Source: a virus (lineage: Duplodnaviria > Caudoviricetes). Taken from it: 64,000 nucleotides of DNA. Positions 1-64,000 of the stretch are shown in pieces. Below the pieces are notes generated by a model, which saw only the letters and a list, made by a program, of their open reading frames with translations, searched no databases and was not told the origin of the DNA. The position numbers and the translations under genes are program-made. The stretch covers positions 3,839-67,838 of the IMG/VR virus record IMGVR_UViG_3300032244_000667; one strand, given 5' to 3'. The number at the start of each line of letters is the position of its first letter. The stretch's first letter is position 1.

Positions 1-1
1 C

Positions 2-3000
2 GAAGTATTTTGGGACCAGATCTGGTTAGATATCCAACAAAACCGATTTGGATCGGTCAGCAACTACCCCCTGGTGCCATCCGGTATCGCATATAACTTC
101 AACAACTCCTCGTTGAGCGGTTGGCGAACCACAAGCCTATGGGGATCAGCCGGAGTCCTGATTACCGAGGCTAACAACGACCTGCCCACTATCCTCAACA
201 CATCCTGGTTTAGCTTTTTCTTCTCCTCTACGAGGATGTTTTACCCGACGGCACCTCAAGAAGATCGAGGGCACTTTAAGATTCGTACCAGTACTGATCC
301 TGGGATATGGGAGAAATCTTTCGGATTAAGGTACAACAATCTTCGCAGTGACCTGAAGAACTGGGAGTTCACAATTCACAAAGACGAGAGCACTGTCACC
401 AACCTCGAGAGGGACCTTAAACTCCCCTATATAATCCTTGATCCTGCCCTTCCCGGGTCCGTATTCTCTACGCTATGGCCCCCGGACGAATACAATCTCC
501 CCACTATCGGAAACCGGATTGGGGGGAGTCAGGGAACCGATTCCGAGATCACCCTCAAGTCGTTACGTGCGTTTAGGTATCAGCCAGGCCGTATCAGCGG
601 ATTCACGTATGGTGTGAAAATGAGCGAGATAGGGTCAGGTCCAGGGACCACCATTGAGTTTGGAATAGAAAACGATACCGACGCATATATGTTTAGGTTG
701 ACAAACGGAGCGAATTTCTCGATTGTCCGGAAGTCAACCGTCCCCCTGGAAAATACTATCTTCCTCCAGGATGCGGGGTATTCCGAAAACACCCGCACCA
801 TTATCCGAGCCGGTCAACTCCAGTACGAGACTACAATCGGTCAAAATATCATGAACGGGGACCCGTTGGGGGGAGAAGGAGAATCCGGATATATACTAAA
901 CCCTGACACAGTAACCATGTACAAGATAGAGTTTGGGTGGTACGGAGCCATTGGAGCCCGATTCTATGCCTACGTCCCTGTAGGGAATAATGACTGCCGT
1001 TGGGTTATTCTCCACACCCTCGTCATAGAGAATCAACTTGGTAGACCATGTCTAGCCGACCCGTTCTTCTACTTTAAATATAGACTTAGAGTTGACGACT
1101 CCTCAGCTATCCGTGTCGACCAAACTATCCACAAGTTCGGTGCGTCGTACTACATCGACGGATATGACGAAGGAAATCTTTACAGCCTCAATGCCCAATC
1201 CGGTCAACGTGCTCTCCCGAGCCCTGGATTTTCTGAGTCCAAGACTCGCCTGAGCTCCATAGACTGGATCACACTAATGGGAATTCGCCCTAAGCAGTTC
1301 CTGACTAACAGATTCGGAACCAATATCCTAAATAAAAAGGAAATATTCCCTGAACGTCTATACGTGTACAGCCAACAAGACTGCGAGATTAAAATAATTC
1401 GTCAGCGTGGGTGTCCGGAGTTTGCCTACAACAACCAAGAAGGTTATCGATGGGCATTACTACCAGCCTCCAGACGTCTTAAGGCAAAATTCACTATCTC
1501 CAACTACTTTGAGCTAGATCAATTGGGTCTGGGAATAGTTGCCTCTGACCCATCTACCTACACCGCTATTGCCTCGTACAATACCCAGTCGTCCGGCATT
1601 TTCAGAGATCCGACAATCTCCAATAATTGGGCTGTAATAGGAGACCAAGTAGTTAGGATCCTGGGGGACGACTTATTCGCTCTTTACACTACCTCGAAAG
1701 ATTTTTCTGGCAGCAGTCTCATCTTAAACCTCAAACGTAGTGGCGGATACCTGTCTAGCCGAAACCCCCTTCCTCCCGCCGAAAACTCCAACGTATATCT
1801 CCCATTCACCTACTCTGCAATTAGTCCATACGGGTCCGGATACGATATCGAGTTTGACTACTTCCGACGAGATCAGACTCTACTCTCGACGATAGATATC
1901 TACAGTGGGGAATTTTATGTGTACTGGGTTGGATTGGAGATCAATGGGGCTATACCTGCCCATGTGTCCGGTATTAGATTTGGGTTTGCGTGGCCAAATA
2001 CTACCAGCCCATCTAGTAATATTTACGCTACCTCGTCCAATATAAACTGGGGTATAGAGCCTAATGCCGAATATGACAGGGATAACTTTTATGAAGGGTT
2101 GCCCTACGATTTTGCTAGGGAGTATAAGGATAATAGCTTGTATATAGAGACTCCCGTGTTTGTTCAGTCCGACCAATTTAACATTGAGAGAAACGAGGCC
2201 CTAAACCTTCGGGATTTCTTCAATCTAACTCTAAACCGATCCCTTAGTGTCCCCGGTACCGAAGGCGGAGAGTGTAGCGGCCTTATGGGTAAAGTATCCA
2301 GGCAAGTAGTCAATAACGTATCAATTATAGTGGAGGGTTCTAATTACTATGTTCTGTCTACCGAACTACCTTGGCCAAATCTGAGCCCAAATAGCTTCAG
2401 TGTTACCTTGTCTCAGGGGTCTGTATCGGGCAGTGTCACCACCACTGGTGGCATTGAACGGGTTGTTGATGACACTACGGTGTATCTGCTACCTATCGGG
2501 AACACTTTGCCTTTAGGTATCTCTATTGGATCTGCTACTGCAATATACAATAATGTGTTCATAGCCTCTATCGATGAACAATCTAAGGTCAGAACTATAC
2601 TGGTTTCCAGTATAGCCCCGGCCGATATTCCATTTGTCAGAGTATTCGTACAAGGTCGCCAAGGTGTCAGTATAGGTGGTGTATGGGTCGGTCAAAAAAC
2701 CGCCAATGGGATCAAAATAGACCCACTTACTCCCCATCGCTCCACTTTGTCGATTTCTGATACAGGCGTAGACTACCATAGCCAGTGGTCTAGCAGCCCT
2801 CAGATTGACGGGGCGGTAAAATCTATTCTCCCTAGAACCCAACTAGACTCATTGGGAGTATCAACTGCCCCGACACTAGATGCTAGCGAAGCTACCCTGG
2901 ACACCTACAAGTCAATCCACACTAACCCCCGTAAGTGCGGGAGTTTCATCACTAGTTCTGGTACCAACTCGGCAGGTATTATGCTTGGTGGAGAGTATCC

Positions 3001-3229
3001 CCTCAGGTGGTTTTCCAATCCGGGGCAAGAATCACCCCTCGGTACGTTTTACGTCACGGCCAATGAACCGACAGAAATCGATCTCGGTGCGATATTCAAC
3101 GTATCAAGTGAGATCATAGTCGGCGATGAAGACAACAACCTTGCCACGTTTTTTATCGCCCGAGCCCTCAACAACCACTCCGAAACAGACTCGGACATCT
3201 ACTTGTCACTAAACTATACCGAGCAGTAG
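2..3229 (+). CDS. Large virion structural protein (cyanophage tail/baseplate type), 5' truncated by window edge
   Basis: Frame is open from position 2 (EVFWDQIWL...), so the GTG at 74 is not the true start. SLRAFRYQPGRISGFTYG and MYKIEFGWYGAIGA resemble cyanophage virion proteins; S/T/G/N-rich, beta-rich composition. Confidence 0.6.
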   Translation, partial: EVFWDQIWLDIQQNRFGSVSNYPLVPSGIAYNFNNSSLSGWRTTSLWGSAGVLITEANNDLPTILNTSWFSFFFSSTRMFYPTAPQEDRGHFKIRTSTDPGIWEKSFGLRYNNLRSDLKNWEFTIHKDESTVTNLERDLKLPYIILDPALPGSVFSTLWPPDEYNLPTIGNRIGGSQGTDSEITLKSLRAFRYQPGRISGFTYGVKMSEIGSGPGTTIEFGIENDTDAYMFRLTNGANFSIVRKSTVPLENTIFLQDAGYSENTRTIIRAGQLQYETTIGQNIMNGDPLGGEGESGYILNPDTVTMYKIEFGWYGAIGARFYAYVPVGNNDCRWVILHTLVIENQLGRPCLADPFFYFKYRLRVDDSSAIRVDQTIHKFGASYYIDGYDEGNLYSLNAQSGQRALPSPGFSESKTRLSSIDWITLMGIRPKQFLTNRFGTNILNKKEIFPERLYVYSQQDCEIKIIRQRGCPEFAYNNQEGYRWALLPASRRLKAKFTISNYFELDQLGLGIVASDPSTYTAIASYNTQSSGIFRDPTISNNWAVIGDQVVRILGDDLFALYTTSKDFSGSSLILNLKRSGGYLSSRNPLPPAENSNVYLPFTYSAISPYGSGYDIEFDYFRRDQTLLSTIDIYSGEFYVYWVGLEINGAIPAHVSGIRFGFAWPNTTSPSSNIYATSSNINWGIEPNAEYDRDNFYEGLPYDFAREYKDNSLYIETPVFVQSDQFNIERNEALNLRDFFNLTLNRSLSVPGTEGGECSGLMGKVSRQVVNNVSIIVEGSNYYVLSTELPWPNLSPNSFSVTLSQGSVSGSVTTTGGIERVVDDTTVYLLPIGNTLPLGISIGSATAIYNNVFIASIDEQSKVRTILVSSIAPADIPFVRVFVQGRQGVSIGGVWVGQKTANGIKIDPLTPHRSTLSISDTGVDYHSQWSSSPQIDGAVKSILPRTQLDSLGVSTAPTLDASEATLDTYKSIHTNPRKCGSFITSSGTNSAGIMLGGEYPLRWFSNPGQESPLGTFYVTANEPTEIDLGAIFNVSSEIIVGDEDNNLATFFIARALNNHSETDSDIYLSLNYTEQ

Positions 3230-3230
3230 C

Positions 3231-3239
3231 GTTGAAAGC
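3231..3239 (+). promoter_or_regulatory. Putative phage late promoter element GTTGAAAGC
   Basis: Exact motif, intergenic, 35 nt upstream of ATG 3266; followed by CATATAG. Confidence 0.8.
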
Positions 3240-3265
3240 CATATAGCAAGGTAGTAGCAGTTCTC

Positions 3266-6200
3266 ATGTCAGAGGCTCCTTTCACTGGGTTCGGAACTTT
3301 CTCCCGTCCGGAAATAGGCCTGATTTCTGACGGATCTCAGAATTTAGGAGAGATTTTTGACTCGGACAGACGAACCGCGCTGAGAAATATTTTACTGGAC
3401 CCGGAGATATTAGATTCGATTAGCGGCATATCTCAAAGTGTTGGTAGAGAGGATCTCCGGTCAGTATCCGGTCTTTCCAGTCTTTTGCTCCCATCACTGA
3501 ACGTTCAGTCCCAAGTATTTTACGACGTCATACCCACTCGGCTGTTCGTTAACAAAGAATTTTATGGTACTAACTCGACCCTGGGGGGATCGGGGAACCC
3601 CCAGGTAAAGCAACCCAACGTCGTGTTGTTTAACGGCCTCATTAAGTGTGCTGGAGTCGAGTACCAAGCTAACACCATCGGGGAGAGTCTGTTCACCAAC
3701 CCTGTCCGTCAGAAAGTCTCTCTATCTACATCCCGTTCCAGCCTATTTAATACCGAAGCCGATACGGTTAACCCTGGATTTTTTCTCTCAGCCAAATACC
3801 CTGGATCTGTACGAGTAAGAAAACGGTCCCACGTTAATAGGATTCTGGTACCACTAGCATCGTTTACCGTCCGCTCCTCAGTTGCAGAAACCCCCTCCCA
3901 CACAATCCGTGTCAATATCGACAATGGCAATACGGGAACGAGTGTACCGGTCAGGTTGCTAGCCACCAAAAACACACCGCTAAGGATCTTTTGTCGACTT
4001 GGGGTGGGGTCGATTCGGTTCACGTTTACCGATTCATCGGCCCCCTACTTCTTCGGTTACCAGATCCAGCCGATCCAGCAGCGACCAAACCGTCCTGTGG
4101 TAGAGTTTCTCCCTACTATCCCTATCTCCCAGTCCGTAGGGTCGGATACATTCACTTTGAATCTGGACATAACCTCCACTGGGTACCAAAATCTTTACGA
4201 CCTTTACCTGTACGTGTATGTTAATCCCGAGAAGGTGCGGGGAATCGAATTCACCGGAATAAACATCAAGGAGACTCCAGACCGACGTGATCTGGGTCTG
4301 ATCGGCTTTAATAACCTCGAGACGTTTAAGGTATCGGGGGGATCAATGTCTATTCTCCCTTTGTGGCTCAAGACCCTTAGCACAAAACTGACCTCCATTG
4401 GTCTTTCTGCCAGCAGTGACACTTGGCGCAACGGCCCGATGAGTTGGTTCGACTACAGGGACTCAACGGCCGTACCGTCCCTCTCCTTGCCCCCATATAC
4501 CGCAATCAGCTATCTAACCATCCCTAAACGCGGCACTATGGTGAATGAAAACGGGACTGGCTGGTCCGATGCAGTGTTTCAAAAATACATAACCAATGCG
4601 TCTCGGACTGCTGGGACGGACTACCGCCAACTGACCACGTTAACCAGTTTGGTTCTTGTCAACCAGTTTCGTGGACTCAACCCACGTTTTGATGATGTAG
4701 CCCCCAACCTAAGAGAGCTACAGTGGTCTAGCCCTGGGAGATCTGTAGACCTTGGTGCTGTACCTCAACGTTTCTTGTTTGGAACATTGCCGCGTATAGC
4801 TAAAAATACCAGCTTGATTACTTACAATATCTCTGGTTCAGGGGCGCAGGGAAACATAAATGAAATCGGCATTTCTACAGATCCCTCAAACTCTGGACAC
4901 ATTTCTAAATACCGTATTAGCCAATTTAATGTCTCGGGTTTACTAGAACTTGGCAGTAATATCACCGGTTTTATAAATAATCCTGCAGAAGATTGGTCAG
5001 AATGGAGATTAAATTGTACAGCCATTCAGATTAATTCAGCCGGCTCTGGCATTAGCATTTCTCTGCAAAACGGGAAATGGGATTCCTTGACCACTTTATC
5101 CATAGATCGTTGTGGAGGAGCACAGTTCACCACCCCCTCGACCGCTTTGCAGGCACCTAATCTAAGTAGTCTGGATTTAGTTATCACGGGAACTACTGGC
5201 TCTATGCCAGGATTAGGGTCATCGTCATCTAATAATACGGGACAACTTGTTAGTTTTAATGTTTCAGGTTCAAACAATATCACTGGAATTCCAACTAATG
5301 GTATTAACTATTTCCTTCCTATTAATTTTGCCCCTCCAAGGGGTTCTGATGTTGGCCATAAACTTACTAGTCTTATTGCTTCAGATAACACCTTAACTTA
5401 CCGTTTTCGCCGCAATGATCTAATCAACTTGCACTCCCTAACCAGGCTAGAGTTTGCCAGAAGCTTAATGACCGGAAGGTTTCCCCAACTACCCCTAGAT
5501 CAGTTCTTCGAGACAGTTAGCAAAAAGATCACAACTTCTTGTTCTAATTCTAATATTTATGATATCAGAAACTTGTCTATATCCAATGAGAATTTTTATA
5601 CCTCCAGGGACCTTTTTTATATGGACGCCTTTAGTCTTAATGCGTCCGGAGGGGGGGCCTTACTACCAACATTTCAGGGTACTTCCCGGTCTCAGATTTC
5701 GTATGTAAATTTGGCTAATTCCCAAAGAAGTACCTATCCAAGTGATTGGGCTATTTCATCTCTCAGTGGGGCATGCATATCCCAAACTGATGGGGCTACT
5801 CAAATTACAGGATTAACCCTAAACCGAATTATCCAATCCGCATTGGGATCACCCTGGCACCCAGACGATAATGTTTATACTTTAACTGGAAGTTCAGGAC
5901 TTAGGCAGAGAGTTTTAGTTAACGACTCGATTAGGGGGTCGGCCACTGGCATAGAATTATCCCGTGTCATATCAGTATCAGATACCTCAATAACCATTGA
6001 TAGGGATATAGCTGGAACATTACCTGGAACTCTGTTCTTTACTAGAAATACTAACCCCATAGGTGACTGGTTCGAGTCGGGATTTATTGATACCCAGAGA
6101 GTCAATATATCGAATTGCAGACTGTCTGGATCGTTAAATATTAGATCTGGTATGCTAAAAATATCAGATTTGGACATTTTTGCTCTAGATCTATCCGAAA

Positions 6201-6826
6201 ATCTAATAACAGACTATGTAGTTGGGGGTCTATCTTTAATATTTAGAGGTGACTCCCGCCGTATCACTATTAATTTGTCTAAGAACCAGCTCTCTGTAAA
6301 TGCAATCCGCCAGATTATCAATGAAATTTACAATATTGATCAGTTAAGTAAATTTACTAGCTGCAGAGTATTATTATCCTTTAACAAGCTTGATATCAAC
6401 TCAAAATACGTAAACTATCTGCAGTCTGAGTTGTTCCCCACCGTTGTTAGTCAGGGACCAGATCGCATAGTTTCCCTGTTCCGAAATGAGCAATTTTACC
6501 TATTTCAGAATGTGACAGTAACAGATGAATTTGGCAACTCCACTACTCAACGTACTATCATAGGAACTACAACAATCTCTATACCTGGAGGATTAATTGG
6601 ATCAGAGTACTACAAGACTAAGGTTGACAAAATTCAATCTACCTCTGAAAGTTCAATAGCTACCAAGTTTAAAAATTTATCTGGTATTCGAATAGACCTT
6701 GGATTTAACTACATCCCCCCTAGAACTTCTTCGGTTGTGTACGCCACCCAGTACAGCAATTTGACCACCAGGTATCAGTCTATAATTGAAGCTGGATACA
6801 GCCCTGCCGACCTAGTAACCCCTTAA
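3266..6826 (+). CDS. Virion/tail-fibre protein with leucine-rich-repeat-like solenoid
   Basis: 1186 aa; repeated LxxLxLxxNxL-like units (LTTLSIDRC, LSSLDLVIT, LTSLIASDNTL, LDLSENLI, INLSKNQL); preceded by the late motif. Confidence 0.55.
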   Translation: MSEAPFTGFGTFSRPEIGLISDGSQNLGEIFDSDRRTALRNILLDPEILDSISGISQSVGREDLRSVSGLSSLLLPSLNVQSQVFYDVIPTRLFVNKEFYGTNSTLGGSGNPQVKQPNVVLFNGLIKCAGVEYQANTIGESLFTNPVRQKVSLSTSRSSLFNTEADTVNPGFFLSAKYPGSVRVRKRSHVNRILVPLASFTVRSSVAETPSHTIRVNIDNGNTGTSVPVRLLATKNTPLRIFCRLGVGSIRFTFTDSSAPYFFGYQIQPIQQRPNRPVVEFLPTIPISQSVGSDTFTLNLDITSTGYQNLYDLYLYVYVNPEKVRGIEFTGINIKETPDRRDLGLIGFNNLETFKVSGGSMSILPLWLKTLSTKLTSIGLSASSDTWRNGPMSWFDYRDSTAVPSLSLPPYTAISYLTIPKRGTMVNENGTGWSDAVFQKYITNASRTAGTDYRQLTTLTSLVLVNQFRGLNPRFDDVAPNLRELQWSSPGRSVDLGAVPQRFLFGTLPRIAKNTSLITYNISGSGAQGNINEIGISTDPSNSGHISKYRISQFNVSGLLELGSNITGFINNPAEDWSEWRLNCTAIQINSAGSGISISLQNGKWDSLTTLSIDRCGGAQFTTPSTALQAPNLSSLDLVITGTTGSMPGLGSSSSNNTGQLVSFNVSGSNNITGIPTNGINYFLPINFAPPRGSDVGHKLTSLIASDNTLTYRFRRNDLINLHSLTRLEFARSLMTGRFPQLPLDQFFETVSKKITTSCSNSNIYDIRNLSISNENFYTSRDLFYMDAFSLNASGGGALLPTFQGTSRSQISYVNLANSQRSTYPSDWAISSLSGACISQTDGATQITGLTLNRIIQSALGSPWHPDDNVYTLTGSSGLRQRVLVNDSIRGSATGIELSRVISVSDTSITIDRDIAGTLPGTLFFTRNTNPIGDWFESGFIDTQRVNISNCRLSGSLNIRSGMLKISDLDIFALDLSENLITDYVVGGLSLIFRGDSRRITINLSKNQLSVNAIRQIINEIYNIDQLSKFTSCRVLLSFNKLDINSKYVNYLQSELFPTVVSQGPDRIVSLFRNEQFYLFQNVTVTDEFGNSTTQRTIIGTTTISIPGGLIGSEYYKTKVDKIQSTSESSIATKFKNLSGIRIDLGFNYIPPRTSSVVYATQYSNLTTRYQSIIEAGYSPADLVTP

Positions 6827-6829
6827 CTC

Positions 6830-8410
6830 ATGTCTGGACTTTATACACGATCTAACCTGTCAGAGAACGGACTAAACGCTTCCGAAGCTCTTCAAAAACT
6901 GTATAAACCTCAAATTCAAAATGACATAAATCTATTCGCGTACTCGTCAGTACTGAGGTCTCAAATATCTTCCCCCTCTGACATATTTGCTCTTATTAAC
7001 TTTCCAATCTCTAATATATCTGGAACCGTCTCACTTCGGACCAAATTTTTAACTAACTCGTATACATTTTCTAATGACAACGAGGTCTGGTTTGAAAAAG
7101 TCGGGGTACCCATAGACAAAAGGACATCCTTAGAAACAAACGGAGCCGATTTACGCTATTCGGTGAATGGTTCAGTGGCTAATGCTCTTGTAAAGAGCGT
7201 TGGGAGTGGGTACTATGTTGTAGATTCTAGCGGTCAGGAGGTATCTTCATATCCAGCTACCGTAGACGTCAGAGTCATAGGAATTTTATCTTACTCTGAT
7301 AACGCTGTTGTCCGGATCACAGTAAATTCTAATGGCACAATTGGGAATGAAGTCAGAATTATCGAGGGTGGTACAGGGTACACAGACTACGAATCTCTGG
7401 AATTACTGCCTCTGTGTCAGGGGCAAGAAAAAGAGTCGTTAAACAGATGTATTAGGTACACCTCCGCTAACTCTTTAGCTCAGATTAATCCATCTATTTC
7501 CGCCTCAATTAAGAACATAAAATATACCTACACGGTAAAATTTTCTGATTCTGACGGATTCTTTTTGTACGACACTAGTTCGAATAAATGGTTGTATCTG
7601 GGTTCGTTTTACAACAACATCTCCCAGTTGACCGGTACTATAACTTTGTCCAGAATAGATAGTATCGAGCCAGAAAATTTGGGGTATTTATATAATTTAA
7701 ACGCCAGATCATTCTTTTTTAGTTACTTGTATGCATATACTATACCAAACAATTTACTTTCTACACTGACTTCTATTACCAGTTCAGTAGAATCTATCAA
7801 TAGCAGTTTACCACTATTTGTCCAAAATAGTCGCCCTTACCGGTTTAATACAGATTCTGGAAACCCCTTGGGGATAACCTACAATGTATTCGAAGGTGCG
7901 AACATAAGTTCCGACTACAGAGTAATTTTTCGAGACCCTGATGGTGTGTTGGACCAGGAATCGGTTGACTTCTTCACACTTCGTGATACCTTGTCAGGAC
8001 AAAACAACTATAAGATAGGTAATGTCACCGTACCAGGAATCTGGTTATTCTCCGGAGACAAATACCAACGTGCGTTTAGTTCTGACGACAAACCCTTTTT
8101 CAGCGTCCTTGGGCGCAAATACCTAAGTCCGGCACTCTACAATTTAAACGGCAACGAACTATCCGAATCCGGACAGCTAAAATACTCGATATCAGCCTCA
8201 TACAGAAATCCAGTGACCGGAACTGTACGTGGTTTTAATACTGAGGTCGGAACCTTGGTACAGGCAATATCCAGTACTACTGGCCGGGGTGGATTCGTAT
8301 ACCACAGGCCACTGACTGTGACGACAGTGTCAGGAATCAGTTCGTGGCCCATACTATCCTACACGGATAACTCTGGAGTCACAAGAGACGCAAAATTTCT
8401 AGCTATTTAG
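6830..8410 (+). CDS. Virion structural/tail-fibre-associated protein
   Basis: 526 aa, 3 nt after the previous gene; N-terminal GLxxxSNLSE..AL motif shared with neighbours; VKSVGSGY/IIEGGTGY cyanophage-type repeats. Confidence 0.55.
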   Translation: MSGLYTRSNLSENGLNASEALQKLYKPQIQNDINLFAYSSVLRSQISSPSDIFALINFPISNISGTVSLRTKFLTNSYTFSNDNEVWFEKVGVPIDKRTSLETNGADLRYSVNGSVANALVKSVGSGYYVVDSSGQEVSSYPATVDVRVIGILSYSDNAVVRITVNSNGTIGNEVRIIEGGTGYTDYESLELLPLCQGQEKESLNRCIRYTSANSLAQINPSISASIKNIKYTYTVKFSDSDGFFLYDTSSNKWLYLGSFYNNISQLTGTITLSRIDSIEPENLGYLYNLNARSFFFSYLYAYTIPNNLLSTLTSITSSVESINSSLPLFVQNSRPYRFNTDSGNPLGITYNVFEGANISSDYRVIFRDPDGVLDQESVDFFTLRDTLSGQNNYKIGNVTVPGIWLFSGDKYQRAFSSDDKPFFSVLGRKYLSPALYNLNGNELSESGQLKYSISASYRNPVTGTVRGFNTEVGTLVQAISSTTGRGGFVYHRPLTVTTVSGISSWPILSYTDNSGVTRDAKFLAI

Positions 8411-11400
8411 ATTTACAAAACAGAAATACGAGTCCTTTGCTTTTTCTCCACTCCCTATATACTCCAACACGTCTTCGTCCAGAGATGGATTAAGTAGAGT
8501 ATCAATTCGGAAGCGGTGGCTGTAGGAATTTAAATTGAGAGTCACCGGACTGCTAAGAACCGTGATGGCGTCTAGACCAAAGAACTCGAGCTTTTCAGTA
8601 ATCCGGAGGACATGACCCCCCAGGGCAGATTGACCAGGGTTCCCCCAAATCACATCGTGGTTGCCTATTGAACCCGTAGCCAGTTCGTTATCACTTTGAG
8701 CCACACCGGTCAGTAACGGGTTACTAGTTGCGTACGGAGGGTAGCAAATTCCTCTACTAAATTCCGGCTTATCGAACCCAAAGGGGGTTACCCGGTCCGC
8801 TGGAGGCCCAGGGATTTCGCTCAAGCTTGGTGATAGGGTTCCAGTGGAATATGTTAGCTTCAGAACATCTCCAAATGACACCCCTTCACCCATATCAACC
8901 TTGGCGTACTGAAAAGCCAAATCAGATTCGGTATAAAACTCCACAAACTTTCCACTAAACGACGCCACCTCCGCACCACCTGTTAGGACCGATGCTAATG
9001 TTGTGGTAAACGCTAACAGGTTGAAACCAGACACCACGACTTTTTCGACTGACAACGTCAACGGTGCTACGAATCCGGCTACTCCGGTTGTAAATCCGGA
9101 GTCATTTGCTACCCTGGTGCATGTGACCGTCACCGGAGACAACCAGGCAGGACTGGAGAAAGCCGGCAACCCGTAAAGTGTTGGATCGTTGCTAGCCGCC
9201 ACGGTGCCCAGGTTAGAGACCGTGTAGTATTTGTTGTTCAGTCCGGTACTGGGTACTGTCGGGTTTGTCCACAGATACAGTTGTGCGGATCTGGGGGTTA
9301 GGTTAGCCGCCGCTGCGGTGAGGTGATTCGGACTCCCACCCAGATCATTCACACCCAGCAGTGTGGCGTCCGACCCGATGGAGTTATTCACCGGCAAGGC
9401 GTTCACAATCAGTTTACCTCCCTCCCCCAACCTATTAGGTTTCAACAAAAGTCCAATGTAGTTTGACCCCCTAGGCTGTCCAGAACTATATCTAGACTCC
9501 CCCAGAATGATATTGGGGATGGAACTAAATACTCCAGATCCATTCCCGTATAGACCTACCCCAATAGCTTCAGAGTTTAAAATACCTCTAAAACTATTTT
9601 TTAAAAACCCATCAATAGGTGTGTTTTCTAAGCTCGGAGTCTGTCCCAGATTGTATGGGCTCCCTTCGGAAATCTTCCACCAATCAGGTTTAGAGTCAAG
9701 AGGTGCTCGACGAAAATCAGGTATGTAAGATCCGTCGGTTAAGTCGCTATAGTTCTTGTGTTCAGGTCCTGGGGAGGCTATACGCCCACTCCACATCGGT
9801 GTGGGAGACTCTGAGACTACTGGGGAGACTCGGAGCACATATGGGCCGGCCACTAACCCGGTTGTGGTGCTGGTAACAATTGTTCCATTGGTTGCCAGTG
9901 AGATAACTACAGCCGGTGACAAGGCCCCACCATTGAATTCCACCAGCTCGTATTTTACCGACGCGTTCACATCTTGCAAGATGCTGATAATACCCGTTAA
10001 CTGCAAGGAAGACACGGACCACGCCCCATTGGATCCCGACAAAGTCACATCCCAGTCCGACCCGTAGTAAGTTTTGGTTCCAGAGAGTTCTAGGGTGTTG
10101 ATAAATAGGTTGGGTTCGGCTGGAATACTAGCAGTACTGTCTACTCTATCCGAACCTCCCCGGAATAACCGGATGGTGATAGGGACATATCCCACCCAAT
10201 CATTAGCCCCAGCCCCAGTAAGCAATTTGTATTTACCTGCTAACCCGGAGGTATTAAAAGAGCCGGAAGCCACGTACGAGTCGGATGGTCCCCTTGTAGC
10301 AGCGGTATCGGTATCAAATACAGTTAACCAACTTGCTGAGTTCCCAGCAACATCCAAGTCTATCCGGATATTCACATTAGTTTGAACGGTGAAAACGTAC
10401 GACCCCGGGGTAATTAGCAGGTAACCATCCCACCTAATCCCCCAATTATACTGTTCACCCCTTAGTGGTAAAGGATTTTCCCTCCACCTCATGTTAGAAT
10501 CCTGTACAATGCTTCTTTCAGATTCTCCAATCTGTGTTCTAGCGTTAGGATATGGATCCCAACGACTCTCAATATATGATTTAGTGTACCAATAGTTACG
10601 TTGGATCAGGGGTAAAATTAAACCGCCCCGACTAGTTAACAACCTGGGAGATGTAGTAGTAACAGAGTCATCAGGACCACCCGGATTGGTAACTCCGGTA
10701 CTGCCGGGATTATCAGTAAACCATTTGGGTTTGTTTATTACCGATATCGGCCGACTCATGGTAAAAATAGAGTTTACAAACACACCTGATCCAACAATCT
10801 GCCTGATTGCTAATAAATTGCTCAGGCCACTATTTACAGTCCAAGATCCCGGGGACTCGAGAAGCAAAGTAACATCCGAACCGGAAATGGATAATTTCTG
10901 CCCACCAGTCACTGTGTACGAATCCAGACCGATTACAACAGCACTTCTGCCCCCTAAAATAGATGACGCGGCTATAGGTGTGACACCATCTGGCCCTAGC
11001 AACGCAGCCACAGTGACAACACTGGTGCTGGAGTCAAACGTAAACCGTATTCTACCGATATCTACTGGGCCCTTATCGATGTAAAACTGGGCGTCAGGTC
11101 CGCTATGAAAGCCCTGAATACTGCCCTTACCATAAAACGAATCGACAAAGGATAACCTATCCTCAATCCGGATTCGGGGTCTTGTGGATCTCCCCAGTCC
11201 AGACAATGGTGATAAAAAGGAACTGTTGATACCCCCCTCCAGAAAGTTTCGGGTTATCGCCCAATCATCCGCGTTATAATCTCTCCCGTATAAGGTTTTT
11301 TCCGCAACGTCAAGTACGTTTATCTTACTCAGCAGATTGTTAAGGGTTTTGAAATTATCACTGACATCGGACAGAGCGTTTGACCGTTTTAGGCCCAAAA

Positions 11401-11509
11401 ATCTAGTATCGGTCTCTCTCTTTCCTGCCTGTGCCCTTAAATAATCAACCAACGACCTATCCGTAAAAGTATTTACCAGATTAGGTGTCCGGTCTATGCG
11501 GGTTGCCAC
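8399..11509 (-). CDS. Virion structural protein with PA14-like carbohydrate-binding domain
   Basis: 1036 aa; YNWGIRWDGYLLITPGSYVFTVQTNVNIRIDL is PA14-like; GTG start 35 nt downstream of a minus-strand late motif. Confidence 0.6.
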   Translation of the reverse strand: MATRIDRTPNLVNTFTDRSLVDYLRAQAGKRETDTRFLGLKRSNALSDVSDNFKTLNNLLSKINVLDVAEKTLYGRDYNADDWAITRNFLEGGINSSFLSPLSGLGRSTRPRIRIEDRLSFVDSFYGKGSIQGFHSGPDAQFYIDKGPVDIGRIRFTFDSSTSVVTVAALLGPDGVTPIAASSILGGRSAVVIGLDSYTVTGGQKLSISGSDVTLLLESPGSWTVNSGLSNLLAIRQIVGSGVFVNSIFTMSRPISVINKPKWFTDNPGSTGVTNPGGPDDSVTTTSPRLLTSRGGLILPLIQRNYWYTKSYIESRWDPYPNARTQIGESERSIVQDSNMRWRENPLPLRGEQYNWGIRWDGYLLITPGSYVFTVQTNVNIRIDLDVAGNSASWLTVFDTDTAATRGPSDSYVASGSFNTSGLAGKYKLLTGAGANDWVGYVPITIRLFRGGSDRVDSTASIPAEPNLFINTLELSGTKTYYGSDWDVTLSGSNGAWSVSSLQLTGIISILQDVNASVKYELVEFNGGALSPAVVISLATNGTIVTSTTTGLVAGPYVLRVSPVVSESPTPMWSGRIASPGPEHKNYSDLTDGSYIPDFRRAPLDSKPDWWKISEGSPYNLGQTPSLENTPIDGFLKNSFRGILNSEAIGVGLYGNGSGVFSSIPNIILGESRYSSGQPRGSNYIGLLLKPNRLGEGGKLIVNALPVNNSIGSDATLLGVNDLGGSPNHLTAAAANLTPRSAQLYLWTNPTVPSTGLNNKYYTVSNLGTVAASNDPTLYGLPAFSSPAWLSPVTVTCTRVANDSGFTTGVAGFVAPLTLSVEKVVVSGFNLLAFTTTLASVLTGGAEVASFSGKFVEFYTESDLAFQYAKVDMGEGVSFGDVLKLTYSTGTLSPSLSEIPGPPADRVTPFGFDKPEFSRGICYPPYATSNPLLTGVAQSDNELATGSIGNHDVIWGNPGQSALGGHVLRITEKLEFFGLDAITVLSSPVTLNLNSYSHRFRIDTLLNPSLDEDVLEYIGSGEKAKDSYFCFVNLNS

Positions 11510-11535
11510 GTTACGACTGATTGCTGTTCTATAGG

Positions 11536-11544
11536 GCTTTCAAC
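11536..11544 (-). promoter_or_regulatory. Putative late promoter element GTTGAAAGC (drives gene starting 11509)
   Basis: GCTTTCAAC on + strand; 35 nt to start; divergent partner at 11554. Confidence 0.8.
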
Positions 11545-11553
11545 GACAAACCG

Positions 11554-11562
11554 GTTGAAAGC
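11554..11562 (+). promoter_or_regulatory. Putative late promoter element GTTGAAAGC
   Basis: Exact motif 35 nt upstream of ATG 11589. Confidence 0.8.
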
Positions 11563-11588
11563 AATACAGGTAGTAAAGATCTGGTACT

Positions 11589-11843
11589 ATGGCACAAAAA
11601 TTACTTAAAGCGACCGAGAGCACGGCGTTCCTAGTGGGACAAATCATATTCTGCGTGGCCTTTCTGTCATCTTGTGAAATTCCAAACTGGGTATATGGGC
11701 CACGATCCCCGAATGAGTGTGTAGACCGGTGGATGTTCTCGACAGGGCTGTTCGTACCCTCCGGCCTACAGAACGGGCTAGGGAACAGCTCCCCAACCCG
11801 GACCAAACGCCCTACCCCTCATACAGATCCCGATACGATTTAA
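11589..11843 (+). CDS. Small putative lipoprotein
   Basis: Basic N-terminus, hydrophobic stretch, lipobox-like LSSC; Pro-rich mature part; late motif at the standard 35 nt spacing supports the ORF. Confidence 0.55.
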   Translation: MAQKLLKATESTAFLVGQIIFCVAFLSSCEIPNWVYGPRSPNECVDRWMFSTGLFVPSGLQNGLGNSSPTRTKRPTPHTDPDTI

Positions 11844-12564
11844 TCACCTCCCGGACGAATTCCGAACGGACGATATCGTCCATACCGAATTCTACGCATC
11901 CGACAAAATCCTCCATGTGGGCGAGTCTGGACCTTGCATCGGACAGGCCATCCTTCCCGTACCTGTTAGCCAAATCCCTCTGGATGACATCACCAAGCAG
12001 GGCGATAGTGCTGTGGTCTCCGAGGCGGGATAGAATGGTGAGTACCGAATGGCTGGTGGCATTCTGCATCTCGTCAGCGATAATCATGCAGCGGTGCAGG
12101 GAGCGTCCTCGTAGGTGTTCGATGGGCAGAAACTCGATAATCTTCTTATCGATCAGGTAATCGGCTTTCCCCTTGGCCATAAACACACTCAACGCATCGC
12201 GCAGTGACGCTACATGTGGCTCGAGCTTCTCCATCTCCGAACCGGGCAAATACCCGATCCCTTTCTCCCCAGGAGTATCGACAATCGGCTTAATGTAGTA
12301 GATCTTGTCGATCTGCCGCTTTTGTAATTTCTCACACGCGATAAACACCGACAAGAGGGTTTTGGCGGTACCTGGAGGTCCGGTCAAGACCGTCAGCGTT
12401 TTATTCCGTAAGTGGTCCAGAGCCTCTCTCTGACTCTCGTTCATCGGGTGAATAGTGCGGACACCATCCCCTTTGCTAGCTGGGAGCCCGTACGCGATCT
12501 CGTCGTATCCTGGTACCGAAGCCTCTGTCACTTTGTCCTTGCGAGTCCTTGCTGCTCGAGCCAT
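11812..12564 (-). CDS. phoH: PhoH-family ATPase
   Basis: GPPGTAKT Walker A, LGYLPG-like GIGYLPG, RGRSL, IIADEMQN, GDVIQRDL, DIVRSEFV. Confidence 0.95.
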   Translation of the reverse strand: MARAARTRKDKVTEASVPGYDEIAYGLPASKGDGVRTIHPMNESQREALDHLRNKTLTVLTGPPGTAKTLLSVFIACEKLQKRQIDKIYYIKPIVDTPGEKGIGYLPGSEMEKLEPHVASLRDALSVFMAKGKADYLIDKKIIEFLPIEHLRGRSLHRCMIIADEMQNATSHSVLTILSRLGDHSTIALLGDVIQRDLANRYGKDGLSDARSRLAHMEDFVGCVEFGMDDIVRSEFVREVIKSYRDLYEG

Positions 12565-12702
12565 TCGGGTTAGTGGTTACGAAAAACCGGACGGCAACAC
12601 ACAACGTGCATTACAGTCCGGCGGGAGAGTTGGATTGCTTTTGGGTCAAAGGTGTGTCCTCATCCCTTACTGAGCTTTCACCAGTTGAACCCATATTGGG
12701 GG

Positions 12703-12864
12703 TTACAGGAATTCTGCTGTGCTTAAGGGTACGAGCTCGTATATCTTATCACCAACCGTAATCACATTGGGATTCTGGTCCCCCACCAAAGCACTCTGTA
12801 ATTGCTTTCTGGCAGCAGGGTCCCGAAGGACTTCTTTGATTTTCTCCGTTAATTCGACTTTCAT
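12703..12864 (-). CDS. Small hypothetical protein (53 aa)
   Basis: MKVELTEKIKEVLRDPAARKQL...; ATG at 12864 just downstream of the kinase gene. Confidence 0.5.
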   Translation of the reverse strand: MKVELTEKIKEVLRDPAARKQLQSALVGDQNPNVITVGDKIYELVPLSTAEFL

Positions 12865-12877
12865 GATACGTAGTATT

Positions 12878-13465
12878 TCACCCGAACAATTGTATTCCAG
12901 ACATCTCAAGGCAGATTTCACTCCGGCACAAGTGTCCTGGCAACCTGTAAATATCATCCTTGCTAATTAATGTTGTTTTTCGTACATAAGCCTCCAAATG
13001 TTCATAGTATTTCTCATGCTCAATGCGGCGCTTTTGAACCTGCTGAGCGATCCAGTAACCAGTACAGTCCGGGTGTAATTGTCTTACCTCCTCCTCATGC
13101 CTCTCCCTAATTAGCATATTCCACTCGTGCTCTATAATCACCATGCTCACTCTCTCCGACATCTCCAGCAGCATCGATTCGGGCTCATGCGCGATGTACT
13201 TGGGGACAGGGGGTAACTGGTACCGGTATGGCTCGTAGAACAGTGTGTCCGGTACGAACCTGTCAAGGATGAGATAATCAACCGTGGTGTCAATACCCGA
13301 CAACGTGTCCGTGAACTGCTGAACCGGACTGTGGTGTTTAGGACTCACACCACCAAAATGGCACACGGTCACTGAGTGACCCCTGCCCTCAAGATCCTCT
13401 CGAGAGTTCCGTATGGCGGTTGTTTTACCCACCCGATCCGCTCCCAACACAATTACAGATTCCAT
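12878..13465 (-). CDS. Deoxynucleoside monophosphate (thymidylate-like) kinase
   Basis: N-terminal P-loop VLGADRVGKTT and LILDRF motif of the dTMP kinase family; ATG at 13465 preferred over the longer track start. Confidence 0.7.
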   Translation of the reverse strand: MESVIVLGADRVGKTTAIRNSREDLEGRGHSVTVCHFGGVSPKHHSPVQQFTDTLSGIDTTVDYLILDRFVPDTLFYEPYRYQLPPVPKYIAHEPESMLLEMSERVSMVIIEHEWNMLIRERHEEEVRQLHPDCTGYWIAQQVQKRRIEHEKYYEHLEAYVRKTTLISKDDIYRLPGHLCRSEICLEMSGIQLFG

Positions 13466-13509
13466 GACAACACCGGCAACACCCTCCAACCCTAGCACGG
13501 ATCCGGCTC

Positions 13510-13518
13510 GTTGAAAGC
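13510..13518 (+). promoter_or_regulatory. Putative late promoter element GTTGAAAGC
   Basis: Exact motif 35 nt upstream of ATG 13545. Confidence 0.8.
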
Positions 13519-13544
13519 CATATATACGAGATAGCTAAACCGCC

Positions 13545-13874
13545 ATGACCGTCCCTCTCGTCCGCTGGGGAACCCGTTTTACCGCCAACACTCTGCGCCG
13601 CCAACAGTACGTACAGAGCCTGTACGATAACGACGAGACGGCCGCAAAACGTGGCGAACTGTTCCTCAATGAGGTTCATGAGGAGCTGTACTATGTGGGG
13701 TTGGACGGTATTGCGAAGACTGTAAATGGCACGGGGCCCATCCCATTTGGCCGTATCGACTTCACGGGCTTGCGGAACTTTGCCGACGACGCCGCTGCCG
13801 CTGCCGCCACCCCGGTCGTCCCGGTAGGTGGAATGTATCGCACAGGGAGCATTTTGAAAGTCAGAGTGGTATAG
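13545..13874 (+). CDS. Small virion protein, tail-fibre N-terminal-like motif
   Basis: GELFLNEVHEELYY resembles tail-fibre/Mtd N-terminal GEL motifs; late motif upstream. Confidence 0.5.
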   Translation: MTVPLVRWGTRFTANTLRRQQYVQSLYDNDETAAKRGELFLNEVHEELYYVGLDGIAKTVNGTGPIPFGRIDFTGLRNFADDAAAAAATPVVPVGGMYRTGSILKVRVV

Positions 13875-13880
13875 GGACCC

Positions 13881-13889
13881 GTTGAAAGC
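13881..13889 (+). promoter_or_regulatory. Putative late promoter element GTTGAAAGC
   Basis: Exact motif 53 nt upstream of ATG 13934. Confidence 0.75.
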
Positions 13890-13933
13890 TATATGAGAAT
13901 CATTGTTTTCGGGGGCTATTCCCCACACCCGTC

Positions 13934-14701
13934 ATGTCAGTAACCACCCTAAAGCGCCTAATCGGCATCGAGTACAGCTATAAGCTCGAGCTCCAGAACT
14001 GGTTTGCCACCATCCTAGCCGACGAGTTGCTGGTCGGCTGGTCGTCTGGTGCTAACACCCCAGCCGCCCGCACCGCTCTCCGGAATAAATTCGTAGCCTG
14101 CGGCCCGAGTATGGGTTTCTCGGCCAAACAGTTCGCCTACGGTATCCTCGAGCTGGTGATCGACGCGTTGGTCAATAATGTCGATGTGCCCACCGACCCG
14201 TACGTCAACTCCCTCAACTCCCAGCTTGTCAATGTCACCCGGTACGTCGGCATGGAGGGCGATGGTGACTACAATTTCATGGTGGCCGTCTACAACCTTA
14301 GCGTCACCCTAAACTCGATCTTCACCAACGTGGCGTCGATCAACAACGCTCCAGCAGGTACGAACAAGACCATTACGATGGTACGGAGTACTGTCTATAC
14401 ATTCGCTGCTGCCGACTTTGGCTTTACCGATCCCCTCGATAATCCGGCCGACGACCTTCTCGCCGTAAAGATTACCACCCTGCCCGCAGCCGGCACCTTG
14501 AAACTAGTTTCTACTAACGTTGTTGCTGGAAACTCCATTCCTCTCGCTAGCATCGGATCACTCAACTACACCCCGGTCGCTGCTGCGTTTGGCTCCCCTT
14601 ACTCCACGTTTACGTTCCAGGTACAGGATGACGGTGGTACGGCGGGTGGCGGTGTCGATCTAGACGCTACCCCCAACACCATCACATTTAACGTAACCTG
14701 A
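13934..14701 (+). CDS. Virion decoration protein with C-terminal cadherin/Ig-like domain
   Basis: NNAPAGTNKT...FTFAAADFGF-like...VKITTLPAAGTLKL...FTFQVQDDGGTAGGGVDLD..NTITFNV matches tandem cadherin-like repeats of bacterial adhesins. Confidence 0.7.
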   Translation: MSVTTLKRLIGIEYSYKLELQNWFATILADELLVGWSSGANTPAARTALRNKFVACGPSMGFSAKQFAYGILELVIDALVNNVDVPTDPYVNSLNSQLVNVTRYVGMEGDGDYNFMVAVYNLSVTLNSIFTNVASINNAPAGTNKTITMVRSTVYTFAAADFGFTDPLDNPADDLLAVKITTLPAAGTLKLVSTNVVAGNSIPLASIGSLNYTPVAAAFGSPYSTFTFQVQDDGGTAGGGVDLDATPNTITFNVT

Positions 14702-14709
14702 GACACGGT

Positions 14710-17700
14710 GTGAATGGACTATACCGCTGCCGGTGTGTTATAGGGTATAGGCCTTACGCCAGCGACCGACTAATCGTATTCAGCGAAAAGCAGGTAGTAA
14801 GTGTTAGCGTCAACCTAAAATGGGATGCGAACAATATCACCCGGAACATGGATGGCAATACTGAAGCCGGACAGTACGCTAACGCATTGACAGGTTCAAC
14901 AGCAAGTGTCACGCTGTCCGACCCCTATATGACAGGGATAGCCTGGGCAGCCCTGTTCGATTCGGCCGCCGCGTACGGCAACTCTACCCAAGCGGCATGG
15001 AACAGTATCATGCTGCCGCCGTGCGGTGAGGGGGAAAATGAGGCGTCGGGCAAGTGCCGCAAATACCTCGAAATCGACGACCCGATGTTGCGCAAGGCGG
15101 GATTCGGCGACTTCGCCCACATCCTGATTAAGTTTTACTATGATGTGGCAGGGACAAAATTCGCCCTCGACACCTATTTCCGGCTGCAGAATTTTTCGAT
15201 CCAGCATGGGAGTACCTACCCGCAAGTCTCATTGCAGGGGGTAAACCCGCAAACCGTCGTATTCAACCAGTCACTGGTTAACTTCCAGCTTGAGGAGAAC
15301 AAAACGCTGGAGGAAAACCTTACCAAGATTGTTAACGACTACGGGTATGAGGTGTCGTTCTGTACCGATCCGGAACAAAAAGAGACCAAGCGGTACTTGA
15401 TGCCCAAGGCGTTCAAAGAGAAGAGTGTTACGGCGTCTGAGGTATTGAAAAAGTACCTGGATAGTGTAGGGGGTACGATGCAGTCTTTGCCTACTCGCGA
15501 ATATGCCAAGAAGATCTCTCTGTGTACCCGGGCCAACCTGAATCAGGGCTGTTCGGTCTTTTATCTGGGCAAAGGACTATACGAGAACTACACGATTACC
15601 GGAAACGTCGACCCGAATATCTGGAACCTGAACGCCGAATATAGTATCGAGCGCGGACTAGGGTATAACTACTCCGATGTGCCGTTGAGGGATGGGGAGA
15701 ACTACACCCTACACCTGATCCGGTCCAAGGAACGGGAAGAGAAGCTCCGCAACGCAAACAAAGTGGCGACGTTTGGTTCGGAACAATTTGCGGTATACAA
15801 CAACCGCTACTCGAACAAACTGAGTACTAGCGGTTATATCTGGCGCGGTCAGAGTTCAGAGATCACCACCCAACGGAAACAGAACACCAATATGTATGGT
15901 ATAGGGGTTAACGGCAACACCCCCAAGGCGATGCTGGACGGTACGGTTATCACTCCCCCCAACGAGGCGGGCAGGGTTGTCATCGCCACCAACTACTTCC
16001 TCCGATATTGTAATCGTGCCGACCCGAAGGTGTGCTGGAACACCGCCATCATGCAGGAGTCGGTAAACCTGACCACTATTGCTGAGGGGCTGAAGGCGAG
16101 CTCAAAGGTCAAGATAGGTGATGTGATTGGGACGGCGACTAACGATAGGCCGGAGTTCATCCGGTTCTATGTTGGGGGAAATGGCTCGAGGGGTCGTGAA
16201 GTGACAATTGATCCGATGCTGGTGTGGAAGTATGCTATTCCGGTGGAGAAGCTCACGGAGGAGGAGAAGAAGAGGATCGGGTTGGAAAGTACGGCCGATA
16301 CTCCCAGTGCCCCTAAACAGTCCTCTCTACCCACCGGATCTGGTCCTGGTACAACTATAGGCCGAGTTGGTGATACTGGTCGTAGTGGTGGACCCCATCT
16401 ACATGCTGAGCGTATCCCCCCGGGTCCAATAACAGCCAAAGATCTTGACGGCATTATATCTATTGGCGGTAAATCTCCATCTTCATGGACAACTACGTCT
16501 ACGTTTGGAGCAAAAGAGTCTTTTCGCCGTAGTGCACACGAGGGTGTTGATTTAGCTGGAGGAGATATTAATAACCAGCCAATCGAGCTGCTCAATGGAT
16601 CAGTAATAGGTAAATCAGATAAATGTAAAGAGGGTGACAGAGGGTGTGAAGGGGGATTTGGAAATTTTGTTGACATAGATACACCGGGTGGTAAAATACG
16701 CTTAGCCCACTTGTCCCCAGGATCTACTTCTGGTGTAACCACCGGGACCCAGATCGGTACTGGATCGAAGGTCGGTACAGGGGTCCAGACCGCTCCGACA
16801 TCGCTTGGGGCCGAGCTCACCACCTCCTTCCGGGGTATCCCCAGGGCGTTGCGGATCGTACCGGGCCGGACCATACTATCGTTTGTCACCAAGTACGATG
16901 AGTGGGTGGAGCAAGGCCGACCGGCCAGTATCGACCCGGGCGTATGGATAGCTGGGAGATTTTCGCGCTGGTTCGTGAAAGACGTTAACTACCAGTGGGG
17001 TCAGGGAGACCTGCGCGTATCGGTATCTGGTATCACCGACTGGGGTAATATCACATCGCGGTTGAATACACCGACTTTTGAAGAGTATATGGCCGCTTTT
17101 CAGAAATCCGGAGACTTCACCGAAAAAACCACAGACTACTACGGGTACATCCGGTCGGCTGGAGATTTGTGCTGGATGCTGAAGGATGGGAAAACGTCCT
17201 GCGAAGTCTTTTGTGCAGATGCTCAGCAGTTTCAGAACTACCTGAGGGCGGGCCAGGACCAGGCCGATCCATCCGTTGGGGGTAACTTCCCTAATGCTCA
17301 ATGTACTTATGAGGGGGATTACCTGAAGTCTGCTGCACCAGCCATGAATCAGGTCATGGGGGCGTTGAGATCCGTTGGGATAAATACAAAAAACGCTTAC
17401 GCTGGGGTGTTAGGAAACTTCCAAATCGAGTCGGGCATACGAGCCAATAGACACAACCTTCCCGACCCTGGCACTGGGTGCAGTGGGTCTCCAGGTTACG
17501 GGATTGCCCAGTGGTGTTTTACTAGGCAAAACGCTATCCGGAAATTCTGCGGGAACCAAAGCACACTGGATTGCGAGCTACGGTTTATGGTTAAGGAGAT
17601 CCAGGAAGGTAGAGACGTAAACCCAGGAGTTGTGGCTGCTATGAACAGTGCTAAAACCCCTGAAGAGGCCGCTTCATTATGGAATGAATACTACGAGAGG

Positions 17701-17781
17701 GGGTCCGGTAAAGTACCAGAGAGGTCTCAGGAAGCTGCTAAAATAGCTCCGGGACTGAAATGCGCGAAAGTTAATCCCTAA
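14710..17781 (+). CDS. Baseplate hub / tail-associated lysin (gpD-like hub + M23 peptidase + tail lysozyme)
   Basis: N-terminal hub-like region; GDTGRSGGPHLH, HEGVDL, GFGN, LAHL (M23); C-terminal AGVLGNFQIESG..GYGIAQW..TPEEAASLWNEYYER (phage tail lysozyme). Confidence 0.75.
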   Translation: MNGLYRCRCVIGYRPYASDRLIVFSEKQVVSVSVNLKWDANNITRNMDGNTEAGQYANALTGSTASVTLSDPYMTGIAWAALFDSAAAYGNSTQAAWNSIMLPPCGEGENEASGKCRKYLEIDDPMLRKAGFGDFAHILIKFYYDVAGTKFALDTYFRLQNFSIQHGSTYPQVSLQGVNPQTVVFNQSLVNFQLEENKTLEENLTKIVNDYGYEVSFCTDPEQKETKRYLMPKAFKEKSVTASEVLKKYLDSVGGTMQSLPTREYAKKISLCTRANLNQGCSVFYLGKGLYENYTITGNVDPNIWNLNAEYSIERGLGYNYSDVPLRDGENYTLHLIRSKEREEKLRNANKVATFGSEQFAVYNNRYSNKLSTSGYIWRGQSSEITTQRKQNTNMYGIGVNGNTPKAMLDGTVITPPNEAGRVVIATNYFLRYCNRADPKVCWNTAIMQESVNLTTIAEGLKASSKVKIGDVIGTATNDRPEFIRFYVGGNGSRGREVTIDPMLVWKYAIPVEKLTEEEKKRIGLESTADTPSAPKQSSLPTGSGPGTTIGRVGDTGRSGGPHLHAERIPPGPITAKDLDGIISIGGKSPSSWTTTSTFGAKESFRRSAHEGVDLAGGDINNQPIELLNGSVIGKSDKCKEGDRGCEGGFGNFVDIDTPGGKIRLAHLSPGSTSGVTTGTQIGTGSKVGTGVQTAPTSLGAELTTSFRGIPRALRIVPGRTILSFVTKYDEWVEQGRPASIDPGVWIAGRFSRWFVKDVNYQWGQGDLRVSVSGITDWGNITSRLNTPTFEEYMAAFQKSGDFTEKTTDYYGYIRSAGDLCWMLKDGKTSCEVFCADAQQFQNYLRAGQDQADPSVGGNFPNAQCTYEGDYLKSAAPAMNQVMGALRSVGINTKNAYAGVLGNFQIESGIRANRHNLPDPGTGCSGSPGYGIAQWCFTRQNAIRKFCGNQSTLDCELRFMVKEIQEGRDVNPGVVAAMNSAKTPEEAASLWNEYYERGSGKVPERSQEAAKIAPGLKCAKVNP

Positions 17782-17787
17782 CCCACC

Positions 17788-18336
17788 ATGCTACTCATCA
17801 AGTCCATCCTCGGCCTGTTCATGCGCGACGTCATCGAGGACTCGATACGTGGTGTAGTCAAACGAGAAGCAGTAGCACAACTGTCCGAATCGGTACGGGC
17901 TGAATTTCTGCGGACCGTAGCGGAGGGCTACACTCGCGAAGTCACCCACAACATCGGACAATACGTCCGCTCGGTAGAGGCAATGTCCGTGGTGGTGTCG
18001 AGCGACAACACTGGGGAACGGCTGTACACCGCCTTACAGAGTTCGCTGAAAAAACTCGAGGTCGAGCTAGAACGGCAGGGCCCAGACTCCGCAGTAGTGA
18101 AATACCTGCAGGAGAAGTACGGGGTACGGGACTACCGGTCTAATGCTTACTCCCTGGTGGGACTGCAACAACGACCAGTGTACTCAATGCTTTCGGGTTA
18201 CTCCGAATCCAACCAGTCCGATCAGCCCTGGCTCAACCGTGCACTGGCCGACTCCCCTGAGATCGGGGAGATCCTGGCCACCGAAGCATCAAGGATCTTC
18301 GACCGGCTGTTCAGCGACTCTACCAAAATATCGTGA
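17788..18336 (+). CDS. Hypothetical protein, probably structural
   Basis: 182 aa helical ORF 6 nt after the hub gene in the same operon. Confidence 0.55.
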   Translation: MLLIKSILGLFMRDVIEDSIRGVVKREAVAQLSESVRAEFLRTVAEGYTREVTHNIGQYVRSVEAMSVVVSSDNTGERLYTALQSSLKKLEVELERQGPDSAVVKYLQEKYGVRDYRSNAYSLVGLQQRPVYSMLSGYSESNQSDQPWLNRALADSPEIGEILATEASRIFDRLFSDSTKIS

Positions 18337-19011
18337 CCCCTTAGAGGTATTTTCTGCCGCATCCAGAACCTGGAACTCCGCATGCAGGGCATGGTAATCG
18401 AACCACGACTCAGCCATTTCGACCGACTCCAGCCGGCATACCGCTCCCTTGCATTTCACCGCTATCGTTTCAAGATCCAACCCACTCTCCCTGCACCATT
18501 CTTCCACTAGACGTATAAACGGATATACATGATCGACGTGATACGGCCCGAAAATAGGGCGGCCGGTCAACGAAGACTTTATGACCGATTTGCCCGCAAA
18601 CCTTCTCCGGTATTCCCTAATCTGCGGATCGATAACATCGCGTAGAGCCCGCAACACATCCCGGCGATTTACTTTCCCCTGATCGGGTATGTTGGTGCTG
18701 GGGAACATCGCCCGGACGACTACCTGCTTGCCAACCCATACCTCGTGTCCGGAGTTCGGGGTGACAAGCACAATACCCCTGACCCGCTTCCCGTTAAACG
18801 ACCTCTGCACAACCCGGAACTGCACTTGCCCCCGGTCCATAATCCGGGCGAATCGCGAAATCCGCCGCAGAACATCCGATATGAACAATGAGTCATCGGG
18901 TGACACGGTCAGACCGATTTCGTACCCAGAGACGACCGCTGACCATTTGGCCCCAAACCCCTTCTTGTTGTACTGGACCCCAGCTACTTCTACGTATCTT
19001 CTGACGGACAT
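18289..19011 (-). CDS. Putative HNH-type nuclease (possibly DUF3223/DCL-like N-terminus)
   Basis: SSLTGRPI..YHVDHVYPF..WFDYH...LDAAENTSKG His/Asn pattern. Confidence 0.5.
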   Translation of the reverse strand: MSVRRYVEVAGVQYNKKGFGAKWSAVVSGYEIGLTVSPDDSLFISDVLRRISRFARIMDRGQVQFRVVQRSFNGKRVRGIVLVTPNSGHEVWVGKQVVVRAMFPSTNIPDQGKVNRRDVLRALRDVIDPQIREYRRRFAGKSVIKSSLTGRPIFGPYHVDHVYPFIRLVEEWCRESGLDLETIAVKCKGAVCRLESVEMAESWFDYHALHAEFQVLDAAENTSKGSRYFGRVAEQPVEDP

Positions 19012-19709
19012 TCCGATTCACCTAGTATATACCCCATCAACCCGCTAGTTTTTTCCCGCATCCGGTCGGGTGAGTTGATTCCCGGGTATTTGCGGAAAAT
19101 TGTTGAGTTTGCCCGTTTGTCAACATACGTATCGGACAAAAACTCTATATCGGTATCGGGAAGGGAAAACAACCTGTCTACGACATCCCGATAGTCATCT
19201 AGCATCCGATCTAGGTTATCCTCATTCAGATCGAGGCTATCCACGGGCATCTCCGTATCCTCGTTAATTTCTAGGAACGTAGTTTGGTACGCGGCCCGGG
19301 TCTCAGTTACCATAGATAATGGTATATCTGTCAACTTAGCCAACTCCTTATCCGACATATTGGGGTCGGATCCAATATGTTTCCTGATCCGCATATAGCA
19401 GTCTGCGTATGTGCGTGGGATCCGGATCATCCGGGAGTGATCACGGAGGTAGTTGAGCACCTGGAAGGTGAGTGAGCGATTCAGCCACGTACTAAAATTG
19501 GCCTTACTTGGGTCCCACTTGTCGTACAGCTTGACCATAGCCTCAAGGGCCACAGATCTTAGATCGTCAAACGGCAACCCGCTGAATTGTGCGACCTTTC
19601 TGGCGGTGTGGCCGGCCTTCCACATGTTCTCCCGAATGTGCTTGTCCCGGGTCCGTTCGTACTCCGACCTATGCACACCCTTAAGCGGTTCTAGTTCTAC
19701 AGGTCTCAT
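18990..19709 (-). CDS. RNA polymerase sigma factor (sigma70 family, SigF/SigB-like group 3)
   Basis: Region 2 DDLRSVALEAMVKLYDKWDPSKANFSTWL and region 3 start YLRDHSRMIRIPR; region 4 poorly conserved. Confidence 0.9.
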   Translation of the reverse strand: MRPVELEPLKGVHRSEYERTRDKHIRENMWKAGHTARKVAQFSGLPFDDLRSVALEAMVKLYDKWDPSKANFSTWLNRSLTFQVLNYLRDHSRMIRIPRTYADCYMRIRKHIGSDPNMSDKELAKLTDIPLSMVTETRAAYQTTFLEINEDTEMPVDSLDLNEDNLDRMLDDYRDVVDRLFSLPDTDIEFLSDTYVDKRANSTIFRKYPGINSPDRMREKTSGLMGYILGESECPSEDT

Positions 19710-19710
19710 G

Positions 19711-20028
19711 TTAGTTCTTGCATGATTTGATTACAAAGTCCTTGAGCTGTGAGGCGGGCATGATCCCATCACCATTGAAGGCGACAAGCTCGCACTCCGC
19801 ATCGAAGATGGCGATCTCGGGGGTGCCGTTGCCGGACTGGCCGGGCACCAACGACTCCAGGAATTCCCAGCCATCCTCGAGCACATCCATTTCACCCCAG
19901 CCCACCTGGAGCTCCGGATACTCCTCTGCAACCTCTCCGGCTACCTTTGCCCAAATAGGTTTCATGGCATCGCAAGCTGGACAACCAGGCTGACCAAACA
20001 AAACCACCCTGTACTTAAATTCGCTCAT
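19711..20028 (-). CDS. Thioredoxin-like protein
   Basis: FGQPGCPACDAMKPIW (CxxC), GTPEI cis-Pro motif; has a GGGAGG Shine-Dalgarno. Confidence 0.85.
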   Translation of the reverse strand: MSEFKYRVVLFGQPGCPACDAMKPIWAKVAGEVAEEYPELQVGWGEMDVLEDGWEFLESLVPGQSGNGTPEIAIFDAECELVAFNGDGIMPASQLKDFVIKSCKN

Positions 20029-20059
20029 AGTTCCTCCCGCTAGTTACGAATACACATGT

Positions 20060-20070
20060 ACTATAGCACA
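20060..20070 (-). promoter_or_regulatory. Putative host sigma70-type extended -10 promoter (TGTGCTATAGT) for the trx-sigma-nuclease operon
   Basis: TGnTATAGT in the short intergenic gap upstream of 20028. Confidence 0.55.
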
Positions 20071-20077
20071 AATTCCG

Positions 20078-21736
20078 TCACAAGTAGTTTGTCCGTATCG
20101 ATCCTCGTCCCAGCCTGCCTGTGGCTCTCTGTTGACCCCCCTGGTAATTAGCCACCGGCAAATGGATACGACTACCGCCATGAGCGGCTTTAGACGAATT
20201 CATGATCTCCTCCCTGTAGATCTTCAAGCCGGCACAAAACGAGTCGGTGAAATCGTCATGCTTGGTGTACGGGAAAGCCGTCAGCTCGGACATAAACTGG
20301 GGCAGGTTGGGGATATCTGAGTAAATCGATACCCTGCCGTCTTCGGCAACTGGAGCAACCTCGTTGGCCCTCAGGACCTTATCCTTGCTAGGGATGATCT
20401 CCCTCACCGGGATCTGGAGCTCCGTCCTCAGCATCTGAATCAACGGTAATCCGGACGCCCTGGCCTCTACATACAAGGTTCGCACCCTCCACATCTTCAA
20501 CCACACCGGCATAGCTTTAAGTAGCTCGGGGAACTCCATTTTCTCCGAATACACATGAAGCAGATGGAGCTTGCGAGTCTTTTTGACGACTCCGAATACG
20601 CAGATCACAGACGAGTCGTTCTCCTGACCCTTCTTCAGAGCAGTATCGGCAGTGGCGTAAACATACTCGTAGTTCTCCCGGTTTTTTTCGTGGTACTCGA
20701 ACCAAAAATCCTTAAATATCGCCCCACTCTCCCCCCTAGGATTCCCCTGATACAGCACCTCGAACGTCTTTTCATCCTGCTTTTTAATGGACTCTAGGGC
20801 TTTGATCGGGAAGAACTCCGGCCAGTGAGATTCTCCAAGCTTCCTACCCAACGGGTCGGTCTCCTCATCAATACACAGGGCGGGAACATTAAGCTGCTTC
20901 CATCCCTCCGGATCACTAGCAATCAGCCTCCCTGACACATCCTCTTTGTGGAACCTGGTACCGATACTGGCTACACAGTTATTGGGCAGGCCTCGGGTGA
21001 GAAACTGAGTCGCACACCAGGAAAAAGTTGATTCGAGGACTTGCGAGCTATTACCATCTTCCAAAAGGTCATCGAGGATGCCAATCCCGGGCAAGTCGTC
21101 TTCGCTGATTACTCCGTATCCGAATCCGGTCACACCACCCCCCGCCGATGCGGACATGATCAGTCCACCCTGCTCAGACCGAACCGTCTTCAGGTTAGAG
21201 TTTTTCTCTAGTACCAGGCACTCAGGAAAGACCCAGTGAAACGCTTCGCTGGTGGTGTAAGCCAATATCGCCCTAGAGTTCTCCTGTGACAGCTTTAGGG
21301 CGTATGAGGCCATAATCATCTGAGCCGTGGGAGATCTGCCTATCTGCCAACTGGGCATCAGCTTACTGAGAAGCATGGATTTTCCCGTCCTGGGTGGGAG
21401 GGATATCACCGTCCTCCTGTAGTCCGGTTCCCCATCACATATGCTCTGCACGTAGTGACAAATCAGCTCATGCACTTTGTATGGTACGAATGTACCGCTG
21501 CTAGATACCTCACGAGTGATATACTTAGCAAATGTTGTGAACTCTGTGCGGCACCGCAACCGCAACAGCTCTTTTCGATCATCAGTACCAAGCCCATCAA
21601 TTCTGGAGGTCATCTCGCGAACCAGGGCCTTCTCTTCCGCCAATTGGACCTTATTCACAATTCGTTTGGCCCTCTCGATCCGTAATGGCGTCGTATAGTG
21701 AGCTTTCACCCGGCACGGTGGGCGTAGCAACTCCAC
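20078..21736 (-). CDS. terL: Terminase large subunit (true start probably downstream, e.g. GTG 21658)
   Basis: Walker A SLPPRTGKS, Walker B GILDD, RuvC-like ATADTA and KHDDFTDS. Confidence 0.93.
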   Translation of the reverse strand: MELLRPPCRVKAHYTTPLRIERAKRIVNKVQLAEEKALVREMTSRIDGLGTDDRKELLRLRCRTEFTTFAKYITREVSSSGTFVPYKVHELICHYVQSICDGEPDYRRTVISLPPRTGKSMLLSKLMPSWQIGRSPTAQMIMASYALKLSQENSRAILAYTTSEAFHWVFPECLVLEKNSNLKTVRSEQGGLIMSASAGGGVTGFGYGVISEDDLPGIGILDDLLEDGNSSQVLESTFSWCATQFLTRGLPNNCVASIGTRFHKEDVSGRLIASDPEGWKQLNVPALCIDEETDPLGRKLGESHWPEFFPIKALESIKKQDEKTFEVLYQGNPRGESGAIFKDFWFEYHEKNRENYEYVYATADTALKKGQENDSSVICVFGVVKKTRKLHLLHVYSEKMEFPELLKAMPVWLKMWRVRTLYVEARASGLPLIQMLRTELQIPVREIIPSKDKVLRANEVAPVAEDGRVSIYSDIPNLPQFMSELTAFPYTKHDDFTDSFCAGLKIYREEIMNSSKAAHGGSRIHLPVANYQGGQQRATGRLGRGSIRTNYL

Positions 21737-24605
21737 TCACCAATCCAGTACCCTTTAGTATCCCGATCTGATCCGGTGACAGCACCGAGTCCAGGAGCTG
21801 CCTGGGCTGTGGTGATGTCTCGCCCAGTTTCGACTCGGCGCTGATAGCCAGGATCCGGTCTCGGTCGAACAGAGTGCGTTCGGAGGGGTATGGGGCAGGG
21901 ATAGCCGGCCCATAAGTGCCCAGCACCGAGCCGTAGTCGACACCGGGGGTCAGGCTGCGCCACTCTTTATCCGCCTGGGTAATTCCCCCCCGCAAGATCT
22001 TCAGGGCCTCGGCACGGTTCTTTTGCCCCAGAGCCGCCAGTCCAGGTATATTGGCGAACGAATTGGCTAAGTTACTTGTCACCCGCACCCCTGCACTCCC
22101 ACCCCTCTTTACCTGGTCGAGTTTTTTCACAAACTTGTACAGGTCTCGGATAGCTTGAGCGTTCTCCCGTGCATCGTTGATAATTCCTGGAAGAACCCCA
22201 CCCTCCTTCTTGTACACAATGTTTGTAAGGAGATTGTACATCGAGTCGATCAGTTTTCGTTCTACCGACTCCACACCCGTGATGTTGTTGTCAGCGGTCT
22301 TAAACGACTTCTCAACGGCTTCGAAGGTATACGCCATTTCGGCCATATGCTCAGGGAGGTCGGCAAATCTCGCAGCATTAAACCTCTCCGCCATATCCCT
22401 TACCCGACTTACCTGCTCGACCATTTTGGTTAGGTCGGCCCGGTTAGATGGAATAAGATTTGATCCCACCAGGGTGTTGGTGAGACCCTGAGCTTGTGCC
22501 ACAGGACCCGTGTTGTTGGGGACTGGGACTCCCGATGGGTTATATGAGTTGGCATTGTTAGCCGTAAGTGCCCCGCATTTCTCGAGCAAATTATTGCCGT
22601 CGCTATCCTCCCCGTGAGAGACTTTGCGGCACTTGGGTCCACACGGACAATCAGAATTCGACCCAAAAACTCCCTTCAGACCTTTAACACCGTTGATGAT
22701 TGTCACGGCAGAATTGAAACCACCACCGACAAGCTCGTTGAGTTGGTCGATCCCGATACCGCCATTCCCTAACAGTTTTGTCATCGATTCGGCCTGTCCA
22801 ATGAGGCCCATGGCGGTGGTGGCCAGAACCGGCAACGACCCCAACCCGGACGGTAACTTAGACACCGCATCTAGATTTGATAATGACCCGAACAGTTTCG
22901 GTATCTCACCTAATGACCCAGATGTCAACCCCGACACCACACTACTCAGCAGTGCCGGGCTCACTACATTGGCCCCGATCGCCGTGTTAATTGTTCCGGT
23001 AACCGCACCAATCAGTCCGCCACCCGTGGCGGAGTTGAGGATAGTACCCAAGGTGGCCGGATACGCCGACGCCAACAGATCCTGAGCGATATCGATAACC
23101 GGTCCGACATACTTGCTCACTTCGGGAGGTAGTTCATCCAACCCAACCGCCACCGCGCTGTCGATAGCTCCGGCTATTCCGCCACTCATCAGACCGGTCA
23201 TTACCGATGCGGTCCGGGGCTCGAGAGTCAGCAACGCACTGCGGAGGGTGTCTTGACCGATCTGGAGCAATGCGGAACTGGTATCTCCTGTCACAACCCC
23301 GTTCACCAATACGTCCGCTGCGGCACCCACCCCCGCCAAAATGGTCCCGGTTTCCGGTGTCAATGAGCCGTTGTCATCGAGTTCGTCCCGGATCGTCTGG
23401 AACAACGTCTCGATGGGGATACCGGTCTGGCTAGACAACACTTCCCGGGCCGCCTGCTGCAACGTATCGGCCCCATCAAATGCGGTTTCGGGCACCAGTG
23501 ATGCGGCTTGCAGCAGAGCTTTGAGGGCCGGATCAGTGCCTGTGAGGGTAATGTTCCGGACCGTGGCGTCGAAAGCCACCCCGGCCACGTCCCCAGCGAC
23601 CCAATCGTAGTTCTGCACTGGAACAGCCTCCTCCTCCAGCGCCTTGACCGGCTTGTAGCTGGTCGTGAACTCGACACGGGTTAGCGGTTTGTCCAGGGTG
23701 TGAAACTTGTGGGGGAGACGCTGACCCTGCTTCACCCACATCATCAAACCCTGGTACCTTTGACATATCAGGAGCTCGGAATTGTTCCCATCATCGGATA
23801 CGGCCTCCATCCCATGGAGTTTTTCGGTACAGTTGGGCATTATGGACCGGAAATACGGGGGTACCGCACTGCTGGGACGCCAACCCCACGACTTGTTCTC
23901 ATCCCGTTGACATATCATCTTCATGGTACGGAACCCTCGATCTTCTGAGAATTCGTGTTCCTCACCGGCTAGTGCCTCACTGCACTCCGGGATGCCTGGG
24001 TTCCTCTTCTGGCCCTGCTCAATCGCCAGTGTGGTCTCGTTGCCGGGGTTGATACCCTTCTCCACCCACAACCCGTTGGTGATGGATTTCCAGGCCCAGG
24101 CCGGCTTAGACCCCACCTGCTTGCTGGTGCGGCGTAAACACACCACAACGTCCTGGTTCATCTCATTGCTGAGGATATATACCCTGCCCTGATTACCCTC
24201 GTTACACGACATCCCCTGGTCGGTGGATCCATTCCACACCGCCATGCTCTCATCGATTACCGGTAGTTGTAGCGGGTTGCCGTTAATCCCCACACCCGGG
24301 TCGCTCCGGATCACACCGATCACGTACATGTCGTCTGAACGGCCACCCCGTTTGCCTACCAATACCTGAGCCCCAATATACCTCGCGCTTAACGTCCCAC
24401 TGCTCGATCCGGATACCGGTATCCAGGATGATGTGATCTGATCGTCGGTCCTCACCTTAACCCTGCCCAACTTAAGAGGGTCATTTACATCCGCAATCAC
24501 CCCCTCCTCATTAAACGGGTCGGAGTACGGGACACCTAGCGCCTCAATTATCCTGGTTTGAGCTTGCGCCATCGACGCAATAGGGATAAACGGATTCTTG
24601 TTCAA
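21651..24605 (-). CDS. Baseplate central spike, gp5/VgrG-like
   Basis: N-terminal OB-fold GVIADVNDPLKLGRVKV..WIPV; located in the baseplate operon. Confidence 0.75.
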   Translation of the reverse strand: MNKNPFIPIASMAQAQTRIIEALGVPYSDPFNEEGVIADVNDPLKLGRVKVRTDDQITSSWIPVSGSSSGTLSARYIGAQVLVGKRGGRSDDMYVIGVIRSDPGVGINGNPLQLPVIDESMAVWNGSTDQGMSCNEGNQGRVYILSNEMNQDVVVCLRRTSKQVGSKPAWAWKSITNGLWVEKGINPGNETTLAIEQGQKRNPGIPECSEALAGEEHEFSEDRGFRTMKMICQRDENKSWGWRPSSAVPPYFRSIMPNCTEKLHGMEAVSDDGNNSELLICQRYQGLMMWVKQGQRLPHKFHTLDKPLTRVEFTTSYKPVKALEEEAVPVQNYDWVAGDVAGVAFDATVRNITLTGTDPALKALLQAASLVPETAFDGADTLQQAAREVLSSQTGIPIETLFQTIRDELDDNGSLTPETGTILAGVGAAADVLVNGVVTGDTSSALLQIGQDTLRSALLTLEPRTASVMTGLMSGGIAGAIDSAVAVGLDELPPEVSKYVGPVIDIAQDLLASAYPATLGTILNSATGGGLIGAVTGTINTAIGANVVSPALLSSVVSGLTSGSLGEIPKLFGSLSNLDAVSKLPSGLGSLPVLATTAMGLIGQAESMTKLLGNGGIGIDQLNELVGGGFNSAVTIINGVKGLKGVFGSNSDCPCGPKCRKVSHGEDSDGNNLLEKCGALTANNANSYNPSGVPVPNNTGPVAQAQGLTNTLVGSNLIPSNRADLTKMVEQVSRVRDMAERFNAARFADLPEHMAEMAYTFEAVEKSFKTADNNITGVESVERKLIDSMYNLLTNIVYKKEGGVLPGIINDARENAQAIRDLYKFVKKLDQVKRGGSAGVRVTSNLANSFANIPGLAALGQKNRAEALKILRGGITQADKEWRSLTPGVDYGSVLGTYGPAIPAPYPSERTLFDRDRILAISAESKLGETSPQPRQLLDSVLSPDQIGILKGTGLVSGVATPTVPGESSLYDAITDREGQTNCE
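21702..21710 (-). promoter_or_regulatory. Variant late element GGTGAAAGC, candidate terminase promoter
   Basis: One mismatch; followed by TCACTAT, keeping the YA; 52 nt upstream of GTG 21658. Confidence 0.4.
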
Positions 24606-26506
24606 CTTACGACCTCAGGTTCAAAGAACACATCGTCGGCAACCACCAAATCGGCCACCGAATACGCATATTGTACGCGATTTATAGATGTACTTGGAGA
24701 ATAGTTATCCATCACCGAGACAACAGAGTCCCAGCTACGACCATTCCGGTTGTAGTAAAAAGGCATACGGATGACCGTTGTATTGGCAGACAACTCATCC
24801 TGACACGTACTGATACCTGCGATAAGCTGGTTGGGGTAGTTGGCTACTTCCGCATCTGTGTCGGTGCCAGCCCTTAGCACATCAACAATGTACGGCATGT
24901 TGATGGGGGCATTGAGCTCGCGATCCCTCAGTCCACTCCGGATAACGAATGTCCCTGTACCTGAGTCGTACCGCAGCTCTTCGGGGGTGTGGGCTTTAAT
25001 ACCCAGGGCCCAGAACATAAACAGCAGAGTCAATGTGCTACCGCGAGAAGGTAAAATACCCTGCCAACGGGATACATCTACTACCAGGTTGTTAAAAGTC
25101 CCGATTGTCGTGAGATCGGTAGTTGTATTGTACACTCGGCCGCTATACCTATACGAAGTGGTGACAACCCCTGTACCCGAATTAACTTGGACCCTCTCGA
25201 TCCTCCCCATATCGACGCGGCGCAGCGTATCTAGTGAAGGGTCCTGGGTCCACATAGATCCGGACACCGCGTTAACGTGGGCGTTTTGGAGCAAGAGGCG
25301 TTTGGTGGCATTAGGCCACTCAAGGTCCCATAGTCCGCCTACAAACCCGAGGTGCTGGGCTAGCCAGTCCAGGTTGAGGGGATAGCAGGTATCCGGATCG
25401 AGGTAGGTGCGGTAGAAGTTATCCAGGGTGTGTTTGGTCCCAGACAGCAAGTCGTCGGCCCCTGCCGTCAGCCACTTTGCCGGGGTATCTGGTTCGTCGG
25501 GGTTGTTGTAGGTCCCCTCGACCCCAGGCAACCTCCCGTATACCGGCCTCCCAATCCGGTCATCAACCGAAACCCTCGACCCCCGTATACCGGACATCAT
25601 CACCTCTATACCTGACTTATACAGCCCGGTTAGGGCCCCATAAGCCGCTATGGCAAATTGTCTATTCGTCAGGTTTACATTCCAGATCGAATCGATAGAG
25701 TCCGATACAAACTCGTACCAGGCCGGATCGAGATCAGACTGCAGGGCGCTTAACAACCTATCACGTACTGCCGTCTCAACTGCCACTGTCGCCTGGTCCG
25801 TTCCCAGCAATGCCCGGACGAAGTTGTCAACCGAATCGGTCAAAGAACGGACCGTGACCGAATCCGCATAGCGGGTAGTAATAACTCGTCTCGTAAACGT
25901 TTCCGACGAGTATGTGTTAGGTGGGAGGTAGATGGTGGCTGGGATACTAGCTACCCAGGGTACATTGATCGTCCCGGCTCCAGCCGGCAAGCTAAACTTC
26001 CCCCGGGTGATGCTACGTAGCGTAACCTTGTCGGTACCGAATACGAAATAGTACAGACCAGATACCGTAAGGGAGTTGTATCTCCAGCGGTCATTTGATA
26101 CGCGGCTCAGTGTTCCGATCCCACACTTACCCCTCTGACACCCTGTATTGTTTCCAGTTCCCTCACACTCCGCCCCCACTCTAGCGCAATTCTCTAGTCC
26201 GTTTCTGAGTGGTATTCCGTGCCCCAACACCACCAGCCCCTCGCCGAGCAGAACCGGGGCGATATACACATGGGCTACCGATTTGTATAAGGTATTTCCG
26301 TAAAGTTTCTCGATCTGTTCGTTGCGTCCCGATGTCAACTGGGCATCTAGTCCGGGTCTAAAGTCAACACGCCCCAGGGTGTGGGAGAATATCTTACTGG
26401 ATCGGCGATTCTCGAATTCGTAAACTATACGTCCTGCTCCCTTAGTAAACGCTGGCGACAGGGTTTTTTTAGCCGCCCCCCGGTCCCAAGTACTGTTAGA
26501 CAACAC
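24602..26506 (-). CDS. Baseplate wedge protein, P2 gpI-like
   Basis: YLDPDTCYPLNLDWLAQHLGFVGGLWDLEWP..KRLLL signature; follows gpJ. Confidence 0.75.
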   Translation of the reverse strand: MLSNSTWDRGAAKKTLSPAFTKGAGRIVYEFENRRSSKIFSHTLGRVDFRPGLDAQLTSGRNEQIEKLYGNTLYKSVAHVYIAPVLLGEGLVVLGHGIPLRNGLENCARVGAECEGTGNNTGCQRGKCGIGTLSRVSNDRWRYNSLTVSGLYYFVFGTDKVTLRSITRGKFSLPAGAGTINVPWVASIPATIYLPPNTYSSETFTRRVITTRYADSVTVRSLTDSVDNFVRALLGTDQATVAVETAVRDRLLSALQSDLDPAWYEFVSDSIDSIWNVNLTNRQFAIAAYGALTGLYKSGIEVMMSGIRGSRVSVDDRIGRPVYGRLPGVEGTYNNPDEPDTPAKWLTAGADDLLSGTKHTLDNFYRTYLDPDTCYPLNLDWLAQHLGFVGGLWDLEWPNATKRLLLQNAHVNAVSGSMWTQDPSLDTLRRVDMGRIERVQVNSGTGVVTTSYRYSGRVYNTTTDLTTIGTFNNLVVDVSRWQGILPSRGSTLTLLFMFWALGIKAHTPEELRYDSGTGTFVIRSGLRDRELNAPINMPYIVDVLRAGTDTDAEVANYPNQLIAGISTCQDELSANTTVIRMPFYYNRNGRSWDSVVSVMDNYSPSTSINRVQYAYSVADLVVADDVFFEPEVVS

Positions 26507-27788
26507 TGTATAGTTCCTCGTACGTGTAGGTTAGAGTGCTAAAATCCACCACCGATGTGAGTGATACTATAGCCCTGTAAAGCCTGAATCCAGATGTCGA
26601 ATCCGGAACCGACAACGGAGTAACCGATACCTTATCAATTACTTGCTCGTACTCATACGTGCACGTGTCATTCACTTCGTCCTCAACACCCAAGAACCTC
26701 CCGCAATATCCATCAGTGGCCCCGGTAATATCCGGATCCAGAGCCATCTGTTTGATATCCAGCACGGGGATGTCTACTACAAAATCTAGGGCCAGCAACT
26801 CCCGTAGAACACTTGACCCGGATAGGTTGTTACCCAGCCCGATAGCTGAAGGGTAGATGAGATCGGTCAGCAGGGTCTTGACCTGATTGGCCAGGGTATC
26901 GGTGAAAGTAGTCGTGACCCTAGGGTCCCATTGGATGCTGGCGACCACCTCTACCGGCAATACCGTAGGAGCGGACAAATACACTTTTACATCTAGTGGT
27001 ACCCTATCCCGCAGCGATGTCAGTAAAAGGGATTGAGTAGGCACACTTAGCTGACTGCCATCGTCACCACCAGCCACAACATACACACCCCGGGATTCAA
27101 CACCAAACCTATCCTCATACGACATAACCCTCACTAGTGTAGCCTCGGGAGCAATAGCGAACACTTCCCCCTCAAAGTCAGCCCGGGATGTCAAGTTACG
27201 CCTACCGAACAGCTCAAACGCCCTCAACTTCATGTCGTCAACGGTCTCGAGATCTGCTCCTCCGGCCGCCGGAGAGTTATTGGTCACCAGATCTAGTCCG
27301 AGGAAATTTCTCTCTACCCGTCCTATACTGCCGGCTGGGACGTTATATACCGTGCCCCACCGTTCAGATTGGGCCGTGACAGTAGCGCTGGAACCCGTCA
27401 TCCGTACCTGATCCAGGAGTACGAACACCTGTCCGGAATTGGCGTAGACTTTTGTTCCGGCCGGGATAGTCACGGGGCGGGTGTACCCAGGAACCCTGAA
27501 AAAAGTCACATCGACGAGGGCTCGGGAGCCAATTCGACGTTGAACCCCCAAACTACGCAACCACTGGATCGTTACCGCCTCGGGCAGGGAATTCAGGTAG
27601 TAAAGTAGTTCGGCTTGGGCAAATCCCTGCCCTTCGCTAATTGCTGCCAGGGGAGATGCCGACGTGAAATCAGTTAGCTGTCCACCCGACTCAATGTGGA
27701 TCCGGGATTGAATAGCCCGAACGACCTCATTGACGTTTCTGCTGTCAAGCTGTAGCGGGAGTAACGGTCCGAATATCTCAGTTGCCAT
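26496..27788 (-). CDS. Baseplate J-like wedge protein
   Basis: IPAGTKV, VYNVPAGSI, GGADLETVDDM, synteny in baseplate operon. Confidence 0.85.
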   Translation of the reverse strand: MATEIFGPLLPLQLDSRNVNEVVRAIQSRIHIESGGQLTDFTSASPLAAISEGQGFAQAELLYYLNSLPEAVTIQWLRSLGVQRRIGSRALVDVTFFRVPGYTRPVTIPAGTKVYANSGQVFVLLDQVRMTGSSATVTAQSERWGTVYNVPAGSIGRVERNFLGLDLVTNNSPAAGGADLETVDDMKLRAFELFGRRNLTSRADFEGEVFAIAPEATLVRVMSYEDRFGVESRGVYVVAGGDDGSQLSVPTQSLLLTSLRDRVPLDVKVYLSAPTVLPVEVVASIQWDPRVTTTFTDTLANQVKTLLTDLIYPSAIGLGNNLSGSSVLRELLALDFVVDIPVLDIKQMALDPDITGATDGYCGRFLGVEDEVNDTCTYEYEQVIDKVSVTPLSVPDSTSGFRLYRAIVSLTSVVDFSTLTYTYEELYSVV

Positions 27789-27800
27789 GGTGATTGGTTA

Positions 27801-28820
27801 TCAGTCGAAAGTGGAGGTGCGGGAACGTTGTGAATAAGGCAGACCGGTATCGGCATTTTCAGAGGCGTAATCCGGTACCAGAGTTACGTCGATAAAGTCA
27901 CCGTTAGAGTCGGTAGCCGGGTCGTAGACGGTATAACCGTTCATTCCGACAACTATTTCGGATAGGTCGACGCTATACATAATCTGGTCGGACGGACTCA
28001 TAGAGCCAATACCGCTCAGATCTTTCAAGGTGCCGATTGTGCCCAGACCAGCGATGGCCCGATTCGTGCCCCGGATATCTGAGATGTCCGCTAGAGACAT
28101 CAGCGTGGCAAGTCCGGGACGGAGCAAATCGTCTAGGGGCTGGAGGGTTGCATATCCCTGATACCCCTCGGTTAACGACTTGACAATGCTGTCTGGGAGA
28201 TTTGTACCGTCCGTACCCATACCAGGATACGCAACACCGCTGAAGTAGTCAGAGGGAGTAAGATACCCCGTCGGAAAACCAACACCGCTGGAGTCGCTAT
28301 CGAGACTGGTACTGTCATCAAGCTCGATGCGGGTTCCGGCTGGCAACTTGTCCAGCTTGTTGTGGGTGACGCTGGAGGCCAATTGGCTATACAGATCTAG
28401 ATCTGCCACTGACCCTGCCAAATCGTCTTTTACCCGCTGGGTGTCTAGTGTGATCCCCAACCCGTCCATAACGTATTCAAACGCGTCGGTTAGGGATGAC
28501 TCGTATGTAGAAAACTCGTTATAAGCTTGCAACACCCCCGAATAGATCCTATCGGACCACACAGATAGCGGTTGGCCTTGCCCGTCGATAAACTTGGCAA
28601 AGTCCTGCCCCCGGCCGTATTCAGCCGTCAAAGCATTCCCCATACTGACCCGATCGAGGCGGTTGCCGATCACATCGCTGGAGGGTGTCGGACCTAGAAA
28701 ACCCGTAACCGATTTACGCCGCACCTGGTTAGCGACTTCCGGATACCGATCTGGAGAGCCGTAAGCTACCGCTGCCAGCCCGGATATTGTCGACCAGGAG
28801 TCGGTCAGATACGTTGCCAC
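27801..28820 (-). CDS. Tail/baseplate protein with gpX/LysM-like N-terminus
   Basis: TDSWSTISGLAAVAYGSPDRYPEVANQ resembles gpX/LysM; first gene after a minus-strand late motif. Confidence 0.6.
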   Translation of the reverse strand: MATYLTDSWSTISGLAAVAYGSPDRYPEVANQVRRKSVTGFLGPTPSSDVIGNRLDRVSMGNALTAEYGRGQDFAKFIDGQGQPLSVWSDRIYSGVLQAYNEFSTYESSLTDAFEYVMDGLGITLDTQRVKDDLAGSVADLDLYSQLASSVTHNKLDKLPAGTRIELDDSTSLDSDSSGVGFPTGYLTPSDYFSGVAYPGMGTDGTNLPDSIVKSLTEGYQGYATLQPLDDLLRPGLATLMSLADISDIRGTNRAIAGLGTIGTLKDLSGIGSMSPSDQIMYSVDLSEIVVGMNGYTVYDPATDSNGDFIDVTLVPDYASENADTGLPYSQRSRTSTFD

Positions 28821-28844
28821 GGCAGATGTTCAGTCTTCTACAGG

Positions 28845-28853
28845 GCTTTCAAC
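28845..28853 (-). promoter_or_regulatory. Putative late promoter element GTTGAAAGC (baseplate operon)
   Basis: GCTTTCAAC on + strand, 33 nt upstream of GTG 28820. Confidence 0.8.
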
Positions 28854-28854
28854 G

Positions 28855-28863
28855 GTTGAAAGC
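28855..28863 (+). promoter_or_regulatory. Putative late promoter element GTTGAAAGC
   Basis: Exact motif 30 nt upstream of GTG 28885; forms a 9-1-9 palindrome with its partner. Confidence 0.8.
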
Positions 28864-28884
28864 AGGGTAGAAGCTATTAATTCC

Positions 28885-29361
28885 GTGGAAGCAACCGTAC
28901 AAACACTCACGACATCACTGCCTGGCGAAGAACCTTTCATTGGGGATGGAGCCGAAGGAGAGCTGATCACCAACACGGCCGATGGCAGGTTGTGGGCGGC
29001 GGATGTTGCCGGCAACCCGATCGAGCTGGGTGGCGCATGCGTCAACCGACCTATCAACGGCAATTTGTTCGCCGGAAATTACCTCGATCTCGACGTCACC
29101 AATCCGGATAATTTGCCGGTGCCGGTCCCCAATCCCAACAATGTTCCGTCGGGTTTTTACCGAGAATTACGCATCCTGTTGAGATTTGTCGGTACCCCGC
29201 TTCAGACATTTACTACGTATTTTGACTACGACGTCGATTGGGGAGAAGGTGTACACCCCAGCAGCTACGCCCAGACCGGCTCACTGGTTCTTGTCGAACT
29301 GTGCTCATTCGGGCCTAGTCCGGCATGGCTGGGACACGTTGTGTGGCATCGAGTCCCCTAG
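28885..29361 (+). CDS. Tail-fibre-associated small protein
   Basis: GELITNTADGRLW tail-fibre N-terminal-type motif; late motif upstream; precedes the main fibre. Confidence 0.55.
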   Translation: MEATVQTLTTSLPGEEPFIGDGAEGELITNTADGRLWAADVAGNPIELGGACVNRPINGNLFAGNYLDLDVTNPDNLPVPVPNPNNVPSGFYRELRILLRFVGTPLQTFTTYFDYDVDWGEGVHPSSYAQTGSLVLVELCSFGPSPAWLGHVVWHRVP

Positions 29362-29382
29362 TACTTCACTGTCTCAGGTTGT

Positions 29383-29391
29383 GTTGAAAGC
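29383..29391 (+). promoter_or_regulatory. Putative late promoter element GTTGAAAGC
   Basis: Exact motif 43 nt upstream of GTG 29426. Confidence 0.8.
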
Positions 29392-29425
29392 CTTGTAGAA
29401 GAATCAGCCAATCCCGTCATCACCT

Positions 29426-32400
29426 GTGGATCGTATCGTATTTCAAAATGGCAGAGCCATATCCAGCGCTTATCTGAACGAGGTCCAGAAGGGCCAAAAG
29501 TTCACCGGAGATACCCGCACTAATTACTACGCTGATCCGACTACCGGTAACGAGGCGGGCTGGGATATAGGTCAGCGTGACCGTATTAAGGACTGGGAGA
29601 TCGCTGATCCCCGTGTTGATAGAGAGTCCGCTTTGGGACGTAGCGCACACGATGGCATCGTGCTGGGTTGGAATGGTACAAGCGTGGTGGTTCCTGGTGT
29701 ACCCGCCACCCGTCCTTCCGGCTCCAGCGGAATCGGAGTCACGGTTGAGGCCGGCACGTTCATTAGCCGTAACGGTAACCAGGTATCTTGGTCACGCCAG
29801 CTCGTTCAGATTTTGGGCGGAGCCAATTCCGTCTCGTACTTATACGTGCTTGACAACGGCAGTAATCCGCTTGTGGTTTCGATGGGTAATTCACTGCCCA
29901 GTGTAACCTCCGCCCACGTCCCTCTGGCTCGAATCCGTCTCAACAGTACCGGGACAGCTTTGGCCACCGATCCGACCAGCGGAGAAGTGGTAGGTACCGG
30001 ATATATCGACCTCCGCCCCAACACATTTGTCGGAAATCTCAATTCATATCCCGCCGAGCTCACTAACACAACCATCAAATTGGCGGATTATACTGCCAAT
30101 GTCTGGGACCGGGTCATTGCCGACACCAGCAACGGGAGCATTATTGTCACCCTACCAGCATCACCTTCCGATTCCGACCGCATAGCAGTTGTTGATATTA
30201 GTGGGACGTTTGACCGGTTTCCACTAATCATCCGTCAAAACCCCACCAGCAATGAGTTTCTAAACAACTCCTCGGACGACTGGATCGTTAATATTCGCGA
30301 TGCCCACCTAGAGCTATTTTACCACGACGCTAGCAATCAGTGGAAATTTGAGGAGACCCCTGGGTCTGATTGCAGCCCGGTGCTGGGGGCATTCCTATCC
30401 TGTGGTGGCAGAGAGTTTATTGGAGATAGGTTAGCCACCGAGTGTCCTGACGGTGCCGCACTTCCTTCCCGTTATCCAGATCCCAGCCCTGGCACCTATG
30501 AGTTCGAGCCATCACCGTCTGACCCTGCTCTCGGCAAATGCTACAGGTCTTACAACAATCTCGTTGCGCTGTTCGCTAATGGAACCGGCGGACTAATCAG
30601 TGTAGCCAACGCCCCCCGTTGCGATCGTACCGGTACCTCCAGCTCCGTATCCACCACTCGCAATGTCATCTATGTTGACCCGAGTATCGGTGACGACTCG
30701 ATTGGTAACTCAGGAACCGACCCTAACCGCCCCTTCAGGACCCCTGAACGTGCCGTTGTCGAGGCAGTAAGGGAATCTCGCCGAGCCGGACAATCCAATG
30801 ACCGTTACGACCGGGTCATGCTCGAGCTCGCCCCGGGAGACTACTACATTGATAATAGTCCTGGGTCCTTGGCCACCCTATCCATTACAGAGGAGACCGG
30901 CCTAATCCAACGGACCGACACAACCTACACCGTGGGAAGCGTACAGGTCGGTGATCGAGTCACCAATCTAACTATCAACGTTGGTGATCCGGTATCCACT
31001 CAGCCCCCACGCCCCCTAAACCTCGGCCGTGTACTGTATTCCGAGTCGGGCGGCGTAGGAAACATAGCTCGGATCGAAAAGCAGTCCCCGTCCAGCTCGA
31101 ACTGGATCGTTAGCCTTGAGTATGTTAACGGAACCTTCAATATAAACGACGAGCTGTACTACGACAACCTTGCTGTTGTCAACCCGCAGACCGGAGGACT
31201 TATCGTCCCCCGGGGCATCTCCATCGACGGTACCGATCTGCGCAAGGTACGTCTCCGCCCCATGTATGTGCCCGAGCTGACCCCGGTCCAGAACGACCCT
31301 CAAATCAACCGGACCGCCATCCTGAAGGTAACTGGGGGCACCTATGTCTCACTGCTCACCTTCACCGATAACCCCCAATACGCCCGCAGCCACGCCACTG
31401 TGACGTCGGTGGTGTTCGCGTCACAAGCCGAAATCAATGGTGGTGGAACCGAAACCCCGTACTACAGCCGTCTCAACAACCTGTTCCGGGAGATCGATAA
31501 TTGGGGGTCTGAAGGACTCGAAGCTATCCCGGCTGAAACCGTTATCGTAGCTCCGATTACCACCACTAAAGCTAATCGGGCACAGGATATTGAGGAGAAC
31601 CAAACAGGACTTAGCGGTGGTGACAGCCGTACTAATGCTCCCATCTCCTACCCCGGAGCAACCCGTATCCGTGACACGGACGGTTCGATTGTCCCATTGC
31701 CGGACATCAACAGCACGAGATCTTCCTCTCCGTATGTGTTCAACTGTTCCGTCCGGTCGATCTTCGGCTTGAACGGTTTGTGGGCTGATGGCTCCCGTGT
31801 GGCCGGCTTCAAATCGATGGTAACAGCGAACTTCACCCAAGTCTCCTTGCAGACAGACCCGAACTGCTTCGCCCCTACCACATACTTCCAAGATCCTCCG
31901 ATTAGCAAAGAGTCTGGTACCGGCAAGCAATATAAAACCTGCAGCACCGACTTGTTCAAGTACCGTCACTTCGGTATGCGTGGTTCGAACGATGCCACCA
32001 TACAGGTTGTGTCGGTGTTTGTCATCGGCAACTCCGATCACTTTGTATCCGAGAGCGGCGCGGACCTGTCAATTACCAATTCCTGCTCGGATTTTGGCGA
32101 CATCTCGCTACGGGGTATCGGGTATAAAGGTAAGTCGTTCAGTCAGGACGAGGCTACCACCGCACCCGGGTACAGCGGCACCCGTATCACCCAAATCATT
32201 CCTCCCCTTCCCCTCTCCTACTCAACCCTATCTGACGGTCGCCCTGCCACCCTCGAGGACACAGAGATCAATACTGGCTTGACTGTAGATTACAACAAGA
32301 CTCTGGCCCATACTTACGTAAATCGTACTCCGGGTGGGGATGCTCCCAGCACCATGAGGATATATGTCCAGAACTCCAATATCGCATCGGTCTTATCGCT

Positions 32401-34612
32401 AGCCAATCCACCCTCCGCCTCCGACATTGCGTTCGGGCAGTTCTCTTACACCAACAAGGTCAGTGAGGGGGTGTGGGAGCTGGCCGGTGGCCCCAGCCGA
32501 GCCAATCGCAAACGGATTTACGTGAGTGGTTTTGACGAACTTGGCAACTCCATCCTGTATGCCGGCAATCTGACCCAACTCAATCCCAGCACGTCTCCAG
32601 GGTTCTCAGCTCTCGACGACCGGTCCAAGATCTTTGTATGGGACCCGGCTCCTCAGGACTATAGCGGTACTCCTGGGGGAGTAAACGACCTCCCCAACAC
32701 AATTGTAGGTCCGGGTGCATGGTATATCCCCGTCACGTACTCCGATATCCCAGAGGAAGAGACCGACCTGGACAATGACGGGTATCTCCTGAAGCGTTTT
32801 GACTATGCTGTCCGGTACAAGCTGCTCGGATCACCTTCTGGTTCCGAGCTAGTATACTCCTCTCTCGATTTTATATTCGATAAGTCTCCGGTAAAAATTA
32901 TCCGGGCCAATGACAAACGTAAGGCTGATGACCGCGTGTACCGCGTAGTCCTGGAAGGGTTTATTAAGGAGGTTCGTGGCATCCGCCGCCCGCAGCCTTA
33001 CTACATCATGGAGAAGCAGGCAGGTGTGGCAGGGTACCCCCTCAACTCCGGAACCGATCTCTTATCCGATCCGCTAACCATCACCCAAGTCCGGACATAC
33101 GACGAGGTATTCAGGCCCGGCAAGCTGGACGTGCAATTCCCCGGCCAGTACGTAACCTATCTCACCCAGGGTTCCAAGGCCCGCGAGGTCTTTACGGCCG
33201 ATCACTACCCTAGTCAGGACCGGGATTATCCCGAACTAACCGAGGACCCGGGTGACAGTTCTACTAAGGTGGCTCTAGAAGCTATGCGGGCCCGTTCTGG
33301 GGTGTGGTTCAGTATCGGTTCGAGCCCTCTCGGCCCATCGGTAACCCCGATCACGATCAAAACATCGTCTAGTGTCAGCACTCCAGGTATCCTTATCGGG
33401 CTTCGTCGTCCGAGTGTGATCCGGGCATCAAACCACACCTGGGAGTGGACCGGTTACCTCAACTACGACACCGCTTTCCCCACCTTCCAGGGCGACCCGC
33501 TCGAGCAGGACTTCGCCCTCGGCAAGATTATCGTTGAGGAAAGTGGCGGCAGGGTGTACGCCACCGGCATGAACGAGGAGGGCAGCTACTATCTGGGTAC
33601 TACCGTATTCGATCTGCGCTCCGGTGAGCAGTTTGCGATCCCACTGTCATCCGACAGCGATACCGCTAACGTCACCAACCAAGTACTGAATAACGTCATT
33701 GTCCGCACCACCTTGCTCATGCAGGATGGTTCCAGCCTCGTGATGGGTCGCGATACCACGCTGTTCTTCAGCAACGACACCGAGTTCAAGTCGTTGACTA
33801 CCGGTGACATCGTGGCTAGCCGCAATCCTCCTGCGGTTTATGCTACCAAGTCTCGTGCCGGACTGGTGCAACTGGCCGACAGCACGATGATCCGGGGTGC
33901 GAAGGGTACTTCGGCGACGGGCGTGAGCGACAAGGCGGTTGTCACCGCACTCGACCTGGCCAACGAGCTAGATGTCCGGTTCGAGAACAGTGTGGCGGGG
34001 GGTGATGGAATAACTGTCAGTACTCAGTCTTTAGAACTCCCTGGTGGAGACCCCAATGACCCGAACGACAACATAACCCAGTTCTCTATTGCTGCAGATC
34101 CTAGCTACGGTGGTTACACACCAATCGGTGGCATCATTATGTGGTCGGGATCTGTTGTCAACATCCCCACAGATAAGGGATGGTTCCTATGTAACGGTCA
34201 GAACGGTACACCGAATTTGGTCAACAGGTTTATTGTCGGGGCTGGAGGTGCTTACTCAGTTGGAGGCACTGGTGGGGCAGATTCTGTAACTCTCACCACT
34301 TCCCAAATCCCTTCCCACTCACACCCGGGGACCGCAGTAAGCAATGGAGCTCACATACACGATATTACTGATCCGGGCCATAACCACTCCTACGATAAGA
34401 TGACGGATCTTGCGGACAGAGCTGACCTGGACGATAACCAGTTCAGAACCGAAAACCGCTCAGCAACTACAGGGAACGCATTTACCGGGATCACCATCAA
34501 CTCCGCCGGAGCCCACACCCACAACGTGACCACCAATAACATCGGCGGCGGTGAAGCTCACGAAAACCGTCCACCCTACTACGCTCTAGCCTATATCATG
34601 CGGGTTTTCTGA
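29426..34612 (+). CDS. Long tail fibre (gp9/10-like repeat, pectin-lyase-like beta-helix, C-terminal collar domain)
   Basis: DTSNGSIIVTLPASPSDSDRIAVVD; YVDPSIGDD..PFRTPERAV; PIGGIIMWSG..GWFLCNGQNGTPNL..HENRPPYYALAYIM. Confidence 0.85.
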   Translation: MDRIVFQNGRAISSAYLNEVQKGQKFTGDTRTNYYADPTTGNEAGWDIGQRDRIKDWEIADPRVDRESALGRSAHDGIVLGWNGTSVVVPGVPATRPSGSSGIGVTVEAGTFISRNGNQVSWSRQLVQILGGANSVSYLYVLDNGSNPLVVSMGNSLPSVTSAHVPLARIRLNSTGTALATDPTSGEVVGTGYIDLRPNTFVGNLNSYPAELTNTTIKLADYTANVWDRVIADTSNGSIIVTLPASPSDSDRIAVVDISGTFDRFPLIIRQNPTSNEFLNNSSDDWIVNIRDAHLELFYHDASNQWKFEETPGSDCSPVLGAFLSCGGREFIGDRLATECPDGAALPSRYPDPSPGTYEFEPSPSDPALGKCYRSYNNLVALFANGTGGLISVANAPRCDRTGTSSSVSTTRNVIYVDPSIGDDSIGNSGTDPNRPFRTPERAVVEAVRESRRAGQSNDRYDRVMLELAPGDYYIDNSPGSLATLSITEETGLIQRTDTTYTVGSVQVGDRVTNLTINVGDPVSTQPPRPLNLGRVLYSESGGVGNIARIEKQSPSSSNWIVSLEYVNGTFNINDELYYDNLAVVNPQTGGLIVPRGISIDGTDLRKVRLRPMYVPELTPVQNDPQINRTAILKVTGGTYVSLLTFTDNPQYARSHATVTSVVFASQAEINGGGTETPYYSRLNNLFREIDNWGSEGLEAIPAETVIVAPITTTKANRAQDIEENQTGLSGGDSRTNAPISYPGATRIRDTDGSIVPLPDINSTRSSSPYVFNCSVRSIFGLNGLWADGSRVAGFKSMVTANFTQVSLQTDPNCFAPTTYFQDPPISKESGTGKQYKTCSTDLFKYRHFGMRGSNDATIQVVSVFVIGNSDHFVSESGADLSITNSCSDFGDISLRGIGYKGKSFSQDEATTAPGYSGTRITQIIPPLPLSYSTLSDGRPATLEDTEINTGLTVDYNKTLAHTYVNRTPGGDAPSTMRIYVQNSNIASVLSLANPPSASDIAFGQFSYTNKVSEGVWELAGGPSRANRKRIYVSGFDELGNSILYAGNLTQLNPSTSPGFSALDDRSKIFVWDPAPQDYSGTPGGVNDLPNTIVGPGAWYIPVTYSDIPEEETDLDNDGYLLKRFDYAVRYKLLGSPSGSELVYSSLDFIFDKSPVKIIRANDKRKADDRVYRVVLEGFIKEVRGIRRPQPYYIMEKQAGVAGYPLNSGTDLLSDPLTITQVRTYDEVFRPGKLDVQFPGQYVTYLTQGSKAREVFTADHYPSQDRDYPELTEDPGDSSTKVALEAMRARSGVWFSIGSSPLGPSVTPITIKTSSSVSTPGILIGLRRPSVIRASNHTWEWTGYLNYDTAFPTFQGDPLEQDFALGKIIVEESGGRVYATGMNEEGSYYLGTTVFDLRSGEQFAIPLSSDSDTANVTNQVLNNVIVRTTLLMQDGSSLVMGRDTTLFFSNDTEFKSLTTGDIVASRNPPAVYATKSRAGLVQLADSTMIRGAKGTSATGVSDKAVVTALDLANELDVRFENSVAGGDGITVSTQSLELPGGDPNDPNDNITQFSIAADPSYGGYTPIGGIIMWSGSVVNIPTDKGWFLCNGQNGTPNLVNRFIVGAGGAYSVGGTGGADSVTLTTSQIPSHSHPGTAVSNGAHIHDITDPGHNHSYDKMTDLADRADLDDNQFRTENRSATTGNAFTGITINSAGAHTHNVTTNNIGGGEAHENRPPYYALAYIMRVF

Positions 34613-34621
34613 CCACCTCCC

Positions 34622-34942
34622 ATGACTAACCTGCGACGTGCCCGCTCCCCCGCATGGTGGGGCCGCCTGACGACCCTAATACCACAGTTCGACCTGCCAG
34701 GCATCGAGCCGGAAGTGTGGACGGTCGAATTGGCGGAGAAATGGGTCCGCTCCGTGCCGGCCAAGTGCCCGTTCGAACGGGCGGTGTGGTGGCGAGGGGT
34801 GTTGGTGCTGTATATCCCGGCCCTGTGCTCGCTGAATCCGGTCTCGGCCCAGTTGTACCGAATCCGGATCGCGGCCCAACAGTACCTGTTGTCAACGGTT
34901 CCGGACACAACCGATACTGATAGGGGGGCAGTCCACCCATAA
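34622..34942 (+). CDS. Cyanobacterial Mo-dependent nitrogenase C-terminal-like domain protein (function unknown)
   Basis: VPAKCPFERAV..YIPALCSLNP..LYRIRIAAQQYL matches the IPAQCPFERDI..HIPPMCKLNP..LVGLRFRALCYL consensus as I recall it. Confidence 0.75.
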   Translation: MTNLRRARSPAWWGRLTTLIPQFDLPGIEPEVWTVELAEKWVRSVPAKCPFERAVWWRGVLVLYIPALCSLNPVSAQLYRIRIAAQQYLLSTVPDTTDTDRGAVHP

Positions 34943-34954
34943 CCCCCAGTTATC

Positions 34955-34963
34955 TGCTACATT
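34955..34963 (+). promoter_or_regulatory. Putative extended -10 promoter TGCTACATT
   Basis: TGnTAnnnT upstream of GTG 34998. Confidence 0.4.
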
Positions 34964-34997
34964 GGGTTAGCTGACCAGACCGGTCGGCCATATCCCA

Positions 34998-35960
34998 GTG
35001 AAAACACCAGTGGCAACAACTACAGCGTTTACAGTCAACACCATCAACGTGGGCACTAGCTCACCTGATCTCGCCCCCCTGGCGGGTCGCGAATACCCTG
35101 GCCAGTACGTATCCCTACCAAACGCAAACCTGCCTAAGGCAATGCGTCGGGACCTGGACAAGGTTTTTGTCTCCCTAACGGGTGAAGAGCTCCCCCTGGA
35201 GGAAAACACTTTCCTGATCAAGGCGGAAGACGGCGTATACAACCGCCTGTTTGGTCCCATCCTCAAGGTAGGTGTGGACGAAGTCGAAGGCACAGAGTCC
35301 GGCAAAGCCTACATCCAGTGGGGTAACCGGTATATCCCTGTGTCCCTCGGCAAATCGGGAGTCTCGGTCGATATCAACGGTCAAACCGTCTCCCTCGAGT
35401 CCGAGTTCGCTGAGTTCAACTTCAGCGGTCGTGGCAACGACATCGGTTTGATGATCTCGGTTGACGAAGAAGACGGATCGGGTCAGGTCGTACTGCCCAT
35501 CGCTGTCCGCTTCATTGACTGGGAGAATCCTCCCGAGATCAAGGCCCTCAACGCCATGTTGAAAAAGGGCAAGGACGCCGACATCCTCTCCCTGGTTCAG
35601 GAAGTAGCCGCTCGCGGAACCGGTCGCCAACGCGCCGACCACGAGATCGATTTTCGTGATCTGGATGAGGGCGAAAGCTTCACGGTGGTGAGCTATCGCG
35701 GGGTTGAAACCAAATACGGTCCGTCTTACCGGATCATTTTGGGTGATCACCCCGTGGCTGGCGAAACCTCCGAGTGCTGGGCTCATGCCTCCCTCCGCCC
35801 TCTGCTAGCTACTCAACCCGAGATCTCGGATGAGAAGCCAGCCACCATCCACATCAAGGAGAAGACTGTGGGTACTGACGGCAAGGTCCGGATTCGCTGC
35901 TCTATGATCCTGTCCCAACAGGAAGAAGTGGACGGCGACGCTCTGGATCTGAACTTCTGA
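34998..35960 (+). CDS. Putative single-stranded DNA-binding protein
   Basis: Acidic, beta-rich 320 aa protein with acidic tail ending in an aromatic residue (EEVDGDALDLNF); at the start of the DNA-metabolism block. Confidence 0.45.
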   Translation: MKTPVATTTAFTVNTINVGTSSPDLAPLAGREYPGQYVSLPNANLPKAMRRDLDKVFVSLTGEELPLEENTFLIKAEDGVYNRLFGPILKVGVDEVEGTESGKAYIQWGNRYIPVSLGKSGVSVDINGQTVSLESEFAEFNFSGRGNDIGLMISVDEEDGSGQVVLPIAVRFIDWENPPEIKALNAMLKKGKDADILSLVQEVAARGTGRQRADHEIDFRDLDEGESFTVVSYRGVETKYGPSYRIILGDHPVAGETSECWAHASLRPLLATQPEISDEKPATIHIKEKTVGTDGKVRIRCSMILSQQEEVDGDALDLNF

Positions 35961-35965
35961 TAGCT

Positions 35966-36000
35966 GGGCGGGGCGGGAGACTTCTCCTTCCCCGCCTTTC
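35966..36000 (+). terminator. GC-rich hairpin, possible terminator
   Basis: GGCGGG...CCCGCC stem followed by a short T run directly after the stop and just before a late motif; coordinates approximate. Confidence 0.4.
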
Positions 36001-36002
36001 TC

Positions 36003-36011
36003 GTTGAAAGC
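36003..36011 (+). promoter_or_regulatory. Putative late promoter element GTTGAAAGC
   Basis: Exact motif 30 nt upstream of ATG 36033. Confidence 0.8.
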
Positions 36012-36032
36012 TAAACAGACACGATAAACCCC

Positions 36033-36590
36033 ATGACCGATACCGCCTCTGTCCCATACGGCTGGACCTCTCCTGACCCGGACACAATCGCCTACGACTT
36101 TGGCGAAGCGAGATTCGGTAGGGCCCCCAATGACATCCCGGCCAACGATACCGGTACAGATGGGAAGAGCCAGGAAGACGAATACCATAGCGAATCCGTT
36201 CCCGCTGACAGCGATCGGGGTCCGGCCAAGGTAACGGCCGGAACCGGTAGTTATGGCGGCACCGAAGAGTACAAGCCGGAACGCGACTCAAAGGACACCG
36301 GGGACACAGGCTCAATCGACCTCCCTATCGGCCATGCAGTTATCGAGAACGGTATTGTGCAGGGGAGAAATTACTACCTGGTTTGGGACGTAAAAACCGA
36401 AAAGTTTTACGGGGTCATCCCCAACTACAAAGAGGGCAAGGAGTTCAGATCCCGGATGAAACCCCATCGAACTGACGTTCTGGGTGATGTTTACCAAGTC
36501 CTATCTGCTTCACTCCCCGACGACCTCTCCGGGCAACTCATGAAGAGGTTCCCTGAAACCGCCGCCCTTACCAACGTCTACGACCGATAA
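36033..36590 (+). CDS. Hypothetical late protein with N-terminal VPYGW tag
   Basis: 185 aa, acidic disordered N-half; late motif upstream. Confidence 0.65.
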   Translation: MTDTASVPYGWTSPDPDTIAYDFGEARFGRAPNDIPANDTGTDGKSQEDEYHSESVPADSDRGPAKVTAGTGSYGGTEEYKPERDSKDTGDTGSIDLPIGHAVIENGIVQGRNYYLVWDVKTEKFYGVIPNYKEGKEFRSRMKPHRTDVLGDVYQVLSASLPDDLSGQLMKRFPETAALTNVYDR

Positions 36591-36661
36591 GGACATCTTA
36601 ACCCCCACCCCACTACGGATCAAAATCCCCTATACTAGACTCCTACCTCACCCCTCCTCCC

Positions 36662-37672
36662 ATGTCGTCCCGATCACTGCTATCGCACCCGCCAATGGTC
36701 TACAAGAAGGCGGGAGGATTTGAGTACCCAGAATTTTTTGAATACTACCGTAAGGCGGTAGCGTCGGTTTGGCGCCCGGAAGAGGTGGCTATGGGGGCAG
36801 ATGTTACGGACTGGCAGCAAAACCTCACCGAAAGTGAGAAGCAGTTGATCGCTGGTGTGTTGAGGGGTTTCACTATTATGGAGATGGGCATCTCGGAGTA
36901 CTGGGGTGATGTGGTATGCCGGAAGTTCCCCAAACCCGAGATTTTGTCTATGGCCCGGGCGTTTAGCTTTTTCGAGCAGATCCACGCTCAGGCCTACAAC
37001 CACCTCTCCGATACCCTGGGGATCAACGAATCCGAAGCTTTCCTTTCCGATCCAGCCGCACAACAAAAGGTTGAGAAATTCTTCACTGAATGTAGCTCGG
37101 AGAAAGTATCATTGGCGGTGTTCAGCGGGGCTGGGGAGGGGGTAAGCCTGTTCGCGTCATTCGCACTACTGCTGGCGTTCAACAAAACTGGCCGGATGAA
37201 GGGATTGGCCCAGATTATCTCCTGGTCGGTTAGGGACGAACAAAATCACAGTGATGGTGGTTGCGAACTCTTCAGGCGGTTAGTAGAAGAGACCGGTATT
37301 GCTGACGAAGAGATTAAGGAAATTGGTGAAGGATTCAATACCGTAATCGAGAACGAATTCAGTTTCCTCGAGAATATTTTCGACAAGATTGATAACTCGA
37401 AGATCCCCATTCTCCTAGAAGACCTCAAAGCCTATATTAAACTCCGGGCCAATAATCGCTATAGCCGGCTTGACCTAGACCTATCCATCCCCATGAGCGA
37501 CCAGGAAAGAATTTCGGCGGCCAACATCTCTTCTTGGTTCGATCCGATGGTAAGGGGCCAAACCAACTCCGATGTCTTCTCCCAGGCAAAAGACGGATCT
37601 GTGTATGTAGCTAAACCCTCCCAAGATTGGATGTCAGTCGATTTATCCTCTCTGGACCTGGCCCTAGCATAA
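36662..37672 (+). CDS. nrdB: Ribonucleotide reductase class Ia beta subunit
   Basis: WRPEEV, EQIHAQAY and DEQNH di-iron ExxH ligands, EGVSLFASF. Confidence 0.95.
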   Translation: MSSRSLLSHPPMVYKKAGGFEYPEFFEYYRKAVASVWRPEEVAMGADVTDWQQNLTESEKQLIAGVLRGFTIMEMGISEYWGDVVCRKFPKPEILSMARAFSFFEQIHAQAYNHLSDTLGINESEAFLSDPAAQQKVEKFFTECSSEKVSLAVFSGAGEGVSLFASFALLLAFNKTGRMKGLAQIISWSVRDEQNHSDGGCELFRRLVEETGIADEEIKEIGEGFNTVIENEFSFLENIFDKIDNSKIPILLEDLKAYIKLRANNRYSRLDLDLSIPMSDQERISAANISSWFDPMVRGQTNSDVFSQAKDGSVYVAKPSQDWMSVDLSSLDLALA

Positions 37673-37683
37673 CCCTATCCACC

Positions 37684-37848
37684 ATGTACCCGTACCCTAA
37701 ACCGTATCTCCAAGAACCTAACGGCCCCTGGATTGTACAAACAGGGCGCGGAACACGAACCTTTAACGATCCTGAGCTCGCCTGGAGCGCCTACTACTTC
37801 TCCAAACTGCAATACGAAAAAGACCATGAAAACGATCAAGCAAGTTGA
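37684..37848 (+). CDS. Small hypothetical protein
   Basis: MYPYPKPYLQEPNGPW..., CCACCATG start context typical of this genome. Confidence 0.5.
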   Translation: MYPYPKPYLQEPNGPWIVQTGRGTRTFNDPELAWSAYYFSKLQYEKDHENDQAS

Positions 37849-37999
37849 TAAAGACACCCGGTACATGTACCGGGAGCACGGCACCGTTTGTCTCGTGACC
37901 GAGCCGGGCCGGTCGGATCGTCTCCTCGAGCTAGCCCACCAGCGCCGCGTCAACCAGGAACGGTACGTCCATTCGCCCCTCGACTCCTGGGATATCTGA
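37826..37999 (+). CDS. Small hypothetical protein
   Basis: MKTIKQVDKDTRYMY...; stop overlaps the next ATG (TGATG). Confidence 0.5.
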   Translation: MKTIKQVDKDTRYMYREHGTVCLVTEPGRSDRLLELAHQRRVNQERYVHSPLDSWDI

Positions 38000-38481
38000 T
38001 GGCCATGGATATCAACATTAATGTGCCGGATGGTTGGGGGGTCAACGACACCGAATCGTTTGAGGAGGTGCCCGACCTCGACCCCGCTGATGAGAAATCA
38101 GAGGTGTGGAAGAGGTGGAAAGACTCCCCGTACCAGGTGAGCGATATGGGCAGGGTACGCCGTATCTATGAAAACGGCGAGACCAAGTATCGTAAGCCCA
38201 GATCGGATGATAGGGGCAAGTACCGTATCAACCTCACCTGGACACGTAACGGCACTCCGTATCGCGAAGAGCCCTTCCAGCACCAAATGGTTATGGCCGT
38301 CTTTGGGCCCGAAAAACCAGCCGGTGAGCACATCGTTGTGTGCCACAAGAAGCCAACAGGGCCCGATGGCAAGCCCGACAACCGCCTATCCAACCTGTAC
38401 TGGTGCGATCGAAGCCGGAACGTCGAAGACGCATGGGACGACGGTCTGATGGACTCGGGGGCCGAATGGAAAGATGAATAA
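37999..38481 (+). CDS. NUMOD4-HNH homing endonuclease with N-terminal VPDGW extension
   Basis: EVWKRW..YQVSDMGRVR (NUMOD4); HQMVMAVF..VCH..DNRLSNLYW...N (HNH); free-standing between nrdB and nrdA. Confidence 0.85.
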   Translation: MAMDININVPDGWGVNDTESFEEVPDLDPADEKSEVWKRWKDSPYQVSDMGRVRRIYENGETKYRKPRSDDRGKYRINLTWTRNGTPYREEPFQHQMVMAVFGPEKPAGEHIVVCHKKPTGPDGKPDNRLSNLYWCDRSRNVEDAWDDGLMDSGAEWKDE

Positions 38482-38600
38482 TGTGCCCGATGAGCTATTA
38501 GCTCAGCCCCCTTAACAGTAAGCCGCTAACCCGTTCCCGCCCATCTCGACTCTAATGTCGGGATAAATTTTTGCAACCTTGAAACTCTCGTTAACTCCCC

Positions 38601-41600
38601 ATGACTGCCTTTAACATCGACACTCTCCCCACCCATCCCGACTGGCTAACCGAAGAGGCCCAGCAAACCCTGAGCGGGGGTTATCTTATTCCGGGGGAAA
38701 CCTCCCGTGATATGTGGAAACGCTGCGCGGTTACGGCTGAAAAACACCTCAATTATCCGGGGATCAGTACTGATTTCATGGAGATGTTCTGGAGGGGGTT
38801 TATGGGAGGAGCTTCCCCGGTCCTGAGTAACTTTGGCACCAGTAGGGGGTTACCTGTCAGTTGCTTAGAAACTGGTACCCGCGTTCATACACCAGACGGT
38901 TTCAAGGAGATTCAAGATCTGGAGGTGGGTGATCTCGTGTTGACTCACCTCGGAAACTGGAGGCCCGTTCTTAATAAGTGGTCTCGTCAGACAACTGGGG
39001 ATCTTTATCGGCTCTCAGTTAGCAACCGTGGACGTTATAACCTTAACGTAACTGGAAACCACCCAATCCTAACCAATGAAGGTTGGATTAAAGTAGAGGA
39101 TTTAAACCCCAAATCTCACAAGATAGTTATTGAACCTATTACCAGTGTCTTTCGCAAGAGGGACCGTAGGAAGAGCTTTGAATTCAAAATTGGGAGCCAA
39201 AGGTACAATAAAGGTTCTTCTCAACTCTGTAAAGGAGCTGGTTGCTTCAGGGGAAAAGAAGTCCCTAACTGCTATCTTGATCTCGATTTGGCTTGGTGGT
39301 TCGGGTTATGGTTTGCTGAAGGACATACAACAAATAATGGAGCAATCGGTATTTCAATGGGTTGGGATGAAGAAGAACACCTTGACCGCTGGCTTAAAAT
39401 AGCCGAGGAAAAATTTGGCCTAAAGGGGTCTAAGGATATTTATGCTAACAGTAGGGGTCACGAGCATGCTCACGCAAAAATCTACAACAAATACCTTCAG
39501 TCTTTTTTCGATGAGGAGTTCGGCAAAGGCTGTAAAGTAAAGACCATTCCAGATTGGTTTTTTGAGCAACCTGATGAAACCTTAAAGGCATTCCTGGACG
39601 GCTTTATTGTTGGGGATGGCTCCTTAAAGTACAATGGAGAGATTGTCACTATCGGGATAGCCAACGAAAAACTTGCCTATCAGCTTTGGTATATTGCTCA
39701 CCTACTCGGCAGATTTCCTTCTCTGGCCCGTAATATTGCCACATACCACAAGAACAGAAATGAAGAGAAGGATTTGAACTATAAGGACCACGGCTGCTTT
39801 TGGGTAAATCTCCCTAAGAGTAGTCCTGCGGGATACGGATTGTCCCGTTCCTTTAAGCTTGAAAAACAGGACCGAGAAACCACTGTGTGGGATATCGAAG
39901 TAGCCGAAGACCATAGCTTTGTGGCTCAAGGTATTGTTGTACACAACTGCTACAGCCACTCCATTTTAGATGACACTAACAGCATATTCAGCCACCTCAA
40001 GGAGGTTGCGGCTCTTAGTAAGAATGGGGGTGGGGTTGGTAGCTATTTTGGTGAACTGAGGCCTAGCGGATCTCCGATCAGAGGGGGCGGCAAATCCGGA
40101 TCGATTGTTGATTGGATGCGCTTATATGATCGTACCGCAGCTACTGTATCCCAGGGTAATACACGTCGAGGTTCATTCGCCCTCTACATTCCCATCGATC
40201 ACCCCGATCTGATGGAGGCCTTACGTAGCAAGGATCATAGCCAGGGGGACCCCCGGCAATTCATCGACTCCAATCTGGCCGTAACCGTAACCGATGAGTG
40301 GATCGAGTCCATGATGGCAGGAGACCAACACAAGAAGGAGATATTCGCAGAGGTTCTTAGATACCGCATGATCTCTGGTTCTCCGTATATCATCTATATC
40401 GATAATGCCAACAACCAGCGTCCTAACTGTTTTAAAGAGAGAAATCTGAAGATACTATTCTCAAATTTGTGCTCGGAGATCTTTTTGCCGTCTGATGAAA
40501 ATCACACATTTGTATGTGTTCTAAGTTCATTAAATTTGGCGAGATACGACGAGTGGAAAACCTGGAAAGGAAGCGTTACCGGTAAAACTTTACCCGAGCT
40601 GGGCATATACTTCCTCGACGCAGTTGTTTCGGAGTTTATTCACAAAGCCGAGCGCATCCCATCAATGGGACGTGCGATTAGGTTTGCTAAGAAATCTCGT
40701 GCACTGGGCCTTGGCACCATGGGTCTTCACGCTCTATACCAATCCCACAACCTTCCATTCGCCTCAAAAGGTGCCCGAGAGCTAAACATCGAAACCCACA
40801 AATGGATCGATGAAATGACCTTGAAGGCATCTCAAGACATGGCTAAGGTCTATGGGGAGCCGGAGTGGTGTGAGGGCAATGGTATTCGCCATGCTACCCG
40901 CATCGCAATTGCCCCCACCAAGACCAACTCGGTCATCTGCGGGGCGGTATCGGAAGGTATCGAACCCCTAACAGCCAATCTGTTCTCTGCCTCTAACGCT
41001 AAAGGTACATTCGTTCGCCGCAACCCGTACCTTGAGGCCCATCTCAATTCAATCGGACGAAATGACCAGGAAGTGTGGGATTCTATCCTCGATGAGCGCG
41101 GATCTGTCCAGCATCTTGACTTCCTGGACACCCAGACCAAAGAGGTCTTTAAGACCGCCCGGGAGATCGATCAGTTTGAAATGATAGCTCAGGCGGCGGA
41201 GCGTCAACCGCATGTGTGCCAGGGACAATCTTTAAACATCTACGTAGACCCGGAGGCACCGGCTAAACAACTTTGGAGAATCCACCTTAGTGCTTGGAAA
41301 GCAGGCCTGAAGTCACTTTATTACTGCAAATCCAGCTCGTTGCAGGTTGTGAAGGCGGCGAAACCAGCCTCACCCACCAGCCTGACCTCCCTGGTAGTCA
41401 CTAAGACGGATTGCCCGTGGTGCGTAAAGGCGAAGGAGCTCCTGTCCTCCAAAGGTTATGCCATACAGGAAGTCGACCGATCCACCATCGCCGATTCGGA
41501 TTGGCCCTATACCACCGTGCCCCAGATCTGGATTAACAGCACCCATGTTGATGGGGGTTACGAGGGTTTAGTTAAACTCCTTGACCCAGCCACAGAACCC

Positions 41601-41633
41601 GAGTATAGTGAATGTCTATCATGCCAGGGATGA
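38601..41633 (+). CDS. nrdA: Ribonucleotide reductase class Ia alpha subunit with intein and C-terminal glutaredoxin domain
   Basis: SPVLSNFG, GLPVS|C, SNLCSEI, CVLSSL, GLKSLYY; terminal ECLSCQG; CPWC Grx domain before the tail. Confidence 0.95.
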   Translation: MTAFNIDTLPTHPDWLTEEAQQTLSGGYLIPGETSRDMWKRCAVTAEKHLNYPGISTDFMEMFWRGFMGGASPVLSNFGTSRGLPVSCLETGTRVHTPDGFKEIQDLEVGDLVLTHLGNWRPVLNKWSRQTTGDLYRLSVSNRGRYNLNVTGNHPILTNEGWIKVEDLNPKSHKIVIEPITSVFRKRDRRKSFEFKIGSQRYNKGSSQLCKGAGCFRGKEVPNCYLDLDLAWWFGLWFAEGHTTNNGAIGISMGWDEEEHLDRWLKIAEEKFGLKGSKDIYANSRGHEHAHAKIYNKYLQSFFDEEFGKGCKVKTIPDWFFEQPDETLKAFLDGFIVGDGSLKYNGEIVTIGIANEKLAYQLWYIAHLLGRFPSLARNIATYHKNRNEEKDLNYKDHGCFWVNLPKSSPAGYGLSRSFKLEKQDRETTVWDIEVAEDHSFVAQGIVVHNCYSHSILDDTNSIFSHLKEVAALSKNGGGVGSYFGELRPSGSPIRGGGKSGSIVDWMRLYDRTAATVSQGNTRRGSFALYIPIDHPDLMEALRSKDHSQGDPRQFIDSNLAVTVTDEWIESMMAGDQHKKEIFAEVLRYRMISGSPYIIYIDNANNQRPNCFKERNLKILFSNLCSEIFLPSDENHTFVCVLSSLNLARYDEWKTWKGSVTGKTLPELGIYFLDAVVSEFIHKAERIPSMGRAIRFAKKSRALGLGTMGLHALYQSHNLPFASKGARELNIETHKWIDEMTLKASQDMAKVYGEPEWCEGNGIRHATRIAIAPTKTNSVICGAVSEGIEPLTANLFSASNAKGTFVRRNPYLEAHLNSIGRNDQEVWDSILDERGSVQHLDFLDTQTKEVFKTAREIDQFEMIAQAAERQPHVCQGQSLNIYVDPEAPAKQLWRIHLSAWKAGLKSLYYCKSSSLQVVKAAKPASPTSLTSLVVTKTDCPWCVKAKELLSSKGYAIQEVDRSTIADSDWPYTTVPQIWINSTHVDGGYEGLVKLLDPATEPEYSECLSCQG
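38862..39947 (+). mobile_element. Intein (362 aa) with LAGLIDADG homing endonuclease in nrdA
   Basis: Begins CLETGTRVHT, ends VWDIEVAEDHSFVAQGIVVHN followed by +1 Cys; LAWWFGLWFAEG and FLDGFIVGDG motifs; more AT-rich than the exteins. Confidence 0.95.
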
Positions 41634-42064
41634 TGCAAACTAACATTAGTCAAGACGACTACACCTGGGCGGAAAACGCTCGGAACCATTTTCCAGAAAT
41701 CACCTCTCACGGGTACGGATTACCCGACGGATGTAGCAACAACTGGACCAGCACTTTGTCCGACAAGGATATCGAGCAGATTATTGCGGCCCGAGACTTC
41801 CTCTGTGGGTTCAAACCTCTGGAACAAGTTAGCTACGGTTCCCGAAAAAGCCACGGATCTCCAACAGCCATTGAGCTAAAGTCTCTACTGCAGAAATACA
41901 GTGGGATATATGTGTACGAGGGAGACATTATCCTTGCCGCATCGGCCCTGGGACTTCCTATCCGGAATCACGCCTCCTGTCACGCCCAGATTGGGGTAAG
42001 CAGAAGGCAGTACAAGGACCTCCAAAAGGTGGTAGAATCTTCACGCAAACACTCTACACGATGA
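41612..42064 (+). CDS. Hypothetical protein
   Basis: 150 aa ORF coupled to nrdA and dut by overlaps. Confidence 0.6.
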   Translation: MSIMPGMMQTNISQDDYTWAENARNHFPEITSHGYGLPDGCSNNWTSTLSDKDIEQIIAARDFLCGFKPLEQVSYGSRKSHGSPTAIELKSLLQKYSGIYVYEGDIILAASALGLPIRNHASCHAQIGVSRRQYKDLQKVVESSRKHSTR

Positions 42065-42696
42065 TCTCCCCACTGTTTTTTGTCAACCCAGGCGACAAAG
42101 CCTTCGTTCCCACCGTAGCCCACCCGGGTGAAGATGCCGGAGCCGACATCCGGGCCCACGTCCGCGATACCTACAACCACGACTCGGCAATTCAGTTTTA
42201 CCGAGACTTCGAGGAATGGAGTATGAAGTACGGGACCCGGATGTATGTGGATGGCGAGGTATTTACGTCCGAATCCGAATCGGATTTTATCGGTGTGGTC
42301 GAACAATGCGGCGGAGCGGCCTTTCTGGTACCAGGAGAAACCAAACTAATTCATAGTGGATTCAAGGTGCTTCTGCCAGAACTGAATTACTTGGAACACC
42401 CCTGGAATAACTTATTGCCTGTGTACAAGATTGTTTCCAGATCGGGGCTGGCCCACAAACACAACATTGTGGTGACCAACTCACCCGGGATCATAGATTC
42501 TGGATACCAGGACTGGGTGAAAGTGTCACTCACAAATCGTGGGGATAACTTCCATGCATTCACCCACGGTTCCCGTATCTCCCAGGGCCTCTGCGAACTG
42601 GTAATCGACCAAACCAACTCCGCTCATACCACTAACCCGGAAGTGTTCGGTACCACGGCTCGAGCTACGGGTGGATTCGGCTCGACGCTGGTGTGA
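42061..42696 (+). CDS. dut: Trimeric dUTPase with internal insertion
   Basis: Motifs AGADI, SRSGLA, PGIIDSGY, RISQ, RATGGFGST. Confidence 0.93.
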   Translation: MISPLFFVNPGDKAFVPTVAHPGEDAGADIRAHVRDTYNHDSAIQFYRDFEEWSMKYGTRMYVDGEVFTSESESDFIGVVEQCGGAAFLVPGETKLIHSGFKVLLPELNYLEHPWNNLLPVYKIVSRSGLAHKHNIVVTNSPGIIDSGYQDWVKVSLTNRGDNFHAFTHGSRISQGLCELVIDQTNSAHTTNPEVFGTTARATGGFGSTLV

Positions 42697-42878
42697 AACG
42701 CAACCGTCAAGCCCTATACCCCAACTATCAGTCCCGGCTTTGTCACTATTGTGGCGGCCGGGGCTTCACTCTACTCGAACAAGTCGATCCGGGTAATCCG
42801 GACAAAGAGGTATGGAACAATGTTGTCATCGAGTGCAAGTTTTGTAGCGGACAGGGAATTACCTCACCCCGAAACTGA
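42693..42878 (+). CDS. Small DnaJ-type zinc-finger protein
   Basis: CHYCGGRG and CKFCSGQG CxxCxGxG repeats; GTGA overlap with dut. Confidence 0.55.
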   Translation: MKRNRQALYPNYQSRLCHYCGGRGFTLLEQVDPGNPDKEVWNNVVIECKFCSGQGITSPRN

Positions 42879-43350
42879 AGTCTTAGTTCTAAATTTTGAC
42901 TACACACCAGTAAACATTGTGCGGGGTAGAAGGGCTATAGTCCTACTACTCAAAGAACGTGCTCACTATGTTTCGGTGAGGGTAATACGGTTAGGGGGGT
43001 ATGTCTCTCTCCCCCTAAGTCGCACCGCTAAGGAGAAACCTACCAAAGCAGCTATTTACCGTCGTGACGGATACACCTGCCAGTACTGCGGATCTACGCG
43101 CAACCTTACCATCGATCACCTTATACCCAAGTGCCGGGGAGGACAAGATACATGGGAAAACCTCCTCCTGGCGTGTTCAAAGTGTAATATGGTGAAGGGC
43201 CATCGCACACCTGAGCAGTCAGGTCTGAAGCTAGGGCGCAAGCCCAGGCCACCACTTCCCAAAGTCATAGAGCTAGTTCAGAGTTCCACCGATCCGGAGT
43301 GGTCCCAATACGGGTACGGCACACCCCCCAGACTGTTGAAAGCCACATAG
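42751..43350 (+). CDS. McrA-like HNH endonuclease (start uncertain, possibly 42820 or later)
   Basis: VLVLNFDYTP..RAIVLL, IYRRDGYTCQYCG..LTIDHLIPKCRGGQDTWENLLLACSKCNMVKG. Confidence 0.9.
   Translation: MAAGASLYSNKSIRVIRTKRYGTMLSSSASFVADRELPHPETEVLVLNFDYTPVNIVRGRRAIVLLLKERAHYVSVRVIRLGGYVSLPLSRTAKEKPTKAAIYRRDGYTCQYCGSTRNLTIDHLIPKCRGGQDTWENLLLACSKCNMVKGHRTPEQSGLKLGRKPRPPLPKVIELVQSSTDPEWSQYGYGTPPRLLKAT
43335..43343 (+). promoter_or_regulatory. Putative late promoter element GTTGAAAGC (inside the HNH 3' end)
   Basis: Exact motif 31 nt upstream of ATG 43366. Confidence 0.8.
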
Positions 43351-43365
43351 AGACCCTAAGATCCC

Positions 43366-43881
43366 ATGATCAAATTTACCTTCAACATCCTGGACCGATA
43401 CGGCCTGGTAGAACTAGGATACACCCGCGTATCCAACTTCATTAACAAAAACCTCCTGAAGCGTAACACCCTCAACACCGAGCTAATCGCCGACGCCTTT
43501 ACAGCAGTTGATGGGTTCTGGCTCAAACACGGCCGCACCAAATGGTATAGTGAGTCGGATATCCGCGTCATTGTGGGTAGTGTAGTGGAATCACTGCGGG
43601 ACAACAACCTTAATTCGGGCGAAGTCCGGACCCTCGTCAAGTACATCACCGCGAAGTGGAAGCCCGAGATTGCTGAGTCCAAGGCTACCGCCGATACCAG
43701 CGTCCTGATCCCTTCACCCGTTGAAAACAATGCTCTGCGGGCGGTTGAAGTATGGAAGCAAATCCCCCAAGGACGCGTAAGCACTTCCGACTTCATCTCA
43801 TTGGGCTCTAAAGCCATCTCGGAAAACCTCCCCGACGCGTCAATTGTGAACGGCGTCTTCTCGGCCCTAGGCCTCAAGTAA
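43366..43881 (+). CDS. Hypothetical late protein
   Basis: 171 aa ORF with late motif upstream. Confidence 0.65.
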   Translation: MIKFTFNILDRYGLVELGYTRVSNFINKNLLKRNTLNTELIADAFTAVDGFWLKHGRTKWYSESDIRVIVGSVVESLRDNNLNSGEVRTLVKYITAKWKPEIAESKATADTSVLIPSPVENNALRAVEVWKQIPQGRVSTSDFISLGSKAISENLPDASIVNGVFSALGLK

Positions 43882-43893
43882 TTCGCAACTACC

Positions 43894-44334
43894 ATGAACG
43901 ACAACAGTTTTGAAAAGCCGAAGGATTGGGGTATCGCCCCGACCACCAGTTGGGTTTCCGGTACCCCTATTGGCGAGGTCCGGATGCCCGAACTGGGTGA
44001 TCCTGGAGCTCATGAGGATGCCTCCGAGCGGGTATCGTTTGGGGATGACGAAAAGCCGGCTGGTACCCCTTCCCTGTGGCAGGGCAAAATGGTCAAGCAG
44101 TGCCCGGCTGGAACCTCGTCTCAGGGTGGTGTGTGCATGCCGGACCCCAAGTCCGAGGCTACGGCTGAGACAAAATCCAAGGTATTGAACCGGCAGTTTG
44201 ATCGCGAGGCGGTCAAGGGTGGTGATAAGGGTCCTTCGGCTGACTCGTTCAAACGGGAGATGCCCAAAGCACCCGAAGTAGATCCTCAGATCCGCCGGAT
44301 CACCAAAGAGGGCTATAAGGGGAGGAACAAGTGA
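43894..44334 (+). CDS. Hypothetical late protein, disordered and charged
   Basis: 146 aa; ACCATG start; KQCPAGT..GGVC motif. Confidence 0.6.
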   Translation: MNDNSFEKPKDWGIAPTTSWVSGTPIGEVRMPELGDPGAHEDASERVSFGDDEKPAGTPSLWQGKMVKQCPAGTSSQGGVCMPDPKSEATAETKSKVLNRQFDREAVKGGDKGPSADSFKREMPKAPEVDPQIRRITKEGYKGRNK

Positions 44335-44561
44335 TCGAGAAGATCCAGAAGCCAATTCGGTTCGATAAGGACGTAGAGGTGTTGGTTGTGGCAAGGGATG
44401 GAGAGAAATTTTTCGTATCTGATTCCGACCCGAGTCTTGACCTGTCGCTCGAGGACATGAAAATCCGCCCGCTGCTCGAGTGGGCGATGATCACGAATTA
44501 CCCGATCCGGAAATTTGTCAAAGCACAACGCGTTCTGAGCGCCCGGTATTTTGGTGTATAA
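44331..44561 (+). CDS. Small hypothetical protein
   Basis: 76 aa, GTGA overlap with the previous ORF. Confidence 0.55.
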   Translation: MIEKIQKPIRFDKDVEVLVVARDGEKFFVSDSDPSLDLSLEDMKIRPLLEWAMITNYPIRKFVKAQRVLSARYFGV

Positions 44562-44581
44562 GCCCCAACATTCTATGGTTT

Positions 44582-44592
44582 TGTGGTATAGT
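44582..44592 (+). promoter_or_regulatory. Putative extended -10 promoter TGTGGTATAGT
   Basis: Intergenic, about 20 nt before ATG 44613. Confidence 0.55.
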
Positions 44593-44612
44593 ACTGATTA
44601 CCCTCAAGAAAT

Positions 44613-45395
44613 ATGACTACTTACTATACTTACTACTCCTACGAAGAGTTCGGACGAGGCTACATTGGATATCGAAAGTGTCCTGATGACAAAACCCCAG
44701 AAACCGATCCCTATTTGGGGTCTTATTCAGATAATACCTTTAAACCAACTAATAAAATTATTCTAACTGTTCATCACTCTGTAGATGAAGCATTACTAGC
44801 TGAAATAAAAATACAAAGGCTTTACAAAGTAGTAGAGAATCCCCATTTTGCTAATAGAGCTTATCAGACTAGCACTGGATTTAGGTTTGCTGCTAGCGGT
44901 GTAAACCACCCAATGTATGGGAAAACCCAGAGTAAATCAGCGAGGGAAAAAGTATCTAAATTTCGGCAATCTATAGATTTTTCGGGTCCCAACAACTCAT
45001 TTTTTGGCAAAACTCACTCGAAAGAAACTCGTAAAAGGATTTCTGAATCCCTGCTATCTTTGGAGCTAAAGGGGGGAAAAAATCCGATGTACGGGAAAAA
45101 ATTTTCTGAGGAACACAAGAGAAAATTATCAGAAGCTAAACAGGGAGATAAGAATCCGTGGAAAGGAAAAAATTTGCCCGAGGAGCACAGGAAAAAGATT
45201 TCACAGTCTTTGTTGGGCGAAAATCACCCTCGCTATATGCCCAGGAACTGGCATCACCCCGTCCACGGAACAGTCTTACAAAAATCTGCACCTGAGCTAG
45301 CAAGGCTATTTCCGGAACAAAACCTGATCCCTGGGAACTTGAGTTCGGTAGCTAAGGGTAACCAGTCTTACCACAGGGGATGGAAAGTATGTTAG
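44613..45395 (+). CDS. GIY-YIG-like (Seg-type) homing endonuclease with NUMOD3 repeats
   Basis: YYTYYSY..GRGYIGYR..YLGSY; repeats PMYGKTQS, SFFGKTHSKETRKRISE, PMYGKKFSEEHKRKLSE; AT-rich. Confidence 0.85.
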   Translation: MTTYYTYYSYEEFGRGYIGYRKCPDDKTPETDPYLGSYSDNTFKPTNKIILTVHHSVDEALLAEIKIQRLYKVVENPHFANRAYQTSTGFRFAASGVNHPMYGKTQSKSAREKVSKFRQSIDFSGPNNSFFGKTHSKETRKRISESLLSLELKGGKNPMYGKKFSEEHKRKLSEAKQGDKNPWKGKNLPEEHRKKISQSLLGENHPRYMPRNWHHPVHGTVLQKSAPELARLFPEQNLIPGNLSSVAKGNQSYHRGWKVC

Positions 45396-45428
45396 TATAT
45401 AGGAAGCAAAATACCCACCATCTTTCCA

Positions 45429-46637
45429 ATGACACCCTCGTTTAAAGAAGACTGGCTAAAAACGACATTAGACAATGAGCCCAACCTCCCCCTTTTGGTT
45501 ATCGACTACAGGGTCTACGCCCACCAAATTCACTCGTTTTCTGAAAGCTGTCTGGACATTGTGGGTGAAGATGAGGCTAAATTCCGTACTGTAGTCCGAG
45601 CACTTTGGGCTTACCGGCTAAATAGAGGTGTGGACTCTATACCCGAACGGGATTTTACCGCTATCGTGGTAGATGACTTTAAGGGGAACTTTCCTGGAAC
45701 TGAAATAACCGGGTATTGGCGCCACCTTGAATGTTCGAAGCTAGGACTACCTGAGTACAAAGGGGGGAGACCCAGTAAACCCTCAATGTTCCCTATAATT
45801 CTTGAAGAGGGCTACAAATACATAAAATGCTCAGGATCTACCTTTCATTTCTTTGACAAGGAATTTTACGAAGCTGACGATATTGCTGGAAAAATAGCAC
45901 GAATTCAACGGAACAATCCTGTTATTGACCGTTACATTTTATTGAGTACGTTGGATGGTGATTGGCAAGGTCTGGTATCCGACGAACACAAGACAGTTTG
46001 GTGTAATACGGGGCCTTGGCATTACAGAATCCGGACTGAAGCCGAGGTTTGTGATTACTACCTCCGGAAGGAAAAATTACACATCAAAACCTCCCGAGAG
46101 ACATACACGGTAAAAGTAGAAGTCGGAGACGCTGGAGACAATCTTTTGCCAGGGTCACCGTTACGTCTCTTCGACCTGTACGAAGAAGATCCGGTATGGG
46201 GCTGGACCGAGGACGAAGAAGCCACACTGAGGGACATTATCGCGGACACTAAGCCGTCCAACCGCCGCGACCACCTAACTAACGCGGGCCGGTTCCTTAA
46301 ATCAATCGGAATGTTCATGCCTGAAATCCCACCGCCAACACAGTACGAAATCGCCTCATTTGGTGAAAGAGCTGAACGTGAACGGCGTGAAGCAAGGCAC
46401 CCCGGGCTGCGCGGCCTTAACAAAAAGTATTGCATGGGGGTTGCCGACCCCGGCCGGTTCGACAAATGTGCTAAGGTTGTTACTGACGACAATGCTGCCC
46501 GGGAGAGGATTAAAGAGTTGGAAGAGCAGCGCAAGAACGATCCGGACAACCACAACCCTGGGCTGCTAAAGGCCCTGAAGGAGTCCCGCAAAGACTACAA
46601 AGCCTCCTTGATTCGTTTTTCGGAGGCTAATGGCTGA
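45429..46637 (+). CDS. 5'-3' exonuclease / flap endonuclease (T4 RNase H, T5 D15-like)
   Basis: LVID, YKGGR, EADDIAG, LDGDWQGL, GDAGDNL acidic motifs. Confidence 0.85.
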   Translation: MTPSFKEDWLKTTLDNEPNLPLLVIDYRVYAHQIHSFSESCLDIVGEDEAKFRTVVRALWAYRLNRGVDSIPERDFTAIVVDDFKGNFPGTEITGYWRHLECSKLGLPEYKGGRPSKPSMFPIILEEGYKYIKCSGSTFHFFDKEFYEADDIAGKIARIQRNNPVIDRYILLSTLDGDWQGLVSDEHKTVWCNTGPWHYRIRTEAEVCDYYLRKEKLHIKTSRETYTVKVEVGDAGDNLLPGSPLRLFDLYEEDPVWGWTEDEEATLRDIIADTKPSNRRDHLTNAGRFLKSIGMFMPEIPPPTQYEIASFGERAERERREARHPGLRGLNKKYCMGVADPGRFDKCAKVVTDDNAARERIKELEEQRKNDPDNHNPGLLKALKESRKDYKASLIRFSEANG

Positions 46638-48465
46638 GAACAATTCGGACAAAGAACTCAAGAGCGGTGGTCCGGCTAGCAAGTACGCTAAGATCCTGTA
46701 CTGCATGGAGAACGCTGGCTATTATCTCCGGGTCAACTTGGACTCTAAACTCACTTCGTTTCACGACCTTTACGAGAGGTTCACACCCTCCGGACCCAAT
46801 GCCCACCTAGCCCCCAAAGGTATCACCTACCCTGATTGGTTCGAGTTCCTGGTGCCGGCATCTGAAACCACCCTCGAGACCATCCAGAACGACATCTTGA
46901 GTGATGAGTTCTTGCATGATGCTGGCCCCGATGTACGCGACTTCGCCCTGCCACTATTCATGTACCGATCCGGTCGGGCGAGTGAGGTAACCGACTACGT
47001 GTTGGGTGTTGAGAACTTGAAGGCCATTAGGCTCAAGAAACTGGGAGAGGGGACGTATCGTCTCGGGATAGTCTATGCTCCCGAATCGATCAAGAACGAA
47101 CTGAAGGGGAGAGTAGTCAACGATATCTTCTCATACGTACCCGAGCTGTCGTGGTTCGATGAGAGAGTCCAGAAACTGAAGTTCGAGGACATTATCACCA
47201 TATTTCCACCGGCCGAGGCCGAGATGTTCAAACTGATTATTGGGAGGGCGTGTGTGGGGCGTTCGGGTTCTATTCACCCAGGCCACAACGACCCCATCAA
47301 GCACGGTTTTCGTAAAGCCGGCATCATAGTGGGTGAGCCGGGGGTTGGTAAAACCACCATTCTTAACGGGTTGATGAAGGCCATGCAATACTGCGGGTAC
47401 AATGTGGTGAGTATGGGCGATCTGTCTCACAAATTTGGCCAGGGATCAGTTATAAGTTCCCACCTAGCATACAACGACGACCTGACACTCGACTCGTTGG
47501 AGAAAATGCTGAAGTCTGCTAGTTTCAAGTCTGTGGTCACCGGGGGGACCGAGAAAGTCGAAAACAAGGGTACCGACGCCATCGAGGTGGTTTCCAATAC
47601 CGTGATTGTTGCCAACTGTAATGAGATCCGGCCCGAGATATCGTACAGTCTCGACTCCGGTGCCATTAGCCGACTAGCCCTAATCTCCACTTACCGTTCA
47701 TATGAGCAGGAAGATATGTCTGATACGGCAAAACGAGATATCCATCCCGTTCCCAACATCAAACACCTGTGCAGGACGCTGAAAGTTGATGAGGTCGTGT
47801 TGTTTATGCGGGTGATGCGCCACTGCACTGATTTCTTCCTGGAGAAAGTGAACTCCGGTATCGATGTCCACTACCACAGCGAGCAGTTGTTGCCTTATCT
47901 ACGGATCCAGATACACAAAAACGCCCTCGAGTGTTTTGTTCGGTTCTGTATGTTGTCCTTTGCGATACGGAACCAAAAGGGTCAGGGGGACTACTTGCCC
48001 GAGTTGACACTGGGATCCCTGGCAACCATCCTAGAGTCCACCCGCTACATAATGATCGATATGAACGCCAATAACCTCCGTCGCAACATGAAGGCGCATT
48101 GGGAGGGTCAGAAACGCGAGCAGTCTCACCCGTACTGGGCCCAACGAAAGATGCTTATCACGAGTGTCGATAAGGCATACGAGATATTCAACAGCTACAA
48201 GTCCGACAAGGATCTCGGACTAGCGATCGAGTCGGTGTTTACGGCCCTAACCCTACGTGATGGGTTCTCGATGTCAAAAAAACCTAGCCATATTGTGCGG
48301 GTCTGGGAGCAGATTAGGGGTGAGAAAAGGAAAATATACAGGGTGGCTAACGAGCTCATGGCCACTATAACCGATCCGGAGGAGTTGAAAAAGATCACCG
48401 ATACCTCGAACCGGTGCAAATCGGACTGGCTGTACTCCCCCACCTACGACCCCACAAAAATGTAA
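46630..48465 (+). CDS. SF3/D5-like helicase NTPase
   Basis: Walker A GEPGVGKTT, Walker B AYNDD, KSVVTGG..VENKG, IVANCN motif C. Confidence 0.75.
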   Translation: MAENNSDKELKSGGPASKYAKILYCMENAGYYLRVNLDSKLTSFHDLYERFTPSGPNAHLAPKGITYPDWFEFLVPASETTLETIQNDILSDEFLHDAGPDVRDFALPLFMYRSGRASEVTDYVLGVENLKAIRLKKLGEGTYRLGIVYAPESIKNELKGRVVNDIFSYVPELSWFDERVQKLKFEDIITIFPPAEAEMFKLIIGRACVGRSGSIHPGHNDPIKHGFRKAGIIVGEPGVGKTTILNGLMKAMQYCGYNVVSMGDLSHKFGQGSVISSHLAYNDDLTLDSLEKMLKSASFKSVVTGGTEKVENKGTDAIEVVSNTVIVANCNEIRPEISYSLDSGAISRLALISTYRSYEQEDMSDTAKRDIHPVPNIKHLCRTLKVDEVVLFMRVMRHCTDFFLEKVNSGIDVHYHSEQLLPYLRIQIHKNALECFVRFCMLSFAIRNQKGQGDYLPELTLGSLATILESTRYIMIDMNANNLRRNMKAHWEGQKREQSHPYWAQRKMLITSVDKAYEIFNSYKSDKDLGLAIESVFTALTLRDGFSMSKKPSHIVRVWEQIRGEKRKIYRVANELMATITDPEELKKITDTSNRCKSDWLYSPTYDPTKM

Positions 48466-48493
48466 TGGATAGCCGCTTGCTGAATGTGTTAGC

Positions 48494-49540
48494 ATGGATC
48501 TGGGCGGGATACGCCCTGACCATGGTGAGTATTTTTACCTACGTCTCCCTGAACCAACTGTGACCGCCACCATCTCGATCGACTCCGAAAGCTGGGACCA
48601 CAAGCCCAGCGCGACGCTCCAGTACCGTAATGAGAAGGACAAGTATGGGAATCCGAAGACGGAGGTGCGGGTGTTAGGTGCCAGGCTGGGGACTGACATT
48701 GAAACCCTGACCCCCAAACAGCTATCCCGGTGTATTGTTAGGGGCCAAACTTGGTCGCCGTTTGTGTTCAACGTCTGTCCGGATTGGAAGAGACGCCGGA
48801 GGCAGGAGGGACTATTTGCTAGTTGCCAGGTACTCGGGGTGGATTACGATGCGGGCGACAGCATCGAAGAGATAGTCACCACCGCCGAACAGCTCGGGAT
48901 CCGGTTCAACATCCTACACCACTCCTTCTCCAGCACACCGGAGCACCCTAAGCTCCGTGGGGTCATCTTTTTGGAGGAGGAGGTCACCGACCTCGAGACC
49001 GCGAAACTGCTAGCCACGGGCCTAGCCTACTCGTTAGGGGGAGACCGGGCTTGCGTGGACACGGCCAGGTTGTATTTCGGCTCCAGGCCCGACTCGATCG
49101 TCCATCTCGACAATGAGGTCTTGACAAGTCTGGACACACTACGGGGGCTTGCGGAGGCGTCTGACGCTGGACGCTATGTCATCACCCGCACCGCCAACGT
49201 CAAGGATCATGATCCGGAGTGGGGAACTCTGCAGGATCAGAGGGTGTTGTGGTCGAAACTGACTCCGGGCAAACGCGAGTTCGTTAAGCGGAAGCTACTC
49301 GGGATTTTGCGGGAAATAGAATCTTTTGACGGGTCGGATGGGACGAGCCGGTACGAGTGCGTGTGGAAGCGGACGAGCCGGATTGCGAGGATGCCAGAAA
49401 CCGTCGGCAATGTCATTTATGATTGGGTACTAGAACGCATTGGTAACAACCCTTACTTTGCGGATTGGGATAAAGACGCTAGCGATATTGTTCGGAACGC
49501 CATCGCATGGAGTCATGACCACGCCGAACCCCCGGTGTAG
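48494..49540 (+). CDS. Primase-polymerase (AEP-like) domain protein
   Basis: GVDYDAG (DxD), HHSFSSTPEHPKLRGVI, DRACVDTARLYFG. Confidence 0.75.
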   Translation: MDLGGIRPDHGEYFYLRLPEPTVTATISIDSESWDHKPSATLQYRNEKDKYGNPKTEVRVLGARLGTDIETLTPKQLSRCIVRGQTWSPFVFNVCPDWKRRRRQEGLFASCQVLGVDYDAGDSIEEIVTTAEQLGIRFNILHHSFSSTPEHPKLRGVIFLEEEVTDLETAKLLATGLAYSLGGDRACVDTARLYFGSRPDSIVHLDNEVLTSLDTLRGLAEASDAGRYVITRTANVKDHDPEWGTLQDQRVLWSKLTPGKREFVKRKLLGILREIESFDGSDGTSRYECVWKRTSRIARMPETVGNVIYDWVLERIGNNPYFADWDKDASDIVRNAIAWSHDHAEPPV

Positions 49541-49545
49541 CAGTC

Positions 49546-49554
49546 GTTGAAAGC
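49546..49554 (+). promoter_or_regulatory. Putative late promoter element GTTGAAAGC
   Basis: Exact motif 32 nt upstream of GTG 49578. Confidence 0.8.
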
Positions 49555-49577
49555 CATATATAAGACTATATGGTTCT

Positions 49578-51377
49578 GTGGCGGAATTTTCCCCAATTGC
49601 TGAGAATTTTACCCCCACCGGTCCTTCTCCCGAAGTGTCGTGGGAAAGCGCCTTAACGACCCCGATACCTGGATATGTCGATACCGATGTATCCGGATCC
49701 TCAGATTTTGATGTCTCTGATGATCCCTATGCGTTCCCTTCAGTAAGCGGGGCCGCCGTCTCCGTAGAGCAAAGACTAAGCAAGATCTCATTTGTCCAGG
49801 GCACATCGGGGCAGATGTCCTCGTCGATTGCGTATATTCGTTACTGGTCGCGCAAGGGTACACAGCAGAAGACGACCGTGAGCGATAATCCGGTAAACGG
49901 GGCGGTCTCGGATCCGCAGGACGCTCTGCTGAGCCAGATAAACACCCTGTCGTATGGTACCAATCTCGACCTGGCCCCCGCAATCCAGCCTACCTTACAA
50001 CCAGGGCCGGCACTAACCATACCAACCAACACAGCATATCAGAGTCGGCCCAGGCAGCCCGTGCCGACCCTAACCCCCGCCTCGGGGGCATCGTCCCTTA
50101 ATCGCCTCGGATCGATCTTCAGCGCCAATCCTGGGGGGACAACGGCCCCGGCCTGGGCCAACCCGTTCGCCTCTCAACCAGCCGCTCCGTCACCCGACAA
50201 CGCCGTCTGGCAGTTTCTATTCAACCCCGAAGAGCTACAGTTAAGTTCGGGTCCCGATTTCAACCGGGCCGAGACTTGGGGCGTGTCGGATCCCGCCAAT
50301 AGCGGCCAGCCACTGTCCTGGCGTAGCAACAAGAACCGCAAGCTGACGTTCGGCAAGGTGCTGTTGCACGGGTATACGTTTGGGCGGAGGGTCGATAGCC
50401 TTGAGAAGGGCTTGCAGCAGTTGTTTCTCGCCCGGGATGGGGAGAATGGGGCCGATGGTCCTCCGGTCCTCGAGTTCGTGTGGGGGCAGCGGGTGTTCGG
50501 TCCCTGCGTAATCCAGAATATCCAGGTCCGGGAGAAAGCGTGGGACAAAGGCCTTCTGGTCAATGCCGAAGTGTCATTCGACCTGGAGCAAGTCCCGGAG
50601 TGGACTATTAACGATGAGTTTGTTGATGTGTTGAGGCCGGGCCGGCAGTCAACAGTCAACGATCCGACCGTAGCGTCGGAGGGGTATAGGGATACTTCGG
50701 GTGGTGATGACAAAGAAGGAAAGGAAGAGCCAAAAGATGACAAAGGTGGTGGAGGGGGTAAAGCTGCCCCTGGTACTCAAGAATCCCAACTAAAACAAAG
50801 GCAGAAGGTGTGCAATGATGCTGAAAAATTATATAAAGACGGGTTTTTAGATCTTATAGATAAAATTGATAAAAATCAACTACCTAACTATGGTTATGGA
50901 GGTTCTTCAGATAAAACTCGGGAAAGAGTAAATGCCCTTTTAAATTCTTATATTGTCCTCCTAAAAAGAGTTCAAAATAGTATTCCGAGGTCGTCTAAGA
51001 TTAATAAACTTTACTCTGAGAGAGAGATGAAAGATGCTATTAATAACTATTATTTGGCAGACCCCAGTTCAACCCAAAAATTACAAGCTAAATCGAGGTC
51101 CCTTGTTCTGTTAAAACAGGCTTCTACCTCTGTGGGTAACATTGCCAAAAATTATTACACCTCCGAGACATGTAAAAAAACACCAGAAAATATAGAAAAA
51201 CTTAAGACCTCTCAGGTGTCCAAAAACGAAAGAACATATCTCTGTAACAACATAAAGGAAAATAAACCTTGCACTATATTAGGAGGGGATGTTAGGACAA
51301 ACCCTTGCAGTAAAAAGGTCTTCAGGTGTGTTGTAAAAGAAAACTCTACTGTCACTGTATACAGAGAGGTTAAATAG
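49578..51377 (+). CDS. Tail tube initiator/baseplate protein (eCIS tube-like core) with variable extensions
   Basis: FLFNPEELQL..PPVLEFVWG..GPCVIQNIQV..AEVSFDL core; Pro/Ser-rich N-part; AT-rich Cys-containing C-part; upstream of tape measure. Confidence 0.65.
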   Translation: MAEFSPIAENFTPTGPSPEVSWESALTTPIPGYVDTDVSGSSDFDVSDDPYAFPSVSGAAVSVEQRLSKISFVQGTSGQMSSSIAYIRYWSRKGTQQKTTVSDNPVNGAVSDPQDALLSQINTLSYGTNLDLAPAIQPTLQPGPALTIPTNTAYQSRPRQPVPTLTPASGASSLNRLGSIFSANPGGTTAPAWANPFASQPAAPSPDNAVWQFLFNPEELQLSSGPDFNRAETWGVSDPANSGQPLSWRSNKNRKLTFGKVLLHGYTFGRRVDSLEKGLQQLFLARDGENGADGPPVLEFVWGQRVFGPCVIQNIQVREKAWDKGLLVNAEVSFDLEQVPEWTINDEFVDVLRPGRQSTVNDPTVASEGYRDTSGGDDKEGKEEPKDDKGGGGGKAAPGTQESQLKQRQKVCNDAEKLYKDGFLDLIDKIDKNQLPNYGYGGSSDKTRERVNALLNSYIVLLKRVQNSIPRSSKINKLYSEREMKDAINNYYLADPSSTQKLQAKSRSLVLLKQASTSVGNIAKNYYTSETCKKTPENIEKLKTSQVSKNERTYLCNNIKENKPCTILGGDVRTNPCSKKVFRCVVKENSTVTVYREVK

Positions 51378-51382
51378 GTACT

Positions 51383-54300
51383 TTGGCAATCTCCAACCTC
51401 CAACTTAACGTAACGGCCAACACGGCCCGCGCCCTAGCCGACTTTAACAAGTTCTCGAGATCACTCGACAACAAATTCCTGGTCAGCGGCCTGAAGCTCG
51501 ATGTGGTCCGGGGTGCCCTCAGCCAGATCAATCGGGATTTCCAACGAGCTATCGGCGAGCAGGGACTAGCTAGTGCCTCGTCTCTGCGGGCTGCCCAGAA
51601 CCAAGCCGCGTTGTTGACCCAAACCTTTAAGGGTTTTGCGTCCGAGTCGGCTTTAGCCATTACCACCAACATCGGCACCGCGTTGAATCGGGTGGCGGTG
51701 ACGGCCGGCGGCACGATGAAGGACGTCCAGAAAACTTTGCTGGCCACCCCATTCATCTCGACAAAACTCAGCGAAGATGTCCGGCTCGGATTAAGCAAGG
51801 GCATACTGGACTTCCAGAAGAATATTCGCCGAGCCGGATTGGGAGAAAATTTCGGCGGTGTCGCTCAGCAATTCCTCATGGGGACCAAGACCACCATGCA
51901 AATGGTGCAGTCTGGCAATCCGCTCGAGATGTTCTTGGGGTCCGAGCTAATCAAACGTGGTGCGGGTGTAGGAGAGATTGCCGATCCTAAGGTGCGCAGC
52001 GAGCTCCTGGGGCTAGTCACTGGGGACAAGGAGCTATCCAATCAACTAGATATAGCGGCGAAACGGGCGGCTGGTTTCCGGATCATCCTGGAGGATATGA
52101 ACTCGACCCTGTTTAACCCGGAGTCCGGGGTATTCGGGTCGTTGAGAAAGGTTGTGGATTCGGCCGGGAAATCCACCACGATGTTTGATGAAGTCGGGAA
52201 GTTAGTCGAGCAGGTTTTTGGTGACAACGGTATGTTCGCCACCCTGGTCAAGTCTTTCCGGTCCGTGTTCGGCTCTGGAGACCCGATGCGGCCGTTCATC
52301 GACGGGGTCCAGTTCATGACCCGGATCTTTAAGTCGATTACCGATTACTTTAATACTCCGGGGTTCAAGGCCGTACTTGGGTACGTTAAGGATATTGTCG
52401 ACCGGGTCACTAGTGTGTTTACCGGCATATATCAGCAGATAAGGGGGGGTGGGTTTAACGCCAGTGAGATTACCCGCGCCATTGGGGAGATCGGAAACTC
52501 GATACGCGGGTATATCCGTCAATTCGGTGAAGCAATTCGGAACAAAGATGTATCGGGCGAGAGCGGATTTGCCGGGGATATTCTTGGGACTTTGGTTGAG
52601 GAGGTAGGACGCACCGCAGTCGTCCTTATCAAGGAGCTGTTGATGACTCTGGTGGACAAGGTTCCGGAGATTGCCACTGCCGTGTTGCCTGCCATCAACA
52701 AGGGCATCAATGCCATCCTGACTGAAGCTTTTGGTCAGACCGGTGCCGCTATGGTCAAGTTCATCGCAGGATTCGTCCCGGGACCGATTGGCATGATCGC
52801 TAGGGCCAGCGCGGTAGGCGATGTGACCGGAGGTGGTGGTAGTGTCGGTAGCATGTTGGCGATGGGTGCCGCTGCTGCACTGACACCAGGGTCAGTGATG
52901 GCCGCTAGGGGGTTTGCTAGCCGTCAGATGGCGGCGACTCGCCAACACCTAGGTGGATTTGGTCTACCGTTCCAATACGGATACGGGGTTGCTAGGGGAG
53001 CTGGAAACCTACTCGGTATGGGACTGCAGGGAGCTGGGAATCTATCCTCGAGACTCTTGGGTGGGTTAAGGTCCGGACCTGGAGCGACGGTCTCAGGTTA
53101 CCTGGGAGGAATAGGTCCCCTGCTTAGGGGGGGCGCTAGTGCAGTGCAGGGGCAATATTCCGCCCTATCCGGATTCGCGATGGGGCAAAGATCCCAGTTC
53201 ATGACAGGATTCAGACCTCCATTCCCCAATGTGGCAGTTGGTGCTGGGACTACACGTGCATACAACTTGGGACAGTTCGCCAAAAATTTCCCAGGTATGG
53301 TGAGCGGCTTACCGTCAAACATACTCAGCTCCCTGGGTGATGTGGCAACATCTGCTAGCAATGCTGTTGCTCCTATCGCAAGGGCGGGCAGGTCTTTGGG
53401 ATCAGGTGTTGCTACGTTCGGTAGAGCTGTGGCATCACAGGCAGTATATGCAGCTTTGGAGATCCAAAGGGCGGGTAGGATGTTCTCTCGCGGTCGTCCC
53501 ATGGTACAAGCCGGAATGGCGTTCAGGAGGTTTGCCCCAGGGGCTTTAGTTGGGGGTGGAGTGGTACTGGGCAGCCAACTCCTCGGAAACAGTATCGGTG
53601 GAGATGCTGGAAAACAGGTATCGGGTGTGGGGGCCATGTTGGGCGGGGGTATTTCAGGTGCAAGTACTGGTGCGATGATTGGGTCGGTGATTGCTCCGGG
53701 GGTGGGTACCGCCGTTGGTGCGGTGATAGGGGGGATTATAGGAGCTATAGCCCCGTTGATGGATAAGGGTGTCCGGGAGGGGGTGGTCAAATTTGTAACA
53801 AATATGGGAACTAGCTTAAACAACATACTTGAATATTTTACCAAAGGCACCCAAGAAAACTGGTCTAAAGCTATAGACTTCATGGGGTCTGCAGTAAAGT
53901 TTTTTGTCAACGGTCTGGTTGGCATGCTTAACGGTATTCTTACCGCCACACAGATCATCCCGCGCATGATAATGGGGATGGTAGAAGGTATATATCAAAA
54001 TTCATCGGCACTTAAACTAATACCGGGACTAGGGAGTTCGATCGGTGCGGCCAAATCAGTTGCATACTTTCAAGTCCCTTACATGTTTGCCGGCAAGGAT
54101 TATGCCGGTCCGGCCATGGCCCTCGAGGCCCGGATGAGTGGTCGCCGCCCGATGGTTGTTAACGATGGGGAGTTTGTCATCCCTCGCGACGGGTTCCCGA
54201 CACTGGCCGGTCTGGTAGGCGACAATCTCCGGAGTACCGGAGCCATGAACCACGGTACTTCCCAACCCGTCCAGGTAAACGTCACCCTAGCCATTACCAC

Positions 54301-54427
54301 CAACTCAGTTGTTGCCGATCCCAACGAACTTGCCAACGCCCTCCGCGACCCCGTGTACAAGATTATCGGCGAAGCATGGAATGAGGCGTACAACTCCACC
54401 CGGATCCACCGACCCAAAGTGAGCTAA
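51383..54427 (+). CDS. Tape measure protein
   Basis: 1014 aa Ala/Gly-rich helical protein with GAMIGSVIAPGVGTAVGAVIGG and MVVNDGEFVIP motifs. Confidence 0.85.
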   Translation: MAISNLQLNVTANTARALADFNKFSRSLDNKFLVSGLKLDVVRGALSQINRDFQRAIGEQGLASASSLRAAQNQAALLTQTFKGFASESALAITTNIGTALNRVAVTAGGTMKDVQKTLLATPFISTKLSEDVRLGLSKGILDFQKNIRRAGLGENFGGVAQQFLMGTKTTMQMVQSGNPLEMFLGSELIKRGAGVGEIADPKVRSELLGLVTGDKELSNQLDIAAKRAAGFRIILEDMNSTLFNPESGVFGSLRKVVDSAGKSTTMFDEVGKLVEQVFGDNGMFATLVKSFRSVFGSGDPMRPFIDGVQFMTRIFKSITDYFNTPGFKAVLGYVKDIVDRVTSVFTGIYQQIRGGGFNASEITRAIGEIGNSIRGYIRQFGEAIRNKDVSGESGFAGDILGTLVEEVGRTAVVLIKELLMTLVDKVPEIATAVLPAINKGINAILTEAFGQTGAAMVKFIAGFVPGPIGMIARASAVGDVTGGGGSVGSMLAMGAAAALTPGSVMAARGFASRQMAATRQHLGGFGLPFQYGYGVARGAGNLLGMGLQGAGNLSSRLLGGLRSGPGATVSGYLGGIGPLLRGGASAVQGQYSALSGFAMGQRSQFMTGFRPPFPNVAVGAGTTRAYNLGQFAKNFPGMVSGLPSNILSSLGDVATSASNAVAPIARAGRSLGSGVATFGRAVASQAVYAALEIQRAGRMFSRGRPMVQAGMAFRRFAPGALVGGGVVLGSQLLGNSIGGDAGKQVSGVGAMLGGGISGASTGAMIGSVIAPGVGTAVGAVIGGIIGAIAPLMDKGVREGVVKFVTNMGTSLNNILEYFTKGTQENWSKAIDFMGSAVKFFVNGLVGMLNGILTATQIIPRMIMGMVEGIYQNSSALKLIPGLGSSIGAAKSVAYFQVPYMFAGKDYAGPAMALEARMSGRRPMVVNDGEFVIPRDGFPTLAGLVGDNLRSTGAMNHGTSQPVQVNVTLAITTNSVVADPNELANALRDPVYKIIGEAWNEAYNSTRIHRPKVS

Positions 54428-54434
54428 CCACACC

Positions 54435-54977
54435 ATGGCCAACCTAGTCAACAGCATCCAAACCATCCCCAACCGTATCGATACGGCCGAACTGGCTCGG
54501 ATCAAAAATCAGTTCAGGTTGAGGGACCGTAGTAACTCCGATCTATCCGGATCGATACGGGCCGACCGTAGCAACCCGGTCCGGGTATTTGATACTCTGG
54601 CCACACCCGCCTCGCTGGAGTCCACCACCCTCCGGGGTCTATCGTACCCGCTCGAGCTCGATAACAATGGGGGTCTGAAAGTGGCGTACGGCATCGACCG
54701 CATCGCCCAGGCCATCCGCGAAGTGTTCGAGACCCGGATCGGTGAACGAGTAGCCAATCCGTTTATGGGTGTACGCGAGCTGTTGTTCGAAACTATCAGC
54801 GAGGATGCCGAAGCCCAGTCGATTAAACGCCAGCTACTATCGGCTATCCCTTACCTCCGTCCGGAAAACCTCTCCGTCTCGATGTCTATCGATGAGTCGG
54901 GCACATGTTACATCGTGTGCCGGTATGCCGTCGAAGGTGTCAGTGAGGTGCTGGTCAGGTATAACTTCAGCGCGTAG
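54435..54977 (+). CDS. Baseplate wedge gp25-like protein
   Basis: IAQAIREVFETRIGERVANPFMG..LLFE signature. Confidence 0.85.
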   Translation: MANLVNSIQTIPNRIDTAELARIKNQFRLRDRSNSDLSGSIRADRSNPVRVFDTLATPASLESTTLRGLSYPLELDNNGGLKVAYGIDRIAQAIREVFETRIGERVANPFMGVRELLFETISEDAEAQSIKRQLLSAIPYLRPENLSVSMSIDESGTCYIVCRYAVEGVSEVLVRYNFSA

Positions 54978-54986
54978 CCCAATCCC

Positions 54987-54995
54987 GTTGAAAGC
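54987..54995 (+). promoter_or_regulatory. Putative late promoter element GTTGAAAGC
   Basis: Exact motif; ATG 55001 begins at the conserved A six bases after it. Confidence 0.8.
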
Positions 54996-55000
54996 CCTAT

Positions 55001-55438
55001 ATGGGTAAGTCACTCTCCCGGCTTAAAGATTTCTCATCCTTTGGTCTCGACACCCAAGAGATGATCTTGTCTCAGCTTAGCGCGATCGACCTTGACCGTA
55101 TCGGTCCAAAGTCCATTGCGACTGTAGGTAAAAGCCTCATCAAGATTATCTCCCAGAGTCACCGATACCAGGAAGAATCTGACAACGACGAGGTCCGGGA
55201 GAATTGGCTAGCTGTTCGGGAGATGAGCCTGGATATCCTCGAATCCATCTTGGCGAGGTTCCAGGAGCTTAGTGACAAGGCCGAAATCGCCGAGTGGGAC
55301 AGGTCGGCCGTGCTCAGCCTCCTGGCCGACATTAGCAAGGTGTGTCATGATGAGCAGAAACGCACCGAGGATCAGATAAAGGCCGGGGCGGGCAAAGAGC
55401 TCAGCACCGAGCTGTTGAACGAAATCCTAGGAATTTAA
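55001..55438 (+). CDS. Helical late protein, possible terminase small subunit
   Basis: 145 aa, all-helical, C-terminal LSTELLNEIL; TerS assignment is speculative. Confidence 0.45.
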   Translation: MGKSLSRLKDFSSFGLDTQEMILSQLSAIDLDRIGPKSIATVGKSLIKIISQSHRYQEESDNDEVRENWLAVREMSLDILESILARFQELSDKAEIAEWDRSAVLSLLADISKVCHDEQKRTEDQIKAGAGKELSTELLNEILGI

Positions 55439-55442
55439 CACC

Positions 55443-55655
55443 ATGATGAACATCGATCAGGCGAGAGCCGCAGACCCGGTAGTGAAGATGGCCGATGCTG
55501 GTGGCATCTCGATCCTCGACCCCAAAAAGCCCCAAAAGCACAAGGAACGGGAGGATGTATCCGATGCTGGCGGTGTAACCGAGCCGGTGTTCCAAGCCGA
55601 GGAAAGCAATCTGAATATCGAGATTCCCCAGGGTTGGAAGGTTTCCGGGCGTTGA
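55443..55655 (+). CDS. Small late protein with C-terminal IEIPQGWKV tag
   Basis: 70 aa; ACCATG start; stop codon lies inside the next late motif. Confidence 0.6.
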   Translation: MMNIDQARAADPVVKMADAGGISILDPKKPQKHKEREDVSDAGGVTEPVFQAEESNLNIEIPQGWKVSGR

Positions 55656-55659
55656 AAGC
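55651..55659 (+). promoter_or_regulatory. Putative late promoter element GTTGAAAGC
   Basis: Exact motif 31 nt upstream of GTG 55682. Confidence 0.8.
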
Positions 55660-55681
55660 AATATAGATAGTAAGTACTGCT

Positions 55682-57517
55682 GTGGATTTCCAAGACCCGC
55701 CCAAATCAGAAAAAGTTGCTCGTAACCCGAACAACTTCAACATCCTGAAGGGTGGAAAGGTCGATCCGCGCTCCAAGCTGTATCAGAGGTCGGTTGCTGG
55801 ACGCGAACAGCTCAAGGATTACCTGAGCCGGCTGTCAAATAGCGGTGCGGATGAGGCCGATGTGTTCATGGCTGGCGTCAAGAGCTTGATGAATCGGGGT
55901 CATGGTTATGTCGGCGCGTATCTGGATAGTAAGAATCCGGGACGTAGATACGAAAAGAACCAGGCCATGGCCATCACCGACAAAGTGATGACTGATGAAG
56001 GGATTGGCGAACATCCTGGTGCTAGGTTGACCAAGCCGAAAGTAACAGACGAGGAGGGCAATATCGACAAAGAGGCCACTAAGGAGGCGAGGGACAAACG
56101 GAAAGAAGCTAATGCGGGGCGCGGATCAGGTCCCCAACAGGCTCCAGGTCCCTCGGCTAAACCGGTTGGTCAGCAACGCAAAGAGGGAAAGCGCGAGAGC
56201 ACGGGTCAAGCCCTAGAAGATAGCCGCCGGGAAGGTATAGGTGACGTAGCTAAAGGTCCGGCCTCGGAGTGGCAAAATACCCTCGAGAGTAGAATGAAGG
56301 GTGAGGCAAGCACCCAGGATGTGTTGTCCGCATTCCAGAAACAGTATCAGAGCCAGATTGGTGGTAAGAAAAAAGCCGCTCCTGGTGAAGGGGCTCCTGG
56401 TCCCAGCCAAGCTCCGGGCAGTGCAGCACAGCCCCCGGCCGAAGAGGCTGTTACCCCCGAAGAAGAAACGGAAGAGACCGGGAAACCCTCGGCTGACGAA
56501 GTTACCATCTCAAGTAAGTTTAAAGAACTGGTTGAGGGTAATATCAAGAGCAATTTGCCCTCAACTGACAAAAACGCACTTGAGGGTAGTATCCAAGAGG
56601 CTATAGAAATCCTTGAAGATGAGTATGATGTGGATCCAGAAGTTGCCAGAGCTGCGATATTTAGAAGGTTCAATAATAAGTTGATTGGTGGGAGAAAAAT
56701 TGTTTTCGATCCATCTTCTGCTCCCGAAAGGCCCGGTCAGAAAGAATCTGCACCCGAGCCGAAGGCTGCGGCCCCTACCGCTGCGCCGGAGGCTGAAACA
56801 CCATCCGCTGCTCCAGAAGCTAAAACTCCACAACCCGGACAGCAAGAGGCTGCGGCACCACAGGGCGGCGGTCAAGAGGCCCAGGCTCCGGCCTCTGCGG
56901 CACCGAAGAAACCCAAAGGTGGTCTCAATATCCCCAAACAACCTGCTCGCAGGGGCGGTGGTGGATTCACCCCCGAGATTGGTAAGCAGGCCATCGACAC
57001 CATCCGCCAAGCCGCATCTGAGGGCAAGAGCGTGGAGGAGATTGTCGAGCAATTCAATCAGGGCAACCTGTTCCCGGGAGGTCTAGTCACCGACACCGCC
57101 CAAACCAATCCGCTGGAGGGAGGTAGCACACCGGCAAGTCCGGCTTCCCCTAAAGCCCCCCAGACCCAGGAGGAGAGAGGTGGCAGCCTTCTTGACGAGC
57201 AAGGACAGGCTAAGGACTTCCGCAAGTCCGGTCCTCAACCAACAGGAGGTGGTGGTTCCAGACAGCTCCCTCTCCCACTGGGTAGAGATAATAGTGCCGC
57301 TAAGTTAAAGGGTAGAGCCGATGTGGAAAAGAGGCGCCTGGCGAAACAGGAAAAATCCCTCGGTAAGCCTAGTCCCCGTCCTCGCAAATCAGGGAAATCC
57401 CCAGTCCAGCCAGAGCTCTTTACAAAGTCCGGCAACCCGCGCCAATTCAATACGGGAGAGGGGGGTAACATGTCATACGACGAATTCTCCCAGTCCGTAC
57501 GCTCCATGATGCGGTAA
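55682..57517 (+). CDS. Large, largely disordered late protein (possible internal head protein)
   Basis: 611 aa rich in A/P/E/K/Q/G with AAPEA-type repeats; late motif upstream. Confidence 0.6.
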   Translation: MDFQDPPKSEKVARNPNNFNILKGGKVDPRSKLYQRSVAGREQLKDYLSRLSNSGADEADVFMAGVKSLMNRGHGYVGAYLDSKNPGRRYEKNQAMAITDKVMTDEGIGEHPGARLTKPKVTDEEGNIDKEATKEARDKRKEANAGRGSGPQQAPGPSAKPVGQQRKEGKRESTGQALEDSRREGIGDVAKGPASEWQNTLESRMKGEASTQDVLSAFQKQYQSQIGGKKKAAPGEGAPGPSQAPGSAAQPPAEEAVTPEEETEETGKPSADEVTISSKFKELVEGNIKSNLPSTDKNALEGSIQEAIEILEDEYDVDPEVARAAIFRRFNNKLIGGRKIVFDPSSAPERPGQKESAPEPKAAAPTAAPEAETPSAAPEAKTPQPGQQEAAAPQGGGQEAQAPASAAPKKPKGGLNIPKQPARRGGGGFTPEIGKQAIDTIRQAASEGKSVEEIVEQFNQGNLFPGGLVTDTAQTNPLEGGSTPASPASPKAPQTQEERGGSLLDEQGQAKDFRKSGPQPTGGGGSRQLPLPLGRDNSAAKLKGRADVEKRRLAKQEKSLGKPSPRPRKSGKSPVQPELFTKSGNPRQFNTGEGGNMSYDEFSQSVRSMMR

Positions 57518-57519
57518 AC

Positions 57520-57530
57520 TGTGTTATGAT
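57520..57530 (+). promoter_or_regulatory. Putative extended -10 promoter TGTGTTATGAT
   Basis: Fills the 22-nt gap before ATG 57540. Confidence 0.55.
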
Positions 57531-57539
57531 CGGGGTACT

Positions 57540-58442
57540 ATGAATACAGTTGTTTACCAGTGGTTGAGAAAAGAAGGAACCCCATACTATATTGGAATTG
57601 GTAATCCCAGGAGGCCTTACAGAGGCAGAAGACTCTGTGGTTGCCCTCCTCCGAGGGATAGGATCGTTATCCTGCATGAGCATCTTGAGTGGGAGGAAGC
57701 TTGTAGAATTGAAAAAGAACTTATTGCTTTTTACGGAAGGAGGGACCTCGGGACAGGTATCTTACGTAACCTGACTGATGGAGGAGAAGGTATTGTTAAC
57801 CTTTCTGAAAAGTCCAAGGGAAAAATATCCAAAGCTAACTCAGGAAAGAATCACCCTTTCTTTGGTAAAGAACGTCCTGAGGAAACTAAAAAGAAGATAT
57901 CAGAAGCAAACTTGGGTAAAAAACGTACTGAAGAGGCCAAAAAGAAAATGTCAGAAGCTCAATCCGGCAAAAAACTTTCAGAAGAGACAAAATTAAAATT
58001 ATCAAAAGCTAGTCTTGGCAGAAAACATACAAAAGAGGCTATAGCAAAATTTTCCGGAAAAAATCACCCGATGTATGGCAAGAAACATACAAAGGAGTCG
58101 AAGGAAAAAATGTCTAAAGCTAATTCTGGAGAGAATAATTCCAGGTTCGGTAAAAATCATTCAGAGGAGACTAAAAAGAAGATATCGGATATGCACAAAG
58201 GTAAAAAATTATCGGAAGAGACTAAGAAAAAGCTATCAGAAGCCGGGATAGGAGAAAAAAGCCATAATCGTATCCCAAGAGACTGGTGGCACCCGGTTCA
58301 CGGAACGGTTTTACAAAAATCAGCGTCTGAGTTGGCAAGATTATTTCCAGAGCAAAAGCTCAATAGGGGCCATTTGGCAGAAGTTGCTAGAGGGGGAGGA
58401 AAAAGGTTTCAACACAAAGGCTGGATATCGTTGAAAGCTTAG
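57540..58442 (+). CDS. GIY-YIG-like homing endonuclease with NUMOD3 repeats
   Basis: VVYQW..TPYYIGIG..R..EEACRIEKELI..LRNLTDGGEG; many HSEETKKKIS repeats; AT-rich. Confidence 0.85.
   Translation: MNTVVYQWLRKEGTPYYIGIGNPRRPYRGRRLCGCPPPRDRIVILHEHLEWEEACRIEKELIAFYGRRDLGTGILRNLTDGGEGIVNLSEKSKGKISKANSGKNHPFFGKERPEETKKKISEANLGKKRTEEAKKKMSEAQSGKKLSEETKLKLSKASLGRKHTKEAIAKFSGKNHPMYGKKHTKESKEKMSKANSGENNSRFGKNHSEETKKKISDMHKGKKLSEETKKKLSEAGIGEKSHNRIPRDWWHPVHGTVLQKSASELARLFPEQKLNRGHLAEVARGGGKRFQHKGWISLKA
58430..58438 (+). promoter_or_regulatory. Putative late promoter element GTTGAAAGC (inside the endonuclease 3' end)
   Basis: Exact motif 31 nt upstream of ATG 58461. Confidence 0.8.
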
Positions 58443-58460
58443 TATACAGGATTGACCGAC

Positions 58461-59177
58461 ATGCCTCTCAAAGAAGGTACCTCCGAGGAGGTCATTTCAC
58501 ACAACATATCGAAACTGATGGGGGAAGGGACTCCGCAAAAACAGGCCATCGCCATGGCCCTACGCAGTGCAGGCAAATCCAAGTATGATGGATCAGAAGG
58601 CAAGGACCACGATGATGATGGAAATATCGACTCGGATGACTGGATGATGGCCCGGGACAAAGCCATTAAAAAAGCGATGTTGGGAGACGACGAGGACAAA
58701 AAAGGCTCGTATTGTGAGGAGGAAGACGATGGCGAGGGACAAATGGCACAGGGGGACCTCAGGTCGGCCGCCCGCAACGCTCTGCTGATCGACTCGTTGA
58801 TCACCGAGGACAGTGAAATTCCGGAATGGGTGTCGAATAAACTCGCGATTGCCTCGGATTATTTCAATTCCGTCGCCCAGTACATGCAACATACAGGAGA
58901 AGATCGCGATGTGATGTTTGCTGAGGAGATGCAGGGACCGGACCCGTGTTGGAAGGGTTATGAGATGGTCGGTCAGAAAAAGAAGAACGGTAAAGATGTT
59001 CCGAATTGTGTCAAGAAAACGTCCGATTCGGCTGAGTGCGACAAGTCCGAGTACAGTGAGATCCGTGTACCGACCGGCTGGAATGTCTCCCAGTCCGGCG
59101 GAGTAATCGGTCCGGCTATCACTCGTGCCCAGCACCTGTCCGGTAACCAGGACATGCAGGCCCAGACCGATGAATGA
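58461..59177 (+). CDS. Modular head/internal virion protein
   Basis: Short modules seen in cyanophage head proteins: PLKEG..ISHNI..QKQAIAMAL; DHDDDG..ARDKAIKKAM; EGQMA..IPEWVSNKL..DY; PCWKGYEMVG.KKKNGKDVPNCV. Confidence 0.65.
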   Translation: MPLKEGTSEEVISHNISKLMGEGTPQKQAIAMALRSAGKSKYDGSEGKDHDDDGNIDSDDWMMARDKAIKKAMLGDDEDKKGSYCEEEDDGEGQMAQGDLRSAARNALLIDSLITEDSEIPEWVSNKLAIASDYFNSVAQYMQHTGEDRDVMFAEEMQGPDPCWKGYEMVGQKKKNGKDVPNCVKKTSDSAECDKSEYSEIRVPTGWNVSQSGGVIGPAITRAQHLSGNQDMQAQTDE

Positions 59178-59463
59178 CGGGCCCGTTATTCCAGACGGGT
59201 GGTCGGTAGATCCCGAGTACGCCGAGAAAAAATACAGCAAGACCGTTACTGATCCGGACACTGGCCGCGAGCGAAAGGTGCGGTACGGGGCGAAGGGGTA
59301 CACCATCGCGCCCGGCACCAGCCGAGGCGATAGCTACTGTGCTCGGTCGGAAGGACAACGCGAGGATTACGGATACAACTGTAGCGGCTCCGATCGCAAC
59401 ACCCCATTGTGTCTTAGCCGCTCGAAATGGCGGTGTTCAGGGACCAATTCCCGTAAAGCATAA
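59170..59463 (+). CDS. Small Cys-rich virion protein with N-terminal IPDGW tag
   Basis: MNDGPVIPDGWSVDPEYAE then KVRYG..SYCARS..C..C..WRC module; ATG overlaps the upstream stop. Confidence 0.65.
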   Translation: MNDGPVIPDGWSVDPEYAEKKYSKTVTDPDTGRERKVRYGAKGYTIAPGTSRGDSYCARSEGQREDYGYNCSGSDRNTPLCLSRSKWRCSGTNSRKA

Positions 59464-59468
59464 TTCCG

Positions 59469-59477
59469 TGCTATACT
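59469..59477 (+). promoter_or_regulatory. Putative extended -10 promoter TGCTATACT
   Basis: In the short gap before 59489. Confidence 0.5.
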
Positions 59478-59488
59478 AACCAAGAAGG

Positions 59489-59854
59489 ATGATTTTCCCC
59501 ATGCTAACCACCACCCTCTATCTGTTTATCTTCTCAAGTTGGGGGTTGGGGTTGCTAGCTGCCCTGACCGCATTGTCGATGAGGTTACAGGAACACGCAG
59601 TCAAGCTCCGTGCCATGTCACTCGAAGTTGAATCTGGGACACTTGAGTTGTCCGGCAAGCAAGCATTTATCAACCGGATAGCCGGTAGCCGGACTTCGCG
59701 CCCGATCCCCGACGAGCTCAAGAAACTCATGGAGAACAGCCCTGAGCATCCCGAGGTGAACGAGATCGACGAAGACGACGAGGTGTACGGGGTTGTGTTC
59801 AAATCTCATTCCTATCCCCCATCAATGGAGCCCGAAGACGATGACGACGAGTAG
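59489..59854 (+). CDS. Single-pass membrane protein upstream of endolysin (possible lysis accessory)
   Basis: N-terminal hydrophobic helix, coiled segment, acidic tail; overlaps the endolysin start. Confidence 0.5.
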   Translation: MIFPMLTTTLYLFIFSSWGLGLLAALTALSMRLQEHAVKLRAMSLEVESGTLELSGKQAFINRIAGSRTSRPIPDELKKLMENSPEHPEVNEIDEDDEVYGVVFKSHSYPPSMEPEDDDDE

Positions 59855-61139
59855 AAACAACAACGACATCCCCCGGTGCGGTGTCGAGCTAATTAAAAGG
59901 TTCGAAAGCTGTGAGCTGAAGGCGTATCCCGATCCGAAGACTGGGGGTGCGCCGTGGACTATTGGGTGGGGGAACACCCGGTGGATGGATGGCAGCCCGG
60001 TCAAGCCGGGCCAGACCCTGACCGCCGCCGAAGCCGACACCTTGCTGGACGACTCCCTGAGGAAGTTTTTCTGGCCACAGATCCGGCTCATACCACACTT
60101 CGCGGACATGTCAGACGAGCAGCGCGGCGCGTTGCTGTCATTCTCATTCAATCTGGGCGAGCGGTTTTACGGATCCGAGGGGTTCACCACCATCAGCCGG
60201 CTCCTCCGAAACAAGGACTGGGACAAGGTTCCCGAAGCGCTGGTTCTGTACCGGAACCCCGGCTCAGAGGTTGAGGCTGGCCTGAAACGGCGCAGGGTGG
60301 CGGAAGGAGCCCTGTGGTCCCGGGGCCTACAGAAATTCAAATCGGCAAAACGCATCATCACCGCCAAGCAAGACACCTTACTGAAGAAGGAGCCGCTGCA
60401 GGCATTCGAGTTGTCCGAGAAGGCCAAAATCAGTGTGGAGCGGGGTCGTTCATACACCATTGTCGACAGTCTCGATGAGGGAAGCCATACCCGTGTCACC
60501 CTAGACCACAGCGCGGGGGTATGGTACGTATACACGCCACATTGGGACATTGCCGTACCGGGTCAGCCGGTAACCCCACCCACCAATGACCAGATCCTGC
60601 TCAATGTACCATACTACACCCAACTCGATTCGGTAACGGCACACGACGAGCGCATGTGCTTTTCGTCGTCATGCGCTATGGCTGCCGAGTATCTTAAACC
60701 AGGCTGTCTAGGCGGTGGGCGCAATGCCGACGATGTGTACTTGCGGTTAGTGCTGAAGCACGGCGACACCACTAACCCGATCGCTCAAGTCCGCGCCCTA
60801 GCCGATCTAGGTATCACAGCGATATATCGGCAGAACCTTGGGCGTCAAGACATCATCGATCAGCTCCGTAAGGGCATTCCGGTACCAGGCGGGTACCTTC
60901 ACAAAGGACCGGTAGGCCGCCCTACTGGCGGAGGCCATTGGTGTACCATTGTCGGTATCGATCTGGAGAAGTCGCAGTACATTGTCAATGACCCATGGGG
61001 TGAGGGTGACATGGTGTACGGGGGATTCGAAGGTAGCCAGAATGGTTCCAGGGTCCGCTATTCGTTCAGGAATTTTGAAAAACGCTGGATGGTAGAGGGG
61101 CCGAAGACCGGTTGGGGGCTCATTCTAGCCAAGCCGTAG
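59841..61139 (+). CDS. Endolysin: GH24 lysozyme + C39-like peptidase
   Basis: FESCELKAYPDPKTGGAPWTIGWG (E-D-T triad), GLKRRRVAEGALW; LNVPYYTQ..CFSSSCAM..GHW..VNDPWG. Confidence 0.88.
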   Translation: MTTSRNNNDIPRCGVELIKRFESCELKAYPDPKTGGAPWTIGWGNTRWMDGSPVKPGQTLTAAEADTLLDDSLRKFFWPQIRLIPHFADMSDEQRGALLSFSFNLGERFYGSEGFTTISRLLRNKDWDKVPEALVLYRNPGSEVEAGLKRRRVAEGALWSRGLQKFKSAKRIITAKQDTLLKKEPLQAFELSEKAKISVERGRSYTIVDSLDEGSHTRVTLDHSAGVWYVYTPHWDIAVPGQPVTPPTNDQILLNVPYYTQLDSVTAHDERMCFSSSCAMAAEYLKPGCLGGGRNADDVYLRLVLKHGDTTNPIAQVRALADLGITAIYRQNLGRQDIIDQLRKGIPVPGGYLHKGPVGRPTGGGHWCTIVGIDLEKSQYIVNDPWGEGDMVYGGFEGSQNGSRVRYSFRNFEKRWMVEGPKTGWGLILAKP

Positions 61140-61237
61140 TATCCGTACCGGGGAATTTCGGTTCCCCGAACCCCAATCCGGGGTGGTTTCGTGTAAAGTC
61201 ATGTAGTAGGTTTGTACCTTATCCTACACATACCATC

Positions 61238-61633
61238 ATGCTAACCACCCTCTCCCGCATTCTGTCCGAAGAATCACTTCTCCGCCCCGCCCTATTCTCC
61301 ACTATCCCAGTCTCCAAGGGCTCCTCACCAATCCGTTACAACGTCCGGGTAGACGAGGCCGACAGCAGCGCAGTGTACGAAGTTGCGCTGCCGGGATACG
61401 GTAAGTCGGATGTCGAGGTCCGGTATTCAGCCAACCGGCTGACGGTCTCTAGCGATAAGTCGGACCGGGATGAGTCCGGGTACGTGGTCCAGACATTTTC
61501 CAAACGTCCTTTCTCCCTCTCCTGGTCTGTTTCAGACGCGAAGGTGTCATCTGCCGCCATCACTGACGGGGTGCTGCGGGTGGTTATGTTACGAAATGTT
61601 AACGAACCCTCCGATCTCATCCCAGTCACCTAA
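61238..61633 (+). CDS. Small heat-shock protein (Hsp20/alpha-crystallin)
   Basis: EVALPGYGKSDVEV..LTVSS..FSLSW..AAITDGVLRV. Confidence 0.85.
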   Translation: MLTTLSRILSEESLLRPALFSTIPVSKGSSPIRYNVRVDEADSSAVYEVALPGYGKSDVEVRYSANRLTVSSDKSDRDESGYVVQTFSKRPFSLSWSVSDAKVSSAAITDGVLRVVMLRNVNEPSDLIPVT

Positions 61634-61638
61634 CCCCA

Positions 61639-61649
61639 TGTGCTAGGCT
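61639..61649 (+). promoter_or_regulatory. Putative extended -10 promoter TGTGCTAGGCT
   Basis: Intergenic before ATG 61672. Confidence 0.5.
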
Positions 61650-61671
61650 TCTCGCAGGTACACAACCAACC

Positions 61672-62676
61672 ATGCTCACGATCAACCTGTCTGAAGCCAG
61701 CAAGCACCTTAACGCCATCATTCGCGGAGGAATAAAGACCTCCGTGATGATGTGGGGGGCTCCGGGTATCGGCAAAAGCTCCATCGTTAATGCGGTGGCT
61801 AAGGAAAACGACATGCAAGTGATCGATGTCCGACTTAGTCAGCTTGCCCCCACTGACCTCCGGGGCCTCCCATATGTCGAGAACGGGTCGGCACATTTCG
61901 CCCCTCCCAGCTTCCTCCCACAATCCGGACGTGGCATCCTGTTTCTGGACGAAATCAACCTGGCCCCACCAGCAGTCCAGAATGTCGGTATGCAGCTTGT
62001 GCTTGACCGACGAGTCGGCGACTACGTCCTACCAGACGACTGGTTCGTGATTGCTGCTGGTAACCGCGTTGAGGACCGGGCTGCCGTATCCCAAATGCCT
62101 GCTCCTCTGGCTAACCGCTTCATCCACTTCACGATCGAATCCGATCTGACATCGTGGAAGGAGTACGCGTTGACAACCGGAGTCAAGGAAGAGATCATCT
62201 CGTTCCTGAACTTCCGACCCACCCTTCTCCACTCGTTCAATAAGAACGCAATCGCCTGGCCAAGTCCTCGTTCCTGGGACTTTGCCTCCGACCTGATGAA
62301 GATCGGCATGCCGGTCGATTGCGCTGTTGGTGAGGGTGCAGCCGCTGAGTTCAAGAGCTTCGTGAAGCTGTACAGCAAACTGCCAGATGTAGAGAAGGTG
62401 TTGGCTGGCGACAAGTCAGTCAAGATGCCTAAGGAGCCCTCCATCTTGTTTGCGATCACGGGTGCGTTGGTGGGTCGCTCTGAGACCGCTGACAACTTCT
62501 TCAACGGGATGATGTGGCTGGTTGATGCCGCCACTGAGGACTACGTTGGGGTGTATATGTCCGATGCTCTGGTCCGGATGAAGAACATGGGAGTACAGGG
62601 AGCCTTCATCGCCAAGGTGACCAAGAGCCCCGAGGCCAAGAAATTTGTGGCCAAGTACCAGGAGCTTCTGCGGTAA
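61672..62676 (+). CDS. MoxR-family AAA+ ATPase
   Basis: GAPGIGKS, ILFLDEIN, AAGNR, LANRF. Confidence 0.9.
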   Translation: MLTINLSEASKHLNAIIRGGIKTSVMMWGAPGIGKSSIVNAVAKENDMQVIDVRLSQLAPTDLRGLPYVENGSAHFAPPSFLPQSGRGILFLDEINLAPPAVQNVGMQLVLDRRVGDYVLPDDWFVIAAGNRVEDRAAVSQMPAPLANRFIHFTIESDLTSWKEYALTTGVKEEIISFLNFRPTLLHSFNKNAIAWPSPRSWDFASDLMKIGMPVDCAVGEGAAAEFKSFVKLYSKLPDVEKVLAGDKSVKMPKEPSILFAITGALVGRSETADNFFNGMMWLVDAATEDYVGVYMSDALVRMKNMGVQGAFIAKVTKSPEAKKFVAKYQELLR

Positions 62677-62701
62677 ACGCAGATTGTTACGAAAAGTCAA
62701 C

Positions 62702-62726
62702 AAGAGGGCTTCGGCCCTCTTTTTTA
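62702..62726 (+). terminator. Intrinsic terminator with UUCG tetraloop
   Basis: AAGAGGGC-TTCG-GCCCTCTT followed by a T run. Confidence 0.85.
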
Positions 62727-62736
62727 TTTGCCTACC

Positions 62737-62747
62737 TGTGCTACGCT
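62737..62747 (+). promoter_or_regulatory. Putative extended -10 promoter TGTGCTACGCT
   Basis: Between the terminator and ATG 62769. Confidence 0.5.
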
Positions 62748-62768
62748 GTACCCAACCAACAGACTCCA

Positions 62769-63962
62769 ATGGCAACCTCACTCAAAGAGCGCATGACCAA
62801 GACCCGGGTCAAGCTGCTGAAAAAATCTCCGTTCTTCGGGACCCTGCTTCTCAATGCGCCGTGGCGTGAGGATGAGTCCATACCGACGGCAGCTACCGAC
62901 GGCAAAGGCCTCATGTTCAACCCCAAGTTCATGGAGACTTTGAACGAGAAGCAGATGACCGGTGTCGTTCTACACGAGCTGGGCCACGTGTTTCTCCAGC
63001 ACGTCCCACGCATGCGCGATATTTTCCGTCACGATCCAGTCCTGGCTAACATCGCCGCCGACATTGTTGTCAACGGCATCATCGACGACAACAACCTAGA
63101 GCTACCTGATGGAGCCGTAAGAGACGACTCCCTAAAGCATCTCAGCGTACGCGAGGTATACAGCGTCCTGAAGCAAAAACAATCCCAAGATCCCAACTTC
63201 CTCAAGAATAAATTTGGTGTCAATCAAGTCAATGTGTGCTTGGTTGAGGGGGACGGGAAAGAAGATGGTGACAGCGATGGGGGTACTTTCGTGGACCAGG
63301 ATGGAAACAAGGTAGACGCCCCGGACTGGAAGGACATAGTGAACAAGGCAGCTACTATCGCCCGGATGAAGAAGGCCGGTCCGGTCGGAGCTGCGATGGA
63401 TCGATTGTTCAAGGAGCTGCTCGACCCGACTATCGACTGGCGCACCCTGCTGTACAAGTATGTCACGGAGTGCCGGAACGACTTTGAGGGGTACGACCGC
63501 CGATTCGCCTACCGGAACCTGTACCTTGACGACTTCAGTGGTACTACTGTCCACGTCCTTGTGTACATCGACGTCAGCGGCAGTATCGACGACAAGATCC
63601 TCACAGAGTTCATGTCAGAACTCAACGGTGCTGTGTCAGCCGTATCTTCCATTGACGGCTCCGTTTATTGCTTCGATACCCGCCTCCATCCCGTTTGCGA
63701 CATCGCTGACATCTCCACATCCTTCAAACTGGTCGGCGGCGGCGGCACCTCATTCGAGCCCATCATCTCCCACATCGCGGAGTACCGCGAAACCCATCAG
63801 GAGACCCCTGCCAGCTCCATCCTCCCTATCATCCTCACAGACGGCTACGCCGGCCTCTCCTTGGACTACGACACGTCCAACCCCCTCCTCTGGGTCGTCT
63901 CCCCCGGCGGCATCCGATCGGAAGATTTCCCGTATGGGGATGTCGCCCGGATCGAGAGCTGA
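62769..63962 (+). CDS. HExxH metallopeptidase-like + VWA domain protein (DUF2201-like), MoxR partner
   Basis: TAATDG, VLHELGH, YIDVSGSI MIDAS, GGGGTSF, ILTDGY. Confidence 0.88.
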   Translation: MATSLKERMTKTRVKLLKKSPFFGTLLLNAPWREDESIPTAATDGKGLMFNPKFMETLNEKQMTGVVLHELGHVFLQHVPRMRDIFRHDPVLANIAADIVVNGIIDDNNLELPDGAVRDDSLKHLSVREVYSVLKQKQSQDPNFLKNKFGVNQVNVCLVEGDGKEDGDSDGGTFVDQDGNKVDAPDWKDIVNKAATIARMKKAGPVGAAMDRLFKELLDPTIDWRTLLYKYVTECRNDFEGYDRRFAYRNLYLDDFSGTTVHVLVYIDVSGSIDDKILTEFMSELNGAVSAVSSIDGSVYCFDTRLHPVCDIADISTSFKLVGGGGTSFEPIISHIAEYRETHQETPASSILPIILTDGYAGLSLDYDTSNPLLWVVSPGGIRSEDFPYGDVARIES

Positions 63963-64000
63963 GGGCATCCTGGCGGGTCGATAGACCGACCGGGCGATGC

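Follow-up and report, generated by a model that had tools for sequence, protein, structure and literature searches.

Fourteen exact copies of one nonamer, GTTGAAAGC, are scattered along the window (the whole 64-kb stretch of viral DNA analysed here), raising the question of what this repeated word is and which protein reads it. A preliminary description had proposed a phage-specific single-element late promoter, and its copy number and positions hold: 12 copies lie on the plus strand and two on the minus strand, at 11536-11544 and 28845-28853, the positions first given for this pair, 11544 and 28853, being their 5' ends. An unbiased k-mer scan ranks GTTGAAAGC as the top over-represented 9-mer of the window; shuffles give a chance expectation of 0.39 copies, in line with the earlier estimate of about 0.5, and 0/100 shuffles reached 14. 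The whole 67.8-kb assembly holds no copy beyond the window's 14, and one-mismatch copies are not enriched overall in the window (11 vs about 12 expected). The longer form CGTTGAAAGC is present in 10/14 copies, and recounting R-Y-A-K at offsets +4..+7 again gives 13/14, the exception being the copy at 13881 with ATGA.

Open reading frames (ORFs) cover 96.4% of the window, leaving 3.6% non-coding, and every one of the 14 copies falls in an intergenic gap or covers at most the final 16 nt of a gene; none sits deep inside a gene, as originally noted. The next ORF has the orientation of the motif in 14/14 cases, bearing out the claim that all copies point at a start codon, but the number at 30-35 nt from it, put at ten, is 11 of the 14 sites when the ATG at 58461 is used for the last one.

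TIM5-like cyanophages, i.e., S-TIM5 and its cultured relatives, infect marine Synechococcus. These cyanomyoviruses have a freshwater relative of which the contig makes up about 42%, and the contig's clade occurs in freshwater samples; a megablast of 12 kb against cultured phages gave no match, and relatives were reached through proteins only. Taking the sites in coordinate order, the block GTTGAAAGC-CAT-ATAG at 3231..3249 (+) lies 35 nt before ATG 3266 of a gene whose orthologue encodes the S-TIM5 virion protein 93375-96956. Two divergent blocks with a 9-bp spacer follow: 11526..11544 (-) leads to GTG 11509, 35 nt on, where the orthologue is the S-TIM5 virion protein 98911-103089, whose gene has its own GTTTAAAG, and 11554..11572 (+), GTTGAAAGC-AAT-ACAG, leads to ATG 11589 of an 84-aa unknown ORF, also 35 nt on. 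The block at 13510..13528 (+) precedes ATG 13545 by 35 nt (orthologue: S-TIM5 virion protein 103983-104555, likewise motif-led), and that at 13881..13899 (+), a T-G-A subclass (TATATGA) whose TGA form is retained in relatives, stands 53 nt before ATG 13934 (orthologue: S-TIM5 virion protein 105232-105987). Blocks 28835..28853 (-) and 28855..28873 (+) form a back-to-back 9-1-9 pair with a 1-bp spacer: the former heads the baseplate-TerL-thioredoxin-like-sigma operon (GTG 28820, 33 nt on), the latter the tail-fibre side (GTG 28885, 30 nt on), and S-TIM5 (122790/122802) and S-TIM54 carry an orthologous back-to-back pair. At 29383..29401 (+) the block lies 43 nt before GTG 29426 of a 1728-aa tail fibre that shares 54% identity with its S-TIM5 counterpart.

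Further along the plus strand, 36003..36021, GTTGAAAGC-TAA-ACAG, comes directly after a hairpin and 30 nt before ORF 36033; 43335..43353 overlaps the end of an HNH ORF, 31 nt before ORF 43366; and 49546..49564 leads to GTG 49578, 32 nt on, whose orthologue is the S-TIM5 virion protein 146496-148676, motif-led too. The block at 54987..55005 reaches into its own target, position 15 of the motif (A15) being the A of ATG 55001, 14 nt on. The last two, 55651..55669 and 58430..58448, each stand 31 nt from a start codon, GTG 55682 of a 611-aa unknown ORF and ATG 58461, respectively; the latter block overlaps the end of a NUMOD3 endonuclease ORF and has an orthologous S-TIM5 site at 152704.

The targets had been described as almost all virion genes. 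Most S-TIM5 orthologous sites do precede genes with a virion annotation, and 18/27 promoter-like S-TIM5 sites stand directly before virion-annotated genes, which make up about 1/5 of all genes, but the 36003 block runs into NrdB, an HNH gene, NrdA (RNR) and dUTPase, and the 43335 block into an exonuclease and a DUF5906 primase-like gene, no terminator or host-type promoter being found within either block. Because these two head blocks reach genes of nucleotide metabolism and replication, 'late/virion' is too narrow, and 'middle/late' fits better than 'virion only'. The companion proposal, that the motif flags ORFs 11589, 36033, 43366, 55001 and 55682 as virion products, did not gain support: the orthologue of 55001 is annotated hypothetical, and the other four have no S-TIM5 homologue.

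The word persists across the lineage. The exact 9-mer is kept in 26/28 related IMG/VR loci (sigma 56-93% identical), with 2-8 copies in each, 7-21 kb per locus and a GC content of 44-55%; the two loci without it, L024 and L019, span operon interiors only, and L070, a longer sibling contig, has 5 exact copies. A 127-kb relative has 34 copies across the contig, 32 of them intergenic. Among 94 non-redundant sites in relatives, all have an ORF start 12-119 nt away, 66 of them at 27-38 nt; intragenic copies, singled out beforehand as evidence against a promoter, amount to 2/94 deep inside a same-strand ORF. Since all relatives except L043 were found via the sigma gene, the co-occurrence of sigma and motif is partly by construction. 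A palindrome scan gave 11 matches, of which 3, at about chance level, are AT-rich unrelated contigs without the downstream TAG. The motif is specific to this phage lineage.

In the marine clade (S-TIM5, S-TIM54; sigma 41% identical), GTTTAAAG-N6-TAG occupies at least 7 orthologous positions, differing from the freshwater motif by T instead of G at one position and a one-base spacing shift. Sigma region 2.4 reads SLTFQVL vs CLQFHML between the clades and is invariant within the freshwater clade. Motif and phage sigma appear to change together, a comparison of two clades only; the sigma-alignment search yielded no clade between 56% and 41% sigma identity.

A profile of 80 non-redundant sites gives the consensus C-GTTGAAAGC-NNN-R-T-A-G-R-R-R, a single block whose information is restricted to -1..+19 in motif coordinates. 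There is no conserved -35 element, no position between -30 and -2 exceeding 0.32 bits; farther upstream a weak C near -31 is the sole trace, and positions 20-30 hold <0.2 bits. The promoter family proposed at the outset (a single block, no conserved -35, lineage-specific) stands on these counts. Within the block T14 and A15 reach 1.2-1.3 bits and G16 0.7 bits, which, by our own judgement rather than against a reference promoter set, exceeds what start-site preference alone would give.

The start itself is placed by ORF 55001, whose orthologues in four diverged lineages offer a single in-frame ATG, at motif +14 or +16 (position 15 or 17): the transcript would have to start at or before A15, which would put the 9-mer at about -14..-6. 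This suggests A15 as the start, backing the geometry first proposed, in which YA is the -1/+1 dinucleotide, and implies that the ORF 55001 mRNA is leaderless or carries a 2-nt leader; the argument is void if ORF 55001 is translated from read-through transcripts only. Two runs of freshwater metatranscriptomes contain pieces of related strains, short contigs uninformative on 5' ends; none starts at the motif, and one crosses the 55651 copy.

The candidate reader is encoded at 18990..19709 (-), at the far end of the motif-led operon. Its identification as a genuine sigma factor is upheld by a Sigma70_r2 match (34.8 bits vs a cutoff of 24), a phrog_351 match and structural alignments, and Sigma70_r2 genes occur once per genome. 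The idea that it had lost region 4 fails: the C-terminal domain (residues 165-227) is modelled at pLDDT 86-91 and aligns with sigma-4, the alignment of model residues 6-233 extends over residues 361-604 of sigma-70 and over the whole of sigma-28 and SigB, and SigD aligns structurally as well. The protein is full length, with sigma-2, sigma-3 and a folded region 4. The nearest cellular families are SigB/F/G and FliA/WhiG, the best-scoring one being TIGR02980 (SigB/SigF/SigG) at 38.1 bits vs a cutoff of 234.35 over profile positions 2-200 of 227, so that it appears to be a distant member of the SigB/F/G group. A pattern scan of about 185,000 species genomes found no close cellular homologue, and neither the sigma nor ORF 34622 had a cellular relative in genome-contig scans. 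The conserved ORF 18289-19011 is translationally coupled to the sigma gene; as a sigma partner it was rejected, a fold search giving only the uncharacterised domain 2k0m and non-significant CarD/Mfd echoes.

Upstream, a host-type extended -10 promoter, TGTGCTATAGT at 20029..20077 (-), precedes the thioredoxin-like/sigma gene pair; it is conserved ahead of the sigma operon in 16 IMG/VR relatives and S-TIM5 as well. TGnTATAAT sites fill the early/AMG region of S-TIM5, where the motif is absent. No member of the single-subunit RNA polymerase family PF00940 was found in G000, in four relatives 91-127 kb long or in S-TIM5, whose genome is complete; in the positive control, P-SSP7 was detected at 2.7e-69.

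The motif is probably the main phage-specific promoter of TIM5-like cyanomyoviruses and their freshwater relatives, read by the phage sigma: most likely a known strategy with a new sigma/promoter pair. The statistics, placement and conservation of the motif, its joint change between clades, the layout of the sigma and the lack of a T7-type polymerase are established; the sigma's reading of the motif, the start site and the timing are what we infer here. Host core RNA polymerase with the host primary sigma would first transcribe early genes via host-type extended -10 promoters, the phage sigma gene among them. The phage sigma would then steer the polymerase to C-GTTGAAAGC-NNN-R-T-A-G-R-R-R, where sigma domains 2 and 3 would recognize the 9-mer, at about -14..-6, as an element of the extended -10 type, and no conserved -35 element would be used. 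Transcription would start at the conserved A15, five bases past the 9-mer, so that 5' leaders would measure about 15-22 nt and one mRNA, that of ORF 55001, would be leaderless. The regulon would be a middle/late class, made up of virion genes and the two blocks running into nucleotide metabolism and replication, and the position of the sigma gene in a motif-led operon would create positive feedback.

A close precedent is T4 late transcription (gp55, gp33, gp45 clamp): here too a phage sigma-70-family protein is the candidate redirector of the host core polymerase to a short -10-region element, and the sites lack a -35 element, occur on both strands and stand mostly before virion genes. The T4 late promoter word is TATAAATA, whereas the conserved word here is GTTGAAAGC, or GTTTAAAG in the marine clade, and the present motif has, in addition, a strongly conserved T-A-G where transcription would start. 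T4 gp55 is very small, with a sigma-2-like domain only, and late initiation proceeds without a sigma-4 equivalent (PMC2988020). The present sigma, by contrast, is full length: it includes sigma-3 and a folded sigma-4-like domain, the latter not anticipated where promoters lack a -35 element. In this respect it resembles gp36 of phiEco32, a divergent phage sigma that combines sigma-2-like and sigma-4-like domains and reads a conserved -10-region word at middle/late promoters, a role for which the present sigma is the candidate: if A15 is +1, motif T3-G4 falls at -12/-11, matching the T-12/G-11 fork junction of the gp36 structure (PMC12276001). For gp36, sigma-4 contacts at -37 and -34 are essential, and the co-factor gp79 stabilises it; since the seemingly single-element promoter of phiEco32 requires these contacts, 'single element' may here, too, refer to sequence conservation only (PMC12276001). 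The two systems differ in phage family and host phylum, and no upstream position is conserved here but the weak C at about -31.

An unlikely but more radical version of sigma-dependent reading is that the full-length, group-3-like sigma has a folded sigma-4 that reads no conserved DNA and, alone or with the ORF 18289-19011 protein, recognizes one uninterrupted stretch of about 20 bp, spanning roughly -15 to +5, with base-specific reading of T(-1)A(+1)G(+2) and leaderless mRNAs at some genes. Were this true, the promoter architecture would be closer to the single-subunit polymerase type than to the bacterial one.

Among cellular factors, the nearest sigma family by profile is that of SigF, the cyanobacterial group 3 sigma of Synechocystis PCC 6803 that has the pilA1 promoter as a target, and it raises a distinctly improbable alternative: a host alternative sigma, e.g., of SigF type, reads the motif, the phage sigma is a copy that boosts or replaces this activity, and the motif mimics a host regulon. 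The cellular affinities of the phage sigma (SigB/F/G and FliA/WhiG by profile; SigB, SigD and sigma-28 by structure) are what such borrowing would leave. SigF is stringent in its recognition and autoregulates (PMC2532724), as the position of the phage sigma gene inside a motif-led operon would likewise allow. The SigF promoter is, however, bipartite, with TAGGC at -32 and GGTAA at -12 (PMC2532724), whereas the motif forms one block unrelated to it in sequence; the family match is just 38 bits vs 234, the scan of about 185,000 genomes offers no close cellular homologue as a source, and motif and phage sigma change together between clades.

Less probable still is that an unrecognized phage RNA polymerase, divergent single-subunit or virion-packaged, reads a T7-style promoter. 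The block invites the comparison, being contiguous over about 20 bp, its specificity region giving way to a conserved TA-G-purine start region as in T7/SP6-type promoters, and Pfam and PHROG give no match for several proteins of 1000-1700 aa. These large proteins are, however, orthologues of annotated S-TIM5 virion structural proteins, PF00940 is absent from S-TIM5, the four long relatives and G000 when the P-SSP7 control is found, and the universal sigma gene under a host-type promoter fits a sigma cascade. The inferred start is the A of TA, not the next G: a T7-like start at G16 would remove the conserved ATG of ORF 55001. The T7-like reading was rejected on the absent polymerase and the ATG at A15.

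A lower probability again attaches to the motif lying near other promoters and acting there as the operator of a phage activator or repressor or, at the RNA level, as a processing or translation signal. Copies between co-directional genes (3231, 49546, 54987) stand where RNA processing would fit, and the RNA contig crossing the 55651 copy is compatible with it, but the divergent gaps of 64 and 79 nt need two promoters each and have the back-to-back motifs as their sole conserved elements. The 30 nt upstream and the stretch past +19 hold no further conserved element, and -10 hexamers show no enrichment at sigma-70 spacing (8/102 sites vs 0-6 at control offsets).

Finally, it is very improbable that GTTGAA/TTGAAA is the -35 element of a bipartite promoter of sigma-70 or sigma-B type, with a -10 element 12-18 nt on and a start at or next to the start codon: TTGAAA does match TTGACA at 5/6, GTTTAA of the marine clade presumably resembles the sigma-B -35 element, 30-36 nt to start codons is a -35-to-start distance and the phage sigma has a sigma-4 fold, but positions 20-30 are nearly flat (<0.2 bits), the conserved TA lies 6-7 nt past the hexamer, too near for reading by sigma-4 plus sigma-2, the ORF 55001 ATG (+14) would come before the transcription start, and a -35 role for the 9-mer was rejected when no -10-type partner rose above about control levels at 102 sites (TAnnnT at 16-18 nt, 8/102, near control; GGnTA at 12-15 nt, 5/102).

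The 2022 TIM5-like paper and other cyanophage papers mention no promoter or motif for this lineage, and none of the papers searched deals with how TIM5-like phages regulate their genes, the original S-TIM5 description lying outside this search. With the phage sigma as its likely reader, the promoter word yields a regulon map that marks genes co-activated with virion genes, including unknown ones, and allows operon heads to be recognized in uncultured relatives. The co-change of sigma and promoter between freshwater and marine clades is a testable case, S-TIM5 and its host being in culture, and the pair could serve as an orthogonal expression switch for cyanobacteria.

Enrichment of ACGACGAG in both phages was rejected as a signal, all copies being sense-strand coding sequence for acidic D-D-E peptides. 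Two one-mismatch copies of the 9-mer, 21702-21710 and 12674-12682 (both -), retain a TA downstream and stand ahead of TerL and PhoH, respectively. The former, GGTGAAAGC-TCA-CTA-TA, stands about 50 nt before the likely TerL start, within the 3' end of the preceding gene; the matching site is an exact GTTGAAAGC in two related loci (L009 and L025), and 21702..21710 is possibly a weaker internal promoter.

The 9-mer GTTGAAAGC defines a real, lineage-wide family of predicted phage promoters. The window contains 14 copies, 12 on the plus strand and two on the minus strand (11536-11544 and 28845-28853), against 0.39 expected; none of 100 dinucleotide-preserving shuffles reached 14, and an unbiased k-mer scan returns it as the most over-represented 9-mer. 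The extra 3.8 kb of the record outside the window hold no further copy. Ten copies extend to CGTTGAAAGC, R-Y-A-K stands at +4..+7 in 13 of the 14, and 11 begin 30-35 nt from a start codon. Although the listed genes take up 96.4% of the window, all 14 copies are intergenic or overlap no more than a gene's final 16 nt, and each is directed at the next ORF. On copy number, RYAK and placement before ORFs, the preliminary description was accurate.

The record is a single 67,838-nt IMG/VR virus assembly (CheckV completeness about 42%), of which the window spans bases 3839-67838. No close DNA match was found among cultured phages; identity to cyanophage S-TIM5 and its relatives (genus Aurunvirus) is 57% for TerL and 41% for the phage's sigma-70-family protein (18990-19709, minus strand), the gene order is the same, and 39 of the 49 window ORFs have tblastn matches that follow one another in order along S-TIM5 between about 89 and 159 kb. 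Public runs with parts of the contig sequence are mostly freshwater metagenomes.

A sigma search of IMG/VR yields 28 related loci from about a dozen distinct lineages (sigma identity 56-93%, GC 44-57%). Exact GTTGAAAGC is present in 26 of them, at 2-8 copies each per 7-21 kb; the two motif-less loci span operon interiors only, and for one of them a longer sibling contig has five copies. In a 127-kb relative, 34 copies are spread over the whole length, 32 of them intergenic. An ORF start lies 12-119 nt away at all 94 non-redundant sites (27-38 nt at 66), and only two sites are deep within a same-strand ORF. The position profile built from 80 non-redundant sites, in which the 9-mer is invariant by ascertainment, consists of C(-1), the 9-mer, R13, T14 (69/80), A15 (65 A, 15 G), G16 (53/80, never C) and purines at 17-19, counted from the 9-mer start. 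No position from -30 to -2 or past +19 has real information content in this profile, and the signal is therefore one block of about 20 bp. Searching from motif to lineage, a back-to-back 9-1-9 palindrome was found in 11 IMG/VR contigs, eight of the same lineage; the other three, about chance level, are AT-rich, unrelated and without the downstream TAG.

No transcript 5' ends were found in the RNA contigs examined, and the start site is approached through ORF 55001-55438, which aligns with its S-TIM5 orthologue from the first residue. Its orthologues in four diverged freshwater lineages (69-97% identity) have an in-frame stop at or within the motif and their sole in-frame start codon at motif +14 or +16; where the start is at +14, A15 is the A of the ATG. 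Transcription must therefore start at or before A15, if the motif promoter serves this ORF. A15 is itself a conserved purine preceded by a conserved pyrimidine. Comparative analysis thus makes A15 the likely start, a reading that fails if ORF 55001 is translated from read-through transcripts only; the same start codons argue against initiation at G16 or further downstream. The earlier proposal that YA forms the -1/+1 dinucleotide gains support from this ATG position, the 9-mer then lying at about -14..-6, and a start at A15 would place T3-G4 at -12/-11. The 9-mer is ruled out as a -35 element because TAnnnT 16-18 nt past TTGAAA (8/102 sites, 0-6 at control offsets) and sigma-B-type GGnTA at 12-15 nt (5/102 sites) are rare at the required spacings.

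The phage's own sigma is very probably the factor that recognises the motif. A single Sigma70_r2 gene is present in every one of the five genomes searched, and the T7-type polymerase domain PF00940 was not found in complete S-TIM5, four relatives of 91-127 kb or the window's record, by a search that recovers the P-SSP7 polymerase at 2.7e-69. An AlphaFold model of the sigma (15 homologues) has a mean pLDDT of 73, with residues 165-227 at 86-91. Foldseek aligns it over about 225-260 columns with B. subtilis SigD and SigB, sigma-S, sigma-28 and S. aureus SigB; in VIA, model residues 6-233 align with sigma-70 residues 361-604, and the model matches full-length sigma-28 and SigB at Z 9-11. The nearest NCBIfam family is SigB/F/G (38 bits, cutoff 234). 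As modeled, the sigma is not truncated: a companion description of its region 4 as degenerate holds for the sequence, where Pfam detects region 2 alone, and not for the fold. The adjacent ORF 18289-19011 (minus strand, 240 aa; 22-nt overlap with the sigma stop) is kept in 27/27 relatives reaching that far and in S-TIM5. For its N-terminal ~100 aa the sole match is 2k0m, an uncharacterised protein; its C-terminal half has an invariant Y-H-x-D-H...N pattern, and its resemblance to the RNAP-interacting domains of CarD/Mfd falls short of significance. A role as sigma partner or as HNH-like nuclease is possible.

The marine clade uses a different word. S-TIM5 has no excess of exact GTTGAAAGC; instead, GTTTAAAG occurs 36 times against 12 expected, about 25 copies lying 26-57 nt upstream of annotated start codons, with a looser TAG that is shifted downstream by one base relative to the freshwater clade. 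S-TIM54 is similar, with nine GTTTAAAG and no GTTGAAAG in 40 kb. The window and S-TIM5 share at least seven orthologous motif positions, namely at the heads of genes 8399-11509, 13545, 13934, 49578 and 58461 and on both sides of the baseplate/tail-fibre gap; all promoters have thus changed in concert between the clades. The sigma helix corresponding to region 2.4 is invariant throughout the freshwater clade and reads SLTFQVLNYLRD in the window vs CLQFHMLNYLRD in S-TIM5. Across these two clades, the co-variation fits what would be expected of a co-evolved trans-acting specificity factor.

T4 late promoters likewise combine a phage sigma with a -10-region word and no -35 element (PMC2988020). 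However, T4 gp55 is a tiny sigma-2-only protein that acts without a sigma-4 equivalent (PMC2988020), whereas the window sigma has a folded, full-length architecture. In this respect phiEco32 gp36 is nearer, and it reads a T-12/G-11 junction, where T3-G4 of the motif would fall if transcription starts at A15; gp36 requires sigma-4 contacts at -37/-34 plus the co-factor gp79 (PMC12276001), so "single element" may denote conservation only. The nearest cellular family, Synechocystis SigF, has a bipartite promoter (PMC2532724) unrelated in sequence to the motif. The literature searched, which lay outside the original S-TIM5 description, contained no description of the motif; the sigma/promoter pair itself is new, the strategy of a phage sigma with its own promoter word being already known.

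In S-TIM5, 18 of 27 promoter-like sites are immediately upstream of genes annotated 'virion structural protein', a class that accounts for about a fifth of its genes, and several others lead blocks with a virion gene next. The motif had been described as a late promoter whose targets are almost all virion genes. Eight of the 14 window copies do lead to orthologues of S-TIM5 virion structural proteins, but the 36003 block runs on into NrdB, NrdA and dUTPase and the 43335 block into exonuclease and primase-like genes, with no terminator or host-type promoter above shuffled expectation inside either; 'middle/late' is the safer label for the inferred timing. Nor does the motif identify ORFs 11589, 36033, 43366, 55001 and 55682 as virion products, as had been suggested: tblastn found no S-TIM5 homologue for four of them and, for 55001, an orthologue with a hypothetical annotation, so the motif marks co-regulation without establishing virion membership. 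Directly 5' of the 36003 copy, a G+C-rich hairpin followed by TTTCTC (GGGCGGGGCGGGAGACTTCTCCTTCCCCGCC, 35961-36002) looks like a terminator ending the tail-fibre block.

Upstream of the thioredoxin-like and sigma genes lies a host-type extended -10 promoter, TGTGCTATAGT (20029-20077, minus strand), kept as TGnTAnnnT in 16 IMG/VR relatives and S-TIM5 and as TGnTATAAT in most relatives and S-TIM5. The S-TIM5 early region, rich in AMGs and tRNAs, has dense TGnTATAAT sites and lacks promoter-like GTTTAAAG sites; in the structural region TGnTATAAT sites are sparse. Promoters are thus laid out as in a two-stage programme. In addition, the sigma gene stands at the distal end of the operon headed by the 28853 copy, an arrangement that would provide positive feedback. 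Similar TGTGCTAnnnT words occur in two gaps, one at 61634-61671 and the other, where the word follows a terminator-like hairpin, at 62677-62768.

Two of the one-mismatch copies, both on the minus strand, lie ahead of PhoH and TerL. The first, GGTGAAAGC-TCA-GTA-A, in the interval 12565-12682, is 118 nt upstream of the PhoH ATG and is followed by a stable hairpin and U-run (-33 kcal/mol, z = -2.95) that would end transcripts ahead of PhoH; this hairpin, for which no Rfam match was found, could act as an attenuator, belong to a short RNA or terminate the upstream gene. The second, GGTGAAAGC-TCA-CTA-TA (21702-21710), lies about 50 nt ahead of the probable start of TerL, within the 3' end of a baseplate-hub-like gene. 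Most relatives retain it, two of them as the exact 9-mer, which may point to an internal promoter or simply reflect the coding sequence.

The window's virion-related genes encode baseplate, tail-lysozyme, tail-fibre and terminase proteins; others encode ribonucleotide reductase, dUTPase, a 5'-3' exonuclease, a DUF5906 primase-like NTPase and several homing endonucleases. An intein containing a LAGLIDADG domain splits the large subunit of the reductase (38601-41633), which has a glutaredoxin domain at its C-terminus. A related-strain DNA contig (public run X2) omits 941 nt and 1025 nt (44542-45484 and 57513-58539) at two NUMOD3 endonuclease genes (44613-45395 and 57540-58442), and the first skip is visible also in X12, a freshwater metatranscriptome; these genes are therefore variably present among strains, as expected for homing endonucleases. 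Two further words exceed expectation across the contig as a whole: the palindrome ATCCGGAT (26 copies, 5.5 expected) and GCTCGAGC (14 copies, 2.3 expected).

Follow-up and report, generated by a model that had tools for sequence, protein, structure and literature searches.

This locus raises the question of why several small proteins of one phage, most of them unrelated to each other, carry the same short peptide at one of their ends. The window (the whole stretch of DNA that was analysed, 64,000 nucleotides) is a genome fragment from a relative of the cyanomyovirus S-TIM5, as placed by its primase protein. A near-identity DNA search of a phage collection with positions 44000-60000 as the query gave zero matches, and the paper on TIM5-like ecology mentions neither motifs, virions nor promoters. 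The initial annotation had described a P-x-G-W peptide beside an aromatic-x-Glu site in five proteins, with a weaker case in a sixth, as a candidate signal for capsid targeting and maturation cleavage. Comparison of the sequences shows that the tag is a conserved terminal motif, probably for virion incorporation. The following genes carry it.

36033-36590, forward strand: first tagged protein, 185 aa; N-terminal tag at 36051-36107 (P-Y-G-W, then Y-x-F-G-E)
37999-38481, forward strand: NUMOD4-HNH endonuclease, 160 aa, between nrdB and nrdA (PHROG 59/959, Pfam PF07463); N-terminal tag and acidic linker at 38011-38067, ahead of the NUMOD4 motif
43894-44334, forward strand: sixth, weaker member, 146 aa; N-terminal element at 43906-43935 ([F/Y]-x-E-K-P-K-[D/G]-W)
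55443-55655, forward strand: small protein, 70 aa; C-terminal tag at 55590-55643, with the stop codon 5 residues later
58452-59177, forward strand: modular 'beads-on-a-string' protein with its likely start at ATG 58461; tag Y-S-E-I-R-V-P-T-G-W-N-V at 59052-59087, followed by a 29-aa tail
59170-59463, forward strand: small basic Cys-containing protein, 97 aa; N-terminal tag at 59185-59226

All five full tags lie where the initial annotation had placed them. The motif search covered a curated set of 54 proteins with 22,120 aa in total. These contain six copies of P-x-G-W against 1.4 expected, and five of [I/V]-P-x-G-W against 0.18 expected (Poisson 1e-6), although the latter value is post hoc, the motif having been picked once the data had been seen. 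In shuffled proteomes, [I/V]-P-x-G-W appears 0.14 times on average and never more than twice. All five copies are found at protein termini, two of them C-terminal, and the remaining P-x-G-W lies inside the terminase domain. Each tagged protein has a single P-x-G-W, at its terminus only. The codons for Pro and Gly vary between the sites; the tag is therefore conserved at the protein level, as had been claimed, and a DNA-level repeat can be ruled out as the source of the similarity.

Replication in orthologues provides an unbiased test of such a motif, and it was sought in S-TIM5 (~50% identity), S-TIM54 and two IMG/VR relatives, G001 and G002. The S-TIM5 tag occupies the same terminus in 5/5 syntenic orthologues (gp094, gp089, gp067, gp066 and gp065), and the syntenic orthologues in the other three genomes carry it at the corresponding termini as well, so that the tag is kept at orthologous ends in four further genomes. 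In the family alignments, the invariant columns include P-x-G-W and the aromatic-small-Glu element close to it, while neighbouring residues are variable. The tag thus persists together with its Glu element, and sequence conservation supports a real, selected and portable terminal element common to unrelated late proteins.

The individual families show how this conservation is distributed. Among homologues of the 36033 protein, P8, Y9, G10, W11, Y21, G24 and E25 are invariant in 26/26. Its AlphaFold2 model predicts disorder for residues 1-95 and a beta-sheet/helix domain at 100-175; the best match in a VIA-align search with the model (Z 6.6, an AP2/WGR-like sheet plus helix) falls inside the tool's stated noise range, and the fold was therefore not assigned. 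The tag of the endonuclease is kept in G001, G002, S-TIM5 gp089 and S-TIM54, with a linker of varying length. The 43894 site reads P-K-D-W in the window and P-K-G-W at the same position in G002, which places this weaker case in the tagged set as its sixth member. P-x-G-W is present in 25/27 homologues of the 55443 protein, and a P-V-F element and an M-M-N-type N-terminus are present in all except one 5'-truncated entry. The first 14 residues of this protein are similar to the start of the major capsid protein, with different codons. In the gp067 family the tag stands 3-5 residues from the stop codon and is therefore not part of a domain.

The 58452 and 59170 genes overlap by 8 nt between the stop codon of the former and the start of the latter. 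The modules of the 58452 protein are widespread among unrelated phages, and over ~37 aa its tail after the tag is homologous to the module at the N-terminus of S-TIM5 gp065. The description of the tagged proteins as otherwise unrelated thus holds for most pairs, but not for this one. Homologues of the 59170 protein carry the tag in 76/120 cases, with [F/Y]-x-E exactly 5 residues past the Trp in 53 of these 76. In the predicted structure of this protein the tag has a pLDDT of ~56 against 70-84 for the domain, and Foldseek returned zero matches to the model in the PDB at E <= 0.001. G001, a very close relative at 97% identity, lacks this gene and can dispense with it. Searches of Pfam and PHROGs matched the 36033, 43894, 55443 and 59170 proteins to no family. 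Low model confidence in the 59170 and 36033 proteins suggests that the tags probably lie in flexible regions outside folded domains.

The tagged genes also share a genomic context. A promoter-like motif is found ~30 nt upstream of gene starts.

36003-36011, forward strand: promoter-like motif GTTGAAAGC followed by a TATA-like element, one of 14 copies in the window, 30 nt ahead of 36033
43335, 54987, 55651 and 58430: further copies of GTTGAAAGC relevant to the tagged genes

Copies of this motif head the units 36033, 43366-43894, 55001-55443 and 58452-59170, and others stand ahead of structural genes, among them those for tail fibre and baseplate; 31 copies are present in G002. It had been claimed that four of the five genes lie directly under or downstream of the late promoter. 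This was borne out for the candidate promoter motif, and it extends to 43894, the second gene of the unit led by the 43335 copy, which has a copy of its own in G002. The tagged genes adjoin tail, baseplate or lysis genes or sit in the RNR operon, in each case outside the head module.

The cargo domain of the 59170 protein is also found in another, uncultured lineage, where it has a different N-terminal tag, M-x-L-T-P-x-x-[V/I/L]-R-x-D. The M-x-L-T-P tag is common to 1-4 neighbouring genes, all of them between the portal and prohead protease genes in 23/23 long loci. Among the products of these neighbours are a protein with a DnaJ domain and one of 1,517 aa, and internal copies of the tag occur between modules too. 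Co-expression or co-location with structural genes, as expected of minor virion proteins, is seen in both lineages, through the shared promoter-like motif in one and the portal-protease locus in the other.

Links between the tagged proteins and the virion are circumstantial. The GenBank annotation of S-TIM5 lists gp094 and gp067 as virion proteins and has no such entry for gp089, gp066 and gp065. As counted from the annotation tables, S-TIM5 has 51 CDS of <=70 aa, among which only gp094 and gp067 are annotated 'virion structural protein'. The chance that both annotated small CDS would be tagged orthologues is ~1 in 1,275. A homing-type HNH endonuclease would be an odd cargo and counts against a packaging role.

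The cleavage part of the original proposal fares less well. The initial annotation had reasoned by analogy with T4 gp21, which is not supported for this lineage: its prohead protease, with matches to Mu-like_Pro (PF10123) and phrog_976 rather than to gp21, is of the Mu gpI-like type, and cleavage after Glu can therefore not be deduced from family membership. Both the tag and its aromatic-x-Glu neighbour are conserved, but a simple order of tag, cut and payload is contradicted in two families. In the 43894 family the aromatic-x-Glu stands before the N-terminal tag, so that cleavage at this site would not remove the tag, and 21/76 tagged homologues of the 59170 protein have no aromatic-x-Glu. 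The protease-scaffold protein has several conserved aromatic-x-Glu sites, including one at the end of the protease domain; as the protein is very acidic, their number is uninformative.

Several explanations other than virion incorporation can be considered. P-x-G-W is a common turn, as at the start of WW domains and in tail collars, and it might recur by chance or for local structure with no shared function. The motif was defined post hoc, and P-x-G-W is also found within the terminase, a MoxR-type ATPase, the DNA polymerase and the tail fibre of these genomes. However, the tag keeps its terminus in ~50%-diverged orthologues of all five families, its columns are invariant and its second element travels along with it, one family places it 3-5 residues from the stop codon, and its rate per residue is ~7-fold above that of a control lineage. 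The conservation data thus largely refute a common turn, which we regard as very improbable. The element could instead serve chiefly as a site that the prohead protease, or some other protease, recognises and cuts to separate the modules of small polyproteins, with no role in targeting. This is quite unlikely, although the modules of the 58452 protein are likewise separated by conserved aromatic-x-Glu sites (kept in G001 and G002), the tag of the other lineage is also internal between modules, and the protease-scaffold protein has its conserved sites as described. Against cleavage as the main role, P-x-G-W is single and terminal in each protein, trimming 5-20 terminal residues would be pointless unless they had an earlier function, and the acidic scaffold has, by estimate, about as many aromatic-x-Glu sites as its composition would predict.

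A somewhat stronger alternative, still on the unlikely side, is that the tag docks to a hub outside the particle and that the tagged proteins function inside the infected cell. The hub could be a host protein, for instance a chaperone, a protease or a subunit of a polymerase, or a phage protein with a role in regulation or replication. The RNR operon contains two of the tagged genes, one of them encoding the HNH endonuclease, 3/5 of the S-TIM5 orthologues have no virion annotation, and hub binding in general often relies on Trp-anchored short terminal motifs that sit on disordered acidic linkers. These observations must be set against the promoter motif that ties the tagged genes to structural genes, the virion annotation of gp094 and gp067, the resemblance of the 55443 N-terminus to the major capsid protein, and the homologous cargo inside the head module of the other lineage.

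The reading preferred here, to which we give about an even chance, is that the tag serves as an address label or docking motif for one common assembly partner and so loads proteins into the particle. The tag itself is a lineage-specific short linear motif in two parts. The first is a small hairpin-like unit made up of a hydrophobic residue, P-x-G-W and x-[V/I], in which Asp may replace the Gly as expected at a tight turn, and a few residues from it comes the second, an aromatic-small-Glu unit. The motif sits at one end, N- or C-terminal, of five or six small proteins that are otherwise unrelated, joined to them through linkers that are flexible and often acidic, and TIM5-like cyanomyoviruses would express these proteins alongside their structural genes. 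Candidate partners are the scaffold/protease core and the inner face of the capsid, and docked proteins would be built into the particle as internal, possibly ejected, components. The aromatic-small-Glu unit could contribute to docking or, alternatively, be cut during maturation. The sequences show the motif with its terminal position, conservation, portability and late-unit context; partner binding, packaging and cleavage are steps that we infer.

A broader version can be put forward only tentatively and is somewhat doubtful. In TIM5-like cyanophages a portable two-part 'zip code' may load diverse cargo into the virion (a nuclease, a basic Cys-rich protein, a mimic of the capsid N-arm), and other lineages may put unrelated zip codes, such as M-x-L-T-P-x-x-L-R-x-D, on the same shuffled modules. 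If true, terminal address tags would be a general, lineage-coded packaging system for ejected proteins, and lineage-specific terminal tags on shuffled modules would give a rule for finding such proteins in metagenomes. To our knowledge, capsid or virion targeting signals are experimentally well defined in very few phages, mainly T4. A consensus tag at either terminus could provide a handle on the proteins that marine cyanophages deliver into Synechococcus with their DNA, and could offer a simple way of loading foreign cargo into such particles. Because cultures of both S-TIM5 and its host WH 8102 exist, the idea is directly testable.

Several known systems resemble the tag in part. WW domains and tail-collar turns have the identical four-residue turn with its anchoring Trp. 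A WW domain is a three-stranded fold of ~35 residues, with a second conserved Trp and a Pro after an L-P-x-G-W-E start. In contrast, no such domain follows the tag: Pfam gave no hit, the gp067 family ends 3-5 residues past the Trp, and the tag has low pLDDT outside the folded domain. Encapsulin cargo-loading peptides are likewise short, N- or C-terminal and on flexible linkers, and dock diverse cargo. Encapsulins hold this cargo inside an HK97-fold shell, and their peptides need no cleavage. Their consensus is unrelated, they are cellular nanocompartments rather than viruses, and a shell partner is established for encapsulins only. In phiKZ-like phages and SPN3US, many head-internal or ejected proteins have removable terminal segments, and the prohead protease cuts after Glu (PMC5694885, PMC10052503). 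Those propeptides differ in being long and N-terminal, with no known common short consensus, and the protease is gp21-like.

The closest comparison is with the T4 capsid targeting sequence (CTS) of IPI-III and Alt. The T4-like cyanophage S-CAM7 was considered as a bridge, since a protein encoded between its terS and terL genes bears the modules; this protein lacks P-x-G-W and has no obvious T4-type CTS, and with neither tag it therefore provides no bridge to the T4 system. The T4 CTS is a short N-terminal peptide on several internal head proteins that a gp21-family (S77) protease removes at Leu/Ile-x-Glu and that is enough to bring a foreign protein into the capsid, whereas the present tag is a terminal peptide on 5-6 proteins with two copies C-terminal, its sequence is unrelated and built on a Trp-anchored P-x-G-W turn, the protease of its lineage is Mu gpI-like, and the candidate site nearby is aromatic-small-Glu. 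Both systems have a short terminal peptide common to unrelated small proteins and beside an x-Glu site, both have genes scattered outside the head module, and both appear to be portable.

The initial annotation described a recurring peptide, [I/V]-P-x-G-W, at the ends of five window proteins, and all five copies were found at the positions it claimed (genes 36033, 37999, 55443, 58452 and 59170, named by their starts; 37999 encodes a NUMOD4-HNH endonuclease, the "HNH gene"). Three of these tags begin no more than 10 residues from the initiator Met, and the remaining two end 5 and 29 residues ahead of the stop codon. Among 54 curated proteins (22,120 aa) five occurrences compare with 0.18 expected from composition, and residue shuffles of this set gave a mean of 0.14 and a maximum of 2; the motif was defined post hoc, after viewing the data, so these enrichment statistics are suggestive only and weight is put on replication. 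The sole further in-frame P-x-G-W in the curated proteome lies within a terminase domain. As had been stated, the Pro and Gly codons vary from site to site, which rules out a DNA repeat as the cause of the peptide likeness.

The window comprises bases 3839-67838 of a linear IMG/VR record of 67.8 kb (~42% complete). Its primase has 50% identity to that of Cyanophage S-TIM5 (Aurunvirus), and its gene order follows S-TIM5 from ~85 to 155 kb. Replication was sought in the complete S-TIM5 genome and in two long IMG/VR relatives, G001 (127 kb; orthologue of gene 55001 ~97% identical to the window's) and G002 (123 kb; ~70% identical). Every syntenic S-TIM5 orthologue is tagged at the same terminus, i.e. 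the N-terminus of gp094 (36033), gp089 (HNH) and gp065 (59170) and the C-terminus of gp067 (55443) and gp066 (58452). No terminal tag was found in any other protein of the whole S-TIM5 genome, where further motif matches fall within DNA polymerase, a MoxR-type ATPase and a small unrelated ORF. The same pattern occurs in G001, G002, phage S-TIM54 and four further IMG/VR contigs; per residue, [I/V/L]-P-x-G-W is ~7-fold rarer in a control lineage. P8, Y9, G10, W11, Y21, G24 and E25 are invariant columns in the 36033 family (27 sequences), in which the positions ahead of Pro vary freely. P-x-G-W is kept in 25/27 database homologues of 55443, and 76 of 120 homologues of 59170 carry the tag. Gly is at times replaced by Asp (43894, the weaker window site, and one 59170 homologue), as would be expected of a tight turn. 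Because the G002 orthologue of 43894 reads P-K-G-W, this gene is a sixth tag member. The motif is very probably real, selected, terminal and portable. A 122-aa ORF in S-TIM54 (OP053362.1, ~166,600-166,970) has L-P-D-G-W-G-D-Y-E ~15 residues from its C-terminus; this could be one more tagged protein, or the motif could sit inside a domain.

The tagged proteins had been described as unrelated, which needs qualifying for one pair. The C-terminal tail of 58452 (59052-59177), made up of the tag and a G-P-x-I...H-L-x-G-x-Q-D stretch, shares homology with the N-terminal modules of S-TIM5 gp065 and many 59170 homologues. Given this homology and the 8-nt overlap of 58452 with 59170 in ATGAATGA, the two genes do not count as fully independent cases. 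It looks as though the tag module has crossed this gene boundary. Gene 59170 is absent from the 97%-identical G001 (window 59170-59463 against G001 ~122040-122210), in which a membrane-protein gene directly follows the 58452 orthologue.

An uncultured phage lineage (IMG/VR contigs of 40-70 kb) also has the C-terminal domain of 59170, with M-x-L-T-P-x-x-[V/I/L]-R-x-D in place of the P-x-G-W tag. One to four adjacent genes start with this peptide at 23/23 loci of at least 15 kb, all of them between the portal and prohead protease genes, for example:
L063:7761-10297, M-x-L-T-P-tagged genes
L115:4787-10336, M-x-L-T-P-tagged genes
Among the payloads are a DnaJ-domain protein, a DUF5872 protein, Cys-rich modules and a 1,517-aa protein. 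That this cargo recurs in a head-module position, behind a different terminal tag specific to that lineage, agrees with the prediction for a targeting signal. The protease of this lineage belongs to DUF2213 and its capsid protein to PF09950, and its tag also recurs internally between modules. In the T4-like Synechococcus phage S-CAM7 (L135:3863-4981), the product (372 aa) of a gene between terS and terL combines the same C-W-x-G-Y...V-P-N-C-V module with a 59170-like C-terminal module, without P-x-G-W.

GTTGAAAGC, a nine-base motif with a TATA-like element after it, has 14 copies in the window, usually 30-35 nt upstream of start codons. It heads tail-fibre, baseplate and other structural genes, and examples ~30 nt upstream of structural-gene starts are:
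3231, GTTGAAAGC with TATA-like element
13510, GTTGAAAGC with TATA-like element
28855/28853, GTTGAAAGC with TATA-like element
49546, GTTGAAAGC with TATA-like element
From the genes it heads, we infer a late promoter. It also stands ahead of 36033, 43366 (then 43894), 55001 (then 55443), 55682 and 58452 (then 59170); no copy was found in the window at the HNH gene itself. G002 has 31 copies, some at orthologues of tagged genes. With only two copies, S-TIM5 must use a different equivalent, and the promoter motif thus differs between sublineages. The 611-aa ORF at 55682-57517, with its own promoter motif, lies together with a GIY-YIG gene (57540-58442) between tagged 55443 and 58452; it has no PHROG or Pfam match and no S-TIM5 counterpart.

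At its N-terminus the 55443/gp067 family closely resembles the start of the lineage's major capsid protein over 14 residues, with differing codons:
Window 55443-55484, capsid-N-terminus-like 14 residues
S-TIM5 L002:42611-42652, minus strand, capsid-N-terminus-like 14 residues
S-TIM5, G001 and G002 all keep this capsid N-terminus, and in G001 and G002 an insertion splits it after codon 8. The split genes lie on the minus strand (G001 ~26660-28803; G002 ~28839-29749), with a mini-exon of the first 8 codons 0.6-0.9 kb upstream of the remainder. Between residues 194 and 195, G001 carries a further ~1-kb insertion that holds a GIY-YIG-like ORF. These insertions are probably introns with a homing endonuclease.

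In the AF2 model of 59170 the tag (residues 1-20) has pLDDT ~56 and adjoins a moderately confident beta-hairpin/helix domain; in that of 36033 confidence is low throughout residues 1-95, which hold the tag, and a beta-sheet/helix domain occupies residues 100-175. Such tag regions beside folded domains suggest that the tags behave as linear motifs on flexible linkers. No convincing PDB match was found for either domain.

The initial annotation read the tag as a candidate capsid-targeting and cleavage signal following T4 logic. The aromatic-small-Glu element it named is kept in orthologues of all five families, after N-terminal tags and ahead of C-terminal ones, and lies exactly five residues past Trp in 53 of the 76 tagged 59170 homologues. 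This mirror layout is compatible with tag removal by a cut after Glu, and equally with a single two-part docking surface. A simple order of tag, cut and payload is opposed by the 43894 family, in which aromatic-x-Glu stands ahead of the N-terminal tag, and by its lack in 21/76 tagged 59170 homologues. T4 gp21 cuts after Glu. That rule is not transferable by homology, because the TIM5-like prohead protease is Mu gpI-type (PF10123, phrog_976), carrying an acidic scaffold-like region as a fusion, and the lambda gpE-like capsid protein lacks a delta domain. Cleavage after Glu is possible, on the doubtful side.

Our best reading, on which we stand evenly divided, is that the tag acts as an address that brings proteins into the particle. 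Among the 51 S-TIM5 CDS of 70 residues or fewer (own count from the annotation tables), only gp094 and gp067, both tagged orthologues, carry the annotation "virion structural protein and packaging". The capsid-like N-terminus of the 55443 family and the head-module position of the 59170 cargo in the uncultured lineage are further links to the particle. Three tagged S-TIM5 orthologues lack a virion label, and the tagged genes are located outside the head module. Docking of the tag onto a non-virion hub is a serious rival, albeit one we consider unlikely. Among known kinds, the T4 capsid targeting sequence and encapsulin cargo-loading peptides come closest; from both of these the cyanophage tag is set apart by its sequence, by its use at either terminus and by the protease family.
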